Source: Candidatus Levyibacteriota bacterium (GTDB lineage: Bacteria; Patescibacteriota; Microgenomatia; Levybacterales; UBA12049). Taken from it: a stretch of DNA of 64,000 nt. The notes below the pieces were generated by a model. It saw only the letters and a list, made by a program, of their open reading frames with translations, had not been told where the DNA came from and searched no databases. The DNA lies in assembly GCA_027459725.1 (NCBI GenBank), contig DAIDHK010000003.1, positions 931 to 64,930 on the forward strand, read 5' to 3'. Shown here in pieces: positions 1 through 64,000 of this stretch. The position numbers were made by a program, and so were the translations under genes. Position 1 is the stretch's first letter, and each line of letters begins with the position of its first letter.

Positions 1-130
1 CTGGTGGTACAGGTGTCGGTGGTACAACAAGATTCTCGTCTGGCATAGTTTTATGCTACCCTAACAAACTACCTTGCGTCAAGCTTAGTTATAAATCTAA
101 ACAACAAACATTCGCGAAAACAAATTTGCA

Positions 131-502
131 ATGCAGGTGACTTTGCTCTACCATGATATTATGCCTGCCAAAGTCAGTAACACCAAAAAAAATGATTACC
201 TTCAAACCTTGGAGTATATGTTACTCAAAAAAATAGTAACAGATGTCAAAGCCCAACAAATGAGTATGCCTGAGGCCAAGAAATATGCACAGGATTTTCT
301 AAAACTTCTGCCTTTCTCCTCTTCTGAAGATGCGCAAATTAAAATGCATGAGTATGTACGCAAGTATCCCGTTCATGCAGAGATGGAAGACTACATAAAA
401 GCGTTTAATCACGAGGCTAAAGTAAATTCGATCATTGACAAAATGCGCAAACACCTTAAGAATAATAATATAGATAAAGCTTTGGAGGAAGCGAAAAAAT
501 AA
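131..502 (+). CDS. hypothetical Lys-rich protein, 123 aa
   Basis: Intact ORF with AT-rich codon usage matching the window. It ends 1 bp before the next ORF, so is probably co-transcribed. No recognisable motif. Confidence 0.45.
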   Translation: MQVTLLYHDIMPAKVSNTKKNDYLQTLEYMLLKKIVTDVKAQQMSMPEAKKYAQDFLKLLPFSSSEDAQIKMHEYVRKYPVHAEMEDYIKAFNHEAKVNSIIDKMRKHLKNNNIDKALEEAKK

Positions 503-503
503 T

Positions 504-2351
504 ATGGCAAATATAGACGCCCCAATCACACCAATGGAAGCTGTTACTCCTGCCCGTGATCCAAAAAAAGATACTTTAGATTTAGGAGGAAGAAGAGTTG
601 ACACCCCAGCTGGTGCTCTGGATAAGGCCATGGGCGAACTACCCGATCCCATTTTTGACGCAGAATCTGCATTAAAACAAAATACCTCTGAAGCTCTTTC
701 CCAGAGCTTAGATGGATTAGCCCATGACTCAGATAGAGACTTGCGGGAAGAAATAGATGGCGGTCTAAGAACAAATATGATACGGCAGGACAATCTTCGA
801 CAAAGTAATCAAGCTGCTGCTGAGGTATTGCGACGACGCCATCAAGCCAGGATTGCAGGTACAGCTGCTGCAGGAACAGGCGAACCAGCTGCTGCAACTG
901 GGGCTTCAGCTAGTGATGAGTTGCCTAGTTTTGCCGACACTATGTTCCCTTCAGCGGTCGAACCAGCTACTACCGCAGGAATGGGTGAACCGTCCTCCTT
1001 TTCTAGTTCTTTTACTGCCCAAGAAGCTCAACGCCAAGCAGATCTTATAATGGCAGGTACATTACGTCCTGGAGATGTTAAAGCTGGACCTGCTATGACC
1101 GATGATATAAATAGGCTTCTGGCTGCCAGAGGCTATACTGGTGAACAAATTAAAGCAATTGATGACCATCTTCAGCGATCTGCTGCTGCGACTGGCCCTG
1201 CCACCCCTGGCGGAGGGAATACTGGAGCTGCCGCAGCGGGAACGGGAGAACCCTTAGCAGTAATCGAACCTGAAGCAAGAGGTGTTGATTCCCAAGCTGC
1301 TGTCCCTGAACGAGAAGATACTGGAGCTACAAAAGAATCAGATAAAACACCCGGTAGAGCGGAAGCTGACAAACGACAAAGAATGAATGAACTAGAAACC
1401 AAGTTCAAAGAAAATAAAGTTCCCATGACTGTAGCTGAGCTTAATGAGTTAAGGCAATTACGACAGGAAGGGATTGCATACTTCCCTACTCCACAAGAAG
1501 AATTACAAGATATAAAAAATAAACTTCTTGATCCTTCTTTAACGGATGCCGATCGAGAAAAATTAGGCGATCGTTATAATGATCTCCTTAGGCAAACCAG
1601 CCCTGAAACTGCTGAGACTCTCAGACAACAACTGGAAACCGAGGCCGAGAAAAAAGTGAATGAGTTGGGCAGAGGTTTGGTGGAATCATATTTAAAAGGC
1701 GATGTTAATATGGAAAGCTTGAGAGAGTTGCAATCACTTATAGGACAACAAGTGCTATCAGAAATAACCGGATTTACCCCCGATCAAGCTGCAGAGGCAT
1801 GGAATTTCTTCAAAAAATCTAAACTTGCCCAACATGTTGAATCAGCTTTAGAAACAGGTGTACGTAAACTTTTAAATGAAATGATGGGTATTGAAATGCA
1901 GGTACTTGTAGCTCCTGGTACACTTGATCAAATCAATGACGCTGAAAAAGAAACCTTGCAAACTATTGCAAAAATGGAACAAGATCTGCAATTAAAAAAT
2001 GTCGATTTGGATGATGAAAAGCGACGCAAACAAAGAGGAGAAATCAATAATCAATATATGAAATTAGCCTCTTTAAGAAGTCGTAAGATGGATTTGGCCA
2101 CCAGTTTGCCCAAATTAGAAGCACAATACTCCAACTTACAGCGACAAGTGAGATTTAAATTAGGACTGATGTCTCCCTGGGCTGCACTGGTAGCTTGGGG
2201 TGGTTCACAGACTAGAAAAATATCCGCCGAAATACAATCTAAAATTCAAAGTCAGTTACCTAGTCAGGCATATTTAGCCAACTATGATGCCTATACCAGT
2301 GCTAAATTTGCAAATGCTACGGAAGCTATTCCTCTCAAATCAGCCGCCTAA
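504..2351 (+). CDS. hypothetical protein, 615 aa. The N-terminal half is Ala/Gly/Pro/Thr-rich and low-complexity with internal repeats. The C-terminal half is predicted coiled-coil.
   Basis: Long ORF. Repeated 'AAAGTGEPAA/AAAAGTGEPLA' segments, locally GC-rich DNA (about 800-1300) against an AT-rich background. A charged heptad-like C-terminal region. Confidence 0.55.
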   Translation: MANIDAPITPMEAVTPARDPKKDTLDLGGRRVDTPAGALDKAMGELPDPIFDAESALKQNTSEALSQSLDGLAHDSDRDLREEIDGGLRTNMIRQDNLRQSNQAAAEVLRRRHQARIAGTAAAGTGEPAAATGASASDELPSFADTMFPSAVEPATTAGMGEPSSFSSSFTAQEAQRQADLIMAGTLRPGDVKAGPAMTDDINRLLAARGYTGEQIKAIDDHLQRSAAATGPATPGGGNTGAAAAGTGEPLAVIEPEARGVDSQAAVPEREDTGATKESDKTPGRAEADKRQRMNELETKFKENKVPMTVAELNELRQLRQEGIAYFPTPQEELQDIKNKLLDPSLTDADREKLGDRYNDLLRQTSPETAETLRQQLETEAEKKVNELGRGLVESYLKGDVNMESLRELQSLIGQQVLSEITGFTPDQAAEAWNFFKKSKLAQHVESALETGVRKLLNEMMGIEMQVLVAPGTLDQINDAEKETLQTIAKMEQDLQLKNVDLDDEKRRKQRGEINNQYMKLASLRSRKMDLATSLPKLEAQYSNLQRQVRFKLGLMSPWAALVAWGGSQTRKISAEIQSKIQSQLPSQAYLANYDAYTSAKFANATEAIPLKSAA

Positions 2352-2377
2352 CTAATATAATTGAATCTCAAGTATTT

Positions 2378-2830
2378 TCATTTAGATCCACGGCGTAAAA
2401 AACCAAATAAAATTCGAATTAATCCCCTAGGTCTTTTTGTATCAAGCGACCTCTCATCGGTGGGAGGAATTAGTTTCTCACTAGTTGCAGATTTTACACT
2501 TTCTGATGCGTCCGAGGATAGAGTATGTAAATATTCTGTGATTGCAGCTTGTCTCTTCTCTTCTTGTTGTTGCGCCAATTTAGCATCTTGCATCTCTTGC
2601 AACAATCTTGGCTTGGTTAAATCTTCAATACCCTGATCCAACCTTTGCGAAAAAGTTATTTGTCCCTCTGTTTGAGAGGACTCAGCTTGTAGAGAGATGC
2701 CATGGTGACGCATTGGTCGTTGAGTATGTAAATGCAGTAATGTGCTCACAAAACGCTTCAATCGAGGCTCTGTATTTTTCTCAGTGCTATCTGTTGGGGC
2801 ATTTTCCAGTGATATTCCTTCTTCCATCAT
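2378..2830 (-). CDS. hypothetical acidic protein, 150 aa
   Basis: ORF convergent with the 504..2351 gene. No motif recognised. Confidence 0.4.
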   Translation of the reverse strand: MMEEGISLENAPTDSTEKNTEPRLKRFVSTLLHLHTQRPMRHHGISLQAESSQTEGQITFSQRLDQGIEDLTKPRLLQEMQDAKLAQQQEEKRQAAITEYLHTLSSDASESVKSATSEKLIPPTDERSLDTKRPRGLIRILFGFLRRGSK

Positions 2831-2900
2831 TAAAGATTATATGAGGAGTTAAATAAAAAAACAATTTGTGGAGTATAAAAGATACACCCATTTGTTGAAT

Positions 2901-3131
2901 CTAAACTAGTATATGTTTATTGATAAACGCTCTACCCGAGCCAGATTTGAGATAGTGTTCGAAACTAAAGGCAGTATATTTATTTGAGAAGGCAAAGTAA
3001 GAAATTAGCTTTACTGGTAATCTTTTTTTCGTTGCAACAACTTGACCTTTAGAATGGCGCTCTATTCTCTCTTTTAAATTTTCAGAGCAACCTGTATATT
3101 GCTTACCGTCATTGCGCTTGAGGATATAAAC
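2901..3131 (-). CDS. GIY-YIG nuclease-superfamily protein (UPF0213/YhbQ-like), 76 codons, without a canonical start codon. Possible pseudogene or non-canonical initiation.
   Basis: Hand translation of the minus strand gives 'VYILKRNDGKQYTGCSENLKERIERHSKGQVVATKKRLPVKLISYFAFSNKYTAFSFEHYLKSGSGRAFINKHILV*'. This contains the GIY...YIG...R...H...E core. The codon before V is TAA. There is no ATG/GTG/TTG in frame, which is why it is absent from the ORF track. Confidence 0.4.
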   Translation of the reverse strand, partial: VYILKRNDGKQYTGCSENLKERIERHSKGQVVATKKRLPVKLISYFAFSNKYTAFSFEHYLKSGSGRAFINKHILV

Positions 3132-3331
3132 TTAATAAAAGCAGACTGCGTCTGTCGAAGGTCGCTCGTTAAATGTAGCAATATCTTCGATTTTAGGTCC
3201 AACTTTCATTACAGAAGTCGCCTTCGTTAAAACTCCTGCGACCGAAGGCGGTGTCTGATTGACTACGTTGGAACGTACTATACAGAGATGTTAATGGATA
3301 ATCAATCAAATTTTACCTATGTTTAACATTT

Positions 3332-4318
3332 CTAATGCGCAGAGAAATACTTTTTATTAAGATTAAATGCGTAGTAGCCTGTACCTATGAGAGTAATACC
3401 ACAAATCATCAAGGATATCGGCCATCCTAATGTCCCACTGAAATATTCTCCTGTAATCTTGAGAATATAGATCATGAGAAAAAGAGTTCCAAATGTCAGA
3501 AAGGATTTACTCTTAAGATAAACACTTAAGAATAGTACGGCGAATAACAATCCTGGATAAATTACTTCCCATATTACATCTTGTGAAGGCTTCCAACCAC
3601 CTAACCCAAGTGCAGCTCCAAGAAAAAACAGCACTCCAAAACCATATAATGCTCCTTTCAAATCTTTTTGACTTGTAGAAGAAAAATAATATCCAAGACT
3701 AACATAGGATAATCCAACTAGAAGAAATCGATACTCATAAAATTTAATGTCCGCAAAATATGGATTTGTGCCGATTAGAAAATTAGTAAAGCTGAAGAAA
3801 AACCATGTAGCATATGCAATACTAAAAAATGTAAAAATAGGCTTCTTAAATACGAAATAGGAGCTTATGTACATCGCTAGTAATACTCCAGCAATAAGAC
3901 TCTGAATTCCTGCACTAGATGTATTGAAACCTACTTGGTCAAATACAACTCCTAATCCAAGCGGAATGACAAGTGCAGCGATAAGATGAAATGCATAGCT
4001 AACTGCACCATATTTTTCTTCTTTATGGAGAAGTACACCTATAAGATAAGCTGCAATACCAAACCCAAGTGTAGCAAGGATTTTTGTAAATATATTTAAC
4101 GAACTCCAGTTTTGCCATATCAGCACTGCTACTCCCACAAATACTATAAATCCGCCGATGAAATACAAAACCTCTGACAATCCTAAATCACGTGTTAGAG
4201 TGCTTATATCCTTCTTCCTTCCTGCTTCGAAAGCATGCACTACTTCTGCTTGGGTAATAAGATTCTGTGAGGAGAACGATGTTATAGCTGATAATACCGA
4301 CTCTTTATCCATATTCAT
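3332..4318 (-). CDS. polytopic integral membrane protein of unknown function, 328 aa. About 50-aa cytoplasmic N-terminus followed by about 9-10 TM helices.
   Basis: Long ORF with a hydrophobic periodicity. Overlaps the upstream ORF by adjacent stop/start positions (4318/4320). Confidence 0.55.
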   Translation of the reverse strand: MNMDKESVLSAITSFSSQNLITQAEVVHAFEAGRKKDISTLTRDLGLSEVLYFIGGFIVFVGVAVLIWQNWSSLNIFTKILATLGFGIAAYLIGVLLHKEEKYGAVSYAFHLIAALVIPLGLGVVFDQVGFNTSSAGIQSLIAGVLLAMYISSYFVFKKPIFTFFSIAYATWFFFSFTNFLIGTNPYFADIKFYEYRFLLVGLSYVSLGYYFSSTSQKDLKGALYGFGVLFFLGAALGLGGWKPSQDVIWEVIYPGLLFAVLFLSVYLKSKSFLTFGTLFLMIYILKITGEYFSGTLGWPISLMICGITLIGTGYYAFNLNKKYFSAH

Positions 4319-4319
4319 A

Positions 4320-4874
4320 CTATTGAATTATCCAACCTAGAAAATGAAATGAATCAGAATAGGTTGAACCATTGTTTACAATATTGAGCTTTTTACTTGT
4401 ATTATGTCCTACAAGATACTCAGCATTATAATTATTATCATACCAGAAGAATGGGAAAAAACCATCACCTTGATTTCCATTCTCAATCTTATACCCATCA
4501 GGAGATACATCAGCAGGGTCTAGTGTTAGGTTCTGCGCATTTTGTAGTGCAACAGGCATACTTTCATTAGTCGAAACGTTATGGATATATAGTTGCGGGG
4601 TAGTATACGATCTATAAGTGGGGTATGCAGGTGAAGGTTGAGGTACAACAATGAGTCGTCCATTATTAACAGAATAAGACTGATCGTTATAATAATTTTC
4701 ATCTGTTGTATATAAAAAGCTGTATTTGGGATGAAGGAAAAGACCTGGAATATAAATGCTCGCAACGACAAAAAGTATCACCAATATTGGTATTGCAAAT
4801 CCAATAACAAGGGGCGCATTTTTTTTCTTAAACATAACTATCTCAAGTATTTCAAAAATAAATGTGGAAATCAA
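4320..4874 (-). CDS. N-terminally membrane-anchored protein of unknown function, 184 aa
   Basis: Single N-terminal TM segment (PLVIGFAIPILVILFVVASIYIP) followed by an Asn/Tyr-rich extracytoplasmic domain. In operon arrangement with 3332..4318. Confidence 0.5.
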   Translation of the reverse strand: MISTFIFEILEIVMFKKKNAPLVIGFAIPILVILFVVASIYIPGLFLHPKYSFLYTTDENYYNDQSYSVNNGRLIVVPQPSPAYPTYRSYTTPQLYIHNVSTNESMPVALQNAQNLTLDPADVSPDGYKIENGNQGDGFFPFFWYDNNYNAEYLVGHNTSKKLNIVNNGSTYSDSFHFLGWIIQ

Positions 4875-4923
4875 GGTTCCAACCGTTCCAGTGGTAGATA
4901 AAAAACGAAGCTAAAAAATAGGG

Positions 4924-5010
4924 CGGAGAGGGCGAGATTCGAACTCGCGGTGGAGTTACCTCCACAACAGTTTTCAAGACTATCCTGTTAAACCGCTCCA
5001 GCACCTCTCC
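4924..5010 (-). tRNA. tRNA-Ser (anticodon UGA), class II with a long variable arm. CCA is not encoded.
   Basis: Manual fold of the reverse complement gives a 7-bp acceptor stem GGAGAGG/CCTCTCC and a 3-bp D stem. The anticodon stem is ATAGT/ACTGT with loop CTTGAAA (anticodon TGA). There is an 18-nt variable arm, a T arm GCGAG-TTCGAAT-CTCGC, and discriminator G. Confidence 0.8.
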
Positions 5011-5100
5011 TGGTAGCAAAAAGTATATCAAATACCCCTATACACTACAAGCTAAGGCTAAATATTAGTTGACCATGGTTTCCCATACAACAATTCTATA

Positions 5101-5313
5101 TTGATGAGAGACACGCAACGAAAAGGAAATATCCCTGTATCACAAGCAATAGCTAGCTTTACACAAATGGGTTATGATATCGTTTTACTACTAACAGAAT
5201 CAGCATCTTATGATTTATTAGTAGACATTGGTCTTGAAATAAAACGTATACAAGTAAGGTATTGTAGTAGTAATAGTGTTGATCTAAGGAGAGTACATTC
5301 AAATTCTAAATGA
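5101..5313 (+). CDS. small ORF with a PD-(D/E)xK-like pattern (Hjc/YraN-like nuclease fold?), probably truncated. 70 aa.
   Basis: 'GNIPVSQAIASFTQMGYDIVLLLTESASYDLLVDIGLEIKRIQVRY' resembles the G..E..A..L...GY.I......DLI....E.K core of small restriction-endonuclease-like proteins. It is short and partly degenerate, and sits next to the tRNA. Confidence 0.25.
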   Translation: MMRDTQRKGNIPVSQAIASFTQMGYDIVLLLTESASYDLLVDIGLEIKRIQVRYCSSNSVDLRRVHSNSK

Positions 5314-5578
5314 TACGTAGTCAAAAAAATAAAATAGAATGCTTATGACTGGCTCTATGTTCTTAAAAATGATGGCAAAGAATATTTGATTAAAATTGTT
5401 TGTCAAACCGAAGAGCAATAAGATCAAAGAAAGAACATTTACTAATCCATACAAATTATTCTTAGTTCTCTACTTGTAAAAAACTTTCGGTATGAACTAA
5501 TCCGCATTATAGTCTGGGCTCTGATTCTGGGATCTTGGCTTGACAGTAATACAAAAATACAGCAAACTAGAGTTATCT

Positions 5579-7693
5579 ATGTTTTCTCTTGCCCGTAAAT
5601 TGTTACTAACACTGTCAATAGCTCTTATTGTAATAATTTTTGCGATCAACCCGGCTTTTGCACAAACTACTACATCTACCACGCAAAGTGTAACGCCAAC
5701 AGTTGCAGATTATGCTGAAAATTTAAATGTTCAAAAACTGATGATTAACGTCATGAGTGCCATGAGTTGTCAGGTAGCAGGTATTAATGCAGCCTATCCC
5801 AATCAAGCTTGTTACGGCCAAAAGAGCAACCCCTTAAATGGTCAGGTTTCCCTGCAGAACACAAACAACCTCGGACTCATCGGCCTTGCAGTTCAGGGCA
5901 TCAACCTTACTTTTACTCCTATTGCCTCTCCCAATACCTATTTTCAGGATTTAGCTCAAAATTTCGGTTTTGTGAAACATACTTACGCATCTACCACCAC
6001 ACAATGTGCAAACGGCGGAGTATACGGGCAAGGAGTAGGATTTTGCCAGCTGCATCCACTGATGCAAATTTGGACTGTTGTCCGTAATCTTGCCTATTTA
6101 GGTTTTGTAGTAGTATTCATCTTTATTGGATTCGCCATAATGTTTAGAATAAAAATGAATCCTAATACCGTTGTAAGTATTCAAAGTACAATTCCCAAAG
6201 TCATAATTGCCTTGATTCTAATAACTTTTTCCTATGCCATTTCAGGATTTTTAATTGATATCATGTATGTTTCAATTGGAGTCATCACCCAGCTCGGAGA
6301 ACAAGTAGATCCTATTTCAATTAATAGTAATCATCAAAAGAACCCTGACATGGACAAAATTTTTTCTACTTTACAAGGAGATAATCCAATCAGCTTTGCC
6401 AGTCAAATGGTGGGATTAGGAGGAACAGCCAGTAACACTGCTCACGCTTTAGGAGATGCTGCTGGAGGAATTATAGGATCGTTCGGAGAAGGCGGTACAA
6501 TAATTGCCGCTTTGATTGGCGGCCTGGCGGGATCCAAAGTAGCCTCGGCACTTGGTTCGGGTCTGCAAATTGGAGGAGCAATAGTTGGAACAGCCATTGC
6601 AGCTATCACCGGAAATCCCGAACTCATACCAGCACTTTCTATGGGCGGAGCGAATATAGGTGGAGCTTTGGGACAAGTTATCGGTATCTCAGCTGGTGTT
6701 GGCAGCGCTATAAATAACGCCAGCGGCACTGTTGCCTGGATCGGCTATGTTGCAGCTGTGCTTATTTTATTTGTCGGAATACTAATTTCACTAGCACGGC
6801 TTTGGCTAACTTTGATTATGGCATATATAACTATTTTAGTAGATGTTGTCTTCGCACCGTTTTGGATTTTACTAGCAATTGTACCAAAATCTAAATTCAC
6901 TTTTACTTCCTGGATCAAGGATATGATTGCTAATCTGGCTGTTTTTCCGATGGTTATCGGCATTTTTGTCATAGCAAAGATATTCATCGATGCATTTAGT
7001 ACAGGCGTTGGGAATGGTGAGTTATTTGCTCCACCTCTTGTAGGCTTAGGCTCATTAAATGATGGGGCTAATACCATGCAAGGGATTATTGGCCTTGGTT
7101 TTATATTTATGGCACCTTCCCTGCTTAATATCTCACGCTCAATTTTTGGAGCGCCTAAATCAACTTTAATGTCTAATAGTATACAAAGCTTTATGATAGG
7201 AGCACAATCAGGCAGAAGAATTTGGGGAGTAACTGGCGGTAGGTTAATCGGTGTTGATAAAAACGGAAAGCCTAAACCATTCAGTGCAATGCTTGCGAAT
7301 AATCGCGCTGAAAGGGCCCATCACAAAACTGATGAACTACTTACTCTTCAAAGAGATCTTGATGCAGGCAAACTTACAGGCTTTGATGCAGTACGAGCTA
7401 AAGCCAAACTTCGACTCGCCAATGCGGGAAGAGGTTTCTCTAATCTGGGTCAAAATAGTACAGTAGAATTTAGGGAGAAACTTCGTAGTCGCTTAGACGA
7501 ACTACAAAGATCGGGTAGGTTTGATGGCCCTCAAATGGAAAAGTATATGAAAGACTATGCTGCCCGAGAAGTGGCCAGGTCAACAGGGCGAGCAAAATTA
7601 GCTACTAGTGAAAATCAGGTACTCGAGAAAGTTTTACAGGAATACAATCTAGGTGTTAAGCAACCAAATCCCACTCCCGGTGGCTCGCATTAG
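5579..7693 (+). CDS. VirB6/TrbL-like polytopic membrane protein. Signal peptide, Cys-containing extracytoplasmic N-domain, Gly-rich multi-TM core, about 170-aa charged cytoplasmic C-terminal tail. The ORF opens at 5540 with TTG, but the ATG at 5579 begins a canonical signal peptide.
   Basis: MFSLARKLLLTLSIALIVIIFAINPAFAQ signal peptide. There are at least 6 long hydrophobic segments with GxxxG/glycine-zipper runs. A basic/acidic C-terminus. Its size and topology match the TcpH/PrgH/VirB6 class, and it is in a locus with VirB4. Confidence 0.45.
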   Translation: MFSLARKLLLTLSIALIVIIFAINPAFAQTTTSTTQSVTPTVADYAENLNVQKLMINVMSAMSCQVAGINAAYPNQACYGQKSNPLNGQVSLQNTNNLGLIGLAVQGINLTFTPIASPNTYFQDLAQNFGFVKHTYASTTTQCANGGVYGQGVGFCQLHPLMQIWTVVRNLAYLGFVVVFIFIGFAIMFRIKMNPNTVVSIQSTIPKVIIALILITFSYAISGFLIDIMYVSIGVITQLGEQVDPISINSNHQKNPDMDKIFSTLQGDNPISFASQMVGLGGTASNTAHALGDAAGGIIGSFGEGGTIIAALIGGLAGSKVASALGSGLQIGGAIVGTAIAAITGNPELIPALSMGGANIGGALGQVIGISAGVGSAINNASGTVAWIGYVAAVLILFVGILISLARLWLTLIMAYITILVDVVFAPFWILLAIVPKSKFTFTSWIKDMIANLAVFPMVIGIFVIAKIFIDAFSTGVGNGELFAPPLVGLGSLNDGANTMQGIIGLGFIFMAPSLLNISRSIFGAPKSTLMSNSIQSFMIGAQSGRRIWGVTGGRLIGVDKNGKPKPFSAMLANNRAERAHHKTDELLTLQRDLDAGKLTGFDAVRAKAKLRLANAGRGFSNLGQNSTVEFREKLRSRLDELQRSGRFDGPQMEKYMKDYAAREVARSTGRAKLATSENQVLEKVLQEYNLGVKQPNPTPGGSH

Positions 7694-7761
7694 CCAATCC
7701 AACCGTTATAACATTTGGACGTCACTAAAATTTACTTTTAATCTTTAATGCTTAAAGAGGA

Positions 7762-10695
7762 CTAAAGACCCATATCTTTTTTGGCTGCTCCAACTAAAGG
7801 TGAGAGAACTTCTTTAGATACTTCACCCACTTTACCGGGTTTACGCATTTCGCGTACTAAATCAAGCAGGAATAAGTGTGGCTCAGTAATCCTCGCCTTT
7901 CTACGTAACCAACCGATTTCATAACGACTAAAGGCATGTCCCATAAATCGATTATTTTGTAAATTATCAGGATCACGAAATTCTGAATCCGGAACAGATC
8001 TCAAAACTGTAATTACTGAACGATAAAAGCTAGAACCGTAACGAATATCATGTCCATATCTAACACGATGGGCAAATATTTGTCCAGCTACTATGTTAAG
8101 AAAAATACTTTTCACTAAATCAACTTTATTGGTATTAACTTTCTGAGCATCTATAACATGCTGCCCAAAGATGTCTTTTATGGGCATATCGCGCAATTTA
8201 CGGGTAATTGGATGTATTCTCTTTTCTGTCTTCCAGAAGGCAGGAATGTCCAATACTTCTTTTCCAAACATAGCTTCTGCTAAAGGAACGGTGACAAAAT
8301 AAGAACGCTTTTCCATTTTTGGCTCACCGTGTTCCATGACTATATTCCCATCCGCGTCTCTTACGGCAAACTCGCCTTCCTGAATCATTTGATAGTCCTG
8401 AGCAAAGTTAGTACTACCCCAAGTGCTATACATGTTGTAGATTTTCTTTAAAATATCATTCAAAACCTTTTCACCAAAATCTTCTTCTTTAAGAACAAAT
8501 TGTTTATCACGATCATCAAACTTAGTATATTCTTCCCAATGAATTTCCTTACCTGAAGACATAAGATCATGAATGGCAACAGCATTACTAATATGATCTC
8601 TGGTATACTGAATCATTTCATTACGCTTGAAGCTTAATGTTTCAGCATTTTTCATGAAGGCTTGTTGTATAAGTAATTCTTCCTTTTTCTTTTCTTCCTC
8701 ATTTAGTGCCTGCTTTTTCTCAATATCTCTAACTTTTTCTGTCGCTTTATCTGCTTTGTCGCGCAATTCAAAGAAAGTTTCCGCAATACTTTTCCCATTA
8801 GTGGTAGCTCCAGCCCAGAAGAATGGCACAGCGGTCTCGGTAAGAGCATTTAAAGTAGTGGCAGGACCTGACCAACGCATGCGTCCTCTTACATCACGGA
8901 GTCTGCTTCTTAGAGATCTGTGAACTGCTGCTCCACTGAAGTTGCGAGCTTCAATATCAAGCATTGTTATAATGCCTGTTGCTTGAGCAAAGTTCTCTGC
9001 TAATAGATAGGCAAACTCCAAATTATCATTGTCTACTTTTTGCATCTCTGGATCAAGGTATACATCGTACCTTTTAGCCACCATACGACGGATAATATTT
9101 CTAACAGCCTTAATAATAAGTTCATCTTTTTGGGGTAAGTTAAACAGATTAACTACATCAAGTACATGATTTACAGGATCATTTTTTGCTTTTTTCCATT
9201 GTTCATCATTTTGTTCTAAGGCTTTGATCGTCTCATCCGGATCTCTGTGCAAATTTTTTGCCTGCTCTCTTACCTCTGCTTCAACAGTTTTGAAATCCAG
9301 CAATTCACATCCCTCTGGATATAGTTCTTCAAGTGCCCCACGGTTAGCTAGGTTCATGATTGTTTCAACCATTAACAAGAAAGAATAACCAACCTTATTG
9401 TCTGATCTTCTTCTAAGTGCACCGGTATCTTTATCTGGTATCATGTCAGAGGAATAATTCTGAGGTAAAGTAGCCATAAACTCCAGCATACTAGATTCAT
9501 CCCCATAAAACAGATCAGTAAAGCGGTTATCAGCAAAAAGTTGTGTTAACAAATTGGCATACTCTGGTCCACCCTTACCAAATTTTGTCCAAAACGTAAC
9601 GCCCTTGTCACGTGTCCACATAGCAACCAGCATTTCTTTGGCTATATTGTTACCTAATCTAAATAGATAGCCCTTCCTTGATCCTTCACCAAGTTCTTCG
9701 CGGAATAACTTTCCTTGTTTGATAACCATTTCTTGATAAAGATTAATAGTTCTACCACCAACCAGGAAGCTTAAGCGATCAATAAAATTAACTGGATCAC
9801 GCGGAGATTCTCCAGCGTAGAAGTTAATTCTTTCACGGACAAAACGCAATACATTCTCTTCTATTATTTCTATACTCTCTTCTTGAGGCCTTTTGGGTCT
9901 TATCCTACCATCAGGCCCTCTCTCCCAAGCCTTTATTCTTACCAGTGGAAAAGGAATCGTACCTTTTTTAGCTATATCCGGGTTCCTCAATTCACCTTCG
10001 GGAGCTATATTTTCAGCTCCCCATTTACTTTTATCTACACCTGTTGATAAGGCAAAAAACATATCCTGGGCAGTCTCAAAAGATTGGATTTTTTCCTGAG
10101 CTTTTACTTGTGCTTCCGACTGCATCTCCTCCACGTCAGCACGGTCCTTCATTGCTCTATCAATATCCGTTGTTGTGGGAGTGAGAGGAGTCTCTTCCAC
10201 TTGTGCTGTATCAACTTCTCGTGTTGTGGGTGTAGTTTCACCCTGTTGTACTTGTCCTAATCGACTTTTAATATTTTGTAGTGCTCTTTTTGCACGACTC
10301 AGCTTGTCAGCATTTTTTACTCTTCCCGCTCTCGTTTCTGCATTAATACGTGGTTCAACTACCTGCAATAAGTTATCAAGTTCAGATTGTTGAATTGGCT
10401 CTCCTGAACCAACTGACTTAAAACGCAGGTCTAAAACTGATTTTTCAAAATCTGCAGGTACTAAATCGCCCAGTTCATTGATTCCACCCAGTTCCAAAAG
10501 TTGCTTCAGAACCTCATAATCTATATTCGATCCTCCATCTATTGCTGCACGAGGGTTACGTCTTTCGTGCCCACGTGTTCTTTCATTTGTAGGATTACTC
10601 ATATTTTCCTTATCACTTTCAGCATAACCTACTCTGCGAGAAGGTGTCAAACGTGTCATCTCTTTTAAAGGATGGTAAATATATTCCCCCGACAT
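7762..10695 (-). CDS. large hypothetical cytoplasmic protein, 977 aa. No TM segment and no P-loop.
   Basis: Uninterrupted 2.9-kb ORF. Charged, with a disordered Thr/Pro-rich N-terminal segment. No recognisable catalytic motif by eye. Confidence 0.6.
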   Translation of the reverse strand: MSGEYIYHPLKEMTRLTPSRRVGYAESDKENMSNPTNERTRGHERRNPRAAIDGGSNIDYEVLKQLLELGGINELGDLVPADFEKSVLDLRFKSVGSGEPIQQSELDNLLQVVEPRINAETRAGRVKNADKLSRAKRALQNIKSRLGQVQQGETTPTTREVDTAQVEETPLTPTTTDIDRAMKDRADVEEMQSEAQVKAQEKIQSFETAQDMFFALSTGVDKSKWGAENIAPEGELRNPDIAKKGTIPFPLVRIKAWERGPDGRIRPKRPQEESIEIIEENVLRFVRERINFYAGESPRDPVNFIDRLSFLVGGRTINLYQEMVIKQGKLFREELGEGSRKGYLFRLGNNIAKEMLVAMWTRDKGVTFWTKFGKGGPEYANLLTQLFADNRFTDLFYGDESSMLEFMATLPQNYSSDMIPDKDTGALRRRSDNKVGYSFLLMVETIMNLANRGALEELYPEGCELLDFKTVEAEVREQAKNLHRDPDETIKALEQNDEQWKKAKNDPVNHVLDVVNLFNLPQKDELIIKAVRNIIRRMVAKRYDVYLDPEMQKVDNDNLEFAYLLAENFAQATGIITMLDIEARNFSGAAVHRSLRSRLRDVRGRMRWSGPATTLNALTETAVPFFWAGATTNGKSIAETFFELRDKADKATEKVRDIEKKQALNEEEKKKEELLIQQAFMKNAETLSFKRNEMIQYTRDHISNAVAIHDLMSSGKEIHWEEYTKFDDRDKQFVLKEEDFGEKVLNDILKKIYNMYSTWGSTNFAQDYQMIQEGEFAVRDADGNIVMEHGEPKMEKRSYFVTVPLAEAMFGKEVLDIPAFWKTEKRIHPITRKLRDMPIKDIFGQHVIDAQKVNTNKVDLVKSIFLNIVAGQIFAHRVRYGHDIRYGSSFYRSVITVLRSVPDSEFRDPDNLQNNRFMGHAFSRYEIGWLRRKARITEPHLFLLDLVREMRKPGKVGEVSKEVLSPLVGAAKKDMGL

Positions 10696-10778
10696 ACAAG
10701 TCGGATTCTAAATTTGTAGCTAAATTAATACATGATAATAAAGTAACAAGAAGTTCTTAAATGAATAACAAAAAATTG

Positions 10779-12122
10779 TTAGGGAGTAAACTTAAACCCT
10801 CGCCCCTTAATTGTCACAATATGTCTGGGATTCCCCGGATTGTCCTCAATCTTTTTTCGCAGTCTGAGAATTAGTTGATCAAGAGCTTGTTCAGTAACAC
10901 CAAATGTAGATTTATTCTCTTCCCAAACTACATCTATTACCTTTTCTCTGTCAATAATCATCCCAGGATTAAGTAAAAAATATTTTAACAAACGCAGTTC
11001 AGAAGCGGTTAAATTGTCCGACAATATCTGACTGCCTTTATGAATTAAGTTTTTTTCTACATCATATTCAATTTTATCATTAGTTATAACTACTGCATTG
11101 ACATCTTCCAGTAAAAACCTCTCTAAAAGTGGGATGGTTATTTTCCCACCGCTAACCAGCTGTAAATTAGTAAAGTAACTTTCGATATTTTTATTTTCCT
11201 CAGTTCTGTTTTTACCCAATAGCCACAGCTGTTCGGCAGGATTAAAAGAACGCCAAATCTCTTTTAATCCCCCTTTAACTGCCCGCTGGGCAAGCAAAAA
11301 ATCCGCGAATTTACTATCTTCAATTGCCTTCTTTTCATTAACTAAATAAGCTTCTGCAGCCAATCTGGTAAGTTTACCATGACCTGCTGTTAAATCTATA
11401 ATCATATTGCGAATTTTACTGCTAATATGCTTACCCGTCGCTTTTTCCATATAGTCCAGACGGAAAGGTAACCCCACGTCGTCTTTTAAACTTAAATAAA
11501 CTATATGTCCGGCTAAAAACTCATGAAATTCTGCAAATGACGAAGGTTCTATTAAATCTTCTAGCGGTTTATTTAAAGAAAAAACCACTGAAAAACGATA
11601 TTTTGCTCTGTGACGAAGAATTCTCAAGTTACTAAATAGTCCCTCATTAAGATATGGAATATAATCTTCAAAACGGTCAAAGAGTAGGACTATATTCATC
11701 TCCTCGTCAATTGCTAGATAGTCAATAGCATGCTTTAGAGCTTGAAAAAGAACCATTTCGTCATTGAACGATAATCCTTCTTTAAATAACTCATTAACAT
11801 CTGTATAAATATCATCCAATTGTCTCTGTCGCAGTGAATCAAGTAGACAAAGGAAAATATATTTAGTCACATTAAATAAATCTTTTCCTCTCATTTCGGA
11901 GAAGTCGACTATGACAAAGTTAATCCACTGATGATTTTCTTTCAGATGCATTTGTCGAATAAAACGGTTGTAAACCAATAAACTTAAAACTGTCCCTCTC
12001 CCTGCTCCCGGCAAGCCTACCAACTGACAGGAATTACCTTCATTGACATAAGATATAATCATCTCTATTTCTGTAAAACGCGTTTTGTCGGGATATAGAG
12101 ATTCAAAATGGGCAAGTTCCAT
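10779..12122 (-). CDS. putative transcriptional regulator. N-terminal P-loop NTPase (AAA/STAND-like) fused to a C-terminal OmpR/PhoB-type winged-helix DNA-binding domain.
   Basis: Walker A-like 'GLPGAGRGT' and Walker B-like 'IVLLFDRFED'. The C-terminus 'LTASELRLLKYFLLNPGMIIDREKVIDVVWEE...ALDQLILRLRKKIED...HIVTIKGRGFKF' matches the trans_reg_C (OmpR/PhoB) signature. Confidence 0.6.
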   Translation of the reverse strand: MELAHFESLYPDKTRFTEIEMIISYVNEGNSCQLVGLPGAGRGTVLSLLVYNRFIRQMHLKENHQWINFVIVDFSEMRGKDLFNVTKYIFLCLLDSLRQRQLDDIYTDVNELFKEGLSFNDEMVLFQALKHAIDYLAIDEEMNIVLLFDRFEDYIPYLNEGLFSNLRILRHRAKYRFSVVFSLNKPLEDLIEPSSFAEFHEFLAGHIVYLSLKDDVGLPFRLDYMEKATGKHISSKIRNMIIDLTAGHGKLTRLAAEAYLVNEKKAIEDSKFADFLLAQRAVKGGLKEIWRSFNPAEQLWLLGKNRTEENKNIESYFTNLQLVSGGKITIPLLERFLLEDVNAVVITNDKIEYDVEKNLIHKGSQILSDNLTASELRLLKYFLLNPGMIIDREKVIDVVWEENKSTFGVTEQALDQLILRLRKKIEDNPGNPRHIVTIKGRGFKFTP

Positions 12123-12132
12123 AGCAAAAATA

Positions 12133-12158
12133 GTATAGACAATCTGGGCTGTCTATAC
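12133..12158. promoter_or_regulatory. perfect 9-bp inverted repeat (GTATAGACA-N8-TGTCTATAC) in the divergent intergenic region between the ATPase-wHTH regulator and the pilin-fusion gene. Candidate operator.
   Basis: Seen directly in the sequence at 12133..12141 and 12150..12158. Confidence 0.35.
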
Positions 12159-12217
12159 CAGTATGATTATGGTTCGACCTCTTGCAAAGCCTAAAGATTT
12201 TGGGATACCATGAGAGT

Positions 12218-14872
12218 ATGCATTGTTATCCAAGAATATCAAAATTACTGTTTCCATTTCTTGTTTTTTTTATAGTTTTTGTTTCACTGTATAGAATTAA
12301 CTATGCTTTTGCAACGAGTAGCAATACGAGGTCATCAGGTACTTCTTTGGGAAGTGATAGTACAGTTTATACTATAGCTAACGGAGTAACTGTCACACAA
12401 TCGCCTAAAAATGTCTATGAAAATACCTCAAATATAACATTGTTGTTTAATATACCTGCTAGTAGTAATAATAATACCCCATACTATATTTTATTCTGGA
12501 ATCAGGCAAGCAATTGGCCTGACTACAATCATTGTGAGACTATAGGAAGTGAATTTCTTCTGGGAGGATGGGATAATGCTATGGGTATAGGTGGATGGTC
12601 AGGAGGCTCAAATGGAAAATGCACATTGCTTAATCCTAATGATTGGGGCAAAGATACATATACACTAGTACAAGATAAAACAGCAAAAGAGTTGACACCA
12701 TTGGGAAACAAATGGGGATATCAAGTATCAGTAAACACTTTACCTGGGGAAAGTATTAAATATAAAATTTGGCAAGGTGATGTTGAATCAAGTTATCAAG
12801 CATCCCAGATGATTGGTCAAATTAACATAGGACAATGTACTCAATCACAAAATGGCTGTCCTGGAATCGCGGTAGACAGCTACCCGGTTCAGTATGACAC
12901 TAATTTTCCTCTTTACATCGCCAATCCACATGCTGATACAGCCTACATAGTATGGTGGAAAGGATCTAATACAGTAATCTGGTCAGGCTCGTTCACTACT
13001 AACCAAATAAAAAGTGCTTCGAAATTCAACGTTATTGGCAGTAATAACTCCACCGTGTCAGTTCCCGCAATTAAGCTGCAAAACAATGGCCAGGACGTGA
13101 CACAAATAGTTTCCAGCAGCGAAGATTCGAATCTTCCAATTGATAGCAGCAATGATTTTAAGTACAAAACATTATGTCTATATCAAGCGACGCCTCAAAA
13201 TTTAGCCTCAATAATTTCAAATTTCTCGCTAAAATGTGACTCAACCGCCAAATCAACCCGAGTCTATTTCGGTATTAATGGGCAACCACTCGGGTCTGGA
13301 ACGTTACTGTCGAATGGTAACATCGGTGCTCCATCTGCTTCTGAGAACTTTAACCTGCAGTCTGTTAACACCGGATTCTTTCTACCCTGTATTTCCCCCA
13401 CGCCCACCCCAGTTAATCAAGCATATAATAGCAAGAACTCTTCAAATACATCATTTGCTGATGCTTGGAAAAATATATTGGCAGACGCCGCTTTCTTCTT
13501 TACCGGTCAATCTGCCATGCCAAGTCCAACTTCTTCCAACATAAATCAACAACTCGCCTACTCACAAATTACCCCTGCCCAAACAACTCCAGAATTTTTA
13601 ATGTCCACAACTAATCAGTCAACCACTCCCATTAGCGTCGGCCCCGCTTCTGTATCCCCAGGGGATACTTTCGTTGTTGGTTTAACATCTCCGATAAGCA
13701 ATAATTACACTCTATCTATACACGATGGTAGCAACAATAGCTTACTAAATAGCAACATTACTCAATATTGCCAATCAGGAAAAGCATGCGACTTTATTAT
13801 AAATAGCAGTAAGTATTCTAATTACAAGTTCACATTCCCTACAAATCCGCAAAACTTTCAGATCACTATCGCCGATAATAATAAAACCGTAGGTATGACA
13901 GATGTGGCATTCACCCAATCAGCATCTTCCAATGTTAATGACAGTCAAACTCAGAACACAACCACAACAAAAAATATACAAAACGATGGAACTATTACTA
14001 TACAGAATCTTGGTAACAAGCAGAATACTGGCTCTGCTAATATTTATTCCGATGACGCTTTATCGGTTTATATTTCATATAACAGCAAAACTTCTATTAA
14101 AAACTGCTCTGTAGCTATCGCGGTAAATCAATCAGCTATTACCGCACTATCGCCACAAACCTGTAACAATAGTACTTCACCGAATTCTAACACAAACTTA
14201 TTGCCTTTAGATCTATCAAAATATAGTCAGTTTGCATCTATTACTACCCCTACTGACCTCAGTCTAAGTGCGGTTGCCTATGACACTAATGGTAACATAC
14301 TTTCAATAAAGAAAGACTTTACAATCTATCCGGTTTGTGGTACTCAAGAATGCAATGGATCATGTATAAATGTGCCTGGACAAAGCCAGATTTATTGTGC
14401 AGAACCAACTAGTACGCCTACTCTTAGCCCAACACCAAACGCTCAACAGTCTATTTGCAATTCATGTTTGGCGAGTGGTACAAGCGATTGTAGTAGCGCC
14501 TGCACTGCTGCTACAACAGTTTCTGATACTCCAAGCGTAGAGACTCCAACATCATACCCTACTCCTGTAAATATAGGCTTCTCCCCCTGTTATCAGGTAG
14601 ATACCGCCATTGGAATGATAAGCACAGATCCTATTTCCTTTGTTAATAATATGTTTGATATTTTATTAAGCCTAAGCGGCGGCATTGCTCTTCTGATTAT
14701 CATCTACAACGGTTACCGCTTGTTAATCTCACGGGGCAATCCCGATGCCATCAAAAAAGCCCGTGAGGGTATTACCTCTGGTATTATTGGCATCATCTTT
14801 GCTATTCTATCTATTGCCATTCTACAAACTATTGGCGTTGATATATTACATTTGCCAGGTTTTGGCAATTAA
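12218..14872 (+). CDS. secreted Ser/Thr/Asn-rich surface protein (about 885 aa) with a C-terminal VirB2/TrbC-type pilin-like hydrophobic hairpin. Candidate pilus-tip adhesin or minor pilin fusion. The ORF opens at 12182 with TTG; the ATG at 12218 is preferred.
   Basis: Signal peptide MHCYPRISKLLFPFLVFFIVFVSLYRINYAFA. Long low-complexity Cys-containing ectodomain. The last about 90 aa 'GGIALLIIIYNGYRLLISRGNPDAIKKAREGITSGIIGIIFAILSIAILQTIGV' have the same helix-loop(K/R-rich)-helix pattern as the small pilin paralogs downstream. Confidence 0.5.
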   Translation: MHCYPRISKLLFPFLVFFIVFVSLYRINYAFATSSNTRSSGTSLGSDSTVYTIANGVTVTQSPKNVYENTSNITLLFNIPASSNNNTPYYILFWNQASNWPDYNHCETIGSEFLLGGWDNAMGIGGWSGGSNGKCTLLNPNDWGKDTYTLVQDKTAKELTPLGNKWGYQVSVNTLPGESIKYKIWQGDVESSYQASQMIGQINIGQCTQSQNGCPGIAVDSYPVQYDTNFPLYIANPHADTAYIVWWKGSNTVIWSGSFTTNQIKSASKFNVIGSNNSTVSVPAIKLQNNGQDVTQIVSSSEDSNLPIDSSNDFKYKTLCLYQATPQNLASIISNFSLKCDSTAKSTRVYFGINGQPLGSGTLLSNGNIGAPSASENFNLQSVNTGFFLPCISPTPTPVNQAYNSKNSSNTSFADAWKNILADAAFFFTGQSAMPSPTSSNINQQLAYSQITPAQTTPEFLMSTTNQSTTPISVGPASVSPGDTFVVGLTSPISNNYTLSIHDGSNNSLLNSNITQYCQSGKACDFIINSSKYSNYKFTFPTNPQNFQITIADNNKTVGMTDVAFTQSASSNVNDSQTQNTTTTKNIQNDGTITIQNLGNKQNTGSANIYSDDALSVYISYNSKTSIKNCSVAIAVNQSAITALSPQTCNNSTSPNSNTNLLPLDLSKYSQFASITTPTDLSLSAVAYDTNGNILSIKKDFTIYPVCGTQECNGSCINVPGQSQIYCAEPTSTPTLSPTPNAQQSICNSCLASGTSDCSSACTAATTVSDTPSVETPTSYPTPVNIGFSPCYQVDTAIGMISTDPISFVNNMFDILLSLSGGIALLIIIYNGYRLLISRGNPDAIKKAREGITSGIIGIIFAILSIAILQTIGVDILHLPGFGN

Positions 14873-14874
14873 CT

Positions 14875-15240
14875 ATGTTAAAAGAACATTTATTAGCCTT
14901 ATCTATTCCTGGGGAGAATGGGAGTAGCACTAATATCGTAATGCCTAACGCAGTAAACTGCGGCAGTAATGGCTGTTTGAACACAGTCATGCAATACATC
15001 ATACAATGGCTTTTCGTAGGAGCCATCATTCTTTGTCTAGCTTACCTAATCTGGGGCGGGATTGATTGGACAATGTCCTATGGAGACAAAACGAAAGTGC
15101 AAAAAGCCCGTTTAAAACTTGTGTATGCCATTATTGGTTTATTTATAGTTTTCCTCGCTTTCTTCTTTGTTAATTTGGGAGGACACTTACTTGGTCTACC
15201 TCTTACTAATGTCAGTACAACTATCAATACAACTCCTTAA
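14875..15240 (+). CDS. VirB2/TrbC-like pilin-family protein, paralog 1 (121 aa)
   Basis: N-terminal leader with a Cys pair, then 'WLFVGAIILCLAYLIWGGIDWTMSYGDKTKVQKARLKLVYAIIGLFIVFLAFFFV' (two TM helices separated by a short basic loop). It starts 2 bp after the fusion gene. Confidence 0.5.
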   Translation: MLKEHLLALSIPGENGSSTNIVMPNAVNCGSNGCLNTVMQYIIQWLFVGAIILCLAYLIWGGIDWTMSYGDKTKVQKARLKLVYAIIGLFIVFLAFFFVNLGGHLLGLPLTNVSTTINTTP

Positions 15241-15262
15241 CTTTCAACTATAATAGAACAGC

Positions 15263-16495
15263 ATGAAGGCTTCCCTCTTTTATTTTTTAAGTGCCTTTTT
15301 ACTTTTACTTTTAAGTTTGGTCGCAGTTATTGGCCCGCATACAGAACTTATAGACGTAACAGAATATCACTGTTATGCCAGTATCTTCTGGACTGGGCAT
15401 TTACAAATCAACAAAACTGAACAACGATACTGTTTATCTGAGATTAAATCAAACCAAATACATAAATATAAATTACCCCAGGAGTATCCTCTACTTAGCC
15501 TGTTTATCTTTTCTCTTCCCCTACTTTCTCCTTTCAGCTACAGCCTAGGTTTTAGACTATTAATGCTGGTATTTTTACTAACTATCTGGATGTATTTTTT
15601 CAAAGTTAAAAAATTTACTTCAGGTATAATATTTCTATTATTAATCACGCTTGGACTTAGCTCAGTTACCTTTAACCGTTATGACTTAAGTGCTACCACT
15701 TTAACCTTTTTTGCCATAATACTGGCTTATAATAAAAAGTTTCTTCCCAGTTACTTATTATTAGCACTAGCAACGTTTCTCAAAATTTATCCCCTTTTTC
15801 TTATACCGTTGGTCTTCCTTTTTGAATTACAAACCCATAAGCATAAACTACTCAATCTAAAAAATTACTACTTCGTTTCACTTGGAGTCATTGCATTAGC
15901 CTTACTGCTAATACTTTCACTCAAGCTTGATTTTGTTCAAACGCTTGCACCCCTACAGTATCAAGCAGCCAGGCCACTACAAATAGAATCTATCCCCGCT
16001 TCCATCTTTTTGCTAACTAGCTTCGGAAAAGTATGTTTTATTCAATCTTTTGGTTCACTTAATATTCTTCATTCTATTAACCATCAATGTTCTCCCAACT
16101 TAGTCAGTCAAACTCTGGAGACTATCTTTAGTATCCTAATGCTATTAAGCCTTATAGTCGTCTATCTAAACTTCTTCAAAGGTAGAATTAAATTCACAGG
16201 CGCCGTGGTCTTATTAATCTTAAGTCTTCTTATCTTTAACAAAGTCTTGAGTCCGCAATATTTTATTTGGCTGGCTCCTTTTTTAGCTCTAAAATATAAA
16301 AAAATCTCATTAAATACACTTATCTGGTTTATACTCTTTGCGCTAACTTATTTAATTTACCCAATAATGTATTCCCAAACTAGTATGAGTAATTTACTGG
16401 GAGTAATTTCCGTACGTAACATTCTTTTAGTTTTTCTATATATCTATACATGGAAAGAAGTATTACATAAATTCAAGAAACAGTCTGTAAAATAG
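15263..16495 (+). CDS. polytopic membrane protein, possibly a GT-C-fold glycosyltransferase (410 aa)
   Basis: About 11 TM helices. An acidic 'DVTEY' motif lies in the first predicted external loop, reminiscent of the GT-C D-E-x-x-Y motif. It sits between the pilin genes. Confidence 0.4.
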   Translation: MKASLFYFLSAFLLLLLSLVAVIGPHTELIDVTEYHCYASIFWTGHLQINKTEQRYCLSEIKSNQIHKYKLPQEYPLLSLFIFSLPLLSPFSYSLGFRLLMLVFLLTIWMYFFKVKKFTSGIIFLLLITLGLSSVTFNRYDLSATTLTFFAIILAYNKKFLPSYLLLALATFLKIYPLFLIPLVFLFELQTHKHKLLNLKNYYFVSLGVIALALLLILSLKLDFVQTLAPLQYQAARPLQIESIPASIFLLTSFGKVCFIQSFGSLNILHSINHQCSPNLVSQTLETIFSILMLLSLIVVYLNFFKGRIKFTGAVVLLILSLLIFNKVLSPQYFIWLAPFLALKYKKISLNTLIWFILFALTYLIYPIMYSQTSMSNLLGVISVRNILLVFLYIYTWKEVLHKFKKQSVK

Positions 16496-16499
16496 AACT

Positions 16500-18041
16500 A
16501 TGAACAAATCTATTAAGCAATGTTTATCATTTATAAAAAAGCATATCTATCTCATCTTGTTAATTAGCTTTTTCTCACTTTATACTCTGGAGGGCATTTA
16601 TTTGCTCGATCCAGATTTCGGTTGGCACTTACGTTTTGGTGAAATAGTATTACAAACCCACAGTGTCCCCTTAAAAGATCTATTTTCATATACCATGCCA
16701 AGCTATGACTTCATTAATCATGAATGGTTTTCAGACGTTATTATCGCCGTTATTTACCATTTAACCGGACTTGTAGGAGTAGCTATATTTTTTGGACTAT
16801 TCGTCACTATTGGACTTGGAGTAGTAGTTAACATTGCCCAAAAGAAAGATAAGATTGGTTTCTGGCTGTCACTTTTAACTATGGTCGCTGTAACAATGGT
16901 GCAATTTGCCGGCATTCGCCCACAAGCTTTAAGCTGGACATTCTTTGTTTTAGTCTGGTATTTGTTGGATATCTCAAAAAATAAATGGCGCTTTATAATC
17001 TTGCCTATCATTTTCCTCATCTGGGCTAATCTGCACGCCGCCTTTGCTTTAGGGTTATTTCTATTTTTTGTTGCTGTCATCAATTCTTTGCTTAAAAAAG
17101 ATAGAAGCAGTATTTATCTGTTAATCTCCTTCATCATATCGACCGGGGCTACCTTGATTAACCCTTATGGATTTAAATTATGGCAAGAAGTCATTCTCAC
17201 CTCAGCTTCCCCGCAAATCTCCACTGTTGAAGAATGGACGCCAAGTTTCACCCACATTATCTTTCCCATGTGGCTATTTATTGATTTCTCATTAATTCTC
17301 CTCTGGTTCAACAGATCTAACGTAGCTAAGAAAAATATTTTTTTACTAACTGTTATTGGCATACTTTTTTTAGTAGGCATACGACAGGCTCCGCTATTTA
17401 TGTTGTTTTTATTACCTTTAGCAATTGAGGCAGTGAATGATTTCATTGACCAGGCAAAAAAATATCAGTATGCCATTAAACGCCTAAAAGTTGCATCACT
17501 AATAGTAACTATCATCACTGTTGTTTTCTGTATTATTACCTTATGGCCTCTGGAATCCAGCTTATGGAAAAGCGGATTTAACATCCAAAAAAGTATTTCA
17601 TTAACTTACCCAAGCACTTCTGTCAAATATTTAAAAACTCACCCATTTAAAGGCAATTATTATTCAATATATAACTGGGGTGGTTATTTGATCTGGCAAC
17701 TCCCTAACAAAAAAGACTTCATAGATGGTCGTATGCCTACCTGGATTAATCCCAATGCACCCAAAAATGAAAGCAAAAATGCATTGCAGGATTTTCTCAA
17801 GATAGACAATCCAAAAATACTGGACAAAACAATTCATAAGTATCATATAACCACCCTAATAATCGCACCATTGAAACAATCTGTTCCTCAATGCTGGTGG
17901 CTGCAAAACTGGTGTAATCAAGTCATCAAGCAAAGAAATAAGCAAAATCAGCCACTTGAAACTTATCTCCATATTCATCACTGGCATGAGCTAATACACG
18001 ACAAAGTCTCAGTTGTTTATCAGTTATCTGTTAGTCAGTAA
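16500..18041 (+). CDS. polytopic membrane protein, possibly a GT-C-fold glycosyltransferase (PMT/ArnT/YfhO-like), 513 aa
   Basis: About 11-12 TM helices plus a C-terminal soluble domain. An acidic loop 'LDPDFGWHLRFGE' follows TM1. It starts 4 bp after the previous gene. Confidence 0.4.
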   Translation: MNKSIKQCLSFIKKHIYLILLISFFSLYTLEGIYLLDPDFGWHLRFGEIVLQTHSVPLKDLFSYTMPSYDFINHEWFSDVIIAVIYHLTGLVGVAIFFGLFVTIGLGVVVNIAQKKDKIGFWLSLLTMVAVTMVQFAGIRPQALSWTFFVLVWYLLDISKNKWRFIILPIIFLIWANLHAAFALGLFLFFVAVINSLLKKDRSSIYLLISFIISTGATLINPYGFKLWQEVILTSASPQISTVEEWTPSFTHIIFPMWLFIDFSLILLWFNRSNVAKKNIFLLTVIGILFLVGIRQAPLFMLFLLPLAIEAVNDFIDQAKKYQYAIKRLKVASLIVTIITVVFCIITLWPLESSLWKSGFNIQKSISLTYPSTSVKYLKTHPFKGNYYSIYNWGGYLIWQLPNKKDFIDGRMPTWINPNAPKNESKNALQDFLKIDNPKILDKTIHKYHITTLIIAPLKQSVPQCWWLQNWCNQVIKQRNKQNQPLETYLHIHHWHELIHDKVSVVYQLSVSQ

Positions 18042-18097
18042 GTTATACATTGACCTCTTGACAAGTCTGTGTAATTTTAACTAGAGTATAAATAGAT

Positions 18098-18532
18098 ATG
18101 AAATTTGACTTGAAAAAATCATCGCTTTTTGCCTCTACTTTCGTGACACTAGGTGCGCTTACTACTGTTTCTTCATTTGCTGCAGGTACTGATAATGCTA
18201 TCAGCATTTGTCCTGCCGGTTCAGCTTTCTCAGGAGTCTGTAACTTTAACACTAGTACACTCTTAGGTAGTGTTATCAATGTCGTCTTCGTTATCGCTAT
18301 CTTAATCGCCCTCTTCTTCCTGATCTATGGCGGTATCCGTTGGATTATCTCCCAGGGTAATAAGGAAAAGGTTAATGGTGCTCGTGATATGTTAATCGCT
18401 GCTTTAGTAGGTTTGATTGTTGTCTTCCTCTCCTACTTCCTACTCGGTCTGGTCATACAGTTGTTATTTGGTCAGTCAACACAAAATCTGTTAAATTCAG
18501 TTACTACTAACGGTATCTTTAATACGAAATAA
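18098..18532 (+). CDS. VirB2/TrbC-like pilin-family protein, paralog 2 (144 aa)
   Basis: Signal peptide ending '...SSFAAG'. Cys pair 'CPAGSAFSGVC'. Hydrophobic hairpin 'VINVVFVIAILIALFFLIYGGIRWIISQGNKEKVNGARDMLIAALVGLIVVFLSYFLLGLVIQLLF'. Confidence 0.6.
   Translation: MKFDLKKSSLFASTFVTLGALTTVSSFAAGTDNAISICPAGSAFSGVCNFNTSTLLGSVINVVFVIAILIALFFLIYGGIRWIISQGNKEKVNGARDMLIAALVGLIVVFLSYFLLGLVIQLLFGQSTQNLLNSVTTNGIFNTK
18206..18474 (+). repeat. copy A of a 269-bp near-identical segment (2 mismatches) shared by the tandem pilin genes
   Basis: Direct comparison of 18206..18474 with 18739..19007. They differ only at A/G 18366 vs 18899 and A/G 18466 vs 18999. Confidence 0.85.
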
Positions 18533-18636
18533 ATAGTTCTTAATGCTCTCCTCCTTTTAGTCTCATTTCCTAATTTCTGTTTTTAGAGTCAACCATTGAC
18601 AAATCATATTGGCTGCGTTTAAAGTATTAATATACC

Positions 18637-19206
18637 ATGAAAATAAGTATTAAAAGATTTGCCACCGGTTTAATCAGCATTAGTAGTTTAGTTGCCTTTT
18701 CAGCTACTCCAGCATTTGCAGGCGGTAATGTTGTTAGTATTTGTCCTGCCGGTTCAGCTTTCTCAGGAGTCTGTAACTTTAACACTAGTACACTCTTAGG
18801 TAGTGTTATCAATGTCGTCTTCGTTATCGCTATCTTAATCGCCCTCTTCTTCCTGATCTATGGCGGTATCCGTTGGATTATCTCCCAGGGTAATAAGGAG
18901 AAGGTTAATGGTGCTCGTGATATGTTAATCGCTGCTTTAGTAGGTTTGATTGTTGTCTTCCTCTCCTACTTCCTACTCGGTCTGGTCATACAGTTGTTGT
19001 TTGGTCAAACTACTCAGAACTTACTTAACTCTGTTACAAGTAATGGAATATTTAATAGCGGAGTTACTAATTCTCAGTCTCTTCCTTCTTGTTCATCCTA
19101 TTGTCCTAACACAAGTACATGTCTGGCAAATAATGTAAATGCTAGTGCTTATCAAGGGTGTATAACAAACTGCGAAACTAACCACGGTGGAGGTCAATGT
19201 AATTAA
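18637..19206 (+). CDS. VirB2/TrbC-like pilin-family protein, paralog 3 (189 aa), with a divergent N-terminus and an extra Cys-rich C-terminal tail
   Basis: The core is identical to paralog 2. The C-terminal extension 'PSCSSYCPNTSTCLANNVNASAYQGCITNCETNHGGGQCN' contains 7 cysteines. Confidence 0.6.
   Translation: MKISIKRFATGLISISSLVAFSATPAFAGGNVVSICPAGSAFSGVCNFNTSTLLGSVINVVFVIAILIALFFLIYGGIRWIISQGNKEKVNGARDMLIAALVGLIVVFLSYFLLGLVIQLLFGQTTQNLLNSVTSNGIFNSGVTNSQSLPSCSSYCPNTSTCLANNVNASAYQGCITNCETNHGGGQCN
18739..19007 (+). repeat. copy B of the 269-bp near-identical pilin core segment
   Basis: See copy A. The mirrored spurious antisense ORFs in the track (18043..18279 and 18627..18812, both starting MITLPKSVLVLKLQTPEKAEPAGQ) also reveal the duplication. 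Confidence 0.85.
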
Positions 19207-19253
19207 TTGACTAGTTTATTGTTTCTAACAAATACTTCTGCTAGATTATCTAT

Positions 19254-19610
19254 ATGGACTGGAATAATTGTCTGCAGAATGTAACAGATTCTTCAAATAA
19301 AGTGGTTGGCCAAGCTGCCACATTAAACTGTGTACCCGTACTCTTCTCTAACTTAGTCAATGCTGCGTTTGTCTTTGCTGGTAGTGTTGCAGTCATCTTT
19401 ATTATTTGGTCAGGAATTCAATATATAATGTCAGGTGGGGACCCTAAAAAGGCCGAGGGCGCGAAGAAAACATTAACCTGGTCTATCATAGGACTTTTAC
19501 TCATTGTCTTCTCTGTGGCGATTATAAACATCCTAGCAACCATTACAGGCGCTCATTGCATCACTATGTTTGGATTTAACAACTGTCAGACCAATATCGC
19601 AGGCAATTAG
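19254..19610 (+). CDS. VirB2/TrbC-like pilin-family protein, paralog 4 (118 aa)
   Basis: 'LVNAAFVFAGSVAVIFIIWSGIQYIMSGGDPKKAEGAKKTLTWSIIGLLLIVFSVAIINILATI' shows the same helix-basic loop-helix pattern. There are Cys residues in the leader and the tail. Confidence 0.5.
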   Translation: MDWNNCLQNVTDSSNKVVGQAATLNCVPVLFSNLVNAAFVFAGSVAVIFIIWSGIQYIMSGGDPKKAEGAKKTLTWSIIGLLLIVFSVAIINILATITGAHCITMFGFNNCQTNIAGN

Positions 19611-19629
19611 TGGCCAGGCGTGTTATTCT

Positions 19630-19995
19630 TTAATTCTGCGCATTTCCTTCGCTCTTAATTATTTTATTCAATTCTTCTTTTGTTACTGACAAGTCTGAAT
19701 CATCTTTTATGCTCATTAAATATTGATCAAAAGACTGCTGTGTCTGCTTAAGAACATCTGGATAAAGATCTCCTTCCATTTTACGCTTCCCATCTTTAAT
19801 TTCTTCCATAGCAATTTGTAAGTTAGTCTGTACCTGCATTTCAAATAAAGAGTCGTAAGTTGTCCAGAGAATCTGATCCACAACATAATGCTCTGATTCA
19901 TCCATCGTGTCATATTTGGTCGCTAGTTCCTCCTGAAAGCTTTTTTCAAAAGGTAAAAGTTTGATTAAATCTTTCGTTTTATGTGCTTTGTCCAT
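19630..19995 (-). CDS. hypothetical acidic cytoplasmic protein, 121 aa
   Basis: ORF immediately downstream (minus strand) of the 1073-aa gene, with 5-bp spacing. Confidence 0.45.
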   Translation of the reverse strand: MDKAHKTKDLIKLLPFEKSFQEELATKYDTMDESEHYVVDQILWTTYDSLFEMQVQTNLQIAMEEIKDGKRKMEGDLYPDVLKQTQQSFDQYLMSIKDDSDLSVTKEELNKIIKSEGNAQN

Positions 19996-20000
19996 AGTTT

Positions 20001-23000
20001 TTATGCCGCACGTGAATTATCCAACGCTTGGGCACCAATATAATTAATCGCTCGGATAAAAAATCTTCGCATATGATGTGGGTCTACTGACCCACTTCTA
20101 GTCGCTGTATTCAAGGCCGTAAGGACTTGTGCTATATCACCTTGCACAGCAGGTGCTAAATTCAACTGGGCCGTTTCATTTAACATTTCCGCCATTCTTT
20201 CTGGTGGTAATACATGCGTCAACCATACCACATCATTGGAACTACTCAGTACTCTTAGCATATCAAAATATCCCCTTGGTAAAGTTCTTAAATGACCATC
20301 TCTCAACATCTCAGCGTATACAGGATTATTGTTAGGTAAAGTCGAGGTGTCAAATACATAGTCCGCATCAGGCTTCCCACCAGCGGCATCACGAATATAG
20401 CGTAAAATTAGATCTGCCTTTCCATCACTGAGAATTATCGGCAATTCATCACACAAATGACCTGCATGCGTCAGATGATCCGTTATCTCTCTCATATCGT
20501 CAGTAGAATTCTTGCGCTCTCTCAGTCTGGTCACTATATTTTCTCTTTCGCTGGCTTCCCTATTAATGATCCCCAGACGTACATTATAAATATTGTTTCT
20601 ATAATCAGTAATTACTGCTTGAATTAAATTGATATTATTAGTTCTTGCTGTAGGAGTGGGTGCCCCCGTAAATGGATCCAAACTTGCATCCCACCCTGTA
20701 ACTGGCGCCACAACATTTACACTTACATAAATATCATCATATATTTCATCAGCAGTATGAGTTATAAAATCATTATCCCAAACTTGAAAATCTCGAAGCT
20801 GTATTCTATTTTGCAAGATACCGGCTCTAGGAGCGGCAGATCGATCCGGTTCGATATTCAAAGCTCTTTCTTCTATACGAGCATGCTCAAGGTTACGACG
20901 AATATCTGCATTTGGTGACCACCCCATCTCTGTTACAGCAATATGATTTAGATTAGGTGGAAGAGGCACGGTAGTATTGTTCCAGCCAAAGGTGCCAAAA
21001 CGAGTGCGAATAGTGTGTATAAAGTTGAGCCTTGCTGTTATTTGCTGAGGATCTAATGAGCGAATATCGATATTTGCTCTCCAATAAGTGGGGACTGCTG
21101 GAGGAGGAACATTTGGTACGGTATTAAAGTCTGTTGTCCATTGATTATTTGGCCCGCTTATTACATTAACTAATTCAGCTGGTAATGTTCCACCTGATAT
21201 TAAGGTTCTTAAATGTGCGATAAATGCATTAGCATATAACATTTGCACCTCCAGATTATCTCTTTCACTTTCCAAACTACTAAGTACCCTACGCTCCGCA
21301 GACACAATATCTGCTCCATTACTTAAAGCATCCAGCTTGCTATTAATTTTATTTCGTAATTCTACTAATCTATCATATCGAGTCTGATCCTCCTCTTTAT
21401 CTCTCCTTACTTCTGCCATACCTGCTTCATAGATAGCATTAACCTCTTCATTTATTGTCTGTCTAGCACTTTCAGCTGCCTTGCCTGAAACTGTAACCAA
21501 ACCGAATCTTCTATTTCTCTCCCTTTCTCTAGTCACTCTTAAGTCAGCAACTCTACCTGCAAAAGATGTAGGTCCAGTATCAACGTTGAGTACTCTGTGC
21601 AATCTATTTATCTCTGCATTTAGGTCTATTAAAGAGTTATACCCAAACTCTTGTGTGACCGCTTCTCGTGCCGCATTGAGCTCGCCTACTGCATCAGAAT
21701 ATGCCTTCAGCGCATCTCGATCCCCTTTCATGACATTTGCCTCCTCCTCTATAGCTTTGGCTTGTCTCTCAATTTGTTCATCTCTCTCTTGTTTCAGCTT
21801 GCCCCCTTCGATCGCTTCTAAGCGAGCTTTTATGGCTTTCGGACCCACCTCAGCTAATTTGGCTCTTTGCTCCGCCACCAAACTCTTGGTGGCAAAAAAT
21901 AGCATGGTTTCTTGCTTGGCCTTGGCCATCCGCTTCAAGCTTTCCACCATATCAATATGGTTCCTATCAAAATTGTTATTAGGTACCCACTTTCCACCTA
22001 CCTCGTGCATAGGTGATACATATTTAAATGCACCACGAGGAGGAGGGTTACTGTGGCGGGATACGATACCTGCCCTATTAGGATTCCAGCGTCGGGTAAA
22101 TTCTTGTTGCCAATGTGTCCCAAGCTGTTCAGTAGAACCATCTAGATAGGCATAAATGGCTTGTTCAGGACTGGCATCTAATTTTTCGGTGGGTACACCC
22201 AAAGCCTCATAAAATTCTCTACGGATCTCAATACCATTCAAAACACTATCTTGCAAATCTTGCACATCAACCGTGCTCTCGGGGACGAATTGATTTTTAT
22301 TTCTGTTTTGGCGCAGTCTAGTAATCATTCCACCGGCCATATTATAATCATTGACATCTATACCAAAAGCCGCCTTTACATAAGCTGCTTCCGCTGGATC
22401 CACCTGGACATATCGGAAAGCATCTCGACAAAACTTCAGCTGATCGACATCACCATTGCGGATTGCCCAGGCAATGGGCTCGTAAATTCCTCTCACCGCA
22501 TCAATACCTACCCCAGCTACCCCTATGGCAGCGGCTCCAAAAGCCACAGCAGGCACACCTCCGGCAGCATACAATCCCACACCACCTCCAGCCACACCAA
22601 CCAACCCAGCTACTTTGGCGATCTTCTCATTGACGGGATTTGGCAACCAGCGGAAAAATTTATTTAAAAAACCTTGTCGCCTACCGGTCACAGCCAAAAT
22701 CTCATTGGCTATTCTTCTTCGTTCACCTGCTGGCAAATGGACTGCCACTTGTCCCAATGCAAAAGCTCTATACTTGGTTCTTTCTTCTCTCAGAGCCGTA
22801 ACGGCCATTAAATGATCAGGGTCCTTCAGATATTCCTTGATTTTTTTCTCATCTATGACTTGATTGCCGGCATTGTCGGTGGTGACAATAGCCTCGAGCA
22901 TTGCATTTTCACCGGGGTGATTTTGGGCTGAAACAACTGCCAATTGCGGATTGCTCTCACGCAACTTGAGCATACCTGTGGCGAAAGATCTCAATAATCT

Positions 23001-23222
23001 AAAATATTCTTTTCTAACTTTTTCTGGAATATGGACCTCTTCTGAAACTTCTTTTTCTGTGGATTTGTGTGTTCTTGCATCTCTAGTACGACTGGAGTCA
23101 TCATCAATGAAAAATTCAGACCTATTGATCAACAAGCCGCCCTCTTCTTGCTTATGCTCACCTATCTTTTGTTTTTTCTTGCCACCTTCAAGGGCAGCAT
23201 CTAAACTTACTTCCGATGACAT
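20001..23222 (-). CDS. large hypothetical protein, 1073 aa, with one Gly/Ala-rich hydrophobic hairpin
   Basis: 3.2-kb ORF. A segment 'KVAGLVGVAGGGVGLYAAGGVPAVAFGAAAIGVAGVGIDAV' (glycine-zipper-like) lies about 200 aa from the N-terminus. No P-loop. Confidence 0.6.
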   Translation of the reverse strand: MSSEVSLDAALEGGKKKQKIGEHKQEEGGLLINRSEFFIDDDSSRTRDARTHKSTEKEVSEEVHIPEKVRKEYFRLLRSFATGMLKLRESNPQLAVVSAQNHPGENAMLEAIVTTDNAGNQVIDEKKIKEYLKDPDHLMAVTALREERTKYRAFALGQVAVHLPAGERRRIANEILAVTGRRQGFLNKFFRWLPNPVNEKIAKVAGLVGVAGGGVGLYAAGGVPAVAFGAAAIGVAGVGIDAVRGIYEPIAWAIRNGDVDQLKFCRDAFRYVQVDPAEAAYVKAAFGIDVNDYNMAGGMITRLRQNRNKNQFVPESTVDVQDLQDSVLNGIEIRREFYEALGVPTEKLDASPEQAIYAYLDGSTEQLGTHWQQEFTRRWNPNRAGIVSRHSNPPPRGAFKYVSPMHEVGGKWVPNNNFDRNHIDMVESLKRMAKAKQETMLFFATKSLVAEQRAKLAEVGPKAIKARLEAIEGGKLKQERDEQIERQAKAIEEEANVMKGDRDALKAYSDAVGELNAAREAVTQEFGYNSLIDLNAEINRLHRVLNVDTGPTSFAGRVADLRVTRERERNRRFGLVTVSGKAAESARQTINEEVNAIYEAGMAEVRRDKEEDQTRYDRLVELRNKINSKLDALSNGADIVSAERRVLSSLESERDNLEVQMLYANAFIAHLRTLISGGTLPAELVNVISGPNNQWTTDFNTVPNVPPPAVPTYWRANIDIRSLDPQQITARLNFIHTIRTRFGTFGWNNTTVPLPPNLNHIAVTEMGWSPNADIRRNLEHARIEERALNIEPDRSAAPRAGILQNRIQLRDFQVWDNDFITHTADEIYDDIYVSVNVVAPVTGWDASLDPFTGAPTPTARTNNINLIQAVITDYRNNIYNVRLGIINREASERENIVTRLRERKNSTDDMREITDHLTHAGHLCDELPIILSDGKADLILRYIRDAAGGKPDADYVFDTSTLPNNNPVYAEMLRDGHLRTLPRGYFDMLRVLSSSNDVVWLTHVLPPERMAEMLNETAQLNLAPAVQGDIAQVLTALNTATRSGSVDPHHMRRFFIRAINYIGAQALDNSRAA

Positions 23223-23261
23223 ATATAAAAATGGTAATTGATTTGAAGTATTTATTCAAGT

Positions 23262-24563
23262 ATGCTCAGATATATGGCGGATACAGAAGTAACAGCTGAA
23301 GTCGCGGATGCTACTGGGGCAGCACCTGTCGCTCCTACTGCAGAGGAAGCAGTGACAACTGAACCTAAACAAAAAGAACAGGCTGAAGAGGTGGTCTCTA
23401 AAGAAGTTTCTTTGAGCCAACAAAAAAATGAAGCGCGCCTAGTCACTAATCTGGTAATTTCGCGAGCTATCGATAGAGCGAAGGAGAAGCAACGTAAATT
23501 AAATTCTCCCATAGACGGTGAAGAAAGCCCCGCACCCCTCACAGAAGCAGATCAATCTTTCCTGTCTATAAATGCTCTGAAAACAGCGGGAATTTCGGTA
23601 GATGAAAATGGAGAAGAAGTAATAACCGAGCTTAACTACACTACAGCTGAAAATCCTTACGGTAGAAAAATCGATAGTAGTAAAAGACCTATAAATGTCG
23701 TAACTGACGAAGGGACATTCATTATTCGTAGTATAAAAAGAATTAATGGGCAAGATTTCACCTGCATGTGCTCTGATGCTAAACGGCCCACTCAGCAAGA
23801 GGAAAAAATATTTAAGCGAAACACAATTGTAGAAGGCCAGATCAGAGCAGAAGCAGAAATAATAATCCCAGCTATTACAGATAAGGAAGGCGATGTCTTA
23901 GCATTATCTATGGGCATGTTGGAGGCTGATGCAGATGAAAGGAATGATATTATAGAGTCCGCTGCCAAGTCGGTTGGACTAATAACCTCAGAATCAATGA
24001 TTTCTACAATAGAAAGATTCAAAAAAGAAAATCCAAATTTACCCCCCGAAACAAGTACCGATTTAGATGGACTTGTAAACACACTTAAAAAAAGCAATGT
24101 GGTGGACAAGGAGGCTATGGTTCGCATAGCTAATATCTTTTTAACAGATAAGGTTAAGAAATTATTAATAAACCAACAAGCAAGATTGTCTGAAGGCAAT
24201 AATCAAGCAGCCAGTAACATTGGGGAACAAATAAGTATGTGGAATAGCCTTACAAGTGGAGAAAATAACTTAATTGAAAGATACTTTAACAAAGTTGAGA
24301 AAGGTGAGGTCTCAGAAGAAGGATTAAGATCTATTAACAGATTATTAGTCAATGGTGATGTATCCAATTTCCTAGAAGAACTTCAGACAAGAATAAAAAA
24401 TGATCCCAGCCTGACACCAGAGGAGAGAGAGGAAAAAACAAAAATGCTAAACTATTATAATGAAACACCTGGAGAGGGGTTGGTATCTCTTTTTGGAGCC
24501 ATAGCTCTAGAAGTCCTTTTAGAAGTTGGAAAGAGCGTAGTAGCGGGACAAAAGGCAGCATAA
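23262..24563 (+). CDS. hypothetical acidic protein, 433 aa
   Basis: Long ORF divergent from the 1073-aa gene with a 39-bp spacer. No motif recognised. Confidence 0.5.
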   Translation: MLRYMADTEVTAEVADATGAAPVAPTAEEAVTTEPKQKEQAEEVVSKEVSLSQQKNEARLVTNLVISRAIDRAKEKQRKLNSPIDGEESPAPLTEADQSFLSINALKTAGISVDENGEEVITELNYTTAENPYGRKIDSSKRPINVVTDEGTFIIRSIKRINGQDFTCMCSDAKRPTQQEEKIFKRNTIVEGQIRAEAEIIIPAITDKEGDVLALSMGMLEADADERNDIIESAAKSVGLITSESMISTIERFKKENPNLPPETSTDLDGLVNTLKKSNVVDKEAMVRIANIFLTDKVKKLLINQQARLSEGNNQAASNIGEQISMWNSLTSGENNLIERYFNKVEKGEVSEEGLRSINRLLVNGDVSNFLEELQTRIKNDPSLTPEEREEKTKMLNYYNETPGEGLVSLFGAIALEVLLEVGKSVVAGQKAA

Positions 24564-24669
24564 AAACTTTTCACAAAATTTGGCACCACTTAGGCCTATA
24601 TTTGACCCACTTTGATAATCTTGAACACAGATTTTTCACGTTATACACTTTTTGTAGGAGTGAGATACT

Positions 24670-26241
24670 ATGGAAAGCAATCATCCTATACCACAAGATG
24701 TCACAGGATTTCAGTTTAAGTTAATCGGCGCGATGACGGTTAAGCAATTTTTGTATCTGGCTGTACCCTCGGTAGTGGCTTGGGTATTCTATTCAGCACC
24801 TTTTTTACCCTGGTTTGTTAAGTATCCAATAATTCTATTCTTAGCCATCGGCGCAGTAGTTATGGCTTTTTTACCTATTGAAGGTCGTCCGGCTGATGTA
24901 ATGTTAAAACACTTCTTCGAAGCGCTATTTGCGCCCAATCAGTTTATTTATCAGAAAACAGGACAAAAACTTGCCTTTACCACCATCTCTACTCAATCCG
25001 TACAGAAACGACCTGCAGTTAATCCACTTGCCCAGGCAGAACAAATCAAGACAAGACAGCTACAGGCATTACTACAATCATCTCAACATGAGAATCTGAT
25101 GGATGATCGTGAATCATCATTTATGCAAAAAGTTTCTTCTCTTATGCCACCCCCACCGGTAGTTAATCAAACAGCCAGCACCGGAGGCAAGGGTATTTTG
25201 CCTTTCCACTTACCACAAATATTCTCTCGACCACTGCCTTCTAAGCCGGTGCTTTCCAATTTTAAAATGGTAGATTTGGGCAATCAACCAGAACCAGAAA
25301 ATAAGCCCATTCCTGTCGATCAATCAAAAAAAGATGAGACAGAAAAAGTTACCCCCATAGTTGCATCTAACCCAGCACCAATTATGGTGTTACATCAAAC
25401 ACCCGAACCTAAAACCACCAATCTACCTATAGAACAGCCATCTATTATTCCCAATACGCCCATCACACAATCGACACCAATCCCGACAGTTAGCACTTCA
25501 ACTACTCCAGTAGCCTCACCATATCCCAAGCCAGAACCTTTGACTCAAGGTGTTAATCAAACCACCCTAAACTACGATGAGCAGCTGAAAAAGTTACAGT
25601 CTGAAAAAGAGAGAATGGAAAAGGAACTAGCTACATTGAGGAAACAACAGGAACAAACTCCGGTAAGCTCACCAGTTCCAGTCCCGCAAACTCATGTAGT
25701 AGATACTCCTGTTGTTACGCCACCTACTTCAGTCTCACTTGTTAATCAAACAACTGCCCCTACCTCCACTCAATCAACACCAGCACATCCTATGCAACCA
25801 GTTACTCCTGTTGTAGCTACTCCTACTCCTACTCCTACTACCCCAATCATGCCTAAAACTCCTGCTGGATATGAACCACCACATGTAGCTAAAATTCCAG
25901 CGGCAATGGCTAAAAACATGGGCCTACCAAGCATACCCGATTCTCCTAATTTAATTACCGGTATAGTACGTGATCCACGCGGGAATATTCTGCCAAATAT
26001 TTTGGTCGAAGTTAAAGATAAAGAAGGAAATCCAGTTAGAGCTTTCAAAACCAATCAACTCGGTCAGTTTGCATCAGCGACACCTTTACTAAATGGAACT
26101 TATACTATTAATTTTGAAGACTTAACAGGACAACATAAATTTGATGTTATTGAGATTATAGCCAAGGGTACAGTCTTATTACCTATTGGAGTGATCTCTC
26201 ACGATGCACGTGAAGAATTACGTAAAGCATTATTTTCTTAG
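24670..26241 (+). CDS. PrgI/TcpE (VirB3)-like membrane protein with a long Pro/Thr-rich extension and a C-terminal carboxypeptidase-regulatory-like beta-sandwich motif (523 aa)
   Basis: The N-terminus 'FQFKLIGAMTVKQFLYLAVPSVVAWVFY...PIEGRPADVMLKHFFEALFAPNQFIYQK' matches the PrgI-family pattern (F..K..G.mT.RQFlyl...GRP.D.wl..f...l..P..y.w.k). It sits directly upstream of VirB4. The C-terminal 'GIVRDPRGNILPNILVEVKDKEGNPV' is CarboxypepD_reg-like. Confidence 0.5.
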   Translation: MESNHPIPQDVTGFQFKLIGAMTVKQFLYLAVPSVVAWVFYSAPFLPWFVKYPIILFLAIGAVVMAFLPIEGRPADVMLKHFFEALFAPNQFIYQKTGQKLAFTTISTQSVQKRPAVNPLAQAEQIKTRQLQALLQSSQHENLMDDRESSFMQKVSSLMPPPPVVNQTASTGGKGILPFHLPQIFSRPLPSKPVLSNFKMVDLGNQPEPENKPIPVDQSKKDETEKVTPIVASNPAPIMVLHQTPEPKTTNLPIEQPSIIPNTPITQSTPIPTVSTSTTPVASPYPKPEPLTQGVNQTTLNYDEQLKKLQSEKERMEKELATLRKQQEQTPVSSPVPVPQTHVVDTPVVTPPTSVSLVNQTTAPTSTQSTPAHPMQPVTPVVATPTPTPTTPIMPKTPAGYEPPHVAKIPAAMAKNMGLPSIPDSPNLITGIVRDPRGNILPNILVEVKDKEGNPVRAFKTNQLGQFASATPLLNGTYTINFEDLTGQHKFDVIEIIAKGTVLLPIGVISHDAREELRKALFS

Positions 26242-26246
26242 TAACT

Positions 26247-26897
26247 ATGGCTGCCCAAAAAATTCACTCATCAACTCAAAAATTTACAGAGATAGTCGAT
26301 ATCGTTGACAATATCGTTGTACTCGAGGGAGGATATGCTTGCGTAGTAATCGAGCTAACGGCTACTAATTTTGCTTTACTCTCCCGGCAGGAACAAGATG
26401 CAAAAATCTATGCCTATGCTGGTCTGCTTAACTCTTTAAATTTCCCCATTCAAGTATTAGTCCGAAATAAAAGAGTAGATATCACATCCTATCTCAATCA
26501 GTTAGATGACGCTGAAAAAAGAACTGCTAATAATCAATTGAAAGAGCAAATTGAACAATATAAAAGTTTTGTTAATGAGATGGTGACTGTGAATGTGGTG
26601 TTAAACAAGCAATTCTACATCGTTATATCTTATTCTTCTTTAGAAGGTGGTATCGGTGCTATAGCTCCGGGTAAAGGCAGTCAGAAAGATGCGTTTGTTG
26701 CAGCCGCTAGTAAAACCTTATTAACCAAAGCCGAATCTATTCACGGCCAACTTAATCAATTAGCAAGTACAGCCAGACTTTTGGACCGAGAAGAACTTAT
26801 AAAATTATTCTATGATATTTATAACAATGATCTTGTCGAACCCAACCAAATAGTAACAGACATTACGACACCGATAATTCGTTCGGCAAGTAAATAA
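26247..26897 (+). CDS. hypothetical cytoplasmic protein, 216 aa. Weak resemblance to the N-terminal domain of VirB4/TrbE-family ATPases.
   Basis: 'IVDNIVVLEGGYACVVIELTATNFALLSRQEQDAKIYAYAGLLNSLNFPIQVLVRNKRVD' parallels the start of Agrobacterium-type VirB4 ('IVLLEDGS..A.I.GV.FELEE.E....R..AFNTLLRNI....VSIYAHLVR'). This is a pattern-level resemblance only. Confidence 0.4.
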   Translation: MAAQKIHSSTQKFTEIVDIVDNIVVLEGGYACVVIELTATNFALLSRQEQDAKIYAYAGLLNSLNFPIQVLVRNKRVDITSYLNQLDDAEKRTANNQLKEQIEQYKSFVNEMVTVNVVLNKQFYIVISYSSLEGGIGAIAPGKGSQKDAFVAAASKTLLTKAESIHGQLNQLASTARLLDREELIKLFYDIYNNDLVEPNQIVTDITTPIIRSASK

Positions 26898-26940
26898 AAA
26901 GTGTCTGTAAACAACTTTAATATTATTACACTAATTAATT

Positions 26941-29091
26941 ATGGCTTTATTTGGTAAAAAGAAAAATCAAACTAATCAAACACCAGCAGCAGCTGCTCAA
27001 GCAGCTGGTAATAGAGCCGTGCAGCAGTTGCAAAAAGGTATGGTGTCTTTGGTAGACATTATAGCCCCTTCTTCGATCGAAGTTGATTTTAAATACATTC
27101 GAATTGGTGAAACCTACTACACCACTCTATTTGTGGTTGGGTATCCCCGTTTCGTATCGACCAACTGGTTACAGCCGTTGGTAGACTTTGACCATACACT
27201 GGATATTTCGATGTTTGCCTATCCGACTTCGGGAGCCGATGTACTAGGAGACTTGAAGCGTAAGATTGCTGAAATGGAAGCCACTATTTCTTCTGATATT
27301 GAAAGAGGTAAACCAGCTGATCCAACCGTACAAGCGGCACTGGAAGATGCATTGGCTTTACAAGAAGAATTAGCGAAAGGTATTGAAAGATTTTTTCAGT
27401 TTAGTTTTTATATCACCATTTCAGCAGAGAGCCTACAAGATCTCCAGGATACAGAGAAAAGATTAAAAACCACTCTAGCCTCAGTATTACTCAGTGCCAA
27501 ATCGGCAACTTTGCAGATGGAAGACGGCTTCAAAACCACTCTACCAATTGCCCAAGATCGCCTAGCTATAACTCGCAACATGGACACCACCTCTCTGGCC
27601 TCAACGTTTCCTTTCACATCGGCCGTATTAACTCAAAATAATGGTGTTTTATATGGACTAAACCGTCAAAATGGCTCTTTAATTATTTTTGACCGTTTTT
27701 CCCTAGAAAATGCCAACGAAGTAGTACTAGGAAAATCTGGATCAGGAAAATCCTATACCATTAAACTGGAGATCATGCGCCAATTTATGCTTGGCGCGGA
27801 AGTTATTGTTATTGACCCTGAAGGAGAATACGAAACATTAACACAGGCCATGGGAGGAGAAGTAGTCAGCTTTTCTGCCAATGACCCAATCAAGATTAAT
27901 CCTTTTGATCTATCAGAATTATATGAGGAAGGAGAGAATGAGTTGGGCTTAAAAATTCTTTCCTTACATGGTCTGCTAAAAATTATCATGGGTAATATTG
28001 ACGCCGAACACGAAGCGATTCTGGATAAAGCCCTGGTGGAAACTTATCGGCAAAAAGGCATCACACCCGATCCCTCCACTCAAAAAAAAGACCCACCTTT
28101 AATGGAGGACCTATACAAGGTTTTACTTGGCTACGAAAATGCTGCAGCACGTGAACTCGCCTATCGGTTAGAAAAGTTTATCAAAGGCTCAGCAGCGGGT
28201 ATTTTTAATCAAAAATCCAATTTCGACCTAAAGAATCCTTTAACTGTTTTTAATATACAACAGCTAGAAGAAGATCTTCGACCGATTGCAATGCACATCA
28301 TCTTAGATTTTGTTTGGACAAAAGTGAAAAAGACCTTGAAAAAACGAGTATTAGTACTTGATGAAGCTTGGTATATGATGAAATATCAGGATTCTGCTTC
28401 GTTTGTCTACTCAATAGCTAAGCGTGCAAGAAAGTATTATTTGGGTATGACTACTGCCACTCAGGATGTAGAGGATTTTCTTTCCACCGATTATGGAAAA
28501 GCAGTTTTAACCAACTCATCTATCCAAATTTTACTTAAACAAGGCACTGCTGAGGTTGATATGGTGTCAGATACGTTTTACCTAACTGAGGGGGAGAAAG
28601 AACTGCTTGTCTCAGCCGATATAGGGGAAGGGTTGTTTTTTGCCGGTCAAAATCATGTGGCCATCAAAATCATCGCAGCTCCTTACGAGAACGACATGAT
28701 TACATCCAATCCGGCAGAACTTCTTAAACAACAGGAATCAGTAACAGAACATCCAATAATAGAAGAAACACCAGTCGCACAACCCGAAACGACAAGTAGT
28801 AGCTATGCAAAAAAGACAGATGATTTAATAGGTTCACTAGACGCACGTGCGAAACAAATATCTAATCAGTTTGCGCAACAAGCCTCTAGTCCTTTTAGCC
28901 CGGCTACTCCTACTCCTACTCCTACTCCTACTCCTACTCCTACTCCTACTCCACCAACCCCTACACAAGCAGTACAGCAACCTACTGTAACAAACACTTT
29001 ACAGTCTAACAATAACCAGTCTTTCCAACCGCCAATTCCAACGGCAATTCCTCCTCAAGCAGTACCAACTGAGCCGTCAAAACCATTTTAA
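26941..29091 (+). CDS. VirB4/TraC/PrgJ-family type IV secretion ATPase (716 aa) with a C-terminal Pro-Thr repeat tail
   Basis: Walker A 'VLGKSGSGKSY' and Walker B 'VLVLDEAWYMM'. An N-terminal 'IRIGETYYTTLFVVGYPRFVSTNWLQPL' VirB4 N-domain pattern. A C-terminal '(TP)n' low-complexity tail. Confidence 0.85.
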   Translation: MALFGKKKNQTNQTPAAAAQAAGNRAVQQLQKGMVSLVDIIAPSSIEVDFKYIRIGETYYTTLFVVGYPRFVSTNWLQPLVDFDHTLDISMFAYPTSGADVLGDLKRKIAEMEATISSDIERGKPADPTVQAALEDALALQEELAKGIERFFQFSFYITISAESLQDLQDTEKRLKTTLASVLLSAKSATLQMEDGFKTTLPIAQDRLAITRNMDTTSLASTFPFTSAVLTQNNGVLYGLNRQNGSLIIFDRFSLENANEVVLGKSGSGKSYTIKLEIMRQFMLGAEVIVIDPEGEYETLTQAMGGEVVSFSANDPIKINPFDLSELYEEGENELGLKILSLHGLLKIIMGNIDAEHEAILDKALVETYRQKGITPDPSTQKKDPPLMEDLYKVLLGYENAAARELAYRLEKFIKGSAAGIFNQKSNFDLKNPLTVFNIQQLEEDLRPIAMHIILDFVWTKVKKTLKKRVLVLDEAWYMMKYQDSASFVYSIAKRARKYYLGMTTATQDVEDFLSTDYGKAVLTNSSIQILLKQGTAEVDMVSDTFYLTEGEKELLVSADIGEGLFFAGQNHVAIKIIAAPYENDMITSNPAELLKQQESVTEHPIIEETPVAQPETTSSSYAKKTDDLIGSLDARAKQISNQFAQQASSPFSPATPTPTPTPTPTPTPTPPTPTQAVQQPTVTNTLQSNNNQSFQPPIPTAIPPQAVPTEPSKPF
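28906..28953 (+). repeat. hexanucleotide microsatellite (ACTCCT)x8, in frame inside the VirB4 C-terminus (encodes (TP)8)
   Basis: Seen directly in the sequence. The same ACTCCT unit occurs x3 at 25818..25835 in the PrgI-like gene. Confidence 0.8.
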
Positions 29092-29130
29092 ATGATTAAC
29101 AGTCCATGGCCTGTATAGTATACTCATATT

Positions 29131-32568
<3,438 letters not shown>

Positions 32569-32616
32569 GAATTAGTAATTGTAATGATATTTCTAAGCTA
32601 ATATAATAAATTTATA

Positions 32617-33762
32617 ATGCGAGATTTAAATAAACTATATATATTCTATGGAGCCATGTCCGTAGGTATACTGACCGTAATTGTACTAACTGTGTTTTAC
32701 CTATTTAACAATACTAATCATATAAATATCAATAAGCTAAACCTACCCGCCCCAAACCAAATCTCTAACACCCCAATTCAAATAAATAATAACGCCACTA
32801 ATTATACTCGCGCTCAAATTCAAGCAAATCCCGACCTACTTAATGGAATGACCGCATTTTCTGACCATTATTACCAAAATAATATATATTATTTGTCTGA
32901 CGGCAGAAACAGATTTTATGAATATTCTATAGACGATAAAGGTGTAACCCCATATTCAGATCCATTAGCAGCAACTATCCAGGGAGTATTCTGGTCACCG
33001 AACGCGCGATCTGCAGTTATTCAAATCTTAAACAATAAATATCAGCTTAATCGCGTGTCTAGCCCCTTTTTATCTCTTCGAGACGCGGATGATACACTTA
33101 CAAATTGGTATTATAATTTTGCTTCTAAAACATACTTCCAGCTTCCCACCAATGCTATAGATTTCTCTTTCTCTGACGCTAACAAGCTTGCTTTTATAAC
33201 TAAAGACTCCAGTACTCTAAGTTCCCTCAATGTACTACAAAATTCTCAATCGGCAAATTCTGCACAGAAAATTCTCTCTTTTAAGTCCTCACAGGATACT
33301 TTATCCTTTCTCGACGAAGACCATATTTTATTAACAGACTCTACAGGGAATAATCCTGGCATATTCATAATAGATTTAAAGACAAAAAGTTCAACGTTGC
33401 TTGCTAATACAAATCAGTTATACGGAATAAGAATGTCTCCTAATAAGCAGCAATTTTTGGGTCTTTTAAAGACCTCAGATGGATATACTTCTTTAGTAAT
33501 TTATAATTTAAACTCAAAACTTATCGAAGATTTACAAATACAATGCCCATTAGAAGATACAGCTTGGGAACAAAACAATGCCAGCATTGTCGTTTTAAAG
33601 AATAATTCCTTGGAAAAAATAACTCTAAATCCATTAACTACTATGTCCGTTGCTCTACCATCAGATCTGGTGTCGACCAATATATTAGCTAATAGTCTTT
33701 TGGCTATAAGTAACAATGTCTTTTTCATTAATGAAAATTTATTCTATCGCGTTACATTTTAA
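32617..33762 (+). CDS. N-terminally anchored extracytoplasmic protein of unknown function (381 aa). Candidate VirB8/TcpC-like scaffold, which is speculative.
   Basis: Single TM 'YGAMSVGILTVIVLTVFYLF', then an Asn/Ser-rich domain. The position between the VirB1-like and CHAP genes is the basis for the role guess. Confidence 0.45.
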   Translation: MRDLNKLYIFYGAMSVGILTVIVLTVFYLFNNTNHININKLNLPAPNQISNTPIQINNNATNYTRAQIQANPDLLNGMTAFSDHYYQNNIYYLSDGRNRFYEYSIDDKGVTPYSDPLAATIQGVFWSPNARSAVIQILNNKYQLNRVSSPFLSLRDADDTLTNWYYNFASKTYFQLPTNAIDFSFSDANKLAFITKDSSTLSSLNVLQNSQSANSAQKILSFKSSQDTLSFLDEDHILLTDSTGNNPGIFIIDLKTKSSTLLANTNQLYGIRMSPNKQQFLGLLKTSDGYTSLVIYNLNSKLIEDLQIQCPLEDTAWEQNNASIVVLKNNSLEKITLNPLTTMSVALPSDLVSTNILANSLLAISNNVFFINENLFYRVTF

Positions 33763-33765
33763 TTT

Positions 33766-34626
33766 TTGAAGTATACAAATATGCGTCTTCTTCTTTTTTT
33801 TATTCTTGCTGCTTTGACATTTACTCTTTATACCTACCCAGTTCTTGCACAGGACGCCACAAGCAATTGTGTGATAACAGATATTGGAAATAGCAACTCT
33901 AGTTCTATTCCGGCTAACTGCCAGAATACAGGCAATCAAAGTTCTTCTGGGAATGGTCAAGTTGGACCATCTGTAAATACCGGAAATGCAATAGTTGATT
34001 TAGCCGGGGATCTAATAAATGCAGCCCAAGTTGATTGTCATGCAAATACTGGAGCGGAATTTTCTGCCACTGCGAGCGAACAAACAGATAAATCTGGAGT
34101 TATAAGAGATGACAATCCATCATGTCTTAACACCGATGTGACTGCTATTCTTTCTTCAAAAGGATTAGGTCAGAATGCTGCCTCAACAATTAATCAAATA
34201 GCATTTTCAATAACACAAGGGGCAAACGAAACAGACATTTTGGGCCAAGTACATAAATATTTTCAATGTGTTGGTTTTGCCCAGACTGTCCTACAAGCAC
34301 TTTATACCAATGTAACATCAGGTATTACAGTAGGCAGTACCCACTTCCCTCCTGGATTCAGCGACATCGGAGTTTCGTATGTTAATGGGCAAGCAAGTCC
34401 AATGCCCCAACCGGGAGATATTGCTGAATTAGATAATTTTGGCCATGTTGCAATTGTTAGCTCTGTACGCAATAATGGAGATGGAACATATTATTTCACA
34501 GTCATGGAGGCAAATTATTGTTTTTACGGATGGTTGAATAATAATGAAACTACTTCTTGTAGAACAGTAGGAAAATATATTCCGAGTGATGCTCCTGGAA
34601 TTGAAGCATGGGTAAGAAAAGAATAA
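33766..34626 (+). CDS. secreted CHAP-domain peptidoglycan hydrolase (286 aa)
   Basis: Signal peptide 'MRLLLFFILAALTFTLYTYPVLAQD'. CHAP Cys/His motifs 'HKYFQCVGFAQTV' ... 'GDIAELDNFGHVAIVSSV' ... 'TVMEANY'. Confidence 0.55.
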   Translation: MKYTNMRLLLFFILAALTFTLYTYPVLAQDATSNCVITDIGNSNSSSIPANCQNTGNQSSSGNGQVGPSVNTGNAIVDLAGDLINAAQVDCHANTGAEFSATASEQTDKSGVIRDDNPSCLNTDVTAILSSKGLGQNAASTINQIAFSITQGANETDILGQVHKYFQCVGFAQTVLQALYTNVTSGITVGSTHFPPGFSDIGVSYVNGQASPMPQPGDIAELDNFGHVAIVSSVRNNGDGTYYFTVMEANYCFYGWLNNNETTSCRTVGKYIPSDAPGIEAWVRKE

Positions 34627-34627
34627 T

Positions 34628-35338
34628 ATGAGTAATAACCATAAATTAATCTTTCTTTATTTAGGAATGGGATTATTTGTTTTTGTTTTAATCTTATTTT
34701 TGTTCTTCAGCTTTAATAAAGGAATTTCTACTCATTCAAATCAACAAATAACACCAACTATAATTAACCTCCAAAGCGGTATAAAAGTTCTTCAAACTTC
34801 TCCTTCTAACAAAGCAACTGATGTTTCTATCAACACTTCTAGCTTAGAAATTACTTTCAATAATCCAGTTTCAATTCAACAAAACGACATTTCTATACTC
34901 CCCACTACAGAGTTCTCATATCATATTCAGGGCAACGAGCTATTTATTATTCCTACAAACAGTCTTATTTCTAGTAGCCATTATGCTGTAACTGTTAAAT
35001 ACTCGGGCGCTAATGGCGTAGCCCAGTACGAAACATTTACTTTTACTACTACTGGACCTACCCCCACACCTCTGCCATCTTCAAATGATAATTACAGCCA
35101 ACAGTTAGGCAATTTTATTCAAACACACCATCCTGAACTAGTGTTGGTCAACAATTTGCCATATCAAAATGAAAATTTTTCAGCTATATATATAGATCAA
35201 CAAAATCAACCTTTTAAATTTGTTGTTAGTTCAAAAAATGGAAATCTGAATTCTGCCAAACAAGCATTTATTTCATGGGCTGAATCATTAGGAATTACAC
35301 CTTCGCAACTTAACTCTTTGGATATAACCTATCAGTAA
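34628..35338 (+). CDS. N-terminally anchored extracytoplasmic protein, 236 aa. Unknown, with an Ig-like beta domain.
   Basis: TM 'LIFLYLGMGLFVFVLILFLFFSF'. Its stop codon abuts the dnaN stop on the opposite strand. Confidence 0.45.
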   Translation: MSNNHKLIFLYLGMGLFVFVLILFLFFSFNKGISTHSNQQITPTIINLQSGIKVLQTSPSNKATDVSINTSSLEITFNNPVSIQQNDISILPTTEFSYHIQGNELFIIPTNSLISSSHYAVTVKYSGANGVAQYETFTFTTTGPTPTPLPSSNDNYSQQLGNFIQTHHPELVLVNNLPYQNENFSAIYIDQQNQPFKFVVSSKNGNLNSAKQAFISWAESLGITPSQLNSLDITYQ

Positions 35339-36445
35339 TTACTCTTGCACTTTAATCGGCATGATCAAATGTAGATAAGAGGCATCTTCAGCAGTTTTAA
35401 ATACCCCGGGATTTAGGGGCCCTGTCATTTCAAAATTAATATTTTCAGACGGCAAGTTACTTAGTGCATCAAGCAGATAGCGTGAATTAAATGCAATCTC
35501 ATTTTCTTCACCTTTAATTTTGCTATCTACTTCTACTATATTCTCCCCTGCTGAAACTATAATCTTATCTTTTTGCAAAGAAAACTTAATCACATTAGCA
35601 ATATCGCGGGCAAAAATCGAGCATATCCGAACAGCTTTCAACATTTCTTCTCTGTCAAATGAAGCAGTTACGGAGAAGTCAACCGGAATAATTTTTTCAT
35701 AATTTGGAAATTCAGCTTCAATTAGACGGCTAATAAGAATTATTGAACCTTGTTCAAAAATGATTTGATTACTATTAATAGACACATAAAGCTCAATTTT
35801 TTCTGTCTCCTCTTTCATGGCTAAAGCTTCTTTGAAAGCCCTGGCCGGTACGATCATACTCGACTTTCCTTCCAGTAGGTTAACCTTATCGTCTTTCCCT
35901 GCGGTAAAGTGTTTAAGAGATAAACGATAGCCATCAGTAGCGACGAGTAAAAATCCATTTTCCTCCTGTTCTACATAAACTCCAGATAAAGATGGACGGG
36001 CGATATCAATACTTGCAGAGAAAACCACGGCATTTAGTTCTTTTTTCATTTCTTCCGCATTTATGCTGGCCAACAGTACTCCTCTTTCTTCAAACAAGCG
36101 GGGAAACTCATTGGCAGACATGGTGGCAAAAATGCTTTTGGTTTTATTGGTCTTTACAACACAATTACTTCCGTCAGACTCAATAGTTAGACTATCTGCT
36201 GATAGAGAATTTACCAACTCGGAGAAGGTGCGAGCTGGAACAGTTATTTTTCCCGGTTGTTTTACTTCTGCTGATAATTCTACTTGAATTCCTATTTCCA
36301 GATCTGTACTACTTAAGTTTAATTTACTCTCTTTCGCTTCAAGCAAGAGGTTTAAAAGTATTGGAAGCTGTTGCTTATTAGAAACTGCGTGGTTGATAAA
36401 TCCAAGTTTATTTTTTAACTCTTCTGCCTTAAGTGTTACTTGCAT
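35339..36445 (-). CDS. dnaN: DNA polymerase III beta sliding clamp
   Basis: 368 aa with a three-domain beta-clamp pattern. Located immediately downstream of dnaA. Confidence 0.85.
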   Translation of the reverse strand: MQVTLKAEELKNKLGFINHAVSNKQQLPILLNLLLEAKESKLNLSSTDLEIGIQVELSAEVKQPGKITVPARTFSELVNSLSADSLTIESDGSNCVVKTNKTKSIFATMSANEFPRLFEERGVLLASINAEEMKKELNAVVFSASIDIARPSLSGVYVEQEENGFLLVATDGYRLSLKHFTAGKDDKVNLLEGKSSMIVPARAFKEALAMKEETEKIELYVSINSNQIIFEQGSIILISRLIEAEFPNYEKIIPVDFSVTASFDREEMLKAVRICSIFARDIANVIKFSLQKDKIIVSAGENIVEVDSKIKGEENEIAFNSRYLLDALSNLPSENINFEMTGPLNPGVFKTAEDASYLHLIMPIKVQE

Positions 36446-36687
36446 AATATATTTAATTGTAGTTGTAGTAGTGTATCGGGAAATGTGGAAAAATGCAAGA
36501 GCATAATGCCCTATAAAACGACGATAATTATAAAAACGAAGCTGTTATTCAGCTTATAATTATATCTTCGTCATGTAATAATAAAATATTGGTGGTTGTC
36601 AATTCGTGACTAAAAGAATGTGGAAAAGATGTTGATAAAATTGGGGAAAACCTGTTGATAAAGTGTAAAGTGAGTTATACACTTTTT
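36446..36687. promoter_or_regulatory. dnaA-dnaN intergenic DnaA-box cluster (oriC-like). Four co-oriented 9-mers within 180 bp.
   Basis: TGTGGAAAA at 36484..36492 and 36619..36627. TGTTGATAA at 36630..36638 and 36653..36661. Each is 1 mismatch from TGTGGATAA, the complement of TTATCCACA. The context is AT-rich. Confidence 0.5.
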
Positions 36688-38109
36688 TTACACTCTAAGT
36701 AACTGTTTTATCCCCGAGATATCCTGAGAGATATGCACATTTCCTTCAAGCTGACCTTCAATCTTTTCCACACCGTGCATAACAGTCGTATGGTCTCTAC
36801 CTCCTAATATGTTGCCAATTTCGACAAGGGTTAATTTAAGTTCTGCTTTAAGCATATACATCGTTATCTGACGAGCTCTCACTAAAGAGGCATCTCTCTT
36901 GGGTCCTTTGAGTTGAGTGGGTTTAATGCTGTAAAAATTACATACTTCTTTAATGATGTCATCTGCATGGAGGCTTCCCCGCTTCTCTTCGGTCTCTTTT
37001 CCAAGTGCCTTTAGAGCAACTTCTGATGTGATTTCACTTTGCTGAAGTGATGTTGCTAAAGTAATCGCTCGCAGAAGAAGACCTTCTAGTGATCGGGTAT
37101 CCTGGGCTCCGTTTGCTAACAACTTTGCTACTTCAATGGATAATTCCCAGCCGTATTTTTCTGCTTTCTTTAAAAGGATGGCTGTTTTAAGTTCAAAATC
37201 AGGAGCTTCTATATCAACGGTTAATCCGCCCGCAAAGCGAGAAGATAATCTTTTTTCCAACTTTTTTATCTCCTGTGGAGGGCGATCGGATGACAAAACA
37301 ATCTGAGAACCCTGGTCAATGAGAATATTAAATGTATGAAACAATTCTTCTTGGACGCGGTCCTTGCCTTCAATAAATTGAATGTCGTCAATTAATAACA
37401 GGGCTGCAGTGCGAAAGCGTTTCTTCATGCGCGAAGTGTCGTTGTTTTTGATAGCCTCAACCACTTCATTTGTAAACTCCTCACTGGTGAGGTAAATAGT
37501 CTTTTGTTCGGGATTTTGCATATATATATGGTTTGCAATGGCATGCAACAAATGGGTTTTCCCTACCCCAACCGGTCCATAGATAAAAAATGGATTGTAG
37601 GATTGCCCTGGGTTTTGAGCTACGTTTTGAGAGGAAACAAAAGCTAATTGATTGGTGGATGAAACGGCGAATGTAGCAAAGTTATATTCTTTGCGGACCC
37701 TGGGAAGATGTCCAATCATTGAAGGTTGAGAAGGTTTAATCTCGGTTTTAAGTATAGGGGTAGTCTTTCTGTCTTTTTCAGATAAGCCATTCAGTTCTGT
37801 AGCAAAAAGAGGTCCAGTTTTTTCTTTAATAGGTGATTTATTCAATGCCTGGACTATAAATAAGAGTTCATTGTTTTCTTTAGTTTGTTCATCCAGTGAT
37901 GCTTTTAACTCTTTATAAAAGCGTTTGTATAATAGGTCTCCCACTACGGTAGAAGGGGTGGCGATGGTGGCAATATTATCTTCTAGGCTAAGTAAACCGG
38001 TATTAGCAAAAAGGGTAAAGAAATTGGCAGTTGAAACTTTCTTTTTTAGCTCTTTAAGCACGTGCTGCCAGATTGTATCAAGTCGATCATTCATACTGTT
38101 AATAAACAA
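36688..38109 (-). CDS. dnaA: chromosomal replication initiator DnaA
   Basis: Walker A 'GPVGVGKTHLLHAIANHI', sensor/box VII, and the C-terminal DNA-binding signature '...GGRDHTTVMHGVEKIEG'. Confidence 0.9.
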   Translation of the reverse strand: MFINSMNDRLDTIWQHVLKELKKKVSTANFFTLFANTGLLSLEDNIATIATPSTVVGDLLYKRFYKELKASLDEQTKENNELLFIVQALNKSPIKEKTGPLFATELNGLSEKDRKTTPILKTEIKPSQPSMIGHLPRVRKEYNFATFAVSSTNQLAFVSSQNVAQNPGQSYNPFFIYGPVGVGKTHLLHAIANHIYMQNPEQKTIYLTSEEFTNEVVEAIKNNDTSRMKKRFRTAALLLIDDIQFIEGKDRVQEELFHTFNILIDQGSQIVLSSDRPPQEIKKLEKRLSSRFAGGLTVDIEAPDFELKTAILLKKAEKYGWELSIEVAKLLANGAQDTRSLEGLLLRAITLATSLQQSEITSEVALKALGKETEEKRGSLHADDIIKEVCNFYSIKPTQLKGPKRDASLVRARQITMYMLKAELKLTLVEIGNILGGRDHTTVMHGVEKIEGQLEGNVHISQDISGIKQLLRV

Positions 38110-38283
38110 GCAAGGAGTTTTTGTGTATAACTCAAAAACTAAACTTCTACTTGGACATTAGAAGAAGCGGAATTTTGTTTGTATAATGTAGTGTACTGCA
38201 TGTGGATAACTGTCGCAAGAGAAAAAAAGACGAATATGGAGGACTTATATATAGCGTTATTAAGAATCTGTGACAATAAGTGT
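38110..38283. promoter_or_regulatory. dnaA upstream region with a consensus DnaA box (TGTGGATAA at 38201..38209) and a near-consensus box (TGTGTATAA at 38122..38130)
   Basis: Exact complement of TTATCCACA seen in the sequence. Confidence 0.45.
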
Positions 38284-38300
38284 CTTGACCGCGACTAATA
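38284..38300. repeat. 17-bp direct repeat CTTGACCGCGACTAATA flanking the IS (left copy)
   Basis: Identical to 39585..39601. Confidence 0.8.
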
Positions 38301-39584
38301 TGTAAGTAATACTCTGAATTGACGCAAAATTGTAAGTCTCAATTGACGCATTGTTTCCCGCCATAAGATTTCCAAATAAATGGAAAAGGTACATACTCTG
38401 GGGTAGGAGAAGTTACTCACGTAGTCGAGTTTTCCAAAAGACTTCTCCGTTGGCTTCAAAGCAGACTTTGTTCCCTTTAATCTTTACCCAGATACGGCAC
38501 CCAATATAGCCTGGGGGGACAAAGTAGTGTTTACCATAAAGAGAGATCGTTGACTCTCTGGTAACCTTACGTCTTTCCTCAACCGTTAGTAATGTTTGCA
38601 GTTCTAACTGGGTTAATCTTCTTTCAGAAGTATGATAACGGGAAGCATGGGTAATATTACTAAAATACCTACTCTTGTAGACATAATTGTATCTGGCAAG
38701 CCAGATCTCCCATTGCCCGTTTACCTCCTCAAGAGTTTTTGCCTTAATTACTTCCGGAACAAAATCTGTTTGGACAAATTTCCAAAACCGCTCAATCTTT
38801 CCCTTAGTTTCTGCATGGGTTGCCCAGTGAAGCTTAATACCCACTTGTGTGGCATACCACTGGTAATCAGCAGTTCCGAGTCTGGTTCTAGCTTTGTATT
38901 GAGACCCTTCGTCCTGCAGCATTGCATCAGGAAGACCGCACTTGCTTAAAGACTCATACCAGATTTGAAACACATTCATTTTCCCTTGAGTCCTGTACCA
39001 TTTGCCGGCAGGAACAAACCGGGAATGGTCATCAAGTGTTGCGATAAGGTACAAAATACCAATGTTGGGGAAATTGATTTTCCCTTGAATGTCTGTCTGC
39101 CATAATTGATTAGGATACTCTGCTTCAAATCGGATAATTGCTTTGACTCGCTTGTTGTTCTCCCGAGTTAGTCCCTCACTTCTTAAGATATTACCAACAG
39201 CAATTTCTGATACCGACAAATCAAGTTTATCCCGAATATTTCTGGCCGATCGCCATCTGTCCTGTTTCTTTAAACTGATAACCTTTTCCTTTTGGTGTGA
39301 AGTCAGTTTGTAGTGATTGCTGTGGCGATGATCTATAAGGCCTGCTTTGCCGCTTGCTACAAATGCTTTTCTGTATCGTTCAATTGTACTTCTACTACAT
39401 ACCAGAAGTGTCATTGCCTGCTGGATACTAACCTCTCCTTGCAGAAGGTTTTGGATGACGCTTTGTCGCTCTTCTATAGGTTTTTTCATTTGCTCACCTC
39501 CTTTTAGAGATGAGCTTAAATTGATTTGTCGATTCCTTCAACTGAGAATTACAAACGATACATCAACTGAGAGTTTGCTTTACA
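38301..39584 (-). mobile_element. IS481-family-like insertion sequence (1284 bp) with imperfect terminal inverted repeats (TGTAAGTAATACTCTGAATTGA... / ...TCAACTGAGAGTTTGCTTTACA)
   Basis: Single transposase ORF, terminal TGTAA/TTACA ends (about 17 of 24 positions match), flanked by a 17-bp direct repeat. Confidence 0.7.
38413..39489 (-). CDS. DDE transposase, IS481-family-like (N-terminal HTH plus rve integrase core), 358 aa
   Basis: HTH 'SIQQAMTLLVCSRSTIERYRKAF'. DDE core 'WQTDIQG', 'IATLDDHSRF', 'LQDEGSQYKA'. Confidence 0.8.
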   Translation of the reverse strand: MKKPIEERQSVIQNLLQGEVSIQQAMTLLVCSRSTIERYRKAFVASGKAGLIDHRHSNHYKLTSHQKEKVISLKKQDRWRSARNIRDKLDLSVSEIAVGNILRSEGLTRENNKRVKAIIRFEAEYPNQLWQTDIQGKINFPNIGILYLIATLDDHSRFVPAGKWYRTQGKMNVFQIWYESLSKCGLPDAMLQDEGSQYKARTRLGTADYQWYATQVGIKLHWATHAETKGKIERFWKFVQTDFVPEVIKAKTLEEVNGQWEIWLARYNYVYKSRYFSNITHASRYHTSERRLTQLELQTLLTVEERRKVTRESTISLYGKHYFVPPGYIGCRIWVKIKGNKVCFEANGEVFWKTRLRE

Positions 39585-39601
39585 CTTGACCGCGACTAAT
39601 A
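39585..39601. repeat. 17-bp direct repeat CTTGACCGCGACTAATA flanking the IS (right copy)
   Basis: Identical to 38284..38300. Confidence 0.8.
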
Positions 39602-39608
39602 CCATGAA

Positions 39609-39637
39609 TTTACATATTAAGATGCATTTGCTATAAT
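39609..39637 (+). promoter_or_regulatory. sigma70-like promoter for rpmH: TTTACA -17 bp- TATAAT
   Basis: -35 at 39609..39614 and -10 at 39632..39637. The rpmH ATG is 8 bp downstream of the -10. Confidence 0.45.
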
Positions 39638-39644
39638 TAAGCTT

Positions 39645-39779
39645 ATGGAAAAGCTAATTAAACTTAAAAAAATCAAAAGAAAGAGAAAACATGGTTTCCT
39701 TGCTCGTTCGAAAAGCCATAATGGACGTAAAGTCTTAAAGCGTCGTCGTGCTAAAAAGAGATCTACTTTATCTCTTTAA
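39645..39779 (+). CDS. rpmH: 50S ribosomal protein L34
   Basis: 44 aa 'MEKLIKLKKIKRKRKHGFLARSKSHNGRKVLKRRRAKKRSTLSL'. It is below the ORF-track length cutoff and was found by hand. Confidence 0.85.
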   Translation: MEKLIKLKKIKRKRKHGFLARSKSHNGRKVLKRRRAKKRSTLSL

Positions 39780-39784
39780 TCTTC

Positions 39785-40105
39785 ATGTTAAAACGTAAAT
39801 TTCGTTTGCCAGCTAGACAAAAACTGCAAAGACCCCAAACTCGAGCAACACCTTATTTTATTTGCAGGTACGCACCAAACGGTCTTTTATATTCGCGTTT
39901 TGGTTTTGTGGTGAGTAAAGCAATAGACAAGCATGCTGTCGTACGCAATCGAACAAGACGTGTGCTGCGTTCTTTTATTGAAGAGAAATTAAATACAATC
40001 ACTCCGGGCTATGATTTCCTATTTATTCTCCGACGAACAATTGCAGAAAAAACTCCAGAATTGGAGAAACTTGTTAGCTCTACTCTTGGTGGGCTAACGC
40101 ATTAA
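39785..40105 (+). CDS. rnpA: ribonuclease P protein component
   Basis: 106 aa, basic, 'FRLPARQKL...RFGFVVSKAIDKHAVVRNRTRRVLR'. The rpmH-rnpA-yidD-yidC synteny is conserved. Confidence 0.8.
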   Translation: MLKRKFRLPARQKLQRPQTRATPYFICRYAPNGLLYSRFGFVVSKAIDKHAVVRNRTRRVLRSFIEEKLNTITPGYDFLFILRRTIAEKTPELEKLVSSTLGGLTH

Positions 40106-40139
40106 ATTAAGGATATATTGTATATAGAATATTAGTCTT

Positions 40140-40343
40140 ATGAGGAGAATTGCAATTTGGATTATCATTTTTTATCAGTCGGTAATTGCCTCAATTCTGC
40201 AGGCTTTAGGTTTAAAAACAGAATGCAGATACGAGCAGACTTGCTCTGAATACACTAAACATGCTATTCTTAAACACGGCGTTTTAAAGGGTTCACTGCT
40301 TGGTATTAAAAGAATTCTTTCTTGCCAGCCGTATTATAAATAA
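40140..40343 (+). CDS. yidD: membrane protein insertion efficiency factor YidD
   Basis: '[36 protein letters not shown]' haemolytic-domain signature. Confidence 0.8.
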
Positions 40344-41188
40344 TGGGTAATCTATTTCAAGTATTATTAGTCCAGCCAATTTTAAACATCCTAGTTGCTG
40401 TTTATGATTTGCTTTCCTTTTTTCATATTTCCTATGCTCTTGGGTTTTCAATTATCGCATTGACCATTATCATTCGTTTGATTTTATATCCCCTGACAAC
40501 CTCACAGCTTAAAACTTCAAAAAAGATGCAAGAGTTGACCCCACATCTGAATCGTTTGAAAGAACAGCATAAAAATGACGCAAAGCGTTTGCAGGCAGAG
40601 ACAATGGCCTTGTACAAGGAACATGGTGTAAATCCGGCAGCCGGTTGTTTACCTGTCTTAATTCAATTACCCGTCATCTGGGGACTATATTATGTTTTAC
40701 AGCATGCCATTATATTTAAATTAGCTGACGTTAATAAATTAGTATATCTTCCTTCTTTACGTTTGCATCAGATGTGGAATACAGATTTCTTTGGTTTGTC
40801 TTTGGCACAAAGCCCTTCTCACATTATTGCTCACACGGGTTATTTAATTCTATTAATTCCTGTTTTAACTGGTGTTTTTCAGTTCATTCAGTCTAAAATG
40901 ATTATGCCCACTCGTCAACCCTCAACTGGTCAGAAAAGCAGTCAAGACGATTTTACTGCCGCCTTCCAGTCTCAAACTACTTTCCTGGTGCCTCTAATGA
41001 TTGGCTACTTTTCTTTCTCTTTTCCCATAGGTTTGTCTTTGTACTGGAATACCTTGACGATTTTTGGTATCATACAGCAGTACCAAATACATGGACTAGG
41101 CGGTTTGAAGGATTTTATACCCAATCAGGCGATTGAGCAAAATATTCTTCCTTCCCAAACTCCATCTAAAAAGAAGAAGAAAAAATAA
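40343..41188 (+). CDS. yidC: membrane protein insertase YidC/Oxa1 (short 281-aa form, as in monoderms)
   Basis: 5 TM helices, conserved 'LYPL...Q...S..KMQ.L.P....LKE' and 'NPAAGCLP'. Lys-rich C-terminus. Confidence 0.8.
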   Translation: MGNLFQVLLVQPILNILVAVYDLLSFFHISYALGFSIIALTIIIRLILYPLTTSQLKTSKKMQELTPHLNRLKEQHKNDAKRLQAETMALYKEHGVNPAAGCLPVLIQLPVIWGLYYVLQHAIIFKLADVNKLVYLPSLRLHQMWNTDFFGLSLAQSPSHIIAHTGYLILLIPVLTGVFQFIQSKMIMPTRQPSTGQKSSQDDFTAAFQSQTTFLVPLMIGYFSFSFPIGLSLYWNTLTIFGIIQQYQIHGLGGLKDFIPNQAIEQNILPSQTPSKKKKKK

Positions 41189-41189
41189 T

Positions 41190-41669
41190 ATGGAAGACAA
41201 ACAGATTTTAAATTTAACAGCTGACCAGGAACAGATAATTAATGATTTAATCACTGATTTCTTTCAGCACCTGGATATTAATGGTGAATTTGATTTAATG
41301 ATTAACGAAAGTAGCGTTGATGTCGTCTTAGACACACCAGACACTGGTATAGTAATCGGTTATCATGGTGAAATATTAGATAGCTTACAATTGTTACTCT
41401 CCATGATTGTATCCAAAAAACTTGGCCAATTTGTTCGTCTATCATTAGAAGTGGGAGATTACAAAAAAAACCGCGCAGTTTATCTGGAAAACTTAGCAGA
41501 ACAAATTAAATCAAAGGTGGTAAACGAAAATCGGGAATATACTCTTCCCTCTTTAAAACCATGGGAAAGAAGAATTGTTCACTTACATTTACAAAATGAT
41601 AATAGTGTAAGTACTGAATCTATTGGCGATGGAAAAGAACGCACTTTGGTTATTCGTCCGAAGGCTTAA
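41190..41669 (+). CDS. khpB: Jag/KhpB RNA-binding protein (KH and R3H domains). The ATG at 41190 is preferred over the 41133 ORF start.
   Basis: C-terminal R3H motif 'PSLKPWERRIVHLHLQNDNSVSTESIGDGKERTLVIRPK'. Position after yidC. Confidence 0.7.
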   Translation: MEDKQILNLTADQEQIINDLITDFFQHLDINGEFDLMINESSVDVVLDTPDTGIVIGYHGEILDSLQLLLSMIVSKKLGQFVRLSLEVGDYKKNRAVYLENLAEQIKSKVVNENREYTLPSLKPWERRIVHLHLQNDNSVSTESIGDGKERTLVIRPKA

Positions 41670-42960
41670 TCCGGAATCTGCATTATTCTATCTCTTACTG
41701 CTGTTTCTTCCGACACAACTGGGTAAACATTTTTGGCCAAATTTCAGTTATATCTTAGGTATTCGTTCTGACTACCTCTCTCCTACGTTGTATTTTACAG
41801 ATGTTTTAGAAATCTTACTGTTCGTTTTTTTGTCTATTAAAAAATTTTCCTCAGATCAAAACATTAATTTTATAAAAGATAAAATTGATAAAAATAAGTA
41901 TAAGTATTCTATTGTGGTTTTGTCCTTTATTATTGCTATTATAATTTGGCCGGGGAATAAGTTACTGGAATTATATGGACTTGCAAAACTTACGGAAATT
42001 GTTTGGTGGGGATGGTACGTTAGTAAAAATTTGGGTCAAAAATATAATTTTATTACTGTAACTTTTGTTTTTTCTCTGGCAACAATAATTGAAGGTATAT
42101 TGGCAATTTTGCAATTTATTTATCAACACTCCATGGACGGATGGTGGTATTGGTTGGGCGAAAGACATTTTACACAACAAACAATTGACATCGCCAATAT
42201 GTCTTTAAAAGGCATGTTGGTTCTACGACCTTATGGTACATTCTCTCATCCCAATGTTCTTGCTGGATATCTGTTAATTGTTTCTACATTATTCTTGTTT
42301 TTATTCTTTCAGTTGAAAAAACGTCTGAAGTTTTACTTTTTAATAATTTACCTTTTATCTTCTCTGGTTTTATTCTTGTCATATGGAAGAGCTGCAATAA
42401 TTGGATGGATAGTAGTACTTGTGTTTTTTGTGTATCAGAATTTAAAAAATAATAAAATAATATTTGGACTATTTTTGTTTGCTGTGGTTTTTTTAATTTC
42501 TATAGCGTTTTTATTTACTGGAGAAACTTGGAGATTTATAACTTTGACTTGGACTAGTCAAACGGTAAGTGATAGGATTAGTCTTTTATCGGCGAGTTTC
42601 TACTTATTTAGCAAATATCCCCTCTTTGGTGTTGGCTGGTACAACTTTTTACCCAGTTTGGCAACGTTGAGTAATTATCAAATTAATTTTTTTTCTTTAC
42701 AGCCTGTACATAATATCTTTGTTTTAGTCTTGGTAGAAACAGGAATGTTCGGATTTATATGGTTTGCTTTTTTTGTCTATAAAACAATCAGAAAAGTATC
42801 AAGAAGTTTGAAGAAGAATAAATACTCTGTACTATCACTAGTTATTATTATTGAAGTTTTTTGGACGGGAAGCATTGATCATTACTGGTTAACGCTGCAG
42901 CAAGGACAATTATTAGCCGCATTTATATTTGGTTTAATTTGGTCAAAATACACCAGATAA
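41623..42960 (+). CDS. polytopic membrane protein, O-antigen ligase/Wzy-like polymerase family (putative). True start uncertain because it overlaps jag.
   Basis: About 10-12 TM helices with a large loop between late TMs. 'YGRAAIIGWIVVL' type motif. Product assignment is low-confidence. Confidence 0.4.
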   Translation: MAMEKNALWLFVRRLNPESALFYLLLLFLPTQLGKHFWPNFSYILGIRSDYLSPTLYFTDVLEILLFVFLSIKKFSSDQNINFIKDKIDKNKYKYSIVVLSFIIAIIIWPGNKLLELYGLAKLTEIVWWGWYVSKNLGQKYNFITVTFVFSLATIIEGILAILQFIYQHSMDGWWYWLGERHFTQQTIDIANMSLKGMLVLRPYGTFSHPNVLAGYLLIVSTLFLFLFFQLKKRLKFYFLIIYLLSSLVLFLSYGRAAIIGWIVVLVFFVYQNLKNNKIIFGLFLFAVVFLISIAFLFTGETWRFITLTWTSQTVSDRISLLSASFYLFSKYPLFGVGWYNFLPSLATLSNYQINFFSLQPVHNIFVLVLVETGMFGFIWFAFFVYKTIRKVSRSLKKNKYSVLSLVIIIEVFWTGSIDHYWLTLQQGQLLAAFIFGLIWSKYTR

Positions 42961-43100
42961 GTTAGCTGGATCTGTCAATCTTTCCAAGACCAATCGGATA
43001 AAAAAATACGTAAACTTAAAAGAAGTGAAAAATCGTTATGAAAATTCTGCGAACAGGAGTTGAAATGCTGTCAAGGCTGGGCTATGATTGAGAGAGTAGT

Positions 43101-45737
43101 ATGGCCCAACCTGCTTTTAGTTATCATCGTCCCCTCTTAATAATTGATAAAAAAGGAACTCTTGGTTCTTTAATTATTAATGATTTACCTAAAAAACAGG
43201 TAGTTGTTTTTGTTACAAGTAAAAAATATTCCCCTGAAAAAAATGTTGTTATTTTGCCATATGGACCTGGTGTTCCGCGAATACCCGATAATACCTTTTC
43301 AACGATTATTGCCGCTGACCTTAGTGTAAATGAGATTAAAGATTACTCGCCTTCACTATTAGAAAAGGCAAAGAAAGATAATAGCAAACTTTATTTTATT
43401 AATAACGTCTATAGTCTAACTATGAACTTTTTACAAATTTATAAAAAATGTATGGCACATGCGTCACTAATACTCTATGCCGACATAATCTCAGAAAAAA
43501 TACCTTTTGCTAACCGTGCTGAATTGTTAATTTCTTCAGCGGTAAAAAATAATAAATTAGTATTGCAAAATAGTGGTCTTGATATTATTTATCCTGTTCT
43601 GGAAAAAGATTTTATTACTTGGATAATAAATGTTTTATTGGAAGACAAACCTCCTAGAGTGCTTTGTCTATTTACTTCATTGGGAGTAACGGAGTTAAGC
43701 TTTGCACGCTATTTAACTGAAAAACTGGATGATTTAGTGGTAATTCTTAAAGACAACAATGCGGAAAGCGAACCATTACTTTTGCCAAAAAATAGTATAT
43801 TTATTCCTCCTGCAGATTATTCTGTGCAGCAGGAATTAAGAAAAGTTAATTTTAAAAATTTTGCACAAATAAATAACGTAAAAGTAAAGATGACCAAAAT
43901 AAAAGACAAAAATGAAAATACAACTTTATTAGTCATAGCAGCGGTGTTATTGGTTATATTTTTATTAATTTCAACACCTTTGTTCTTTTTATTTTTGGGT
44001 AAACTAGCCCTGCAAGGTAGTATAAGTCAACTGGGTTCTGTAAAGCTTTCATCCTCCGCTGCCCTTGCGCAAGCTGCAGTAGACAATTTTTCTTTAGCGA
44101 AAAGTACAGATATGCCTCTCAAATTTGTATGTTCTATAGTGGGGATTAATCAGTCTTGTAGTCAGTTATCTGATGATATGGATGCCGGTGAAGGTCTTGG
44201 GCAAGCAATGATATACGTTTCAAATGCTGCTGAAGACTTTCGTACCGCAAACAGCAATAGTAGTAAGGTTAATGACGGTTTAGCTAACATTAGGTATGCA
44301 TTAACTATTGTAAATCAGTTAGAAGCTGAGAAAAAATTCTCCGGTTTACCTGTCTACTATCAGCAGGAGATTGATTTTTCTTCTAATCTCGCATCACAGG
44401 TCCTAACAGTTTTACCTGATTTATTTGGTTATTCCGGTTCAAGACAATATTTAATATTGTTCTTAAACAATAATGAACTGCGACCTGGTGGTGGGTTTAT
44501 TGGGTCATATGCACAACTAACAGTAAAAAATGGTGTAATTGGAAAGCCTGTTGTGCATGATGTTTATGAAGCAGATGGTCAACTACAAGGACATGTTAAT
44601 CCACCGGATCCATTGCAAAAATACATGGGTTTAACCAATTGGTTTTTAAGGGATAGCAACTTCTCTGTAGATCAATATCAAAATGCTAAAACTGAAAGTT
44701 ATTTTTATAAACTCGAAACCAATAATAACGCTGATGGTGTGATTACTATTGATTCCAGTCTGATACAAGATTTACTTAGTTTGACTGGTCCGATAATGGT
44801 TACCGATTATAATCAAACTGTTACCGCTGATAATTTTTTTCAGTTAACTGAGGATCATGCCGAACAAAAGTTTTTCCCGGGGTCACAAGCAAAAAAAGAT
44901 TTTCTGTCGTCTTTTAGTACAGCTTTAAGGCAAAAGTTAATGACGCATCCTTTGTCAATTAGACAAATAATAGATTTTACCCTTAATGAATTGCAACAAA
45001 AACACCTTTCATTCTATGTTAACAATAATATTGTGCAACAAGCACTTTCACAAACAGTTTTCGGACAAGATGAAACAGATTTGCAAATCCTAAATAATGG
45101 CTCCGGAGTTTTTGATTTTTTTGCCGATAATGAAGCGAATGTGGGTGGGAATAAAGACAATCATTATATAAAACGCTCATTTAGTCACGAAATACAAGTG
45201 GGAGCTGATGGCAGCATAACCCACACGGTTAACATTACACTCTCTAATCCTAGTCAAACTGGAAACCCTTACAGTGGAGATTATAAGGTATTTATGCGTT
45301 TAATCATTCCCAAATCTGCAGCTATAAATCAGTTATCAATTAACAAGCAAATTCAAAATATTGTCTCCCCGAATCAATCGACAAATCCTATATATAAAGG
45401 ACATGAAATTCTATCGCGAACTGGCTTAACTGTTTATCAGGAGAATGTTTACGGGAAGACCTCATATGGATTTTATTTAGATGTTAAATCTGGTACAACT
45501 ACCACAGTTTCACTCACTTATTTACTAGGACAGAAACTGAGTGGAACACAGAACTACTCTTTAATGTTATATAAGCAACCAGGCACAAATGCAGATACAA
45601 CCCAGTTCAGTTTACAAACGTACCCTTCTTGGAAGATAGATTCTACAGACAATCAGGCAATTGTTACCAACAATTCATTAACCGAGCAACTGCCTCTTTT
45701 AAATGATAAAATAATCCACGTTAGCCTGAGTAAGTAA
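43101..45737 (+). CDS. hypothetical membrane-anchored protein, 878 aa. About 270-aa cytoplasmic N-domain, one TM, about 580-aa extracytoplasmic domain.
   Basis: TM 'TTLLVIAAVLLVIFLLISTPLFFLFLG'. No catalytic motif recognised. Confidence 0.55.
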   Translation: MAQPAFSYHRPLLIIDKKGTLGSLIINDLPKKQVVVFVTSKKYSPEKNVVILPYGPGVPRIPDNTFSTIIAADLSVNEIKDYSPSLLEKAKKDNSKLYFINNVYSLTMNFLQIYKKCMAHASLILYADIISEKIPFANRAELLISSAVKNNKLVLQNSGLDIIYPVLEKDFITWIINVLLEDKPPRVLCLFTSLGVTELSFARYLTEKLDDLVVILKDNNAESEPLLLPKNSIFIPPADYSVQQELRKVNFKNFAQINNVKVKMTKIKDKNENTTLLVIAAVLLVIFLLISTPLFFLFLGKLALQGSISQLGSVKLSSSAALAQAAVDNFSLAKSTDMPLKFVCSIVGINQSCSQLSDDMDAGEGLGQAMIYVSNAAEDFRTANSNSSKVNDGLANIRYALTIVNQLEAEKKFSGLPVYYQQEIDFSSNLASQVLTVLPDLFGYSGSRQYLILFLNNNELRPGGGFIGSYAQLTVKNGVIGKPVVHDVYEADGQLQGHVNPPDPLQKYMGLTNWFLRDSNFSVDQYQNAKTESYFYKLETNNNADGVITIDSSLIQDLLSLTGPIMVTDYNQTVTADNFFQLTEDHAEQKFFPGSQAKKDFLSSFSTALRQKLMTHPLSIRQIIDFTLNELQQKHLSFYVNNNIVQQALSQTVFGQDETDLQILNNGSGVFDFFADNEANVGGNKDNHYIKRSFSHEIQVGADGSITHTVNITLSNPSQTGNPYSGDYKVFMRLIIPKSAAINQLSINKQIQNIVSPNQSTNPIYKGHEILSRTGLTVYQENVYGKTSYGFYLDVKSGTTTTVSLTYLLGQKLSGTQNYSLMLYKQPGTNADTTQFSLQTYPSWKIDSTDNQAIVTNNSLTEQLPLLNDKIIHVSLSK

Positions 45738-45749
45738 AACAGGATTCAT

Positions 45750-46673
45750 GTGATAAACATATTGGTCATCATTTTGGGTTTGTGTGTGTTTGAAATTATT
45801 AGCAGTATAGATAACGCTATCTTCAACGCTAGTGTTCTTGTTAGAATGAGCATAAAAGCTCGTAAGTGGTTTTTAGTGTGGGGTGTATTAGTAGCCGTAT
45901 TTGTGGTTAGAGGATTATTACCCTGGGTTATATTGTATATGGTTTACCCTCAAGCTGGCTTGATGGGGTCTTTTTTAGCTGCTTTTAACGGAGATACTCG
46001 TTTAGAGCATACTATCACTTTAGCCTCTCCCAGGTTATACCTAGCAGGTGGAGTATTTCTGCTATTTCTTTTCCTGCATTGGATATTTCTTGAAGAAACA
46101 AATAATGTATTTAATGTTGAGAGATACGTGCACAGACACGGAGTGTGGTTTTTTGCGGTGGCGTCACTTACTTTGAGTTTAATGGTTTGGTATGCATTGC
46201 AATCTGACCAATATCTTGCCTTCGCGGCTGTAGTAGGAGCAAGTGCTTATTTTATTGTGCATGGCTTTCGTGAACAGTCTGAAAAAAGTGAAACATCAAT
46301 TTCGCAAAAAAATAAAAGCGGAGAAATAAGTAAATTACTATATTTAATAATCATCGATGCTATTTTCTCGTTGGATGGGGTTTTGGGCGCATTTGCATTT
46401 ACACTCTCAGTTCCCTTGATTCTGATAGGTAATGGTGTGGGTGCCTTTGTCGTTGCCTGGTTGACTGTCAATAAGGCGGAGCAGTTAAAAAAATATTACT
46501 ATTTGAAAGATGGAGCAATGTATTCGATAGGTATATTAGGCATTGTGATGAGTCTGAGGGGTTATGGTTATAGTTATCCTGACTGGCTCTCCCCTGTTTT
46601 AATCATAAGTATTATTATATATTTTTTTTGGAGATCAATTAAGAATAATAGGTTAGACAATAAAAAGATTTAG
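45750..46673 (+). CDS. TerC/DUF475-family integral membrane protein, 307 aa
   Basis: Two internal repeats carrying 'ISSIDNAIFNASVL' and 'IIDAIFSLDGVLGAFAF', which are TerC-type S/DxDN/SxD motifs. Confidence 0.45.
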   Translation: MINILVIILGLCVFEIISSIDNAIFNASVLVRMSIKARKWFLVWGVLVAVFVVRGLLPWVILYMVYPQAGLMGSFLAAFNGDTRLEHTITLASPRLYLAGGVFLLFLFLHWIFLEETNNVFNVERYVHRHGVWFFAVASLTLSLMVWYALQSDQYLAFAAVVGASAYFIVHGFREQSEKSETSISQKNKSGEISKLLYLIIIDAIFSLDGVLGAFAFTLSVPLILIGNGVGAFVVAWLTVNKAEQLKKYYYLKDGAMYSIGILGIVMSLRGYGYSYPDWLSPVLIISIIIYFFWRSIKNNRLDNKKI

Positions 46674-46679
46674 AGAATG

Positions 46680-47843
46680 TTAATGTTTTAATGCCTCAAT
46701 ACCCGGCAAAGTTCCTTTCTCAATATATTCCAGCATTGCCCCCCCACCGGTGGAAATATGAGTTATTCTATCAAGATATTCTTTATGGTTAATAGCGGCT
46801 AAGGTATCTCCTCCTCCTACGATGGAAATTGCATCTTGATTTTGGGTAATGGCGTAATAAATATATTCAGTTCCCCTACTAAACCTATTGTCTTCAAACA
46901 TTCCAACTGGACCGTTCCAGACAATCGTTCTAGCAAGGCTAATTTGGCGACCAAAAATCGCCTGTGTTTCTGACCCAATGTCTCGGATTGAATCATGTTT
47001 TTTAACATTTCTTACTGAAGTTTCATGATCAGGATGATCCTCAACTATGGCGTCCAACGGTAATAGCAACTTTTTATGAGCTCTTCTGGCATCGCTCATA
47101 AGCTGAAAAGCATATTTCACCTCATCTTTTTCTACCAGACTTTCCCCTACCATAAAATTCTCTGCGAGTAAAAAAGTATTTGCCATGCCTCCCCCGATAA
47201 GCACTGTATCAGCTAAATCAATTAACTTTTTTATCAATTTGATTTTAGTAGAAATTTTACTACCTCCTATAATTGCCACTAACGGCCTTTTTGGTAGATG
47301 AATAACTTTATCCAGCATGTTAATCTCCTTCTCCATTAAGAGTCCGCCGTACGCCGGTAATAACTTGGGCAACTGCGTTACAGAGGCATTGTTACGATGA
47401 CTTACACCAAAGGCATCATTGACATAGATCTCCCCTAGTAAGGATAATTCTCTGGCAAATTCTTCATCATTGGCCTGTTCGCCGGGATAAAAGCGAATAT
47501 TTTCCAGCATTAATATTTCTTGAGTTTGTTGTTTGATAAATATTTCTCTGTCTTTTTGAAAATCGTCAACGAGCCGTATGTGATATGAAGGCAAATATTT
47601 GGAGAGATCTTTAACTACACTTTGTAATGAAAATTGTTTATCTCTCTGTTTTGGCTCACCTAAATGCGAGATTAAAATCAATTTATTCTGTTGTTTGAGT
47701 AGCTTTCTAATTGTGGGTAAAGCCTGTTGGATACGAGTATCATCAGAGATTTTGTGCCGTTTATTAAAAGATACATTGAAATCAACTCTGAGCAATACTT
47801 TTTTATGACTTACTTCATGTTGCGAAAGAAAATTAATGTTCAT
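46680..47843 (-). CDS. pgk: phosphoglycerate kinase
   Basis: 387 aa. N-terminal 'KKVLLRVDFNV', hinge, and C-terminal 'IVGGGDTLAAI'. Confidence 0.85.
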   Translation of the reverse strand: MNINFLSQHEVSHKKVLLRVDFNVSFNKRHKISDDTRIQQALPTIRKLLKQQNKLILISHLGEPKQRDKQFSLQSVVKDLSKYLPSYHIRLVDDFQKDREIFIKQQTQEILMLENIRFYPGEQANDEEFARELSLLGEIYVNDAFGVSHRNNASVTQLPKLLPAYGGLLMEKEINMLDKVIHLPKRPLVAIIGGSKISTKIKLIKKLIDLADTVLIGGGMANTFLLAENFMVGESLVEKDEVKYAFQLMSDARRAHKKLLLPLDAIVEDHPDHETSVRNVKKHDSIRDIGSETQAIFGRQISLARTIVWNGPVGMFEDNRFSRGTEYIYYAITQNQDAISIVGGGDTLAAINHKEYLDRITHISTGGGAMLEYIEKGTLPGIEALKH

Positions 47844-47870
47844 TTTATTTATAGTAGCACAAATGGTTCA

Positions 47871-47904
47871 TTCGGGAATCAGTCGGAAAATACTCGGGAA
47901 TTAA
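47871..47904. promoter_or_regulatory. 34-bp triple direct-repeat motif TTCGGGAATCAGTCGGAAAATACTCGGGAATTAA (three TCGG(G)AA(A)AT units at 11-bp phasing), copy 1, upstream of valS
   Basis: 31 of 34 identical to 50256..50289, which lies upstream of def. Confidence 0.4.
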
Positions 47905-47989
47905 AAATGTAGAAAGCAGGATGAAATTGTTAATCTGGTTTATTCAGGATCTAGAAAAGTAAAAGAAACTGGCTTCATTGCGAGCGTAA

Positions 47990-50266
47990 GTGTACTTTGA
48001 TACAATTAGGAGAATGGATAAAACATATAATCATAAAGAGGTAGAAGAGAAAATTTATCAGCAGTGGGAAGAGAGGGGGACTTTTAAACCTGAAATAAAT
48101 CCAGACGGGAAACCTTTTACAATTATTCTACCCCCACCCAATGCAAATGGAGATCTGCATTTTGGTCATGCTATGTTTGTTGTGGAGGATATTCTCGTTC
48201 GTTATCATCGTATGTTGGGAGATAGCACCTTGTGGTTACCTGGAACCGATCATGCCGGAACTGAAACACAATTTGTATTTGAAAAAAAGTTGCAGGAACA
48301 GGGTAAATCACGTTTTGATTTCAGTAGAGAAGAGCTTTATGAAAAAGTAAAAGAATATGTAGATAAAAATAGGGGTGGAATCCAGAATCAACTGCGTAAA
48401 CTGGGTTTTTCACTGGACTGGTCGCGTGAGAAATATACTCTTGATGCTGATATTGTAAAAATAGTTATTGAGACTTTCAGGCGCATGTATGATGATGGAT
48501 TGATTTATCGAGATTATAGATTAGTTAATTATTGCACTCGGGACGGAACGTCATTTTCTGATTTGGAAACGATTAGTCAGGAAAAAGAAGGAAATTTATA
48601 TTATATTAAATATCCTGTTAAAGAGGGTGGTTTTATAACTGTTGCCACTACGAGACCTGAAACTTTATATGGTGATGTAGCAGTTATGGTTCATCCGAAG
48701 GATGTAAGGTATAAACATTTAATTGGTAAGACAGTCCTTTTGCCTTTAACACAGAGGGAGATACCAATTATTGCGGACGAGAGTGTAGAAAAAGATTTTG
48801 GTACTGGAGCAGTGAAAGTTACACCTTCCCATGACTTTACAGATTTTGAAGTAGGCAGAAAGCATAATCTATCTTTTCCTCCTATAATCGGTTGGAATGG
48901 TAAATTTGAGAAAACCGGTATCGTAGATGGTTTATATGCCAAACAGGCAAGAGAGAAAACGGTAGAACTTTTAAAAGAAAAAGGGCTTTTGGAAAAAGAA
49001 GAAATACACAAAATGGTCATCAAAGTCTGTTATAAATGTAAGACTATTCTTGAGCCTTTACCGCTTGAACAATGGTATGTTAGGGTACAATCTTTAAAAG
49101 AGAAAGCGATTGAAGTAGTTAAAAATGGAGAGATTAAAATTACACCTAATAGTTTTGTTAAACCATATATTGACTGGTTGGAGGGCTTGCGGGATTGGAA
49201 TATCTCAAGACAGAATGTCTGGGGAATTAGAATTCCGGTCTGGTATGAACTAGAGCATGAAACAGATTTTGCTGTTAGTTTTCTTGACCAAAAAGGTAAT
49301 TATCATCAAGGATTATTAAATGAGTTGTTAGGTCAAGGCTTTTCTTTTGACGAGATAGCTTTAGGGTTACAGCGTGTAATTGCTCGTATTGAGGCAAAAG
49401 TGGTGTTGGAAGAGGAAAAAGACCCTAAGAAAAAATATTTGCCTGAAACAGACACTTTTGATACATGGTTTTCTTCCGGACAATGGCCATTTGCCGTCTT
49501 AATGGCGAACAGTGATTGTAAAAACGCAGATGGCTTCTTTGAGAAGTTTTATCCAACTTCTGTGATGGAAACAGCCTATGATATCCTTCGTGCCTGGGTG
49601 AGTAGAATGGTGATGCTAGGAATTTATCGTACGGGGAAGATCCCTTTTAGACAGGTTTTGTTTCATGGTTTAGTTAACGATCCTTATGGCAAAAAAATGA
49701 GTAAATCCAAAGGAAATGTTGTAAATCCACTTGAGTTAATTGAGCAATATGGAGCCGATGCCGTTCGATTTGCTTTAGTTTATGGTAACGCGACGGGAGC
49801 TGACCAAAGCTTATCATATACTAAATTAGAGGCGGCAAGAAAATTTACTAACAAGCTGTGGAATATGGCTAGATTTATTGAGATGAAAAGGCTAGAGCTG
49901 AAAATTACTTTCTTTACAGATCATTCTGTGGGCAATTTGAAAAAAGTTAACACTAATGAATTTGATCAAAAATGGATTAAAAAAGTTGAAGATTTAACCA
50001 TAGAGATCAGTAAATATATCGACAGTTATCAGTTTAATTTAGCCTCAGAAAAATTGTATGATTTTGTCTGGCATGAATTTGCTGATAAATATATTGAGGA
50101 GACGAAAACAAATCCGGATGGATTAATCGTACTCGAGTCCTTATTTGTTATTATACTGAAGCTGCTACATCCCTTTATGCCATTCGTTACTGAGGAAATC
50201 TATCAGAAAATACCCGGGCATGATGGCATGTTAATTACGGCTATATGGCCAGACTTTCGGGAATAG
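47990..50266 (+). CDS. valS: valyl-tRNA synthetase (compact 758-aa form)
   Basis: Class I motifs 'PPPNANGDLHFGHA' (HIGH) and 'KMSKSKGN'. The ValRS-type 'WLPGTDHAGTETQ' is present. Confidence 0.8.
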   Translation: MYFDTIRRMDKTYNHKEVEEKIYQQWEERGTFKPEINPDGKPFTIILPPPNANGDLHFGHAMFVVEDILVRYHRMLGDSTLWLPGTDHAGTETQFVFEKKLQEQGKSRFDFSREELYEKVKEYVDKNRGGIQNQLRKLGFSLDWSREKYTLDADIVKIVIETFRRMYDDGLIYRDYRLVNYCTRDGTSFSDLETISQEKEGNLYYIKYPVKEGGFITVATTRPETLYGDVAVMVHPKDVRYKHLIGKTVLLPLTQREIPIIADESVEKDFGTGAVKVTPSHDFTDFEVGRKHNLSFPPIIGWNGKFEKTGIVDGLYAKQAREKTVELLKEKGLLEKEEIHKMVIKVCYKCKTILEPLPLEQWYVRVQSLKEKAIEVVKNGEIKITPNSFVKPYIDWLEGLRDWNISRQNVWGIRIPVWYELEHETDFAVSFLDQKGNYHQGLLNELLGQGFSFDEIALGLQRVIARIEAKVVLEEEKDPKKKYLPETDTFDTWFSSGQWPFAVLMANSDCKNADGFFEKFYPTSVMETAYDILRAWVSRMVMLGIYRTGKIPFRQVLFHGLVNDPYGKKMSKSKGNVVNPLELIEQYGADAVRFALVYGNATGADQSLSYTKLEAARKFTNKLWNMARFIEMKRLELKITFFTDHSVGNLKKVNTNEFDQKWIKKVEDLTIEISKYIDSYQFNLASEKLYDFVWHEFADKYIEETKTNPDGLIVLESLFVIILKLLHPFMPFVTEEIYQKIPGHDGMLITAIWPDFRE

Positions 50267-50289
50267 GTCGGAAAATCCTCGGGAATTAA
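50256..50289. promoter_or_regulatory. copy 2 of the triple direct-repeat motif (TTCGGGAATAGGTCGGAAAATCCTCGGGAATTAA). It overlaps the valS stop codon and precedes def.
   Basis: See copy 1. Confidence 0.4.
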
Positions 50290-50291
50290 TT

Positions 50292-50930
50292 ATGACTAAC
50301 ATTACCTGGAGACCTCAATTACCACCTTATAGGAAGTATAAAAAGAAGATGTATGCTCAGCTTGGATTGACCTCGGGTTTTATCTATCAGTTAGGGGAAG
50401 AAGATATGATTAGACGAAAGAGTAGAGAAGTAAAACCGGAAGAAATTCAAAGTAAAGAAATACAGTCAAAGATTAAGTATTTGAAAAGATGCTTGTTAAA
50501 ATATCGCAAAATAACAAGTATGGGTAGGGGAGTGGCTGGTGTACAAGTGGGGATTCCAGAACGATTAGCGGTTATTTATATGCCCGAGGAAGAAGACAAA
50601 TTATTAACAATTATTAATCCGCACATTATAGATAGGGCAGGGGATAGCTTAAAATTTACCGAAGGCTGTATGAGCGAAGGACCTCTTTTTGCTCCAGTAG
50701 TGCGTCCAGCTTGGATTAAATTTAAATATTTAGACGAGCAGGGGAGAGAACGGATGTGGGATAAAAAATCTGATAATCCCGCTCATTGTATAGCAAATAG
50801 AGTTTTCCAACACGAAATTGATCATATGGATGGTATAATCTTTCTAGACAGGGGAATCTTAAGTGAATTAACACTTGATTCTGACCCCCAATTTTATGAG
50901 CAAGTCAAATTCGAGGAAGTTCATTCGTAA
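50292..50930 (+). CDS. def: peptide deformylase. The real start is probably an internal Met, e.g. 50406 (MIRRK...).
   Basis: Motifs 'GVAGVQVGIPERLAVI', 'EGCMSEGP', 'QHEIDHMDG'. Confidence 0.75.
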   Translation: MTNITWRPQLPPYRKYKKKMYAQLGLTSGFIYQLGEEDMIRRKSREVKPEEIQSKEIQSKIKYLKRCLLKYRKITSMGRGVAGVQVGIPERLAVIYMPEEEDKLLTIINPHIIDRAGDSLKFTEGCMSEGPLFAPVVRPAWIKFKYLDEQGRERMWDKKSDNPAHCIANRVFQHEIDHMDGIIFLDRGILSELTLDSDPQFYEQVKFEEVHS

Positions 50931-51363
50931 AAAACCGCCTCATAAGCCGAATCGAAACGAAAAATATATTTTTCTTGGGAATACCCAAACTAAAGATAAG
51001 AAAAATAAGATCAATAATAAGACAGTACAAAAAGAAAACAAATGGCCTCTTTATTTGTATGTTTTTGCAGTTTGTTTTGTCTGTGGCATTATTCTTATGG
51101 GAATGTTATTAGTCGAGAAAACGATTGCTCAAAAGTATGATCAGCTGCAAGCTGATAAAACTACCAGAGCATCTATTGAACAGCAAATAGTAGAATGGAA
51201 GGGGATTTTACAAAAATACCCTGATTATAGGGACGGATATTATCATTTAGCCGTTCTGGAATATGAGTTAGGCAATAAACCTGCTGCGCAAATATATAAT
51301 CAGCAAGCTTTAGACATTGATCCAAATTATACCCCATCAAGACAACTGGAAAAGAAACTATAA
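50875..51363 (+). CDS. hypothetical bitopic protein with a C-terminal TPR-like repeat (start probably at an internal Met, about 50896)
   Basis: Basic N-terminus, TM 'LYLYVFAVCFVCGIILMGMLLV', TPR-like 'YRDGYYHLAVLEYELGNKPAAQIYNQQALDIDPNY'. Confidence 0.45.
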   Translation: MILTPNFMSKSNSRKFIRKKPPHKPNRNEKYIFLGNTQTKDKKNKINNKTVQKENKWPLYLYVFAVCFVCGIILMGMLLVEKTIAQKYDQLQADKTTRASIEQQIVEWKGILQKYPDYRDGYYHLAVLEYELGNKPAAQIYNQQALDIDPNYTPSRQLEKKL

Positions 51364-51383
51364 AAAAATGAAGTTTATCTAAC

Positions 51384-52058
51384 TTATTTTTCTTCTTTGG
51401 GAGCAGCTGTTGTGGAGTCAGGTTCTGCTGATGTTTCACCCTTAGATGGTATAGTGGCTTCACCCTCAGCAGCTGTAACTACGGGTTCGGGTTCTTTCTC
51501 TTCTTTTACTAATTCAGAAACCTGTACCACATTTTCCTCGGACGATGTAAGAATAGTAACGCCTTCGGGGGCCTTAATATCGGATACTTCTAAGATATCG
51601 CCAATTTCTTCCAAAGAAGATGCATCTACTTCAATAAAATCCGGAATGGCTTCTGGTAGGGCTTCTATCTCAATCTCGTTCAACAACTGCATTAATAATC
51701 CTTGATGATCGGTTACGGGTGCTGGTTCACCCACCACCTTAACTGGAACACTTGTTCTAATTTTTTCTTTCAGATTAACTTGATAGAAGTCCACATGTAA
51801 TGGTTGTGCACTATTAAAGTGCATTTGAGGGTTTTTGACTAAAACAGGAATTGTTTGTCCACTGACTTCCAGATCGATAATCCCTGTTTCTCCAACTTCG
51901 GAATAAACAGGAGCAAAATCTGCATAATTTACTTCGACTGCCTGACTGGGAATACCTTTCCCATACACATTGGCTGGCATTTTACCTCCACGGCGCAGTT
52001 GTTTAACTTTTTTGCCATTGATCTCACGTTTATTAGCGATTAATTTTGGATGCTGCAT
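51384..52058 (-). CDS. rplY: 50S ribosomal protein L25 / general stress protein Ctc
   Basis: 'REINGKKVKQLRRGGKMPANVYGKGIPSQAVEV' L25 N-domain plus an acidic Ctc-type C-terminal extension. Confidence 0.8.
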   Translation of the reverse strand: MQHPKLIANKREINGKKVKQLRRGGKMPANVYGKGIPSQAVEVNYADFAPVYSEVGETGIIDLEVSGQTIPVLVKNPQMHFNSAQPLHVDFYQVNLKEKIRTSVPVKVVGEPAPVTDHQGLLMQLLNEIEIEALPEAIPDFIEVDASSLEEIGDILEVSDIKAPEGVTILTSSEENVVQVSELVKEEKEPEPVVTAAEGEATIPSKGETSAEPDSTTAAPKEEK

Positions 52059-52177
52059 GAACGTAATTATAACAGAAACCGGACTTTGTGGTCAAACGGT
52101 CGTTGTTTTAGTAGAATTACAGCTTTGCTTGATTAATTCAAAGCTTAATTTGTTATAATACATAGTTCTTTTGATTT

Positions 52178-52717
52178 ATGAATATAACAGAAATATTAGA
52201 TCCAATTAGAAATTTGCAACTCAATCATAAATTGAAAGATAGGGTATATGGGGTTGATTCTTCAGACAAGATTTCACTCACTGTAGCAGATGTCATGTCT
52301 AACTTAGCCTCTTCAGAGCTTGCATTTCCAACTATAGGTCGGTTAGTTATGTATACTAAAATTCTTTTTTCTCTCGATACTATGAGGGGAGTGGTTTTTA
52401 GTGGGTCTGAATATTATCCTAACGTAATTATTCCGTATTTGTTGGAGGGGGAAAATAGACTCCCGACAGAACAAAGAATAGTATACGAATATAATAAAGG
52501 AGTTTCTTTGTTTAGAGCTGATAATTATTTAGCATCTATCGGAGAAAGTAAGGATGGGGTGCGTTTTGTAAAAAGTCGTCGTCTTGACGTAGAAAACACA
52601 TATGACTGGCTAAGAATTAAAAGAGGAATTAGGAAGGATATTACACAGACACCTGTAACGGGGACTAAATATTTTCAGCCCTATATCGCAGCGGCAGTAA
52701 TCTTTAATAAAATATAA
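52178..52717 (+). CDS. hypothetical protein, 179 aa
   Basis: Intact ORF upstream of ruvC. No motif recognised. Confidence 0.45.
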   Translation: MNITEILDPIRNLQLNHKLKDRVYGVDSSDKISLTVADVMSNLASSELAFPTIGRLVMYTKILFSLDTMRGVVFSGSEYYPNVIIPYLLEGENRLPTEQRIVYEYNKGVSLFRADNYLASIGESKDGVRFVKSRRLDVENTYDWLRIKRGIRKDITQTPVTGTKYFQPYIAAAVIFNKI

Positions 52718-52764
52718 AATTATTAAAATTTGCATTTGTCGTCCTTCCTTGCCATACTGCTTGC

Positions 52765-53259
52765 ATGAGAATTTTGGGTATTGATCCGGGTATAGGTCGT
52801 ACGGGCTGGGGAATAATAGAGGTTGATGCTTCGAAGTTTGAGGTTAGAGAGTATGGATGTATTGAGACACAGCCTAATAGTCCGTTGGGTGATCGTTTAA
52901 TTATCCTTTATGACGTATTAAAAAAGATTATTGAGAAACAGAGGCCTGACGAGATCAGCATAGAAGAATTATTCTTTAATACTAACGCCAAGACCGCTTT
53001 GATGGTGGGACATGCACGAGGGGTTGTCTTATTGGTGGCTGGACAGATGGGAATACCGATAGGCGAATATACTCCTTTGCAAGTTAAGATGGCGCTGACT
53101 GGTTACGGACGGGCAGAAAAACCACAAATTGGTCAGATGGTCAAAACCCTACTCAGGTTATCCTCAATTCCAAAACCTGACGATACCTCAGATGCTCTTG
53201 CAGTTGCGCTGACTCATGCCTTTTCTAGAAAGATGGGTTTATATCACCAGGTAAGGTAA
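52765..53259 (+). CDS. ruvC: Holliday junction resolvase RuvC
   Basis: 'MRILGIDPGIGRTGWGIIE' plus the catalytic D/E pattern. Confidence 0.85.
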   Translation: MRILGIDPGIGRTGWGIIEVDASKFEVREYGCIETQPNSPLGDRLIILYDVLKKIIEKQRPDEISIEELFFNTNAKTALMVGHARGVVLLVAGQMGIPIGEYTPLQVKMALTGYGRAEKPQIGQMVKTLLRLSSIPKPDDTSDALAVALTHAFSRKMGLYHQVR

Positions 53260-53421
53260 GTAGGGCTGTGAATTAGCGTTTAGACAGTATGTCATTTTTG
53301 TGTCTTCATGGCTAAGATCGAAAAATACTCGATGATAATTATATACTAAATTTTTTCTGCAGCTTTTATGATCCTCTATTTGCCATAAGCCATATTACGT
53401 GATATATTTTCACTGCCTCAT

Positions 53422-54000
53422 ATGATTGGTCTGCTTAAAGGTAAAATTGTCTATAAATCTGATCTATACATCATCGTTGATGTTCATGGTGTGGGCTATA
53501 AAGTTTTTGTCGGAACTACGACTCTATCAGATACAGATCTACATAAAGATGAGATAACTATTTTTACTTACACTCATGTACGTGAAGACTCTTTAGATTT
53601 ATATGGTTTTATAGATCCGGCTGACCTGCGCTTGTTTGAATATTTAATAGGGGTGTCAGGGGTAGGTTGTAAGACAGCTTTGGGTATTTTTTCCGTTGGA
53701 AAAAGGGATGAAATCACGAACGCCATTTTGCGTGCTGATGCAGATTTCTTTACCGCCGTACCTAGACTTGGCAAAAAGAATGCACAAAAAATTATTATTG
53801 AGTTAAAGTCTAAACTAGGCAGCACTGCTGATCTTGATTTATCAGGTGGAGGTAGTGATAATGCGACTGTTATTGAAGCGCTTAAACAGTTTGGTTATTC
53901 TAGCAGCGAAATAAATTCAGCCTTGAAATCCCTCAAAGATAAGAACATAAATGAAAATGAAAAAATTAGATTGGCTTTGAAGTATTTAGGCCGCAGTTAA
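53422..54000 (+). CDS. ruvA: Holliday junction branch migration protein RuvA
   Basis: '[10 protein letters not shown]...[13 protein letters not shown]', HhH '[13 protein letters not shown]'. Confidence 0.85.
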
Positions 54001-54008
54001 TAAAGAAT

Positions 54009-55052
54009 ATGGATAATAAACATAACACTATTATCAAAGAGGAACAAATGGAGCCTGAGGAAGAGCAGTTGATAACTTCTGTCCGGGCAGCGGATTGGGG
54101 TGAGTTCATGGGGCAGTCAAATATCAAGGAAAGTTTATCGGTGGCTATTCAGGCAGCTAAAAAACGTAAAGAAGCCTTGGAACACGTTTTATTATATGGG
54201 CCACCGGGTTTGGGTAAAACTACTCTTTCGCACATTATTGCCAAGGAAATGGGTAGCAATATCCGCGTAACTTCTGGGCCCGCGATTGAGCGGGCAGGAG
54301 ATCTGGCATCTATCTTAACTAACTTGGAAAAGAGGGATGTATTGTTTATCGATGAAATACATCGCTTAAATAAAGTAGTGGAGGAGACACTTTATCCTGC
54401 TATGGAGGATTATGCTTTGGATATTGTGGTAGGTAAAGGACCATCAGCCCGTACTTTGCGCTTGGATTTGCCGCCATTTACAATTGTAGGAGCCACCACC
54501 AGAGTTGGGCTACTATCTGCTCCGCTGCGTGACAGATTCGGTGTAATTCACCGGTTGAATTTTTATTCACCTAAGGAATTACGGGTGATTATTAAGAATG
54601 CGGCAAAAAAATTAAAAGTAGAAATTGACTCAGACAGCTTGATTGCTATTTCTACGCGCAGTCGGGGAACACCTAGAATTGCTTTAAAATTATTGAAACG
54701 TGTGCGTGATTATAGCCAGGTACATGGTGATGGTGAAGTTACCCTGGATGATACTACTAAGGCCTTGGATATGCTGGAAGTAGACAAGGTAGGTTTAGAC
54801 ACCTTAGACTTGCGTTATTTGGATGCTATCATTAAAAAGCACAGCGGTGGGCCCGTGGGTGTTGAGACTATTGGTTCTACAATTTCAGAGGATATTGGTA
54901 CGCTGGAAGATATGGTTGAGCCATACTTACTACAGATCGGTTTTATCAGACGTACAGCACGCGGGCGGGTGGCTACTAAGCATGCCTATGTACATTTAGG
55001 AGTTGTTTATCCCTCTTCTATGGAAGATGTTGATCAACAGAAGTTGTTGTAG
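54009..55052 (+). CDS. ruvB: Holliday junction branch migration ATPase RuvB
   Basis: '[18 protein letters not shown]', '[10 protein letters not shown]', arginine finger and winged helix. Confidence 0.9.
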
Positions 55053-55078
55053 TAATCATAAGAAAATATTTTTAGTAA

Positions 55079-55612
55079 CTATTGCTGTAAGTATGTTTTT
55101 AACTTCTGTAATGCAATACCACGCATGGAGATTCTATTTTTTTCCTCGATAGTCATTTCTCCAAATGTTTTATTCATACCTTTAGGTTGAAAGATAGAAT
55201 TAAAACCAAAACTTCTGTCTCCGCGGGGTCTTACCAGATCTCCCTCAATTGTTCCATCAAAAAAATGAACATCAGCAGCATTTTGAGCATAACCAATAAT
55301 AGTAGTGCATCGGGCTTTCGTATCTCCCAATTGGACACAAATTTCAGATAATTTCTGATCACCCAGAACTTGCTCAAACCACTTACCCAGGGGACCAGGT
55401 AAACCGTTAAGACATGATAAGTAAAGAGAAGTATCTTCGATAATAAAAGGTCCGTCATGATGTTGAAGTGCTGTTTGCAGCTTGTTCTCAATAATCTTTT
55501 TTGCATCAATTTCCTGGATTTCCGGTAGATCAATTTTTAATTGCTCGATATCGGGGAAAAATTGTTGTACTTCACGAAATTTGAATTTATTGCCGGTAAT
55601 AAAATAAAGCAT
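55079..55612 (-). CDS. non-canonical purine NTP pyrophosphatase (Ham1/RdgB/ITPase family)
   Basis: 'MLYFITGNKFKFREV', 'IIEDTSLYLSCLNGLPG', 'FGFNSIF'. Confidence 0.75.
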   Translation of the reverse strand: MLYFITGNKFKFREVQQFFPDIEQLKIDLPEIQEIDAKKIIENKLQTALQHHDGPFIIEDTSLYLSCLNGLPGPLGKWFEQVLGDQKLSEICVQLGDTKARCTTIIGYAQNAADVHFFDGTIEGDLVRPRGDRSFGFNSIFQPKGMNKTFGEMTIEEKNRISMRGIALQKLKTYLQQ

Positions 55613-55698
55613 TGGAAAGTGAATTATTTATAACATAATGCTAAAAAAAAAGAAATTTATACTTCGAAATAATTCCTCATCTTCTACACATCGCATCG

Positions 55699-55727
55699 TT
55701 GACAAATTTTTTATTAACCTGTAAAGT
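55699..55727 (+). promoter_or_regulatory. candidate sigma70-like promoter for guaB: TTGACA -17- TAAAGT, ending 5 nt before the ATG (near-leaderless)
   Basis: -35 at 55699..55704 and -10 at 55722..55727. Confidence 0.3.
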
Positions 55728-55732
55728 GAATT

Positions 55733-56878
55733 ATGGACCCTGCCAAAAATGTTTTTCCACTTGCTCTAACCTTCGACGATATATTACTTTTACCTGATTA
55801 TGCTGGATTTTCTCGTTCAGATGTTTCATTGACAACATATATTACCAGAAAAGTTAGAATAGATTTGCCTTTTATTTCTTCTCCTATGGATACCGTGACA
55901 GAGAGTAAATTGGCCATTGCATTGGCAAATAATGGCGGAATAGGGATTATTCATCGTAATCTATCTATTGATCAGCAAGCAGATGAAGTAGCAAAAGTTA
56001 AAAAACATAAACTGTTGGTAGGAGCAGCTATTGGTGCAAGTAAGGGGTATGAAGAAAGGGTAGCTGCTCTGATAAAGGCTGGTGCAGATGTGTTATTAGT
56101 CGACTCCGCCCATGGTTATACCAGATCTGTAATTGACACGACTAGGGATATTAAGAAGCGCTATGCTAAACAGCAGGTTATTTCAGGCAATGTGGCGACA
56201 TATGATGGGACCTTAGCATTGATTGGTGCCGGAGCTGACGGGGTACGTGTGGGCATGGGCCCGGGAGCAATTTGTACGACCCGAATTATTTCAGGTATGG
56301 GGGTTCCGCAAGTTACGGCCTTAAGAGAAGCCGTAAGAGCAGCCAGAAAGACGAAAACACCAATTATTGCGGATGGAGGGATTAAGTACTCGGGAGATAT
56401 GGTTAAGGCATTGGCTCTAGGTGCCAGCGCGGTGATGATGGGCAGTTTTTTTGCCAGTGCAGTTGAATCACCTGGGGAGACTGTGGAATTAAATAAAGCT
56501 CACGTTCCTCATCGTTTTCAAAGTATTTTTACTAAAGGCAGACAACATTTTCTTTTCAAACAGTATCGTGGGATGGGTTCAATTGGTGCAATGGAACAGG
56601 GTGCCAAGATTAAAGCAGAAGATGAATACCATGGTAAATCCTACAAAGATCGTGTCCTGATTGCCGAGGGTGTGGAGGGGTTAGTCCCCGTAAAAGGTAA
56701 AGTGTCTGATTTAGTCGATCAGGCGTATGGTGGAATTCAATCGGGCATGTATTATGTAGGTGCTAAAACAATTACAGAGTTATGGAAAAAAGCTAAGTTT
56801 ATTCAAATTACTCAGGCCTCTTTGATGGAGAGCCATCCGCATGATGTGTTAATTACCAATCCAGGTGAAAATTATTAA
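55733..56878 (+). CDS. guaB: IMP dehydrogenase-family protein lacking the CBS pair (compact IMPDH or GMP reductase; next to guaA)
   Basis: 'GIGIIHRN', catalytic loop '[11 protein letters not shown]', '[27 protein letters not shown]'. 381 aa, with no CBS insertion. Confidence 0.7.
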
Positions 56879-56889
56879 AAAAAATTGTT

Positions 56890-58407
56890 ATGATTCTGAT
56901 CGTTGATTTTGGTTCACAAACTACTCACCTCATTAGTCGTAGATTAAAAGATATAGGGATTACCTCTAAGATTATTGATCCAGAAAAATTAATGGTAGCG
57001 CTGAATGAGAGTTCTCCTGCTGGGATTATCCTCTCGGGAGGGCCTGCCTCGGTCTATGAGAAAAACGCTCCTAGTATTGATAAGAGGATTTTTGAATTAA
57101 ATCTACCCATTTTAGGTATTTGTTATGGCTGGCAGCTGATGACTCAATTATTAGGTGGTAATGTTGAGTCAGGTAAAAAAGAATATGGTCCTACCACGCT
57201 GAGAGTGTATGATTTTCATGATTTATTTTATGGCGCTCCGGATAAATTTATTGTTTTTGAATCACATGGTGACACAGTTGTAAAATTGCCTGCTGGATTT
57301 GCCATTATGGCTTCCACGCCTTCTGTAGAGTATGCAGCTGTTGGGAATAAAGCTAGAAAGATGTATGGAGTGCAATTCCATCCCGAAGTTCATGATACCC
57401 GATTTGGTAAACAGTTACTCGAGAATTTTGCGACCAGGATTTGCGGACTGGGAGTTAAGCCAGTCAAATTAGATCTTAACTCTATGGTTGAGGAAATAAA
57501 AGTTAAAGTGGACAAGAATAAGGTTATCGGTGCATTCTCAGGTGGAACTGATTCAGCAGTGGCGGGTGCTTTAGTGGCAAAAGCGATTGGTAGACAGTTT
57601 ATCCCTGTTTATATAGATAGCGGATTGATGCGTGAAGAAACACTTGGAAGAATTAAAGATACATTTCCTAAAGTATTGGGAATTCCAGTCAAAATAATCC
57701 ATGCCCGCAAAGAATTTTTGCAGGCTCTAAATGGTGTCACTGATCCGGAGCAAAAAAGAAAAGTGATTGGTAAGTTATACATTGATTTATTTCAGGCAGA
57801 AGCGGCAAAACATAAAAACGTCAGGTTTTTACTACAAGGTACGACATATGCTGATTTTATTCACTCTCAGGGCACAAAAAGATCGGCGCATATTAAGAGT
57901 CATCATAATGTAGGGGGTCTACCGAAGAATTTACCATTTAAGTTACTGGAGCCATTGAGATATTTCTATACCGACGAAGTACGTAAAATTGGTCTAAAGA
58001 TAGGATTACCAAGAGAGGTAGTTTTTCAGCAGCCATTTCCCGGTCCAGGACATGCAGTCAGAATTATAGGGGAGGTTACAACAGATCGTTTAAATAAACA
58101 AGTCCTAGCGGATTCTATAGTGCTAGATGAGATGCAAAAAGCAGGTCAGTATACTAAGGTTTTTCAGTGCTGGTCAATTATGACGGGTATTAATAGTACG
58201 GCAGTGAAGGGCGATGGACGGTTTTATGGAGAAATAATTGCTATACGGGTGGTCAAGAGTAAAGATCGAATGACTGCTGATTGGGCAAGATTGCCATATA
58301 ATCTGCTTGCTAAACTTTCAACTCGTTTAGTAAATGAAGTACCGGGAATTTCGCGGGTAGTCTATGACATTACCACCAAACCTCCAGCAACTATGGAATG
58401 GGAGTAA
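56890..58407 (+). CDS. guaA: GMP synthase (glutamine-hydrolysing)
   Basis: GATase 'GICYGWQLM', PP-loop 'SGGTDSAV', C-terminal dimerisation domain. Confidence 0.85.
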   Translation: MILIVDFGSQTTHLISRRLKDIGITSKIIDPEKLMVALNESSPAGIILSGGPASVYEKNAPSIDKRIFELNLPILGICYGWQLMTQLLGGNVESGKKEYGPTTLRVYDFHDLFYGAPDKFIVFESHGDTVVKLPAGFAIMASTPSVEYAAVGNKARKMYGVQFHPEVHDTRFGKQLLENFATRICGLGVKPVKLDLNSMVEEIKVKVDKNKVIGAFSGGTDSAVAGALVAKAIGRQFIPVYIDSGLMREETLGRIKDTFPKVLGIPVKIIHARKEFLQALNGVTDPEQKRKVIGKLYIDLFQAEAAKHKNVRFLLQGTTYADFIHSQGTKRSAHIKSHHNVGGLPKNLPFKLLEPLRYFYTDEVRKIGLKIGLPREVVFQQPFPGPGHAVRIIGEVTTDRLNKQVLADSIVLDEMQKAGQYTKVFQCWSIMTGINSTAVKGDGRFYGEIIAIRVVKSKDRMTADWARLPYNLLAKLSTRLVNEVPGISRVVYDITTKPPATMEWE

Positions 58408-58541
58408 GTTTTTACACTAGTTACTTCTTCTGCTACAATGGCGCTGTAAGTTATACAGAGTAGCAGAGAGCAAAGTTTCTCGCAAAATGAGTTTGTTTGC
58501 TTAGCTGAAGAATTGCACTTTCTGTTTTAATTAACTTTTAA

Positions 58542-60356
58542 ATGTACATCTTAGAGTGTATATTTTGCACTAAGTATATGGATGATGTTGCTTTGGTTCG
58601 AGAAAAGATAGATTTGGTCGCATTAATTGGTGAAACAGTGAGCCTGAAAAGAGCTGGTAAAAACTTCAAGGGACTTTGTCCCTTTCATTCGGAAAAGTCT
58701 CCTTCTTTTATGGTCTCGCCGGAACGTCAGATTTGGCATTGTTTTGGCTGCCAAAAAGGTGGAGATTGTTTTAGTTTTATCATGGAGCAAGAGCATATTG
58801 AGTTCGTAGAAGCTTTAAGAATATTAGCGAAAAGAGCAGGGATAGAGTTACAGCAGTCTCCTATAGCCACTGGCATCGCAGCCAAAAAAGAGAGATTATA
58901 CGAAGCGAACAAATTAGCTTTGGATTTCTATCATTATCTTTTGACAGAGCATAAAAGTGGGGCGCAAGCACGTGAATATCTAAATACCAGGAAAATGGGT
59001 GAAAAGATATGGCAGACTTTTAAACTAGGTTTTGCCCCTGATCAACGTGATGCTCTAACTAACTATCTCCTTAAGCGTAAACATTTTAAGTTAGAAGAGT
59101 TGCTAGAAGTTGGCTTGAGTACACGCACCCGAAGCGGAGTAATTGACTTTTTTTGGAACCGTTTGATGTTTCCATTATATGATCATCGTGATAATGTAGT
59201 TGGGTTTGCCGGACGTTTATTAATTCCCTCAGACCATGGGCCTAAATACATCAATACTAAAGAAACATTAATCTATCATAAAGGGCAAACCTTTTTTGCT
59301 ATTCAGGTTACTAAGGAGCATTTGCGCAAGACAAATCAGGCAATATTAGTGGAAGGTGAATTTGATGCACTAACTTGTTTTCAGGCGGGGATTACCAACG
59401 TCTTAGCAGTAAAAGGCACAGCATTGACTGAACAGCAGGTAACCCTGCTTAGTCGTTATGTTAATAAGGTTACTATGTGTTTTGATGGAGATTCGGCCGG
59501 ACAGGAGGCAATCAAGCGTAGTATTCCCTTGCTGGAGAAAAAGAACTTACAAACAACAGTAGTAATCATTCCTAATGGTAAAGATCCGGATGAAGCTATT
59601 AAAAATAATGAGTTAGGTTTTAAGCAAGCTCTTAAGCATGATATTCCGGTATATGATTATCTATTTGATGAGTCAATAAAAGGTCAGGATAAGGCCAGTG
59701 CGCAAGGTAAAAGAAATATCGTAGAGAGCTTCTTGCCAGTGGTTGCCACGATTGAGAATTCAGTTGTACGTGAGCATTATCTAAAAAAACTCAGTGCTGC
59801 TCTGGATACCTCTTATGAAAGTCTTAATAGAGAGATTGAGAGAATAGAAAGACCTCTAGAGACACAGAAGGGTGAAATTGTCCAGTCAGAAAAGCAAACT
59901 CGTCAGGAGAGACTGGAAGAATATCTTGTTTCATTAATTGTACAGCATGATGATCCTAAAACAGCTGTTTTACAAATCATTACAGCACTTGATTCCTCTT
60001 TAAATAATGAAAGAGCTTATCAAAAAATAATTTTCCATCTGCTAACTTTTGTGAAGACTCTGCAGCAGGCGATGTTTGATCATGAGGTATTTCTACATCA
60101 TTTACCTGAAGAATTGACAACTATTTACAACAAGTCATTATTATTTCCATTACCAAAACTGACCCCCGAGGACTATTTGGTTGAGATAAGTAAAACAGCC
60201 GGGCAGTTAAAAGAAATGTATTTGCGGGAGCGAATTCAGGAATTGGGTAAGCAGATTAAGCAAAAAGAGGCAGAAGATAAATTGGAAGAAGTAGAGCAGC
60301 TGGAAGCTGAAAGCGTAGAGATCACTAAGCAGCTACAGGCAATGAATGTTAAATAG
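58542..60356 (+). CDS. dnaG: DNA primase
   Basis: Zinc ribbon 'CPFHSEKSPSFMVSPERQIWHCFGCQKGGD', TOPRIM 'ILVEGEFDAL...FDGDSAGQEA'. Confidence 0.85.
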   Translation: MYILECIFCTKYMDDVALVREKIDLVALIGETVSLKRAGKNFKGLCPFHSEKSPSFMVSPERQIWHCFGCQKGGDCFSFIMEQEHIEFVEALRILAKRAGIELQQSPIATGIAAKKERLYEANKLALDFYHYLLTEHKSGAQAREYLNTRKMGEKIWQTFKLGFAPDQRDALTNYLLKRKHFKLEELLEVGLSTRTRSGVIDFFWNRLMFPLYDHRDNVVGFAGRLLIPSDHGPKYINTKETLIYHKGQTFFAIQVTKEHLRKTNQAILVEGEFDALTCFQAGITNVLAVKGTALTEQQVTLLSRYVNKVTMCFDGDSAGQEAIKRSIPLLEKKNLQTTVVIIPNGKDPDEAIKNNELGFKQALKHDIPVYDYLFDESIKGQDKASAQGKRNIVESFLPVVATIENSVVREHYLKKLSAALDTSYESLNREIERIERPLETQKGEIVQSEKQTRQERLEEYLVSLIVQHDDPKTAVLQIITALDSSLNNERAYQKIIFHLLTFVKTLQQAMFDHEVFLHHLPEELTTIYNKSLLFPLPKLTPEDYLVEISKTAGQLKEMYLRERIQELGKQIKQKEAEDKLEEVEQLEAESVEITKQLQAMNVK

Positions 60357-60379
60357 AGGAAAAGGGATATAATTACAAA

Positions 60380-61465
60380 ATGAGGGAGTCAGGAGAATAT
60401 TCTTCAGTTTTTGATCCCCGAACACAAGATGTATTACATGACAGAGCTCAGAGTGGAGAATTAATTAATAGACTAAGCTTGATTTTAAAAAATTATCCTG
60501 TGGGGAGAGTAATTTGGGATATTTATAACAAAAACTTTACTAAGGAAAAACTTTCACAAGGAGAACAGGATATGATGGAAGTTTTACATGGTCCAGAAGC
60601 CAGACCCTTAGGCAACAAAGTTGAATTTCCTCGACTCATGCGGGAGTTGGGATATCAAGCTCCGCGAGGGCTTATAGTTAAAGCGACTTTAAATGATGAG
60701 GAAAGGTTAGCAGTCGTAAAAGAATATTATGCCGGTTCCGGAGTAGAAAATATGTTTTGTAAGCCTTTGAATGGTACACGGCAAAGAGACTTGGTCGGCC
60801 AAACAACTGGTTTGTCATTAGAGTCGCAAGAATTTAGAAGATATCTTTCAGCTTTAGAAGAAGATACAGTTATTCAGAAAAAAATACCAATCAGTACAGA
60901 TATCAGATATATAAGATATCGTGATAGAAAAGGGCAAAATTATGTGGCTGCATTTCAATATGAAGAAGGATTCTCTGATGGAGATAAAGATTTTACTAGT
61001 CGGAGACCCGAAAGACAAAAAGCAAGACGAAGAATTCGGCTTCCCTTTATGGGTAACAGGATCAATTCTGTTTCAGGAGAAACTCTTAATGAGATGGTGG
61101 AGAGCATGGTCAATATGTCGGCCAGTTCTTTAAATAATGATCAACACCAACTATCTAATCTTAATCATTTCCTTGAGGATGCGATTATATCATTGGAAGG
61201 AAAAATAGGGGTAAAACTGCCTTTTTTCTCTTGTGATATCGGAATTAATAACTTTGAGTCTCTGCGGGGGGAATATAACTTTGATCAGCTTAGAAGTAAC
61301 ATTAGTTTTATTGAGACACAAGGCTTTCCTCATCCCTGGGCAGGTTATAATTTAAGTGATAAGCCAGCTTTGAATACATGTCTTAATATGTGTATGTTAT
61401 ATCTTCGTGAACATGGAGCCAGTATGCAATCTCGTGTAAGGGCAGTTTTGGCTCGATATAAGTAG
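60380..61465 (+). CDS. hypothetical protein, possibly ATP-grasp fold (RimK-like), 361 aa, inserted between dnaG and rpoD
   Basis: 'FCKPLNGTRQRDLV' resembles the ATP-grasp 'KP..GS.G.GV' loop. 'YVAAFQYEEG' and 'FFSCDIGINNFE...EYNFDQ' resemble the ATP-grasp C-domain. This is a pattern-level resemblance only. Confidence 0.4.
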   Translation: MRESGEYSSVFDPRTQDVLHDRAQSGELINRLSLILKNYPVGRVIWDIYNKNFTKEKLSQGEQDMMEVLHGPEARPLGNKVEFPRLMRELGYQAPRGLIVKATLNDEERLAVVKEYYAGSGVENMFCKPLNGTRQRDLVGQTTGLSLESQEFRRYLSALEEDTVIQKKIPISTDIRYIRYRDRKGQNYVAAFQYEEGFSDGDKDFTSRRPERQKARRRIRLPFMGNRINSVSGETLNEMVESMVNMSASSLNNDQHQLSNLNHFLEDAIISLEGKIGVKLPFFSCDIGINNFESLRGEYNFDQLRSNISFIETQGFPHPWAGYNLSDKPALNTCLNMCMLYLREHGASMQSRVRAVLARYK

Positions 61466-61520
61466 GTTAATGTGCTTGCTTGCATTATTAGCGAAAGATG
61501 CTATACTGAATTCAATGATT

Positions 61521-61548
61521 AAATAAACCTGGTCTGTCCAGGTTTATT
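61521..61548 (+). terminator. perfect 11-bp stem / 5-nt loop hairpin (AAATAAACCTGG-TCTGT-CCAGGTTTATT) followed by GTGTTGT. Candidate intrinsic terminator or attenuator just upstream of rpoD.
   Basis: Seen directly in the sequence. Confidence 0.4.
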
Positions 61549-61562
61549 GTGTTGTATAAATT

Positions 61563-62651
61563 ATGACTAAACAGGTAAAACTTCCCAGTATCATGAATGA
61601 CATTGTTACAAACGCTAAAAAGCGTGGATATATTACCCAGGATGAAATCATGGGAATTTTTTCTCGTCCGGAAGAACATATTTTAGAATTGGATACTCTA
61701 TATGATAAATTGTTGCGTCAGAATACGGATGTCTATGAAAACATGGCGCAGGAACCAGACGAGCAAAAACCAATTGCTGATTTAGAAAAAGAGCTGGAGG
61801 CTTTGACGGTACTTGCTGAAGGTACTGTATCTGATCCCGTGAGAATGTACTTAAAAGAGATTGGTCGCATTCCTCTACTAACTTTTAATCAGGAGATTGA
61901 ATTAGCAAAAAAAGTTGAGAAGGGTGATAAAAAGGCTAAGCAAACTCTTATTAACTCTAATTTACGTTTAGTAGTCTCTATTGCCAAAAAATATATTGGT
62001 CGTGGTTTATCTCTACTGGATTTGATTCAGGAAGGTAATCAAGGTTTAATCCGTGCCGTAGAGAAATATGACTGGAGACGCGGTTATAAGTTCTCCACTT
62101 ATGCAACATGGTGGATACGCCAGTCAGTAACTCGTGCTATTGCCGATCAAGCTAGAACTATTCGTATTCCAGTACATATGGTTGAAAATATTAACCGTTT
62201 TTTGAGAACCTCCCGTAAATTGATGCAGGAATTGGGTAGAGAGCCTACTCCTGAAGAAGTTGCTAAAACTTTGGGAATTGAGCCTGATAAGGCTTTGGAG
62301 ATTATTAAAATATCTCAGAATCCAGCCAGTCTGGAGTCCCCAGTTGGCGATGAAGAAGATTCACGTTTGGGAGATTTTATTCATGATAGTTCAGCTCCAA
62401 CTTTGTTTGATTCCGCTTCGCGCGAATTACTGAAAGAACAAGTGGAACAGGTATTAGGAACACTTTCAGATCGTGAAAGACGTGTGCTGGAAGAAAGATT
62501 TGGCCTTAAAGATGGACGACCAAAAACATTAGAAGAAGTTGGACGTATGTTTGCTGTTACTCGTGAGCGTATTCGTCAAATTGAGGCGAAGGCTTTACGT
62601 AAATTGCGTCATCCTTCCCGCGGAAATAAACTGAAAGATTATTTAATCTAA
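61563..62651 (+). CDS. rpoD: RNA polymerase sigma-70 factor (compact, 362 aa)
   Basis: Region 2 '[29 protein letters not shown]', region 4 '[28 protein letters not shown]'. Confidence 0.9.
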
Positions 62652-63299
62652 TACACAGTTACTAGAAGTTTCCAGTAATTACTCAAAGTGAGATCTGATG
62701 TCTTAATCCGTACTTTCATCTTTCAACATGGAGTCCATAACGAAGACTAAATTCAGGCTGTAGAATCGGATATTGAGCTACATTTTTCCCTCCATGCACT
62801 CCTTCAACTAAAATAACATCCTCCAGATCGATATCTCTTTTTAAAACATTTTTCACCTCTGATTTTATTTATTGGTATACAGCAAAGTCGTATGTAAGGG
62901 GCTAACCTCACGCGTGTTCATTTATGTGCTTGTAAAGAGATAACAAATAGCATACCGATGACAAGCGAAGGCTATACAATTACAAAATACCAACTTAGTT
63001 ATCAATCAAAACCCACATTCCATAAGTAAAACAAGCCAAATCCAAGAAAAGTAATTACACCTACCAAGTCATACTTCCAATCGATCAATATAACAACCAG
63101 ACAAATTAACGATTAGAGCAGATGCATAAAAAGAGGTAAAATAATCTCACACTCTGAATAGCTGAAAAAATACTCTTACCCGGAACATGAAAGTTCTTTT
63201 GCTTCTGTTAAAGCTGCTATTACTGAATTTATGACGCTTAAGCTCGTTGATTTTCAGACTGAGGTGTTAAATAATGTTAATATAAGTTAACGACAAGAT

Positions 63300-63473
63300 A
63301 TGGAAGAAAAATTTTACACAGCCAAAGATGTGGCTCAAATCCTCAAAGTTGCTTATATGACTGTTTATCTCTGGATAAGAGCAGGAAAATTAAAAGCATA
63401 TCTTGTACAAAAACAATATCGTATTAAGAATATAGACCTTCAAAGTTTTATTGAAGCTGGAAGCAGTAAATAA
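63300..63473 (+). CDS. excisionase/MerR-like helix-turn-helix DNA-binding protein, 57 aa
   Basis: 'YTAKDVAQILKVAYMTVYLWIRAGKLKAYLVQKQYRIKNIDLQSFIE' fits the excisionase-family HTH pattern. Found by hand, below the ORF-track cutoff. Confidence 0.55.
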   Translation: MEEKFYTAKDVAQILKVAYMTVYLWIRAGKLKAYLVQKQYRIKNIDLQSFIEAGSSK

Positions 63474-63475
63474 CA

Positions 63476-64000
63476 TGGCAAAGCAATACAATAATACTCA
63501 GAATATACTACAACCACAAGAGAAAAGTTATAAATTTTCAGCTGATGTTATCCGCGTTCTTGCAATCGCTGGGGTGGTACTTATCCACACAGCAAATGCA
63601 GTATATGGAAGACCAGATTTTTTTGGAGGAATTTCATGGTGGATAGCTATAATATTAAATTCTTTTTCTCGTATTGCAATTCCACTTTTCATAATGTTAA
63701 GCGGATATTTCATACTAAACAAGGATGAATCGTTTAGTAAATCATTAAAACGTACAGCAAATCGTATTATTATTCCACTTCTATTTTGGTTTGTAGCTGA
63801 TGTTATATGGAATGGAGGGAAACCTTCATTTGTTAATTTAAATCAATCTATAATTGTCAGACTGTTAACAGTAAATGTACTCGACCTCTATTTCCTAATA
63901 ATACTTGTAGGACTTTACATCGTAGCACCAATTATCAGGGCTTATTTACAGAAAACAAATTATTTAACACAAAGAAACTTTACGATATTTGCTCTATCAG
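63476..64000 (+). CDS. acyltransferase family 3 (OatA/OafA-like membrane O-acyltransferase), N-terminal part. Continues beyond the window.
   Basis: 'FSADVIRVLAIAGVVLIHTANAV...FSRIAIPLFIMLSGYFILNK' matches the Acyl_transf_3 N-terminal signature (R.D..R..A...V...H). Confidence 0.6.

Follow-up and report, generated by a model that had tools for sequence, protein, structure and literature searches.

A probable non-conjugative type IV secretion/pilus machine near the replication origin of a Candidatus Levyibacteriota genome

Introduction

What would a type IV secretion system (T4SS) do in a chromosomal region that carries no conjugation genes? The question is raised by a locus at positions 5579-35338 of a 64-kb window, the whole stretch of DNA analysed here, from a genome of Candidatus Levyibacteriota in the class Microgenomatia, not of Saccharibacteria. 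Table 1 presents an overview of its genes, which sit where the initial annotation had placed them. The cumulative GC skew reaches its minimum across roughly 34-42 kb, around dnaN and dnaA. With a probability of about 0.8, the locus is a non-conjugative type IV secretion/pilus machine of ultra-small Patescibacteria near the replication origin. It is real and well preserved, and it is a further case of a published system rather than a new one.

Table 1. Features of the locus and its borders (window coordinates)
Feature	Coordinates	Strand	Remarks
tRNA-Ser	4922-5010		left border of locus
VirB6/TrbL-like polytopic membrane protein	5579..7693	+	TrbL match below threshold
p977, conserved soluble protein	7762..10695	-	no predicted transmembrane segment
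Putative regulator	10779..12122	-	P-loop-like N-terminal domain; OmpR/PhoB-type winged-helix DNA-binding domain
Giant pilin fusion, 896 aa	12182..14872	+	PF18895 6.8e-8 at residues 820-882
VirB2-type pilin 1	14875..15240	+	PF18895 5.2e-9; TrbC 6.7e-3
Polytopic membrane protein, ~10 helices	15263..16495	+	inside pilin array
GT-C-fold membrane glycosyltransferase, oligosaccharyltransferase-like	16500..18041	+	inside pilin array
VirB2-type pilin 2	18098..18532	+	PF18895 1.3e-7
VirB2-type pilin 3	18637..19206	+	PF18895 2.1e-7; Cys-rich C-terminal extension
VirB2-type pilin 4	19254..19610	+	PF18895 5.5e-12; TrbC 3.1e-4
Variable accessory module p1073 + p121	19630..23222	-	two genes
p433, acidic, hydrophobic C-terminal tail	23262..24563	+	first of closely spaced co-oriented genes including virB4
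PrgI/VirB3-like protein	24670..26241	+	N-terminal two-helix hairpin, long Pro/Thr-rich linker, C-terminal beta-sandwich
TrsD/TraD homologue, 216 aa	26247..26897	+	related to VirB4 N-terminal region
VirB4 ATPase	26941..29091	+	Pfam, NCBIfam and PDB matches; Walker A and B intact
Post-VirB4 bitopic protein	29131..32568	+	~816 cytoplasmic residues; transmembrane helix 817-835
p381, extracellular, N-terminally anchored, orphan	32617..33762	+	one N-terminal transmembrane segment
CHAP-domain peptidoglycan peptidase, secreted	33766..34626	+	CHAP 5.1e-7, 30.5 bits, cut-off 26
Bitopic Ig-like protein, 236 aa	34628..35338	+	Big_5 3.7e-8
dnaN	35339-36445		right border of locus
dnaA	36688-38109		beyond dnaN

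The VirB4 core

The ATPase matches P-loop_TraG (3.5e-30), DUF87 and AAA_10 in Pfam and the NCBIfam "VirB4-like conjugal transfer ATPase, CD1110 family" at 393.8 bits (cut-off 325), the latter from profile position 177 onwards with the first ~176 positions unmatched. Among PDB chains it matches VirB4 (4ag5, E 8.9e-48) and TrwK (1e-4); its Walker A and Walker B motifs are GKSGSGKS at residue 264 and VLVLDE at residue 470. An identity as FtsK or HerA was rejected by the profile searches, in which no such PDB chain reaches E 0.001 and HerA scores E 0.02 in NCBIfam, and the initial assignment to the VirB4 family stands. The closest plasmid-borne relatives, from Bacillota and Actinomycetota, are 30-37% identical.

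The initial annotation had left about half of the genes without a recognisable family, which is wrong for two of them, the 216-aa and 236-aa proteins. The former is a TrsD homologue, matching positions 102-235 of the NCBIfam VirB4_plasma profile (E 1.2e-7) and TrsD itself (E 2.5e-3), and the HMM of its family matches TrsD of plasmid pSK41 (E 4.1e-10; hhalign probability 94.4%). Upstream of virB4, and separated from it by the TrsD gene in the window as in related loci, lies the gene for the membrane protein already described as PrgI/VirB3-like. That description is borne out by a Pfam PrgI match in the N-terminus above the gathering score (1.5e-6, 29.1 bits against 27); a CarboxypepD_reg match in the same protein (2.6e-6, 28.1 bits) lies below its cut-off of 32.3. 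At the other end of the locus is a protein that is probably, from its sequence, the VirB6 channel component. Its N-terminus is signal-like, and hydropathy indicates ~7 hydrophobic helices, with loops rich in glycine and a basic tail at the C-terminus. The earlier VirB6/TrbL-like label holds in that the protein is polytopic and glycine-rich and TrbL is its sole Pfam match; it is weaker than first put, since that match (E 1.2e-3, 19.1 bits) falls short of the gathering score of 25.9. TrbL is matched by three of 17 family members (best 5.6e-5), and comparison with pSK41 TrsL by hhalign gave no significant match.

The core gene order recurs, as the initial annotation had proposed to check, in the 80 related species-level genomes examined, and it ends there at dnaN-dnaA. 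VirB4 is present in all 80, the TrsD-like protein in 75, PrgI in 70, dnaN in 61, dnaA in 59 and pilins in ~40. The fetched flanks span 10 kb only, so the counts for the regulator (26), VirB6 at the equivalent position (21) and p977 (16) are underestimates. The best-matching loci belong to Levyibacteriota and other Patescibacteria genomes, and the nearest VirB4, on DAIDHL010000002.1, is 89% identical. Measured against the nearest relative (L001), identities are 96% for TrsD, 89% for VirB4 and 91% for DnaN.

The soluble protein p977 has no match in Pfam, NCBIfam, PHROGs or PDB, and its AlphaFold model, built from a 2-sequence alignment, has a pLDDT of 38.5. Its homologues share position and strand, with residues 248-973 conserved and the first ~247 variable. 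The gene is probably co-transcribed with the co-oriented regulator gene just upstream across a gap of 83 bp. In the regulator, Pfam identifies Trans_reg_C (8.3e-18, residues 370-445), and NCBIfam matches are confined to the DNA-binding part of response regulators; the N-terminus has weak P-loop similarity only, with a degenerate Walker A (GAGRGT). Related loci carry this gene beside the pilin array at 38-49% identity, and its product may control the locus.

The pilin array

Four VirB2/TrbC-like pilin paralogs had been noted originally; all four are confirmed by PF18895 matches above threshold, and the count of pilin domains rises to five with the one in the giant pilin fusion. This protein consists of an N-terminal signal/anchor, a Ser/Thr/Asn-rich extracellular region of ~780-800 aa and a C-terminal two-helix VirB2-type pilin domain, which the HMM of the pilin family matches at 9.9e-18 (residues 800-885). 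Among the 41 sources in which a pilin gene is visible (the present window and 40 related loci), 12 have a protein of at least 250 aa with a C-terminal pilin domain, and gene maps place the fusion usually first in the array. Pilins 1 and 4 also match the NCBIfam Mbov_0395 family of pilin-like conjugal transfer proteins (9.7e-5 and 7.8e-8). The cores of pilins 2 and 3 are 95% identical over 300 nt, forming a direct repeat (18193-18492 and 18726-19025), and a single copy stands in their place in L001; pilin 3 thus arose recently from pilin 2 by tandem duplication.

Two further membrane proteins are encoded within the array. The ~10-helix protein has no match in Pfam, NCBIfam, PDB or PHROGs, is unrelated to the neighbouring gene product by hhalign and has a homologue only in L001; whether it is part of the machine is uncertain. 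The glycosyltransferase is probably an accessory enzyme and not a core machine part.

Wall hydrolases and accessory proteins

The protein following VirB4 had been described as a giant bitopic protein with an SLT/VirB1-like motif. It is indeed bitopic, with a single transmembrane segment and a lysozyme-like end, while that end is closest to Glucosaminidase (glycoside hydrolase family 73, GH73) and not to SLT. Beyond the helix lie a conserved beta-rich, DUF11-like domain to ~960 and the C-terminal lysozyme-like domain (940-1145). Residues 800-960 are conserved across ~30 post-VirB4 proteins, one of which matches DUF11 (6.2e-4). The protein itself has no direct Pfam match, and the C-terminal domain is assigned through its homologues: 79 were found among 1.84 billion representatives, and 65 scanned gave Glucosaminidase PF01832 in 54, SLT_2 in eight and SLT in two. 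Only one Glu column is invariant in the family alignment, and Glu1045 falls in it. By analogy, the protein may be taken as the functional counterpart of VirB1, PrgK and TrsG. The hydrolase module at this position varies among loci, being GH73-like in the window, Peptidase_M15_4 in L015, M23 in L038 and CHAP in L037.

The downstream CHAP hydrolase reported initially scores above the Pfam cut-off. Read by eye, its sequence contains a Cys motif (QCVGF) and a His motif (GHVAIV) similar to those typical of CHAP catalytic sites. An iterative search seeded with this protein found 26 proteins in related loci; the L037 match is to the C-terminal part of the post-VirB4 protein, itself a CHAP match. The 236-aa protein is bitopic, with a Big_5 Ig-like domain, and similar proteins are encoded after virB4 in relatives. 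It is matched by each of the HMMs made for five related families of small proteins in other loci, and relatives carry up to ~seven such genes (~160-250 aa) in tandem between virB4 and dnaN. The stop codons of its gene and dnaN abut with zero gap.

The remaining proteins diverge rapidly. The module of p1073 (20001-23222), with one Gly/Ala-rich hydrophobic segment, and the small, acidic p121 (19630-19995), encoded 5 bp downstream, has no family match and is confined to L001, L062 and L074, where alignment of p1073 is limited to its N-terminal half (residues 26-527). It is 28% identical to its L001 counterpart, far below VirB4, and its GC content is 0.41-0.435 compared with ~0.37 nearby. Homologues of p433, also without a family match, occur only in the same three loci at an unchanged position, and p381 has neither a family match nor a homologue in the 80 loci. 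Together with the post-VirB4 protein, these may be lineage-specific accessories that are host-facing or secreted.

Comparison with known systems

The Staphylococcus aureus trs operon of pSK41/pGO1 is the prototype of the MPF-FATA class. In pSK41 the order is TrsB (CagC/VirB2-like), TrsC, TrsD, TrsE (VirB4), TrsF (membrane protein) and TrsG (CHAP), and the window series of pilin, VirB3, TrsD, VirB4, membrane protein and CHAP is collinear with trsB-trsG. TrsE matches the window VirB4 at 2.8e-49; apart from TrsD and TrsE, the Trs proteins, including TrsL, TrsC and TrsB, have no significant similarity to window proteins by hhalign. A further difference is that pSK41 is a plasmid with TrsK (VirD4), the Nes relaxase, the topoisomerase TrsI and SSB, none of which is found in the window. 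The best explanation is that the locus descends from monoderm conjugation machinery of the MPF-FATA class with a pGO1/pSK41-like gene order. The ComB system of Helicobacter is driven by VirB4 and lacks a VirD4 coupling protein and a relaxase. The same is given for Bordetella Ptl and Brucella VirB in a survey (PMC12102498). All three systems belong to diderms and have outer-membrane cores of VirB7/9/10, and their likeness to the window is one of functional analogy only.

The closest parallel is SEML1_0004-0019 of Southlakia epibionticum ML1 (Wang et al. 2023, Cell; PMC10633639), whose parts list and neighbourhood match the window. Read from the origin, that cluster runs dnaA-dnaN, an Ig-like exported protein, lysozyme-like hydrolases including PF01832, a ~1100-aa protein adjoining VirB4, VirB4, TrsD-like, PrgI, a ~1000-aa soluble protein, VirB6 and a PF18895 pilin array, with tRNA-Ser at the far end (PMC10633639). 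Both clusters lack a relaxase and a coupling protein. The initial annotation had noted a resemblance to the host-attachment or uptake-type T4SS of Saccharibacteria; the parallel is closer than that, with a layout nearly gene for gene the same, mapped by position and domain only and not by sequence. Southlakia belongs to a different class, Saccharimonadia, and the window to Microgenomatia. In contrast to Southlakia, no NTF2-like (VirB8-like) protein was identified in the window, which has in addition the giant pilin fusion, the two polytopic membrane proteins of the array, the P-loop/winged-helix regulator and the p1073/p121/p433 module. Nearly all SEML1_0004-0019 genes are essential by Tn-seq, in data that pertain to Southlakia only (PMC10633639).

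In the portions used here, the Patescibacteria survey of Quinonero-Coronel et al. 2025 (Microb Genom; PMC12102498) gives as hallmarks a FATA-related VirB4 clade, TrsD next to virB4, PrgI, no relaxase, pilin arrays of 2-11 genes, especially in Microgenomatia, and dnaA/dnaN/rnpA nearby. Every hallmark reported in those portions is present in the window. For Microgenomatia, the survey describes VirB6 as scarce and the linkage of VirB3 to virB4 as poor, whereas the window locus has both, and related loci likewise contain VirB6-like proteins and PrgI. The same portions do not mention pilin fusions, the conserved protein p977 or hydrolase modules that can replace one another.

Possible functions

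In the proposed mechanism, the hydrolases would locally open the cell wall. VirB4, docked on VirB3 and VirB6, would extract pilins from the membrane and assemble them into a polymer, either a pilus or a short conduit, which the giant pilin fusion would decorate and which would touch the host cell. The cell's own DNA would not be transferred, because there is no coupling protein or relaxase. The machine would serve to attach the cell to its host or to exchange molecules such as proteins, in line with the proposal made for the Southlakia system, which is essential; this function is extrapolated by analogy from one Saccharibacteria species to a Microgenomatia system.

The absence of mobility genes stated by the initial annotation holds for the 64-kb window: Pfam scans of its ORFs found no relaxase, VirD4, integrase or partition gene, NCBIfam scans found none among the 20 locus proteins, and a six-frame search with a coupling-protein profile from relatives, pSK41 TrsK and Nes returned nothing. 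The sole recombinase is an rve transposase (38413-39489) outside the locus. As in some conjugative systems, a coupling protein and relaxase could be encoded elsewhere in the genome, of which 64 kb is in view, and conjugation could still operate. In four relatives (L043, L049, L076, L079), the equivalent locus does encode a VirD4-type coupling protein, upstream of virB4 and no more than ~10 kb from it, with matches to TrwB_AAD_bind (1.7e-8), T4SS-DNA_transf (1.8e-6) and TraG-D_C, and the survey portions place VirD4 homologues in many Patescibacteria genomes, distant from virB4 (PMC12102498). This reading is nevertheless quite improbable. The same portions count 109 relaxases in 103 Patescibacteria genomes against 2,474 virB4 genes, and report that the distant coupling-protein gene of S. 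epibionticum is dispensable while its T4SS genes are essential (PMC12102498). The locus is also fixed beside dnaN/dnaA across the whole class and is therefore not on a mobile element. That the locus is a decaying remnant of a conjugative element integrated at tRNA-Ser, its mobility genes lost, is highly improbable; the bordering tRNA, the missing integrase, relaxase and coupling protein and the raised GC of some segments fit such an origin, yet the reading is largely refuted by synteny and conservation. The core genes are all intact, with catalytic motifs preserved and no pseudogenes, their conservation relative to L001 is similar to that of DnaN, and order and chromosomal position recur in the 80 genomes and in another class.

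DNA uptake, which would supply nucleotides to a cell unable to make them, is an unlikely function. Helicobacter ComB and archaeal Ced do import DNA through VirB4-type ATPases without a relaxase, and ComB, like the window system, has no coupling protein. The window VirB4 matches the NCBIfam DNA import families CedB (8.1e-16) and CedD (2.6e-9); both matches are far under their cut-offs of 700 and 600 bits, while CD1110, a conjugative family, passes its own. T4SS loci of the class ABY1 adjoin comF, recG and radA in the survey portions (PMC12102498), but the window holds no competence genes. In S. epibionticum, deletion of comEC abolishes competence and leaves viability unaffected while the T4SS is essential (PMC12857230); ComEC uptake is therefore not the essential role of the T4SS.

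Implications

Earlier publications already describe this non-conjugative machine, together with its arrays of pilins, the absence of a relaxase and its closeness to dnaA (PMC10633639, PMC12102498, PMC12857230). To this description the present locus makes small additions: interchangeable wall-hydrolase modules on the post-virB4 protein, giant pilin fusions, a membrane glycosyltransferase, oligosaccharyltransferase-like, encoded within the pilin array, and fast-diverging accessory proteins.

Core machinery of the locus

The ATPase of the locus (window 5579-35338) belongs to the VirB4 family, as the initial annotation had proposed, and not to FtsK or HerA. It matches Pfam P-loop_TraG (3.5e-30) as well as DUF87 and AAA_10, passes the NCBIfam equivalog 'VirB4-like conjugal transfer ATPase, CD1110 family' with 393.8 bits against a cut-off of 325, and has the Thermoanaerobacter VirB4 domain 4ag5 (8.9e-48) and TrwK as its best solved relatives, with no FtsK or HerA chain among its PDB matches. 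The Walker A (GKSGSGKS, residue 264) and Walker B (VLVLDE, residue 470) motifs are intact. With its nearest plasmid relatives in Bacillota and Actinomycetota, at 30-37% identity, the enzyme appears to be of the monoderm (MPF-FATA-related) type. Its 716 residues align to the CD1110-family profile only from position 177 onward. The 216-aa protein encoded upstream, at first taken to have no recognisable family, matches positions 102-235 of the mycoplasma VirB4 profile (1.2e-7) and TrsD (2.5e-3) in NCBIfam, and an HMM of its 74-member family matches TrsD of the Staphylococcus aureus conjugation operon of pSK41 at 4.1e-10 (hhalign probability 94.4%). These matches identify it as a TrsD/TraD homologue related to the VirB4 N-terminal region. 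The PrgI-like protein annotated upstream of virB4 does carry a PrgI domain, at its N-terminus and above the Pfam gathering score. TrsD and PrgI/VirB3 adjoin virB4, and the PrgI-TrsD-VirB4 order is kept in 70-75 of 80 related loci.

For the proposed VirB6/TrbL-like protein, topology and position fit; TrbL, however, is the sole Pfam match and its 19.1 bits fall short of the 25.9 cut-off, just 3 among 17 relatives match it, and no counterpart was found in the PDB or in pSK41 TrsL. The pilin domains number five rather than four, since PF18895 scores above threshold in four small proteins and in the C-terminus of an 896-aa pilin fusion, forming a VirB2-like array. Relatives have 1-7 pilin genes per locus. 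Of 41 sources in which a pilin gene is visible (the window and 40 related loci), 12 encode a fusion of 250-896 aa with a C-terminal pilin domain, usually as the first gene of the array in the gene maps. Such a fusion may act as an adhesin presented on the pilus. A 300-nt core is common to two neighbouring pilin genes at 95% identity, which indicates a recent tandem duplication; the nearest related locus, L001, has one copy. The duplicates differ in their signal peptides, and the second has gained a Cys-rich C-terminal extension.

Directly after virB4 lies p1145, a bitopic protein with one transmembrane helix (residues 817-835). Some 30 proteins encoded immediately after virB4 in other genomes share its residues 800-960 as a conserved region, and one of them weakly matches DUF11. 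The SLT/VirB1-like motif ascribed to this protein needs qualification. Its last 206 residues (940-1145) have no direct Pfam match, including to SLT, and of the 79 homologues found among 1.84 billion representative proteins, 65 were scanned: 54 match Glucosaminidase PF01832, eight SLT_2 and two SLT. Together with the invariant Glu1045, within GIQESALG, this makes a VirB1-like function plausible, with the domain predicted to be lysozyme-like and closest to GH73, not SLT. Across genomes the post-VirB4 protein is a scaffold, comprising the helix and a conserved beta-rich domain, on which the wall-hydrolase module varies: GH73-like in the window, Peptidase_M15_4 in related locus L015, M23 in L038 and CHAP in L037. 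The downstream CHAP hydrolase was correctly annotated, as CHAP scores above the Pfam threshold there, and stand-alone CHAP proteins recur downstream in relatives. The 236-aa protein, by contrast with its initial listing as lacking a recognisable family, carries a Big_5 Ig-like domain and is matched by five HMMs of small bitopic families sited between virB4 and dnaN in relatives.

Conservation and chromosomal setting

Scanning a single genome for each species gave 80 related loci, mostly from Candidatus Levyibacteriota and other Microgenomatia or Patescibacteria, with L001 on contig DAIDHL010000002.1 as the nearest. On the left, the conserved order is VirB6 (forward), the soluble protein p977 (reverse), a regulator, the pilins (forward, with or without a leading pilin fusion) and one or more variable large genes. 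On the right, PrgI, TrsD, VirB4, the bitopic protein and small Ig-like or hydrolase proteins (all forward) are followed by dnaN and dnaA (reverse), then rnpA and yidC. Because order and site recur in relatives, the locus is a fixed chromosomal feature of the lineage and not an island.

Features of the locus and its surroundings, with homologue counts among the 80 related loci and identity to the nearest relative, L001; counts marked as undercounts are too low, since the flanks retrieved reach just 10 kb
Feature	Position	Strand	Related loci (of 80)	Identity to L001
Accessory-like gene pair	131-2351
tRNA-Ser(TGA), left of locus	4922-5010	minus
Decayed ORF	5100-5320
VirB6-like	5579-7693		21 (undercount)
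p977	7762-10695	minus	16 (undercount)	49%, diverged
Regulator	10779-12122	minus	26 (undercount)
Pilin fusion, 896 aa	12182-14872	plus
410-aa polytopic protein	15263-16495	plus
GT-C enzyme, 513 aa	16500-18041	plus
Pilins (all)			about 40
Pilin core, first copy	18193-18492
Pilin core, second copy	18726-19025
p121	19630-19995	minus
p1073	20001-23222			28%, diverged
p433	23262-24563	plus		30%, diverged
PrgI	24670-26241	plus	70	69%, conserved
TrsD, 216 aa	26247-26897	plus	75	96%, conserved
VirB4	26941-29091	plus	80	89%, conserved
p1145	29131-32568	plus		33%, diverged
p381	32617-33762	plus	0
CHAP	33766-34626	plus		44%, diverged
Ig-like protein, 236 aa	34628-35338	plus		31%, diverged
dnaN, right of locus	35339-36445	minus	61 (within 10 kb)	91%, conserved
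dnaA, beyond dnaN	36688-38109	minus	59 (within 10 kb)
Insertion-sequence-like element	38284-39601
Direct repeat copies	38284-38300, 39585-39601
Transposase ORF (HTH+rve)	38413-39489	minus
YidC				90%, conserved
Wzy_C protein	41623-42960

ORF listing and translation place about 20 genes between tRNA-Ser and dnaN/dnaA. The chromosomal site beside dnaN/dnaA that had been noted for the window is shared by most relatives. The tRNA-Ser border is visible in only one related locus, L046, the fetched flanks being too short. The cumulative GC skew minimum, spanning roughly 34-42 kb of the window, is consistent with an origin near dnaA. The plus-strand gene run containing virB4 (region 23262-36445) converges on dnaN/dnaA with zero intergenic space, the stop codons lying at 35338 and 35339, and in 54 of 59 related loci the two likewise occupy opposite strands. 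GC skew and gene order suggest an origin between dnaA and rnpA, in which case the T4SS genes would be read head-on to the departing fork.

Some neighbouring features deserve mention in their own right. An insertion-sequence-like element encoding an HTH+rve transposase occupies the dnaA-rpmH spacer, the presumed oriC region outside the locus, bracketed by a perfect 17-nt direct repeat, CTTGACCGCGACTAATA. L001 is without this element, and its conserved dnaA-upstream sequence, including the DnaA-box-like TGTGGATAA, continues to rpmH. Between tRNA-Ser and virB6 there is a short decayed ORF, broken by a stop codon, whose motif DLLVD...IKRIQVR recalls PD-(D/E)XK-type endonucleases. Past yidC, a Wzy_C (O-antigen ligase-like) membrane protein recurs two or three genes on in 22 related loci and so belongs to the same origin-proximal syntenic block. 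Wzy_C-family enzymes include pilin O-glycosyltransferases.

Absence of conjugation genes and alternative readings

The reported lack of a relaxase, VirD4, integrase or partition gene was borne out by Pfam searches of ORFs across the 64 kb and NCBIfam searches of the 20 locus proteins. Six-frame searches of the 64 kb used TrsK and Nes, the VirD4 and the relaxase of pSK41, together with a coupling-protein HMM derived from relatives; VirB4 itself was the only match. By these searches the 64 kb hold no relaxase, no VirD4/TcpA coupling protein and no integrase; the sole recombinase is the rve transposase in the dnaA-rpmH spacer. Four Microgenomatia loci (L043, L049, L076 and L079) do contain a VirD4-type coupling protein (TrwB_AAD_bind, T4SS-DNA_transf, TraG-D_C), encoded up to about 10 kb upstream of virB4 (e.g. 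L049:5684-7858, minus) in the region of the window's variable genes. With a coupling protein inside the equivalent locus of these relatives, its absence here is a lineage state and not a rule.

Conjugation served by distant mobility genes would sit well with those four coupling proteins, and is less likely given 64 kb in which relaxase and VirD4 searches found none. A decayed ICE would likewise fit the missing integrase and relaxase; set against it are the intact Walker motifs and the synteny of the locus across genomes, which argues that it was not inserted, and this reading too is the less likely one. DNA uptake of the ComB/Ced kind, also compatible with a cluster that has no coupling protein, is less likely as well. 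In S. epibionticum, the only case known, Tn-seq shows the system to be required for epibiotic growth on the host (PMC10633639).

The initial interpretation, a T4SS-like machine resembling those proposed for host attachment or DNA uptake rather than conjugation, is supported, and the observation behind it confirmed. Gene content, intact motifs, conservation and chromosomal position are established for the locus; its operation may be pictured from VirB/Prg/Trs systems. By that analogy, the hydrolases would open the wall, VirB4 and TrsD, anchored by PrgI and VirB6, would extract pilins and assemble a pilus or conduit, and the machine would serve for host contact or exchange rather than pass on its own DNA.

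Candidate additional components

Position, conservation pattern and fold raise the prospect, which we consider improbable, that the locus holds parts absent from described T4SSs: p977, with or without p1073/p121, as a platform or effector, and a GT-C enzyme for pilin glycosylation. The conserved p977, of about 1000 aa and with no predicted transmembrane segment, has no detectable family in Pfam, NCBIfam, PHROGs or a PDB family-profile search. Word-indexed searches with the single sequence and a 12-sequence profile found only itself and its L001 orthologue, and its AlphaFold model is poor (pLDDT 38.5) because only two sequences were available. A Walker-A-like GATTNGKS in p977 is judged a chance match, since the 12-sequence family alignment shows G634 as its one invariant residue. 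Alone or perhaps together with the fast-diverging p1073/p121, p977 could substitute for the missing coupling protein as a substrate-recruiting platform; alternatively, it could itself be a secreted effector, with p121 as partner or immunity protein. The p1073 protein aligns with its three relatives over the N-terminal half only, and the GC of its region is above the surroundings. The regulator, with a P-loop-like region and an OmpR-type winged helix, accompanies the pilin array in 26 loci.

Turning to the 513-aa membrane protein inside the pilin array, its confident model (pLDDT 94.7) identifies it as a GT-C glycosyltransferase: it has the membrane fold, and its first external loop bears acidic residues. 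Both Asp37 and Asp39 are invariant. This oligosaccharyltransferase-like enzyme could add sugars to the VirB2-type pilins or to the giant pilin fusion, which is rich in Ser, Thr and Asn. The enzyme belongs to a family of 285 unannotated members, and in other Patescibacteria the two homologues examined are encoded close to smpB, without a pilin gene in the vicinity, so that an obligate role in the T4SS was rejected and the link to the machine is lineage-specific and unproven. The 410-aa polytopic protein is not a GT-C paralogue (hhalign probability 0.7%). N-x-S/T sequon density is higher in the extracellular proteins, but these are Ser/Thr/Asn-rich, and composition explains the excess, which is not evidence for glycosylation.

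PDB sequence or profile searches returned nothing useful for the TrsD-like protein, p1145, the VirB6 and p977 families, the two polytopic proteins, the regulator N-terminus or p1073. A PHROGs scan of the family-less proteins gave a single match (131-502, E 0.0082, just under the E 0.01 limit), treated as noise, and no phage origin is thus seen for the variable modules. Outside the locus, a gene pair of raised GC (0.426) encodes small (123 aa) and large (615 aa) proteins. The former is matched (8.3e-9) by the HMM of a family of about 114 aa sited between pilins and PrgI in other loci; in at least L061, L065 and L069 this family leads a pair whose second member is a protein of about 650 aa. The pair in the window could be a second copy of an accessory module associated with the T4SS.

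Relation to published systems and significance

By its VirB4, TrsD, PrgI and pilin array, the absence of a relaxase or coupling protein and the site near dnaA/dnaN in a Patescibacterium, the locus is a Patescibacteria-type chromosomal T4SS, of a kind already published and not a new one. For S. epibionticum, the cluster SEML1_0006-0019 was described with pilins that are essential and without any recognisable coupling protein or relaxase (Wang et al. 2023, PMC10633639). Its layout is that of the window: from the origin end, dnaA, dnaN, a PEGA/Ig-like protein, lysozyme-like hydrolases with PF01832, a 1113-aa protein, VirB4, a TrsD-like protein, PrgI, a 998-aa protein, an NTF2-like protein, VirB6, six PF18895 pilins and tRNA-Ser (PMC10633639). 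A survey of the Patescibacteria describes a VirB4 clade that is distinct yet related to MPF-FATA, TrsD and PrgI in abundance, VirB2 arrays of 2-11 genes (above all in Microgenomatia), next to no relaxases, and dnaA/dnaN/rnpA close by (Quinonero-Coronel et al. 2025, PMC12102498). The pSK41 trsB-trsG genes are also collinear with the window (CagC-like pilin, TrsC, TrsD, VirB4, membrane protein, CHAP). When locus families were aligned by hhalign to single pSK41 Trs proteins, a weak test given single-sequence targets, TrsD alone was detected; no probability reached 35% for the families of the pilins, PrgI, VirB6, the post-VirB4 protein, p977 or the Ig-like protein.

A 2025 FEMS review regards Patescibacteria T4SSs as an established, and the most exciting, newcomer to the superfamily (PMC12857230). 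It was with this T4SS that essentiality for the bearer was first shown, and it may also be the first in a monoderm to form a pilus; GT-C pilin glycosylation, if true, would make for a glycosylated conjugative-type pilus in a monoderm. To this picture the window contributes a clean case from Microgenomatia and sharpens the list of parts, the additions being swappable hydrolase modules, pilin fusions, uneven divergence, p977, the regulator, the GT-C enzyme and the relatives' coupling proteins. The core comprises VirB6, p977, the regulator, pilins, PrgI, TrsD, VirB4 and the bitopic hydrolase scaffold, and the variable parts are p1073/p121/p433, p381, the hydrolase modules and the pilin fusions. 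Collectively, these lists mark the proteins to model or test first in a cultivable relative.

Follow-up and report, generated by a model that had tools for sequence, protein, structure and literature searches.

A predicted STAND-type transcription factor with a C-terminal OmpR/PhoB winged helix, encoded next to Patescibacteria T4SS pilin arrays

A 447-aa protein encoded at 10779–12122 on the minus strand is, judged by its sequence and its structural model, a real transcription factor in which a nucleotide-binding "switch" module is fused to an OmpR-type DNA-binding domain. A STAND-type NBD, a helical lid and a winged helix are followed in this protein by a C-terminal OmpR/PhoB winged helix, which makes it a previously undescribed variant of STAND-type transcription factors such as MalT or AfsR. 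In Patescibacteria, the regulator gene is near-obligatorily sited beside a T4SS pilin array, and the protein is probably a dedicated regulator of the T4SS pilin operon. The gene lies in a window of 64,000 nt, the whole stretch of DNA that was analysed (Candidatus Levyibacteriota bacterium, GCA_027459725.1, contig DAIDHK010000003.1, positions 931 to 64,930, forward strand).

Patescibacteria (CPR) have tiny genomes with few recognisable regulators. The regulator offers a concrete, testable handle on how these bacteria control host interaction, because more than 90% of the informative loci have it beside the pilin array, where it adjoins a strongly conserved promoter. It also adds a minimal, sensor-less STAND transcription factor, in which a NOD is combined with an OmpR winged helix. 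Literature searches returned no paper on the regulator family or on STAND regulators with a naturally occurring Walker A Arg, and the regulator is not mentioned in a survey of Patescibacteria T4SS (PMC12102498).

Domain architecture of the regulator

The ORF was present as the earlier note had described it, and the proposed combination of a P-loop ATPase-like N-domain with a C-terminal OmpR/PhoB winged helix was borne out by Pfam, AlphaFold2 (AF2), Foldseek and alignment to the homologue P0175. A C-terminus that failed to score as trans_reg_C, or an N-domain without an NTPase fold, had been named in advance as outcomes against this architecture; neither came true. The AF2 model was of high confidence (pLDDT 88.9, pTM 0.87), and all 447 of its residues were assigned to the NOD plus the wHTH. 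No TPR, WD40, LRR or similar sensor repeats were found by Pfam and NCBIfam scans or in the model.

The OmpR/PhoB-type winged-helix DNA-binding domain (residues ~345–447; 10782–11090, minus strand) was identified by Pfam, NCBIfam, PDB and Foldseek comparisons. Trans_reg_C (PF00486) matched residues 370–445 (nt 10788–11015) with E=8.3e-18 and 64.7 bits against a cutoff of 26.2, the alignment spanning positions 5–77 of the 77-position profile, and it was matched in all 50 aligned homologues as well. PDB sequence matches of this domain included the DNA-binding domains of RegX3 (E=3.6e-11), KdpE, PhoB and OmpR, and Foldseek gave TMt values of 0.75–0.77 to those of PhoP, KdpE and YycF. The model contains an N-terminal beta-sheet (strands 351–354 and 359–362), a three-helix bundle (helices 373–384, 392–400 and 411–425) and a beta-hairpin wing (strands 435–438 and 442–445), as in the wHTH fold. 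The recognition-helix region TEQALDQLILRLRKKIE is almost unchanged throughout the regulator family, and T410, Q412, A413, D415, Q416, R420, R422 and K424 are invariant.

The conserved recognition helix and wing are shared with OmpR/PhoB response regulators, which are homologous in the C-terminal domain but differ in having a receiver domain with a phospho-acceptor Asp, both lacking here. Pfam and NCBIfam gave no Response_reg match to a receiver (CheY-like) domain. NCBIfam matches were partial and restricted to the C-terminal parts of the RpaB, PhoB and OmpR models; these regulator models align from about position 125 on (the C-terminal ~100 positions) with 20–50 bits against cutoffs of 250–500. 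A two-component response regulator was rejected, since a receiver domain is missing and the N-terminal fold is that of AAA+/STAND proteins. Some database entries name relatives "response regulator transcription factor", which is a mis-annotation.

The N-terminal module (residues 1–341; 11100–12122, minus strand) was delimited by AF2 secondary structure, Foldseek, phmmer and BLASTP. Its ~340 aa have no Pfam or NCBIfam match of their own, and in the model they form an AAA+/STAND NBD (residues roughly 1–212, with strands 32–35, 67–73, 143–149, 177–183 and 207–209), a helical lid (roughly 217–261) and an internal winged-helix-like domain (roughly 269–341). This is the order of a STAND NOD, from P-loop core through helical lid to winged helix. 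Foldseek searches with the model matched AAA+/STAND proteins at probability 1.0, including ORC4, Orc1/Cdc6, PABY2304 (2qen, TMt 0.52), SSO1545 (2fna), MalT (8bob), CED-4 and RFC, with DNA-bound ORC4 and Orc1/Cdc6 as the top matches. A profile of the N-domain searched against the PDB returned only the P-loop of an ABC ATPase at E=0.004, plus spurious Csm1 matches; the fold is not placed by sequence alone.

Homology searches linked the module to the nSTAND1 clade. In phmmer searches of 1.84 billion proteins, the N-domain matched P0175 at E=7.6e-16, and BLASTP aligned the two proteins over their full length at E=3e-32. P0175 passes the Pfam gathering scores of nSTAND1 (45.4 vs 27.1) and AAA_16 (36.2 vs 32.6) and carries Trans_reg_C. 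The regulator itself has no nSTAND1 (PF20703) match in Pfam at E<=1, and 11/50 close homologues have sub-threshold ones (best E=0.011), so that membership of the clade rests on transitive homology through P0175. These comparisons, together with the model, point to an N-terminal module divergently related to the nSTAND1 clade and joined to an OmpR/PhoB domain without sensor repeats.

An arginine-type P-loop conserved in the Patescibacteria clade

The Walker A-like P-loop GLPGAGRGT (residues 36–44; 11991–12017, minus strand) lies in the model between strand 32–35 and helix 42–51, and it aligns with GSGKS of the ABC ATPase and GMAKS of P0175. The earlier note's reading of GAGRGT as a Walker A variant with Arg in place of Lys was confirmed (Arg42). 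The P-loop departs from the canonical GxxxxGK[ST], with Gly43 at the position of the Mg-binding Ser/Thr. Position 42 is Arg in 110/119 close homologues, which form the Patescibacteria clade, and Lys in 56/70 distant ones, alternating almost only between these two residues; the following residue is Gly or Ala in 18 of the 119 clade members, the regulator included. Sequence comparison thus shows the replacement of Lys by Arg in Walker A to be a derived character of the Patescibacteria clade as a whole, and the Arg-fixed clade and its Lys sister clade provide a ready-made comparison for the effect of the substitution on the STAND switch.

The Walker B-like strand IVLLFDRFED (residues 144–153; 11664–11693, minus strand) is at the end of strand 143–149 and has the hhhhD pattern with nearby acidic residues (Asp149, Glu152 and Asp153). 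The second acidic position is occupied by Arg150, and a conserved acidic residue is found at +3 (Glu152). Among the close homologues, D149, R150 and E152 are conserved in 114, 118 and 114 of 119, respectively; in the distant branch, the Asp is kept in 56/70, position 150 varies between R, Q and E, and D or E is found at 152 in 64/70. Overall, G39, G41, R42, D149, R150, E152, R167, R170 and H248 show little or no variation.

Walker A Lys-to-Arg changes, Gly in place of Ser/Thr and Arg at the second Walker B position usually impair ATPase activity, and Lys-to-Arg mutants of other P-loop proteins, such as RAD51 K133R, commonly keep nucleotide binding. Arg42 and Gly43 may mean that nucleotide is bound without hydrolysis, or that none is bound. 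The "nucleotide switch" of the regulator is one that we infer from MalT and AfsR.

The regulator family and its relation to known systems

The architecture is populated and not one-off, because the N-domain links by sequence to full-length Anaerolineae proteins with nSTAND1 and Trans_reg_C. The regulator protein is identical to P0001 in a public collection and has more than 700 full-length homologues. The N-domain family comprises 393 representatives at 50% clustering, nearly all of 430–500 aa; the architecture is not unique. Ten more distant representatives were scanned, and 10/10 carried Trans_reg_C; most also matched nSTAND1, AAA_16, AAA_22 or NPHP3_N, and among them were Anaerolineae proteins whose Walker A lysine is normal. 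The nSTAND1 plus Trans_reg_C architecture accordingly constitutes a populated but unstudied superfamily. Homologous loci were collected from metagenome contigs by scanning with the N-domain alignment. A scan of genome contigs with the full-length alignment, whose patterns were drawn from the winged helix, returned generic OmpR-family regulators, with L001 as the only true relative.

The Anaerolineae/Chloroflexi proteins (P0175, P0204 and P0381) resemble the regulator in length (about 460–480 aa) and domain order, can be aligned with it end to end, and share the Walker B "D-x-F-D/E" and R167/R170. They differ in their canonical Walker A GxGKS (K in 56/70), in their direct Pfam matches to nSTAND1 and AAA_16, and in gene context, since their genes usually precede those of a TCAD9/kinase-like protein and a second STAND/AAA-type NTPase, and not a T4SS. 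Their location in a TCAD9/NTPase cassette implies that the ancestral role was not T4SS control. A T4SS linkage older than Patescibacteria was rejected as a general rule: weak T4SS_pilin genes were found near L170 and were absent at four other Anaerolineae-type loci.

MalT and other LAL proteins are similar to the regulator in having an N-terminal STAND module (NBD, helical domain and winged helix) and a C-terminal DNA-binding domain, and the promoter binding of MalT is driven by ligand- and ATP-dependent oligomerisation. However, MalT has about 900 aa, a large SUPR/TPR sensor and a LuxR-type HTH, and the regulator has neither sensor repeats nor the Walker A Lys. Pfam gave no GerE/LuxR or TPR_MalT match in the regulator, so only the NOD module resembles MalT. 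AfsR and other large SARPs (SARP-NOD-TPR) are transcription factors that contain both a STAND NOD and an OmpR-type winged helix (PMC10936776). In AfsR the winged helix is N-terminal, followed by BTAD, with TPR at the C-terminus, so the order in the regulator is reversed; its wHTH is C-terminal, and neither a BTAD nor a TPR match was found by Pfam. A direct contrast is provided by locus L176, which encodes an AfsR-like protein (Trans_reg_C, BTAD and NB-ARC). The best overall structural matches, archaeal Orc1/Cdc6, the PF01637-type PABY2304 and SSO1545, likewise combine an AAA+ core, a lid and a winged helix in 350–400 aa, but they have no detectable sequence similarity to the regulator, no OmpR-type domain and a canonical Walker A Lys.

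Synteny of the regulator gene with T4SS pilin arrays

The regulator gene is divergent from a pilin-adhesin gene (12218–14872, plus strand), in agreement with the earlier note. The 896-aa ORF opens at 12182, with a probable start at 12218, and encodes a signal peptide, a long Ser/Thr/Asn-rich region and a C-terminal VirB2-like T4SS_pilin domain (PF18895, E=6.8e-8, residues 820–882). The rest of the T4SS-like cluster (14875–29091, plus strand) follows in the same order after the regulator as in homologous loci and contains, by Pfam, further T4SS_pilin genes (14875–15240, 18098–18532 and 18637–19206), a PrgI-family protein (24670–26241), a 216-aa TraC-like homologue (26247–26897) and a VirB4-type ATPase (26941–29091), all on the plus strand. 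The interspersed ORFs have no Pfam match, and a segment inside the cluster (19630–23222) is on the minus strand.

The gene immediately downstream of the regulator, likewise on the minus strand (7762–10695), encodes a 977-aa protein. This protein has no Pfam match and no PDB sequence match. A protein of 860–990 aa occupies this position in homologous loci, with sequence similarity detectable only in L081, L128–L130 and L169.

T4SS pilin arrays adjoin the regulator gene in 56 of 81 non-redundant loci, 41 of them co-directional and 15 divergent, and are followed by PrgI, TraC-like and VirB4 genes. Nearly all of the remaining loci are without flanking sequence, and ~2–4 with adequate flanks lack pilin arrays; the pilin/T4SS neighbourhood is kept in more than 90% of the loci with adequate flanks, in both gene orientations. 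This synteny is an association, not regulation. The idea that the regulator would control the pilus and secretion locus is strengthened by the direct adjacency in 56/81 loci and has strong indirect support from gene context. An invertible segment was rejected as an account of the two orientations: the regulator is flipped between lineages, but the best flanking inverted repeat is only 13 nt at 85%.

Patescibacteria T4SS-like systems with VirB2-like pilin arrays are widespread, chromosomal and origin-proximal, and relaxase is mostly missing from their clusters (PMC12102498). The T4SS pilin system has been reported to be essential for the epibiotic growth or lifestyle of Saccharimonadia, as summarised in that survey (PMC12102498). 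The genes dnaN and dnaA lie some 23 kb away from the regulator locus.

Promoters in the spacer between the regulator and pilin genes

The 60-bp spacer given by the earlier note depends on a TTG at 12182 and had to be revised, as the likely pilin-adhesin start is the ATG at 12218 and the start codons are 95 bp apart. This ATG precedes the signal peptide, and with the start placed there, 12181–12211 corresponds to a conserved promoter. The predicted pilin-adhesin operon promoter and start (12181–12220, plus strand) consist of CTTGCA at 12181–12186, TACCAT at 12206–12211 and the ATG. Related loci carry the conserved pilin promoter CTTGCA-N18-TACGAT followed by the start codon and abutting the regulator gene. 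The layout in L081 matches (CTTGCAA-N18-TACGAT-N6-ATG), and in co-directional loci the promoter comes directly after the regulator stop codon. Across 1.24 Mb the pattern occurs 37 times, in 26 cases beside the regulator gene.

The predicted regulator -10 box TATACT (12132–12137, minus strand) is 9 nt upstream of the regulator ATG, which implies a leaderless or near-leaderless mRNA. TATACT is found at an equal distance from the regulator start in L081 and L082, and other sub-clades have TACAAT or TAGAAT 6–9 nt upstream of the ATG; their -35 is GCTTGATA. A 6-mer enrichment analysis upstream of 79 orthologs recovered promoter hexamers only and no candidate operator word. The window also contains an RpoD gene, consistent with sigma-70-type promoters.

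Proposed mode of action and alternative explanations

We propose that the regulator is a one-component transcription factor of the STAND kind, whose ligand-governed oligomerisation would control the adjacent pilin-operon promoter, a proposal that we regard as having about an even chance of being correct. If the regulator works like MalT and AfsR, oligomerisation would depend on whether a nucleotide or some other phosphate ligand occupies the conserved pocket, and Arg42, together with Gly43 in this protein, suggests that the ligand would be bound with little or no hydrolysis. The oligomers would gather winged helices on the DNA at CTTGCA-N18-TACGAT-start, probably binding the regulator's own promoter too, and this would turn the T4SS pilin genes on or off. 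The pocket substitutions, the missing Pfam NTPase match of the protein itself, the upstream word enrichment confined to promoter hexamers and the other gene context of the Anaerolineae relatives weigh against this proposal. A bolder version, which we consider rather doubtful, is a master switch for the T4SS pilin system throughout the Patescibacteria clade: a sensor-less STAND protein, whose Arg-type P-loop would have given up ATPase activity and would purely sense a ligand (e.g., host-derived nucleotides or cellular energy state), would make pilus and secretion gene expression, driven by leaderless promoters next to oriC, respond to host contact or nutrient status.

The earlier note had instead suggested a symmetric regulator dimer on a palindromic operator, governing both divergent promoters from one site. 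The perfect palindrome GTATAGACA-N8-TGTCTATAC is indeed present at 12133–12158, between the predicted regulator -10 and the pilin -35 and exactly between both start codons. Relative to the predicted regulator promoter it covers about -11 to -36, and its centre is about -72 from the start of the pilin gene; these would match classical repressor and class-I activator positions. For the 95-nt spacer taken alone, the chance expectation is about 0.013, but a scan of all 6.2 kb of intergenic DNA is expected to yield 0.87 perfect inverted repeats of this class (arms >=9 nt, spacers 3–20 nt), with P(at least one)=0.59; an expectation of zero is valid solely for the exact sequence, not for its class. 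The window holds 4 such repeats vs 6.2 +/- 2.5 expected in Markov-1 simulations, and the fact that 3 of the 4 are intergenic vs 0.87 expected (P(at least 3)=0.054) leans towards the operator. Since the recognition helix is near-invariant family-wide, a conserved binding site would be expected, yet the corresponding spacers of L081 (the locus of a 70%-identical ortholog) and L082 lack the palindrome, and it is not among the enriched words upstream of the 79 orthologs. The half-site shows no enrichment within the window (16 observed vs 13 +/- 4 expected) or near orthologs (1.8-fold, n=7, mostly from L157). In this unrelated locus, three GTAT-N2-ACA motifs are found upstream of the regulator gene, which would favour the operator, but the signal amounts to essentially one extra locus and the pattern was defined post hoc. 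The proximal arm also overlaps the conserved -10 TATACT, and OmpR/PhoB domains typically bind direct repeats, head-to-tail. The operator claim was thus left unsupported, and we consider a dimer governing both promoters from this site unlikely. The palindrome is probably not a conserved operator and is at most a lineage-specific auto-regulatory site over the regulator core promoter, not a family operator.

The substitutions in the pocket also raise the question of a pseudo-ATPase scaffold, in which the N-module would hold no nucleotide and serve as a constitutive oligomerisation or partner-binding domain, leaving a constitutive or partner-controlled DNA binder. Arg for the Walker A Lys in 110/119 clade members, Gly or Ala for the following Ser/Thr in 18/119 including the regulator, Arg at the second Walker B position and the lack of a sensor domain are all in keeping with such a scaffold. 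However, the P-loop glycines, R/K42, D149, E152, R167, R170 and H248 have been kept by strong purifying selection, position 42 alternates solely between two phosphate-binding residues, R and K, where a decayed site would drift, and Lys-to-Arg Walker A mutants elsewhere often still bind nucleotide (RAD51 K133R), so that we find the scaffold improbable. Much further from the evidence is a DNA-handling role, with an ORC/Cdc6-like protein marking or processing DNA for a relaxase-less T4SS or acting at the nearby replication origin. The DNA-bound ORC4 and Orc1/Cdc6 among the best Foldseek matches, the proximity of dnaN and dnaA and the scarcity of relaxase in Patescibacteria T4SS clusters (PMC12102498) fit this role, but it is made very unlikely by a DNA-binding domain of the OmpR/PhoB transcription-factor type and not the Orc1 winged helix, by a gene that tracks the pilin array and not dnaA across loci, and by sequence relatives that are nSTAND1-type STAND proteins and not initiators. 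Equally remote is a sensor of an anti-invader system with an incidental T4SS adjacency. The regulator lacks an effector domain, no TCAD9 partner genes were present in the Patescibacteria loci examined, and the pilin/T4SS neighbourhood is maintained in two orientations in more than 90% of flanked loci, even though nSTAND1 was defined in counter-invader systems (PMC8195603), Anaerolineae homologues lie beside TCAD9/kinase-like and second STAND/AAA-type NTPase genes, and toxin-antitoxin or Abi genes are inserted beside the regulator in some loci (AbiEii in L084).

As RNA, the palindrome has a folding energy of -13 kcal/mol (z about -2), and a terminator scan flagged it on the minus strand as a 12-pair stem followed by TTTTTGCTAT. 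An intrinsic terminator was rejected, since there is no minus-strand gene upstream for 2.7 kb and the palindrome is 10 nt before the regulator ATG. It is conceivable that the palindrome acts as a leader attenuator fed by a weak TTGATA-N16-CATACT match at 12242–12215. This match falls within the start region of the pilin gene.

Domain architecture of the regulator

The regulator is the 447-aa product of a minus-strand ORF at 10779-12122, and a 133-kb NCBI contig in the public data encodes an identical protein. Full-length homologues with E<=1e-3 number more than 700 and typically share about 50% identity; the named sources were almost always Patescibacteria (e.g. Levybacteria), and the sole annotation was 'winged helix-turn-helix domain-containing protein'. 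Pfam Trans_reg_C matched residues 370-445 with E=8.3e-18, and the top PDB sequence matches were the DNA-binding domains of RegX3, YycF, KdpE, PhoP, PhoB, OmpR and ToxR, which confirmed the C-terminal OmpR/PhoB winged helix proposed in the earlier note. The NCBIfam response-regulator models RpaB, PhoB, OmpR and KdpE matched via the last ~100 positions only, far under their cutoffs. No receiver domain was found in Pfam, NCBIfam or PDB sequence comparisons, and the protein is no response regulator, the label some database entries give to relatives.

Neither Pfam nor NCBIfam matched the first ~340 residues. A confident AlphaFold2 model (pLDDT 88.9, pTM 0.87), based on 50 homologues, contained an alpha/beta core (strands 32-35, 67-73, 143-149, 177-183 and 207-209), a helical bundle at ~217-261 and a winged-helix-like unit at ~269-341, followed by the OmpR-type domain. 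A phmmer search with residues 1-338 against 1.84 billion representatives returned 393 proteins at E<=1e-3, nearly all of 430-500 aa. Ten more distant relatives (18-28% identity) were chosen from these for a Pfam scan; all ten carried a C-terminal Trans_reg_C, and seven matched nSTAND1, AAA_16, AAA_22 or NPHP3_N. The Anaerolineae homologue P0175 scored above the Pfam gathering scores for nSTAND1 (45.4 vs 27.1) and AAA_16 (36.2 vs 32.6) and aligned with the regulator end to end (E=3e-32), and nSTAND1 matches below threshold were seen in 11 of 50 close homologues. Named members of the distant branch were Anaerolineae/Chloroflexi. The modelled core, lid and winged helix, together with the homology to nSTAND1 proteins, bore out the AAA/STAND-like NTPase fold suggested earlier, and it is sequence evidence that ties this fold to a named clade, nSTAND1, a novel STAND clade first defined in prokaryotic conflict systems (PMC8195603).

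The arginine-type P-loop

Residues 36-44 read GLPGAGRGT and link strand 1 to helix 1, the usual place of a P-loop; the Walker A Lys-to-Arg variant (GAGRGT) had thus been read correctly, with Arg at residue 42. Motifs were counted in an HMM alignment of 224 relatives, comprising a close Patescibacteria set (n=119) and a distant Anaerolineae-type set (70 proteins in which the position is occupied). At position 42, R was found in 110 and K in 6 of the close relatives, against K in 56 and R in 6 of the distant ones, and by these counts the arginine is a derived feature that is fixed in the Patescibacteria clade. The Ser/Thr position 43 is S in 99 and G or A in 18 close relatives (S in 64 distant ones), and Gly in the window regulator. 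The Walker B Asp at 149 is kept in 114 close and 56 distant relatives, position 150 is R in 118 of the close set and variable (R, Q or E) in the distant set, and the +3 acidic position 152 is E in 114 close and D or E in 64 distant relatives. Further conserved residues are R167, R170 and H248.

Linkage to the T4SS pilin locus

We collected 81 non-redundant regulator loci by protein-identity look-ups and a metagenome scan with N-domain patterns, and mapped the window proteins onto them by tblastn. Pilin genes lay downstream on the same strand in 41 of the 81 loci (L083-L089 among them), with the regulator first, then pilins, PrgI, the TraC-like gene and VirB4, whereas they were upstream and divergent in 15, including the window, L081, L082, L123, L150 and L156. 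They were undetected by tblastn in 25 loci, among which only L154 and L090, and with less clarity L135 and L136, have flanks long enough to be counted as exceptions. In both orientations the regulator sits between the pilin array and a large protein (860-990 aa) without a Pfam match, which is preceded by a TrbL-like gene. What changes orientation between lineages (41 vs 15 loci) is the regulator gene only, not its two neighbours; no inverted repeats flanking the regulator were found in the window.

The divergent pilin-adhesin gene of the window (plus strand, ORF from 12182, probable ATG 12218) encodes a secreted protein of 896 aa that carries a T4SS_pilin domain at its C-terminus. After it come three more T4SS_pilin genes and genes for a member of the PrgI family, a TraC-like homologue of 216 aa, a VirB4-type ATPase and a CHAP hydrolase. 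Located on the other side of the regulator are a TrbL/VirB6-like gene (5540-7693) and, adjoining the regulator, the gene for a 977-aa protein (7762-10695) without Pfam or PDB sequence match, which keeps this position in most loci and diverges so fast that tblastn detects only few. A tblastn search with the window's own pilins picked up an extra pilin-like stretch (19329-19583) that the list of ORFs >=120 aa lacked; this may be a pilin gene that is short or degraded.

Several loci carried insertions. L084/L085 have two: just upstream of the regulator a small PF05635/bAvd gene (family of 23S rRNA intervening-sequence proteins; 5582-6000), followed by heptad-like tandem repeats CTAGTTG/CTAATTG up to the regulator ATG, and between the regulator and the pilin array a DUF6922 and AbiEii pair (toxin-antitoxin/abortive-infection type; 7333-8219). 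The same heptads precede the ATG in L097, L105, L109, L114, L121, L126 and L137, and TTTTGA(A/C)TTT-type repeats are found instead in L091, L127, L129, L133 and L135. In L082, a DDE_Tnp_1 transposase was inserted within the pilin array.

Promoters and the intergenic palindrome

In 18 loci a common promoter, GCTTGATA-N17-TTACAAT, preceded the regulator, with the ATG 6-9 nt past the -10 box; exceptions to this spacing were L161 (17 nt) and L154 (TACAGT further upstream). In the window's own sub-clade (with L081 and L082), TATACT takes the place of TTACAAT, 9-10 nt ahead of the ATG. Both arrangements predict leaderless mRNAs. The spacer of the promoter shared by the 18 loci holds a conserved word, TTAYAA, located 11 bp ahead of the -10 region's TTACAA and ~45 nt upstream of the ATG (L087, L089, L120, L132, L141, L143, L155, L159, L164 and others). 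The TTAYAA/TTACAA pair has the direct-repeat geometry usual for OmpR/PhoB sites and could be an auto-regulatory site. In word statistics of 79 upstream regions, only TACAAT, (G)CTTGATA and TTACAA stood out.

The first pilin gene also has a conserved promoter, CTTGC[AT]-N16-19-TA[CGT][CGT]AT-N5-8-[AG]TG. It matched 37 times in the 1.24 Mb of locus sequence, and 26 of these sites directly adjoin the regulator gene. They lie mostly <=130 nt, often only 4-15 nt, from the regulator stop codon in co-directional loci, and 54-59 nt upstream of the regulator, divergently, in L081 and the window. The predicted copy in the window (plus strand) consists of CTTGCA at 12181-12186 and TACCAT at 12206-12211. 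Because it spans 12181-12211, the TTG at 12182 is part of the promoter and was rejected as the pilin-adhesin start, ATG 12218 being likelier. Hexamers resembling -10 boxes occur 6-10 nt before the starts of the regulator and the first pilin gene (window 12122 and 12218; L087, L120, L141 and others), some pilin starts being GTG, and the divergent large gene of other loci shows TAAACT in the same pattern (its window counterpart starts at 10695). Together, these hexamers suggest widespread leaderless transcription at the T4SS locus.

The perfect palindrome GTATAGACA-N8-TGTCTATAC (12133-12158) lies between the regulator -10 box (12132-12137), which overlaps its proximal arm, and the pilin -35. Four perfect inverted repeats (arms >=9 nt, spacers 3-20 nt) were observed in the window against 6.2 +/- 2.5 in Markov-1 simulations; three of them lie in intergenic DNA (6.2 kb), where 0.87 were expected (P(>=1)=0.59, P(>=3)=0.054). 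With 0.013 expected in the 95-nt regulator-pilin spacer, the palindrome is notable only if this spacer is chosen in advance. The two other intergenic repeats are TAATTATAA-N20 (36525-36562, between dnaN and dnaA) and AATAAACCT-N9 (61522-61548), the latter in a terminator-like position after a gene ending at 61465. As an RNA hairpin, the palindrome is modest (-13 kcal/mol, z ~ -2); it was predicted as terminator-like on the minus strand, but an upstream gene to terminate is absent.

Mode of action and alternatives

With its fold, homology, motif conservation and synteny established, the regulator is most likely a sensor-less STAND transcription factor, for which we infer dependence on a ligand, oligomerisation, a target site on DNA and the direction of control. 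By analogy with MalT and AfsR, a phosphate ligand in the Arg-type P-loop would control its assembly state, and the assembled winged helices would act on the promoter of the neighbouring pilin operon and probably also on that of the regulator itself.

The earlier note had taken the palindrome for a plausible operator, which now seems unlikely. L081 (protein 70% identical) and L082 lack a comparable repeat in the corresponding spacers, where only the -10 and the pilin promoter are shared, and the proposed search for further copies, run on the window, gave no half-site enrichment (16 vs 13 +/- 4 expected). A conserved operator would be expected since the recognition helix is almost invariant through the family, and the palindrome is not that operator. 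Near orthologs, the half-site is 1.8-fold enriched (n=7), and a relaxed GTAT-N2-ACA, a pattern defined post hoc, is 5.7-fold denser upstream of regulators, resting on the window, L157 and one L146 site. Upstream of the L157 regulator (108-160), GTATATACA occurs twice in direct orientation, 13 bp apart, with TGTCAATAC 22 nt downstream, each one mismatch from the window arms, and L125 has GCGTATAG twice, 14 bp apart; these could hint at a lineage-variable GTAT-N2-ACA site, at a statistically weak level.

It is similarly doubtful that the N-terminal module is a nucleotide-free scaffold. Lys-to-Arg exchanges in P-loop proteins often keep binding and cripple hydrolysis, which may apply here too, and the pocket around Arg42 is still under purifying selection, which argues for a retained rather than a decayed phosphate-ligand site. 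An ORC-like DNA-handling role for the AAA+ and winged-helix modules is very improbable, and we give as little weight to a role in conflict systems, like that of the Anaerolineae cousins. These relatives (nSTAND1 plus Trans_reg_C, Walker A Lys) have another context: their cassette also encodes a TCAD9/kinase-like protein plus a second STAND/AAA-type NTPase and is reminiscent of 'ternary' conflict systems. In L171-L173, L175 and L177 the distant homologue is followed by a TCAD9/APH/kinase-like protein, and in L175 and L177 the second NTPase (nSTAND1 or AAA_35) follows, forming a recurring three-gene cassette. One Anaerolineae-type locus, L170, is near weak T4SS_pilin genes.

As a class, STAND regulators are well known. 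MalT/LAL proteins end in a LuxR HTH and AfsR/SARP proteins carry the OmpR wHTH N-terminally, whereas here the NOD is followed by a C-terminal OmpR wHTH. The present family further differs in that sensor repeats are missing altogether, Arg is fixed in Walker A and the gene is tightly linked to the T4SS pilin locus of Patescibacteria. No description of the family was found in the searchable literature, and the regulator goes unmentioned in a recent Patescibacteria T4SS survey (PMC12102498). The worth of the finding lies in the protein and its genomic linkage, not in the palindrome.

Chromosomal setting

The window is chromosomal and near the replication origin, with dnaN at 35339-36445 and dnaA at 36688-38109, and also contains leuS, ruvB, guaA, dnaG and rpoD. 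As dnaN/dnaA lie ~6 kb past the last T4SS-cluster gene, the whole T4SS/pilin locus is origin-proximal, in agreement with the published tendency of Patescibacteria T4SS (PMC12102498). Directly beside dnaA is a transposase of the rve family (Mu-like) that has an HTH at its N-terminus (38413-39489).

Follow-up and report, generated by a model that had tools for sequence, protein, structure and literature searches.

A long-form PF18895 protein with a variable ectodomain heads the T4SS pilin array of a Levyibacteria-like Patescibacterium: a candidate minor or tip pilin

Introduction

What could be the role of a protein that starts as a large secreted ectodomain and ends in a pilin domain, encoded at the head of a pilin array in a Patescibacterial type IV secretion system (T4SS)? 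Patescibacteria depend on host cells, and no adhesin has been identified for their T4SS. Pilin arrays exist in these systems; in Southlakia, the one species studied genetically, both the array and the T4SS itself are essential. The phylum yielded no PrgB-type adhesin, and VirB5 has been reported from a single genome of 3,035, one with a rare Gram-negative-type T4SS (PMC10633639; PMC12102498). Here, we analyse such a protein in a 64,000-nucleotide stretch of DNA (the window) and in related metagenomic loci. It is probably, as we infer, a modular VirB2-like minor or tip pilin that shows a variable adhesion or host-recognition domain.

Results

Gene neighbourhood

The array is part of a chromosomal T4SS cluster of the monoderm type adjoining dnaA, with dnaA/dnaN in its context. 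Its genes, with the pilins sorted into classes A to D, and their neighbours are:

5540-7693, + strand: possible VirB6/TrbL-like membrane protein (weak match below the Pfam cutoff)
10779-12122, - strand: divergently transcribed regulator with a C-terminal OmpR-type winged-helix domain (profile matches; syntenic in L001 and L002)
12218-14872, + strand: class A long-form pilin gene, 884 aa, with signal peptide, ectodomain and C-terminal PF18895 pilin domain (translation, Pfam, hydropathy, homolog searches)
14875-15240, + strand: class B small pilin, 121 aa (PF18895)
15263-16495, + strand: polytopic membrane protein, 410 aa, no family assigned; inside the array, conserved in L002
16500-18041, + strand: polytopic membrane protein, 513 aa, no family assigned; inside the array, conserved in L002
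18098-18532, + strand: class C small pilin, copy 1, 144 aa (PF18895)
18637-19206, + strand: class C small pilin, copy 2, tandem duplicate of copy 1, 189 aa, extended at the C-terminus by a Cys-rich stretch (PF18895)
19254-19610, + strand: class D small pilin, 118 aa (PF18895)
24670-26241, + strand: PrgI (VirB3-like) family protein (Pfam)
26941-29091, + strand: VirB4-type T4SS ATPase (TraG P-loop / DUF87 / AAA_10; Pfam)
33766-34626, + strand: CHAP-domain protein, candidate VirB1-like cell-wall hydrolase (domain match)

The order is thus A-B-[two membrane proteins]-C-C-D. Five PF18895 genes within 12218-19610 and a virB4-type ATPase at 26941-29091 follow the pattern of Patescibacterial VirB2-like arrays. 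The class A stop codon ends at 14872 and the class B ATG stands at 14875, which bears out the 2-bp gap given in the first-pass annotation. The two class C copies, 95% identical at the DNA level, result from a recent duplication. The 410-aa and 513-aa membrane proteins have no Pfam, NCBIfam or PDB match; one idea makes them glycosyltransferases with the Ser/Thr/Asn-rich ectodomain of class A as substrate. Among the genes scanned (with Pfam, and with Pfam and NCBIfam for the class A protein), no VirB5- or PrgB-type adhesin was detected.

The class A protein

The class A frame opens with ATG at 12218 on the + strand and, with its stop codon included, closes at 14872. It encodes the large secreted-type protein recognised in the first-pass annotation, with 884 residues in translation and not the 885 given there. 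TTG codons at 12182 and 12200 are alternative starts; the N-terminus of an ortholog (P0002) is in register with the ATG. The parts of the protein are:

12218-12316, + strand: predicted Sec signal peptide, residues 1-33, ending ...YAFA|TSS (hydropathy; the YAFA motif is kept in P0002)
12389-13336, + strand: ectodomain module, residues 58-373, shared with typical 360-450-aa long-form pilins, where it makes up the whole ectodomain, with a conserved Cys pair C320/C340 (homolog comparison)
13337-14335, + strand: lineage-specific extra ectodomain, residues 374-706, present only in P0002 and partly in L002, without internal repeats
14336-14590, + strand: Cys-rich knot and Pro/Thr-rich linker, residues 707-791, with 9 Cys (hydropathy/composition, dN)
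14591-14869, + strand: pilin domain, residues 792-884, comprising a TAxGxIxTDP neck, helix 805-837, basic loop SRGNPDAIKKAR, helix 842-871 and IGVDILHLPGF tail (Pfam, BLASTP, alignment, AF2)

Hydropathy delimits three hydrophobic segments, at residues 3-33 (ending YAFA|T), 810-837 and 850-880. The last two form a C-terminal hairpin with acidic flanks and a basic loop, and the predicted membrane topology is consistent with an ectodomain exposed on the cell exterior. Residues 34-800, about 770 in all, contain 14.0% Ser, 11.0% Thr and 10.8% Asn; 20 Cys lie past the signal peptide, and the protein carries 21 N-x-S/T sequons. The Ser/Thr/Asn-rich, many-Cys ectodomain described at first is therefore real. 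Self-comparison found no internal repeats in the 884-aa protein.

A C-terminal PF18895 pilin domain

Residues 808-870 match PF18895 (T4SS_pilin) over profile positions 8-69 of 71, with 32.9 bits (E 6.7e-8) against a gathering cutoff of 26.6 bits. The four small ORFs at 14875, 18098, 18637 and 19254 also pass this cutoff. In composition-adjusted BLASTP, the last 102 residues of class A find the 118-aa pilin at E 2e-11, the 144-aa pilin at E 1e-9 and the 121-aa pilin at E 5e-5. These results confirm that the C-terminus is of the same family as the four small paralogs, as first proposed, and membership of the hairpin in PF18895 is shown.

Identity between the class A hairpin and the small pilins is 20-26%; within the array, only the class C duplicates depart from such low values. 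Aligning all five reveals more than shared hydrophobicity: the columns invariant across the five pilins of the window (I..G.....S.G.......A......G) include polar sites of the loop. Among all ORFs of 60 aa or more in the window, a pilin HMM matches the five pilins only, and none of the several polytopic membrane proteins encoded there. Orthologs aside, stand-alone pilins of about 60% identity are among the nearest relatives. AF2, given a 120-sequence alignment, predicts confident helices at 805-837 and 842-871, with hairpin blocks mostly at pLDDT >87.

A conserved hairpin and a changing ectodomain

The two parts of the protein evolve differently. Against L001, dN is 0.067 in the pilin domain (dS 1.7) and 0.29-0.52 in the ectodomain; the fastest segment is the knot and linker (dN 0.52, measured over residues 701-785). 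Against the syntenic L002, 71 of the last 72 residues are identical, and the ectodomain is in essence a different one; neighbouring genes share 61-81% identity between the two, with the other pilins at 81%. The L002 counterpart of the extra ectodomain covers residues 386-535 only, at 31% identity. The hairpin is under strong purifying selection, and the ectodomain is shown to diverge fast or to be swapped outright between syntenic genomes. On a broader scale, sorting the ectodomains of 145 representatives by BLAST gives 57 groups unrelated to one another.

A word-indexed search with the whole protein returned only the identical entry (P0001) and one ortholog, and a homolog search with the ectodomain-module alignment returned a single protein. 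Modelled at full length from a two-sequence alignment, the protein reaches a mean pLDDT of 33.7 in AF2. The label 'adhesin' for the ectodomain rests only on composition, location and evolutionary pattern.

A widespread class of long pilins

The architecture recurs widely. A profile search with the pilin domain collected 8,334 relatives (E up to 0.001); of the best 149, the ortholog left out, 127 exceed 250 aa, and the domain is nearly always at the extreme C-terminus. PF18895 was matched in all 120 proteins scanned, with any further Pfam domain in almost none.

We surveyed the arrays of 81 loci, mostly labelled Ca. Levyibacteriota or Patescibacteria. Many MAG titles among the loci read 'uncultured Gammaproteobacteria'; we regard them as unreliable labels and take from them no evidence for the family outside Patescibacteria. 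The commonest order is A-B-C-D, found exactly in 32 of the 81 loci, and close variants (ACCD, ABCCCD and others) account for many more. Class A proteins have a median length of 375 aa, against about 110 aa for B, 138 for C and 107 for D. The class A family carries its own conserved neck and tail motifs, and its relatives at L008, L031, L035 and L041 have extensions on both sides of the hairpin.

The 884-aa protein is an extreme-size member of this large family, the largest seen of the long-pilin class, and not a unique fusion. The architecture, initially called non-standard, is so relative to characterised T4SSs; it is the normal first gene of arrays in metagenomic Patescibacteria, especially Levyibacteria. 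This widespread class is apparently undescribed: we found no published description of a long-form pilin.

Links to VirB2/TrbC pilins

The 884-aa protein has no match to PF04956 (TrbC/VirB2) in Pfam. The small paralogs score 11-21 bits against it (cutoff 27.9), five of the 120 long forms scanned match it at E<1e-3, and several family members reach the TrbC/VirB2 and CagC profiles below threshold. Aligned by hhalign to six real, plasmid-derived VirB2/TrbC sequences, the family is in register, with a probability of 1.5% and E 0.035. A sequence-profile search of the PDB with the pilin alignment gave no match. Foldseek with the confident hairpin model found only generic helical hairpins in the PDB, none at E<=1e-3; the closest pilin was that of the Aeropyrum CedA1 pilus (8dfu), at rank 9 (TM 0.52/0.61, E 2.3).

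VirB2/TrbC/TraA pilins (PF04956; T-, F-, RP4- and R388-pili) likewise have a signal peptide, two hydrophobic helices and a short basic loop, and are likewise encoded with VirB3, VirB4 and VirB6 homologues. They measure 70-120 aa and lack an ectodomain, whereas the class A protein of the window has 884 aa, some 770 of them before the hairpin. The class A protein thereby departs from the small hairpin-only form (a pro-pilin of about 100-120 aa). Its organism is a monoderm, unlike those compared, and the links in sequence and fold are sub-threshold or weak.

Discussion

Comparison with known systems

The closest parallel is found in the Patescibacterial VirB2-like arrays (Wang et al. 2023, PMC10633639; Quinonero-Coronel et al. 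2025, PMC12102498): tandem PF18895 genes with virB4 nearby, the T4SS cluster being of monoderm (MPF-FATA-like) type and close to dnaA. There too the paralogs are about 20-26% identical (published array-member identity averages about 25%, with a maximum of 54%), and non-pilin genes may interrupt the array. Both papers treat the members as small pilins and do not single out a long-form class. The one experimentally studied array, that of Southlakia, has six members, small pilins only and none above about 190 aa, unlike the window with its first member of 884 aa.

Other systems share single traits with class A. The tip adhesins VirB5 and CagL resemble it in the proposed role only, as minor, tip-located, host-binding parts of a T4SS pilus; they are separate soluble proteins with a fold of their own and without a pilin hairpin, and no VirB5-type Pfam match exists in the 884-aa protein or the cluster genes scanned. 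PrgB-type adhesins of Gram-positive T4SSs are likewise large secreted proteins whose genes accompany a monoderm T4SS. LPXTG anchoring holds PrgB at the cell wall, whereas the class A anchor is the pilin hairpin, with the C-terminus (...GVDILHLPGFGN) straight after the second helix. The 884-aa protein contains neither a sortase-type signal (LPXTG plus hydrophobic segment) nor a Pfam domain of PrgB-type or other adhesins, and we reject it as a sortase substrate for want of an LPXTG-plus-TM signal.

The modular type IV pilins PilB and PilC of Streptococcus sanguinis (PMC8179133) follow the same concept, a pilin module fused to an adhesion module. They belong to an unrelated filament superfamily, whose members carry a class III signal peptide and, at the N-terminus, an alpha-1 pilin module. 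The order of modules is reversed in class A, where the pilin module is C-terminal, and its N-terminus lacks a class III signal peptide, being an ordinary Sec-type signal ending AFA. Pilin-like proteins of Mycoplasma ICEs (NF045849, Mbov_0395; NF045848, MMCAP2_0566, 322 aa) are likewise hairpins of a monoderm MPF-FATA-type conjugation system, and the longer MMCAP2_0566 model can be aligned, by its N-terminal part, to the hairpin of the 189-aa pilin. These NCBIfam scores fall well short of the curated cutoffs (18.9-31.9 bits against 40; 21.8 against 90), the MMCAP2_0566 extension is C-terminal, and the Mycoplasma systems are conjugative elements, not a chromosomal system.

Proposed role

We propose, with about even confidence for and against, that class A supplies the long-form, modular subunit in a set of four paralogous VirB2-like pilins of the chromosomal monoderm-type T4SS of a Levyibacteria-like Patescibacterium, incorporated sparsely or at the tip to display a host-binding ectodomain. 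Its incorporation into a filament, its tip position and its function as an adhesin are inferred, as is the polymerisation of PF18895 proteins.

The protein would be exported by Sec and lose its signal peptide, and its Cys-rich ectodomain would fold outside the cell. The hairpin would lie in the membrane like a VirB2 pro-pilin, with both termini outside and the basic loop in the cytoplasm. The T4SS machinery (VirB4, PrgI/VirB3 and the VirB6-like protein) may then take it up along with the B, C and D pilins; the roughly 770 residues attached in front of helix 1 make it sterically plausible only as a sparse or terminal subunit. VirB2-type pili grow from the base, and a subunit that starts assembly would therefore end at the tip. 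There, the lineage-specific ectodomain would recognise or bind the host-cell surface, the part played by VirB5/CagL in diderms or by PrgB-type adhesins in Gram-positive bacteria.

Alternative explanations

The hairpin could instead belong to a membrane-resident surface protein, as a pilin-derived anchor or a dock for the T4SS channel, with an ectodomain that acts at the surface (in adhesion, envelope structure, or as a channel cap or stalk) and is never polymerised. It would make a competent two-TM anchor; no polymerising VirB2-type subunit is known to bear an N-terminal load of 85 kDa, a pilus has been shown for no Patescibacterial T4SS (PMC12857230), and some relatives extend the hairpin on both sides (L008, L031, L035 and L041). 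We think this possible, though unlikely. A plain anchor needs neither 71/72 identity where the other pilins are at 81%, nor a dN of 0.067, nor class-specific neck and tail motifs, nor a fixed first position with tight linkage to the B gene; all of these point to specific contacts with other pilins or with the machinery. That PF18895 proteins build no pilus at all, and rather another membrane or envelope assembly such as a conduit or ring with class A as its extracellular extension, strikes us as improbable. The absence of pili is normal for Gram-positive-type T4SSs and the VirB2 homology is remote, given PF04956 matches below cutoff and the hhalign probability of 1.5%. However, several family members do reach the TrbC/VirB2 and CagC profiles, albeit sub-threshold, topology and basic loop match the VirB2 pattern, and structure-based annotation called the Southlakia array members pilins, two of the six also matching Pfam TrbC/VirB2 (PMC10633639).

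Two simpler explanations can be rejected. Hydrophobic helices can yield spurious profile matches, and the first-pass annotation had itself raised a generic double-TM anchor with no specific relation to pilins; with Pfam above its curated cutoff, BLASTP down to E 2e-11, conserved polar loop residues, an HMM that matches no other membrane protein of the window and stand-alone pilin relatives at about 60% identity, this is very improbable. We found no point in favour of an assembly or annotation artefact that merged two genes by a frameshift or in a chimeric contig, and its probability is close to nil: the same uninterrupted architecture recurs with conserved synteny in three independent assemblies (the window, L001 and L002) and in well over a hundred other proteins examined.

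Implications

Returning to class A as a modular pilin, a bolder version is more doubtful: class A may be the missing VirB5/PrgB equivalent, nucleating and capping a heteromeric VirB2-type pilus, the first in a monoderm, with swapped ectodomains that set host range as a modular cassette on a conserved pilin handle. In annotation, scoring each PF18895 match as a small 'VirB2' masks a distinct component. For host-dependent bacteria, conserved pilins whose large extracellular domain changes fast are obvious candidates for the element of host contact. If the proposal is true, class A would be the first modular pilin of the VirB2 type, a design so far documented only for type IV pili.

A pilin domain at the C-terminus of an 884-residue protein

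The class A gene of the window encodes a protein of 884 residues with a C-terminal pilin domain, an architecture that is real and well supported.

12218 (ATG)-14872, + strand, class A long pilin, 884 aa

The ATG is in register with the start of P0002, the sole full-length ortholog; alternative TTG starts are possible at 12182 and 12200. Hydropathy reveals three hydrophobic segments, at residues 3-33, 810-837 and 850-880, the first of which ends in YAFA, followed by T, and resembles a Sec signal peptide. Between the segments lies an ectodomain of about 770 residues, described in the first-pass annotation as Ser/Thr/Asn-rich and Cys-bearing; its composition bears this out (S 14%, T 11%, N 10.8%, 20 Cys), and it contains 21 N-x-S/T sequons.

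Residues 808-870 match PF18895 (T4SS_pilin) in Pfam at 32.9 bits, against a gathering cutoff of 26.6 that all four small ORFs of the array (14875, 18098, 18637, 19254) also pass. In composition-adjusted BLASTP, the last 102 residues match the 118-, 144- and 121-residue proteins with E-values of 2e-11, 1e-9 and 5e-5, respectively. The columns invariant in all five pilins include polar loop positions (S-x-G ... A) besides hydrophobic ones. The C-terminal hairpin belongs to the same pilin family as the small pilins, as the annotation had proposed, and the 121-residue pilin gene indeed follows the stop codon after a 2-bp gap. As a specificity control, the pilin HMM was run on every script-listed window ORF of at least 60 aa, whose products include several polytopic membrane proteins: it matches these five ORFs only.

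The annotation had named a generic double-transmembrane anchor as the case against its own reading. The PF18895 score, the BLASTP matches, the polar invariant columns and the HMM control make the similarity to pilins specific and refute such an anchor, which we regard as very improbable; an artefact, refuted by the tests made here, is less probable still.

A family of long-form pilins

A profile built from the 884-residue protein and its one full-length ortholog was run against 1.84 billion representative proteins. P0002 is the only full-length match, and 8,333 further proteins (8,334 with P0002) have E-values of at most 0.001, including 3,693 at or below 1e-10. For the 149 other matches listed, the best stretch is the C-terminal ~100-260 residues. 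Among these best 149, 127 proteins are longer than 250 aa (median 374, maximum 745), a hydrophobic segment is present at the N-terminus in 117, and nearly all bear the pilin domain at their extreme C-terminus: the architecture belongs to a family and is not a one-off. PF18895 is present in 120 of 120 relatives scanned, while their N-terminal parts contain almost no Pfam domain (fn3 in three). By contrast, the top 120 matches of a profile dominated by small pilins are all 97-226 aa long. Class A-specific motifs are strongly conserved, TAxGxIxTDPxxFV ahead of helix 1 and IGVDILxIPGF at the C-terminal end. Full-text literature searches on PF18895, T4SS_pilin and VirB2-like CPR pilins found no description of the long-form class, which is widespread in databases and apparently undescribed.

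At five loci in other assemblies (L008, L031, L035, L038 and L041), class A relatives have the hairpin mid-protein, followed by a further C-terminal extension; the hairpin thus tolerates extracellular additions at both ends.

Residues ~58-373 of the window protein are homologous to the whole ectodomain of typical long forms of 360-450 aa (21-28% identity), with common motifs and a conserved Cys pair, C320/C340. In the typical forms this region is followed immediately by a Pro-rich linker and the pilin domain. The window protein instead continues with a short PTPTP stretch and ~330 extra residues, free of internal repeats in self-comparison, and then a Cys-rich knot and Pro/Thr linker (residues 707-791). 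The ~330-residue extra part recurs only in P0002 and, partly, in the long pilin of locus L002 (residues 386-535, 31% identity). Full-length AF2 of the protein gave a pLDDT of 33.7 and no usable ectodomain fold.

The four-paralog array

When one genome per GTDB species was scanned, 206 loci were confirmed, those named being mostly MAGs of Ca. Levyibacteriota, Microgenomates or 'Patescibacteria group'. Many array-bearing MAG records among L005-L081 are titled 'uncultured Gammaproteobacteria', and a few Nitrospirota, Actinomycetota or Sulfotelmatobacter; such records more probably reflect wrong labels or contaminated bins than true occurrences outside Patescibacteria.

ORFs were called in 80 loci, L001 (a further locus) and the window, and searched with the pilin HMM, giving matches in 81 of 82 sequences; each pilin was then classed by its most similar paralog in the window. 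Of the 81 loci, 32 show A-B-C-D exactly, and many others have an order close to it (ACCD, ABCCCD, ABCCD and others). The median for class A proteins is 375 aa (10th-90th percentile 184-570), and none found is longer than the 884 aa of the window protein; the medians of B, C and D are 110, 138 and 107 aa. In the window, the order is A-B-[two membrane proteins]-C-C-D, with a regulator gene divergent from that of the long pilin:

10779-12122, - strand, regulator with a C-terminal OmpR-type winged-helix domain, 447 aa
15263-16495, polytopic membrane protein with several hydrophobic segments, 410 aa
16500-18041, polytopic membrane protein with several hydrophobic segments, 513 aa

L002, from Ca. 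Levyibacteriota, is fully syntenic, membrane proteins and flanking genes included; L001 has the regulator, A and B as in the window, then its contig ends. No receiver domain is recognisable in the regulator, which is syntenic in both loci and may regulate the array. The two membrane proteins have no match in Pfam, NCBIfam or PDB sequences and occupy the same position in L002; they may act in pilin modification or assembly.

Class C is duplicated in tandem (span 18098-19206): 300 nt are 95% identical (18193-18492 and 18726-19025) at a spacing of 533 nt, and the second copy (189 aa) has a C-terminal extension with 6 Cys. It is also class C that is amplified in arrays across the 81 loci. The region's best sigma-70-like matches precede the two copies, TTGACA-18-TAGAGT (18058-18087) and TTGACA-18-TAAAGT (18596-18625). 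Amplification and promoter-like matches weakly suggest a major-subunit role for class C.

A constrained hairpin and a variable ectodomain

Compared with L001, the pilin domain has a dN of 0.067 and a dS of ~1.7, against a dN of 0.29-0.36 for the ectodomain and 0.52 for the linker. Half of the amino-acid-identical codons of the pilin domain differ synonymously, which indicates purifying selection and not recent exchange. Identity to L002 is 81% for each of pilins B, C and D, 70% for the regulator, and 61% and 74% for the membrane proteins; the last class A residues are identical at 71 of 72 positions, whereas the two ectodomains differ in length and, essentially, in their whole sequence.

The N-terminal regions of 145 representatives fall into 57 unrelated BLAST groups. 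The window's ectodomain module occurs in only five ORFs among the 82 sequences searched, all five with the pilin domain. Mean pairwise identity of the hairpin core across genomes is 59% for A, 43% for B, 55% for C and 50% for D, the class A figure being inflated by the selection of loci with class A peptide patterns; with this proviso, the class A core appears to be conserved at least as much as the others.

A T4SS cluster next to the likely replication origin

A chromosomal T4SS cluster of monoderm type surrounds the array.

5540-7693, VirB6/TrbL-like protein (weak match)
7762-10695, - strand, very large ORF, 977 aa
20001-23222, - strand, very large ORF, 1073 aa
24670-26241, PrgI (VirB3-like) protein
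26941-29091, VirB4-type ATPase
29131-32568, + strand, very large ORF, 1145 aa
33766-34626, CHAP-domain hydrolase
35339-36445, - strand, dnaN
36688-38109, - strand, dnaA
38413-39489, - strand, rve-family transposase, adjoining dnaN/dnaA
40343-41188, YidC
within 35339-42960, Wzy_C protein, same neighbourhood

Since dnaN and dnaA adjoin the cluster and cumulative GC skew has its minimum at ~36-42 kb in the window, the cluster abuts the likely replication origin. This agrees with the Patescibacterial T4SS clusters described near oriC with VirB2-like pilin arrays (PMC12102498). The three very large ORFs have no significant Pfam match; L002 has syntenic counterparts of the first two (997 and 981 aa). 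The PrgI protein is unusually long (523 aa), with a CarboxypepD_reg-like domain at residues 429-483.

Relation to known systems and possible function

Of known systems, the window array is closest to the VirB2-like pilin arrays of Patescibacteria (PMC10633639, PMC12102498), and it is one of them. The only experimentally studied example, Southlakia SEML1_0014-0019, consists of six small pilins, whereas the window array has a long first member. In the rows consulted, the survey's table lists PF18895 matches as 'VirB2', with no length column (PMC12102498). To the classical VirB2/TrbC family, PF18895 proteins give sub-threshold Pfam cross-matches that do not establish membership, and the 884-residue protein exceeds that family's small size. 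Nor is membership established by more direct comparisons: hhalign against VirB2/TrbC sequences aligned in register at a probability of 1.5%, Foldseek of the hairpin model gave non-significant hairpin matches, the closest pilin being 8dfu (E 2.3), and a profile search of PDB sequences had no match. Functionally, the nearest analogues are the modular type IV pilins of Streptococcus sanguinis (PMC8179133) and the tip adhesins VirB5/CagL, the protein being a member of neither group.

The small pilins (14875-19610) and 14591-14869 also give sub-threshold NCBIfam matches to two Mycoplasma ICE pilin-like families, NF045849 (Mbov_0395; at most 31.9 bits, cutoff 40) and NF045848 (MMCAP2_0566). These hint at PF18895-type pilins in the MPF-FATA systems of Tenericutes, a class from which the survey regarded pilins as absent (PMC12102498).

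Beyond the demonstrated architecture, family membership, array position, T4SS context and selection contrast of the long pilin, we propose a mechanism whose complete form we hold to be evenly poised between right and wrong. The protein would be exported by Sec and its signal peptide cleaved. Once inserted, the hairpin would have its two termini facing outward and its basic loop (SRGNPDAIKKAR) facing the cytoplasm, an orientation with which its acidic flanks are consistent; VirB2/TraA pro-pilins have this same membrane topology. The class A hairpin, along with B, C and D, would next pass to the T4SS machinery. By a rough geometric estimate, each subunit of a VirB2-type pilus has only a few nm2 of surface available, and an 85-kDa head could therefore be accommodated only sparsely or at the pilus end. 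In the model reviewed in PMC12857230, VirB2-type pili grow from the base, and a nucleating subunit would therefore end up at the tip. A PrgB-like adhesin has not been reported for Patescibacterial T4SSs, and of 3,035 genomes a single one, with a rare Gram-negative-type T4SS, is reported to have VirB5 (PMC12102498); neither was found among the cluster genes scanned in the window.

The hairpin might merely anchor or dock a surface protein that is never polymerised, which we consider possible but rather unlikely: its extreme conservation, the class-specific motifs and the fixed gene position argue for specific contacts, without proving polymerisation. That PF18895 proteins build something other than a pilus seems to us improbable.

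We favour reading the 884-residue protein as a modular long-form VirB2-like pilin, the largest example so far, whose function we infer. The long pilin is a highly constrained handle with an exchangeable, fast-evolving head.

Follow-up and report, generated by a model that had tools for sequence, protein, structure and literature searches.

Probable recent gene conversion across the core of two tandem VirB2-like T4SS pilin genes in a Candidatus Levyibacteriota bacterium

RecA-dependent conversion keeps the paralogs tufA and tufB of Salmonella and E. coli nearly identical at synonymous sites, although their flanking DNA is diverged, and in Neisseria the variable regions of pilE are supplied by promoterless silent-cassette donors (pilS) in a G4-dependent manner. 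Among T4SS pilins, the tandem trwL (VirB2) and trwJ (VirB5) genes of the Bartonella Trw system are described as evolving both in concert and under diversifying selection (Nystedt et al. 2008, Mol Biol Evol 25:287, as recounted in PMC2610397 and PMC3483213). Many Patescibacteria possess arrays of VirB2-like pilin genes, which comprise 2–11 genes, are most abundant in Microgenomatia and Saccharimonadia, and often accompany a T4SS near dnaA (PMC12102498). The published picture, from a survey with 441 arrays, is one of uniformly divergent paralogs, with a mean within-array identity of 25% and a maximum of 54%, and conversion tracts are not described (PMC12102498). In one experimentally tested system, summarized in the same paper, the arrays are essential for the epibiotic lifestyle (PMC12102498).

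Here, we describe such an array in a contig of a Candidatus Levyibacteriota bacterium, of which a stretch of 64 kb (hereafter the window) was analyzed. The array consists of five PF18895 pilin genes, all on the forward strand and 5' of a CPR-type T4SS cluster. These are a gene for an 896-aa product with a C-terminal pilin domain (12182..14872), a gene for a 121-aa pilin (14875..15240), g1 (18098..18532; 144 aa, with a short C-terminus), g2 (18637..19206; 189 aa, with a Cys-rich C-terminal tail), and g3 (19254..19610; 118 aa), which has no part in the tract described below. Both g1 and g2 are intact ORFs, and the region 18098–19206 runs exactly from the start of the former to the stop of the latter.

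The Pfam profile PF18895 (T4SS_pilin) matches g1 with 32.0 bits and g2 with 31.3 bits, the gathering cut-off being 26.6, and the genes at 19254 and 14875 have additional, sub-threshold matches to PF04956 (TrbC/VirB2). Because of these PF18895 and PF04956 matches in the array, g1 and g2 are to be classed, on profile evidence, as VirB2/TrbC-like T4SS pilins of the CPR/Patescibacteria family and not as type IV pilus pilins. The type IV pilus family (PilA/PilE) was considered and rejected, there being no N_methyl/pilin Pfam match and the signal peptides being of the Sec type, ending in (A/S)FA, and not prepilin leaders. An earlier, sequence-only reading had called the two genes pilins, a term to be taken here as pilins of a T4SS (VirB2-like) and not of a type IV pilus. 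Each signal peptide takes up 28 codons (18098..18181 in g1, 18637..18720 in g2, forward strand) and lies outside the tract. That of g1 ends in SFA, its cleavage site being predicted from the AXA motif, and that of g2 in AFA, the motif of the family, in which F27 and A28 are nearly invariant.

The pilins presumably serve the T4SS gene cluster at 24670..35338, which begins ~5.5 kb downstream of them on the same strand and adjoins dnaN and dnaA (35339–38109, on the opposite strand). It encodes a PrgI/VirB3-like protein (24670), a 216-aa TraC-like protein (so named after the annotation of its counterpart in L001, one of the two nearest genomes), a VirB4/TraG-P-loop ATPase (26941–29091) ~8 kb downstream of the pilins, a 1145-aa protein, a CHAP hydrolase (33766), and a Big_5 protein, all on the forward strand, and the synteny of the cluster is the same in L001. 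In its pilin family, its tandem arrangement, and its monoderm-type T4SS (VirB4, PrgI/VirB3, VirB6-like) near dnaA, the locus resembles the PF18895 arrays already described (PMC12102498). It differs from them in that g1 and g2 are 79% identical in amino acid sequence overall and 100% identical over a core of 89 aa, which makes the pair an outlier, since 54% is the published within-array maximum.

A Candidatus Levyibacteriota MAG (DAIDHL010000002.1) is the nearest genome and the sole relative in a genome-collection scan; it has its gene order in common with the window, and its neighboring proteins are 71–89% identical. Both nearest genomes (L001 and L002) possess a single gene at the g1/g2 site, and g1 is orthologous to that of L001 by position and N-terminus. 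No close relative with both genes was found in the genome and sequence collections searched; g1 and g2 are known from one assembly, with the entries P0001 and P0002 (the latter being g1) as singletons from a single NCBI contig.

The shared core occupies 18206..18474 in g1 (residues 37–125) and 18739..19007 in g2 (residues 35–123), on the forward strand, that is, the central 62% of g1 and 47% of g2. It encodes a Cys-Cys loop, TM helix 1, a basic loop SQGNKEKVNGAR, and TM helix 2. The two copies differ at 2 of 269 positions (18367 and 18466, in each case an A in g1 against a G in g2), and both differences are synonymous (GAA/GAG for Glu and TTA/TTG for Leu). Uninterrupted identity extends for at most 161 nt, and a repeat finder reports the copies as direct repeats at a spacing of 533 nt. 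Since mismatches resume directly on either side of the tract, at 18205 and 18475, its boundaries are sharp and its length is exactly 269 nt. When the 73 differences over the 426 aligned nucleotides were shuffled, 0 of 100,000 permutations gave a run of at least 269 with two or fewer mismatches, the longest being 97. The near-identity of the cores, noted at the outset, is therefore upheld by direct count and by permutation.

Outside the tract, the two genes are diverged homologs, not unrelated sequences as the sequence-only reading had supposed, and the distance between them there is like that between separate genomes. Their 5' parts encode homologous signal peptides with 10 of 34 residues identical (pS 0.685, dN 0.67). 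In the 18 codons 3' of the core, 15 residues are the same and yet 15 codons differ, 12 of them only synonymously (dN 0.116 over the 18 aligned codons; the flank comparisons cover 18–35 codons). Because these codons differ while the residues are kept, the 3' flank argues for long divergence under purifying selection, and judged by these levels of divergence the duplication would be old. The core has a dS of 0.031 (2 of 65 synonymous sites) and a dN of 0, against saturated synonymous sites in both flanks.

Each gene is preceded by a promoter-like site on the forward strand. In g1 this is TTGACA-18-TAGAGT (18058..18087), which has 10 of 12 matches and ends 11 nt before the ATG; in g2 it is TTGACA-18-TAAAGT (18596..18625), with hexamers and spacing as in g1 and a diverged spacer. 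The common layout that had been written as CATTGAC...TATA(A/T)AT is real in both copies, but is better given as TTGACAA-N17-TA(G/A)AGTAT(A/T)AATA, ending 6–7 nt 5' of the ATG. By hand count, the 43 nt 5' of the g1 ATG are 86–91% identical to the regions upstream of the L001 and L002 orthologs, even though synonymous sites are saturated between these genomes; the g1 region is much less like that of g2, in which only the hexamers and their spacing are kept. No intrinsic terminators were predicted between the genes, and the g1–g2 intergenic sequence (18533–18636) is unique, matching neither the region 5' of g1 nor that 3' of g2.

One might expect a conserved protein to account for a conserved core, but the other genomes speak against this. 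Compared with L001 and L002, the same core has a pS of 0.71–0.82, that is, saturated synonymous sites, despite a dN of 0.05–0.08, so protein constraint does not explain the DNA identity of g1 and g2. The core proteins of g1 and g2 are 100% identical to each other, 94% identical to that of L001, and 90% identical to that of L002. Over the 5' flank, the identity of g1 is 46% with L001 (MKFDLKK... versus MKFDLRK...) and 29% with g2. The g2–L002 identity in this flank is also 29%, equal to that of g2 and g1, and no g2–L002 grouping is resolved; the 3' flank of g2 is no closer to any other sequence than to g1 and L001. The groupings are thus incongruent: 5' flank and promoter place g1 with L001, the core places it with g2. 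Both marks of gene conversion, namely, within-genome synonymous likeness in a bounded tract and old, differently grouping flanks, are found together here. We conclude with high confidence that g1 and g2 are old tandem paralogs whose core is a recent, sharply bounded gene-conversion tract, which is also what had been proposed for a recently converted core with diverged ends.

Under this explanation, the old paralogs, each with its own promoter-like site and signal peptide, would have recently undergone non-reciprocal homologous recombination (intrachromosomal gene conversion), in which 269 nt of one copy were written onto the other, perhaps as the latest event of a series. The copied segment would be the whole polymerization core, from the Cys-Cys loop through TM1 and the basic loop to TM2, and the two synonymous substitutions would have accumulated after the transfer. 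Judged from these two changes, the transfer may have at most a few percent of the age of the flanks. A RecA/RuvABC-type mechanism is plausible; the window contains genes for RuvC, RuvA, and RuvB, and Holliday-junction processing is therefore available.

As the tract covers the core, the mature proteins share an identical stretch of 89 residues. The differences between them are ~7 residues at the N-terminus, 3 of the 18 that follow the core, and a tail of 48 aa that only g2 possesses. If both genes are expressed, as is presumed, the identical cores would permit co-assembly of g1 and g2, and g2 would add a disulfide-rich module at the surface. As direct repeats 533 nt apart, the 269-nt copies would also be a substrate for deletion or amplification, and deletion would leave a g1-5'::g2-3' hybrid. 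The conversion may be neutral; most arrays have very different cores, so homogenization is not required for function.

Set beside the systems named above, the pair is like tufA/tufB in that paralogs are nearly identical at synonymous sites and have diverged flanks, but the tuf genes are homogenized over the whole CDS and lie far apart, whereas here only the central part is affected and the copies are 533 bp apart. With Bartonella trwL/trwJ, as far as the accounts consulted describe them, the locus shares tandem T4SS pilin paralogs, a host-dependent bacterium, inter-copy recombination, and variable surface-exposed parts. Those accounts concern a diderm alphaproteobacterium with another T4SS class and 5–8 copies, whereas g1 and g2 have a single bounded core tract. 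Neisseria pilE/pilS is similar in its non-reciprocal recombination between pilin copies; it differs in belonging to the type IV pilin family, in its silent donors and transfer of variable regions, and in its G4 dependence, no G4 motif having been found near g1 or g2. The pair probably adds one more case to a known process, the concerted evolution of T4SS pilin paralogs, in a known kind of locus, and no new mechanism is needed.

Hydropathy gives two hydrophobic segments joined by the short basic loop, and an AlphaFold2 (AF2) model of g2, built from an 82-sequence alignment, has helices at residues 50–82 and 87–122 with a pLDDT of 84–93. The positive-inside rule would put both the N-terminal Cys-Cys loop and the C-terminal tail outside the cell. 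In solved VirB2-type pili, the Cys-loop, helix, and basic-loop parts pack against each other and against lipid. A Foldseek comparison of the AF2 model with the PDB gave no match at E ≤ 0.001, a bare helical hairpin carrying too little signal, and a profile search of PDB sequences gave no relative.

The tail of g2 (19060..19203, forward strand) comprises 48 aa and is predicted from hydropathy topology to be extracellular; in the AF2 model its pLDDT is <50, with no confident fold. It contains six Cys and not the seven first counted, the total of eight in g2 being made up by two in the conserved N-terminal loop. A more distant homolog of 190 aa (P0005) has a homologous Cys-rich tail, and longer Cys-rich tails are present in P0018, P0025, P0028, P0042, and P0047. 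In L002, just 3' of the stop of the single-copy gene (L002:3043-3156), there is a decayed tail remnant in another frame with two in-frame stops. Four of its Cys positions align with those of the g2 tail, and a fifth aligns with an in-frame stop; the alignment scores 90, whereas the two shuffle controls reach at most 57 and 47. The L002 gene thus combines a g1-type promoter with the remnant of a g2-type tail.

Because of the homologous tail in P0005, the remnant in L002, and the recurrence of Cys-rich tails in the family, the tail is probably ancestral and not a recent gain of the second copy, as had been suggested. Two histories fit. There may have been a single tailed ancestor gene, which was duplicated in the lineage of the window, or an ancestral g1 and g2 pair may have collapsed in the L002 lineage through the shared cores to give a g1-5'::g2-3' hybrid. 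Under either history, the sequence comparison places the tail before the split of the window lineage from that of L002. Scars of a deleted second copy were looked for in L001 and none were found.

Conversion between old copies should be weighed against a younger origin of the pair, in which the whole gene was recently duplicated in tandem and the end regions of one copy then gave way to those of a foreign or other allele, or diverged fast, the core being the part not yet changed. The presence of one gene at the site in both nearest genomes agrees with this, and the promoter and tail remnant of L002 are compatible with a single tailed ancestor. The 3' flank tells otherwise: so many changed codons for only three changed residues indicate long neutral divergence and not fast adaptive change. 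Replacement of both ends would require two extra recombination events and an unseen donor, and the 3' flank of g2, as near to g1 and L001 as to anything, is not obviously foreign. We regard a young duplication as improbable. We give even less credence to an assembly artefact, whether from wrongly resolved repeats, a mixture of strains, or the polishing of a short-read MAG. The contig is of metagenome type and was seen once, and the exact 161-nt repeat exceeds common k-mers. Assemblers, however, collapse or break repeats and do not turn 70%-identical sequence into identical sequence; the ORFs are intact, with two synonymous differences within the tract; and the unique intergenic sequence would not be expected from concatenated strain alleles. 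A comparable mosaic pair is moreover found on an independent contig from another sample (L052, described below).

Diversity-generating retroelements (DGRs) are common in CPR, and a DGR with a pilin as its target, or silent-cassette exchange of the pilE/pilS type, would make the variation a programmed one. Pilin paralog arrays of host-associated bacteria are often tied to variation (PMC12102498, PMC2610397), and at both core differences an A in g1 corresponds to a G in g2. Nevertheless, only 2 of 51 adenines differ between the cores, both as synonymous transitions, and among the scanned window ORFs of at least 100 aa there was no domain match to a reverse transcriptase, for which reasons a DGR was rejected. 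Silent cassettes and G4-driven variation were rejected as well, since the 64-kb window contains no further full or partial copies of core or flanks, promoterless silent ones included, and no G4 motif lies near the genes. Both copies possess a start codon, a signal peptide, and a promoter-like site, and the exchanged segment is the conserved membrane core and not an exposed variable region. Programmed variation is thus the least credible of these explanations, and the "cassette-like exchange" of the sequence-only reading does not describe two complete genes that share a conserved core.

Recent conversion between old paralogs can be set within a wider scheme, which we offer as a speculation that is probably wrong. 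CPR pilin arrays might evolve by modular exchange of promoter plus signal peptide, Cys-loop, membrane hairpin, and tail. Exchange would here keep the cores of a plain and a tailed pilin identical for use in one filament, the tailed subunit showing a disulfide-rich host-binding module, and the repeats would allow the locus to switch reversibly, by deletion or duplication, between two genes and a single hybrid gene with the g1 promoter and the g2 tail. The L002 architecture could then be the fossil of such a deletion. If true, this would give an epibiont a simple recombinational route to vary its host-contact surface. The g1/g2 and L052 pairs indicate that recombination between array members occurs and can reset whole structural modules, which bears on the reading of pilin paralog trees, on the co-assembly of different pilins, and on the expansion and contraction of arrays by recombination.

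The pilin array itself is ordinary, as 70 of 86 sequences with a match (85 fetched loci and the window) contain two or more tandem PF18895 genes; it is the near-identical pair that is rare in the family, though not unique. We surveyed the 231 within-locus pilin pairs of the window and of the fetched loci with at least two pilin genes, whose median amino acid identity is 41%. The minimum pS over 30 codons is 0.0 for g1/g2, 0.04 for one pair in L052, and at least 0.29 for all others, so that a conversion-like tract is seen in only 2 of the 231 pairs. Pairs with a minimum of 0.29–0.38 (L071, L008, L073, L045, L007, and others) were not counted as conversion because they lie at the lower edge of a continuous distribution, of which the 1% quantile is 0.29.

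L052 is an unrelated metagenome contig with two mosaic pilin genes and a third between them. Over ~145 nt of promoter and signal-peptide sequence the two have 2 mismatches, and over a stretch of TM1 at least 75 nt long they have none. Between these identical stretches lies the part encoding the Cys-Cys loop, a block of 69 nt in which 28 positions differ. This mosaic is the reverse of that in the window, and its pattern likewise suggests that array members have exchanged segments; the differences in its variable block fall on all four bases and not on adenines alone.

The noncoding region upstream of g1, the first gene of the tandem pilin pair (window 18049-18097; counterparts at L001:9951-10000 and L002:2530-2578 in the two nearest genomes, which have one pilin gene each at this site), is 86-91% conserved between genomes that are saturated at synonymous sites. 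It contains a -10-like hexamer that ends 11 nt ahead of the start codon (ATG), and it lacks a Shine-Dalgarno motif. Together, these features suggest a promoter under strong constraint and an almost leaderless mRNA.

The promoter of the single-copy pilin gene in L002 is also of the g1 type. Immediately 3' of the stop codon of this gene lies a decayed remnant of the Cys-rich tail typical of g2, the second gene of the pair (L002:3031-3195), in a frame that differs from that of the pilin gene and with two in-frame stops; the same remnant is present in the further loci L003-L005. The single-copy gene of L002 could be the ancestral tailed gene, or else a g1::g2 recombinant.

Another mosaic pilin pair, independent of g1/g2, can be found in an unrelated metagenome contig (Ga0335394_10143658, L052:1250-2395), where the two genes (1335-1736 and 2160-2393+) have a third pilin gene between them. 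They are near-identical in the promoter and signal peptide and in TM1, and between these stretches is a 69-nt block, coding for the Cys-Cys loop, with 28 differences. Since the differences hit all four bases, a DGR-like pattern was ruled out. The first ORF of L052 also contains the motif GVDILHLPGFG, which is the C-terminal motif of an 896-aa secreted, Ser/Thr/Asn-rich protein in the window (12182-14872). In this protein a Cys-rich segment precedes the PF18895 pilin domain, which sits at the C-terminus (residues 820-882); apparently it is a pilin-anchored surface protein.

The pilin array also encloses, at 15263-18041, the genes of two large polytopic membrane proteins, 410 and 513 aa long, which match nothing in Pfam or NCBIfam and whose synteny is kept in L001 and L002. 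The 1073-aa and 121-aa ORFs (minus strand) and the 433-aa ORF (plus strand) sited between the T4SS genes and the array (19630-24563) have no family matches and are conserved in position in both genomes.

The origin region carries an inserted IS-type transposase (38413-39489), with dnaA on one side and rnpA/yidC on the other; its domains are an rve integrase core, an HTH and a Mu-transposase C-terminal domain. The clustering of ruvC, ruvA, and ruvB in the window (52765-55052) shows that Holliday-junction processing genes are retained in this reduced genome.
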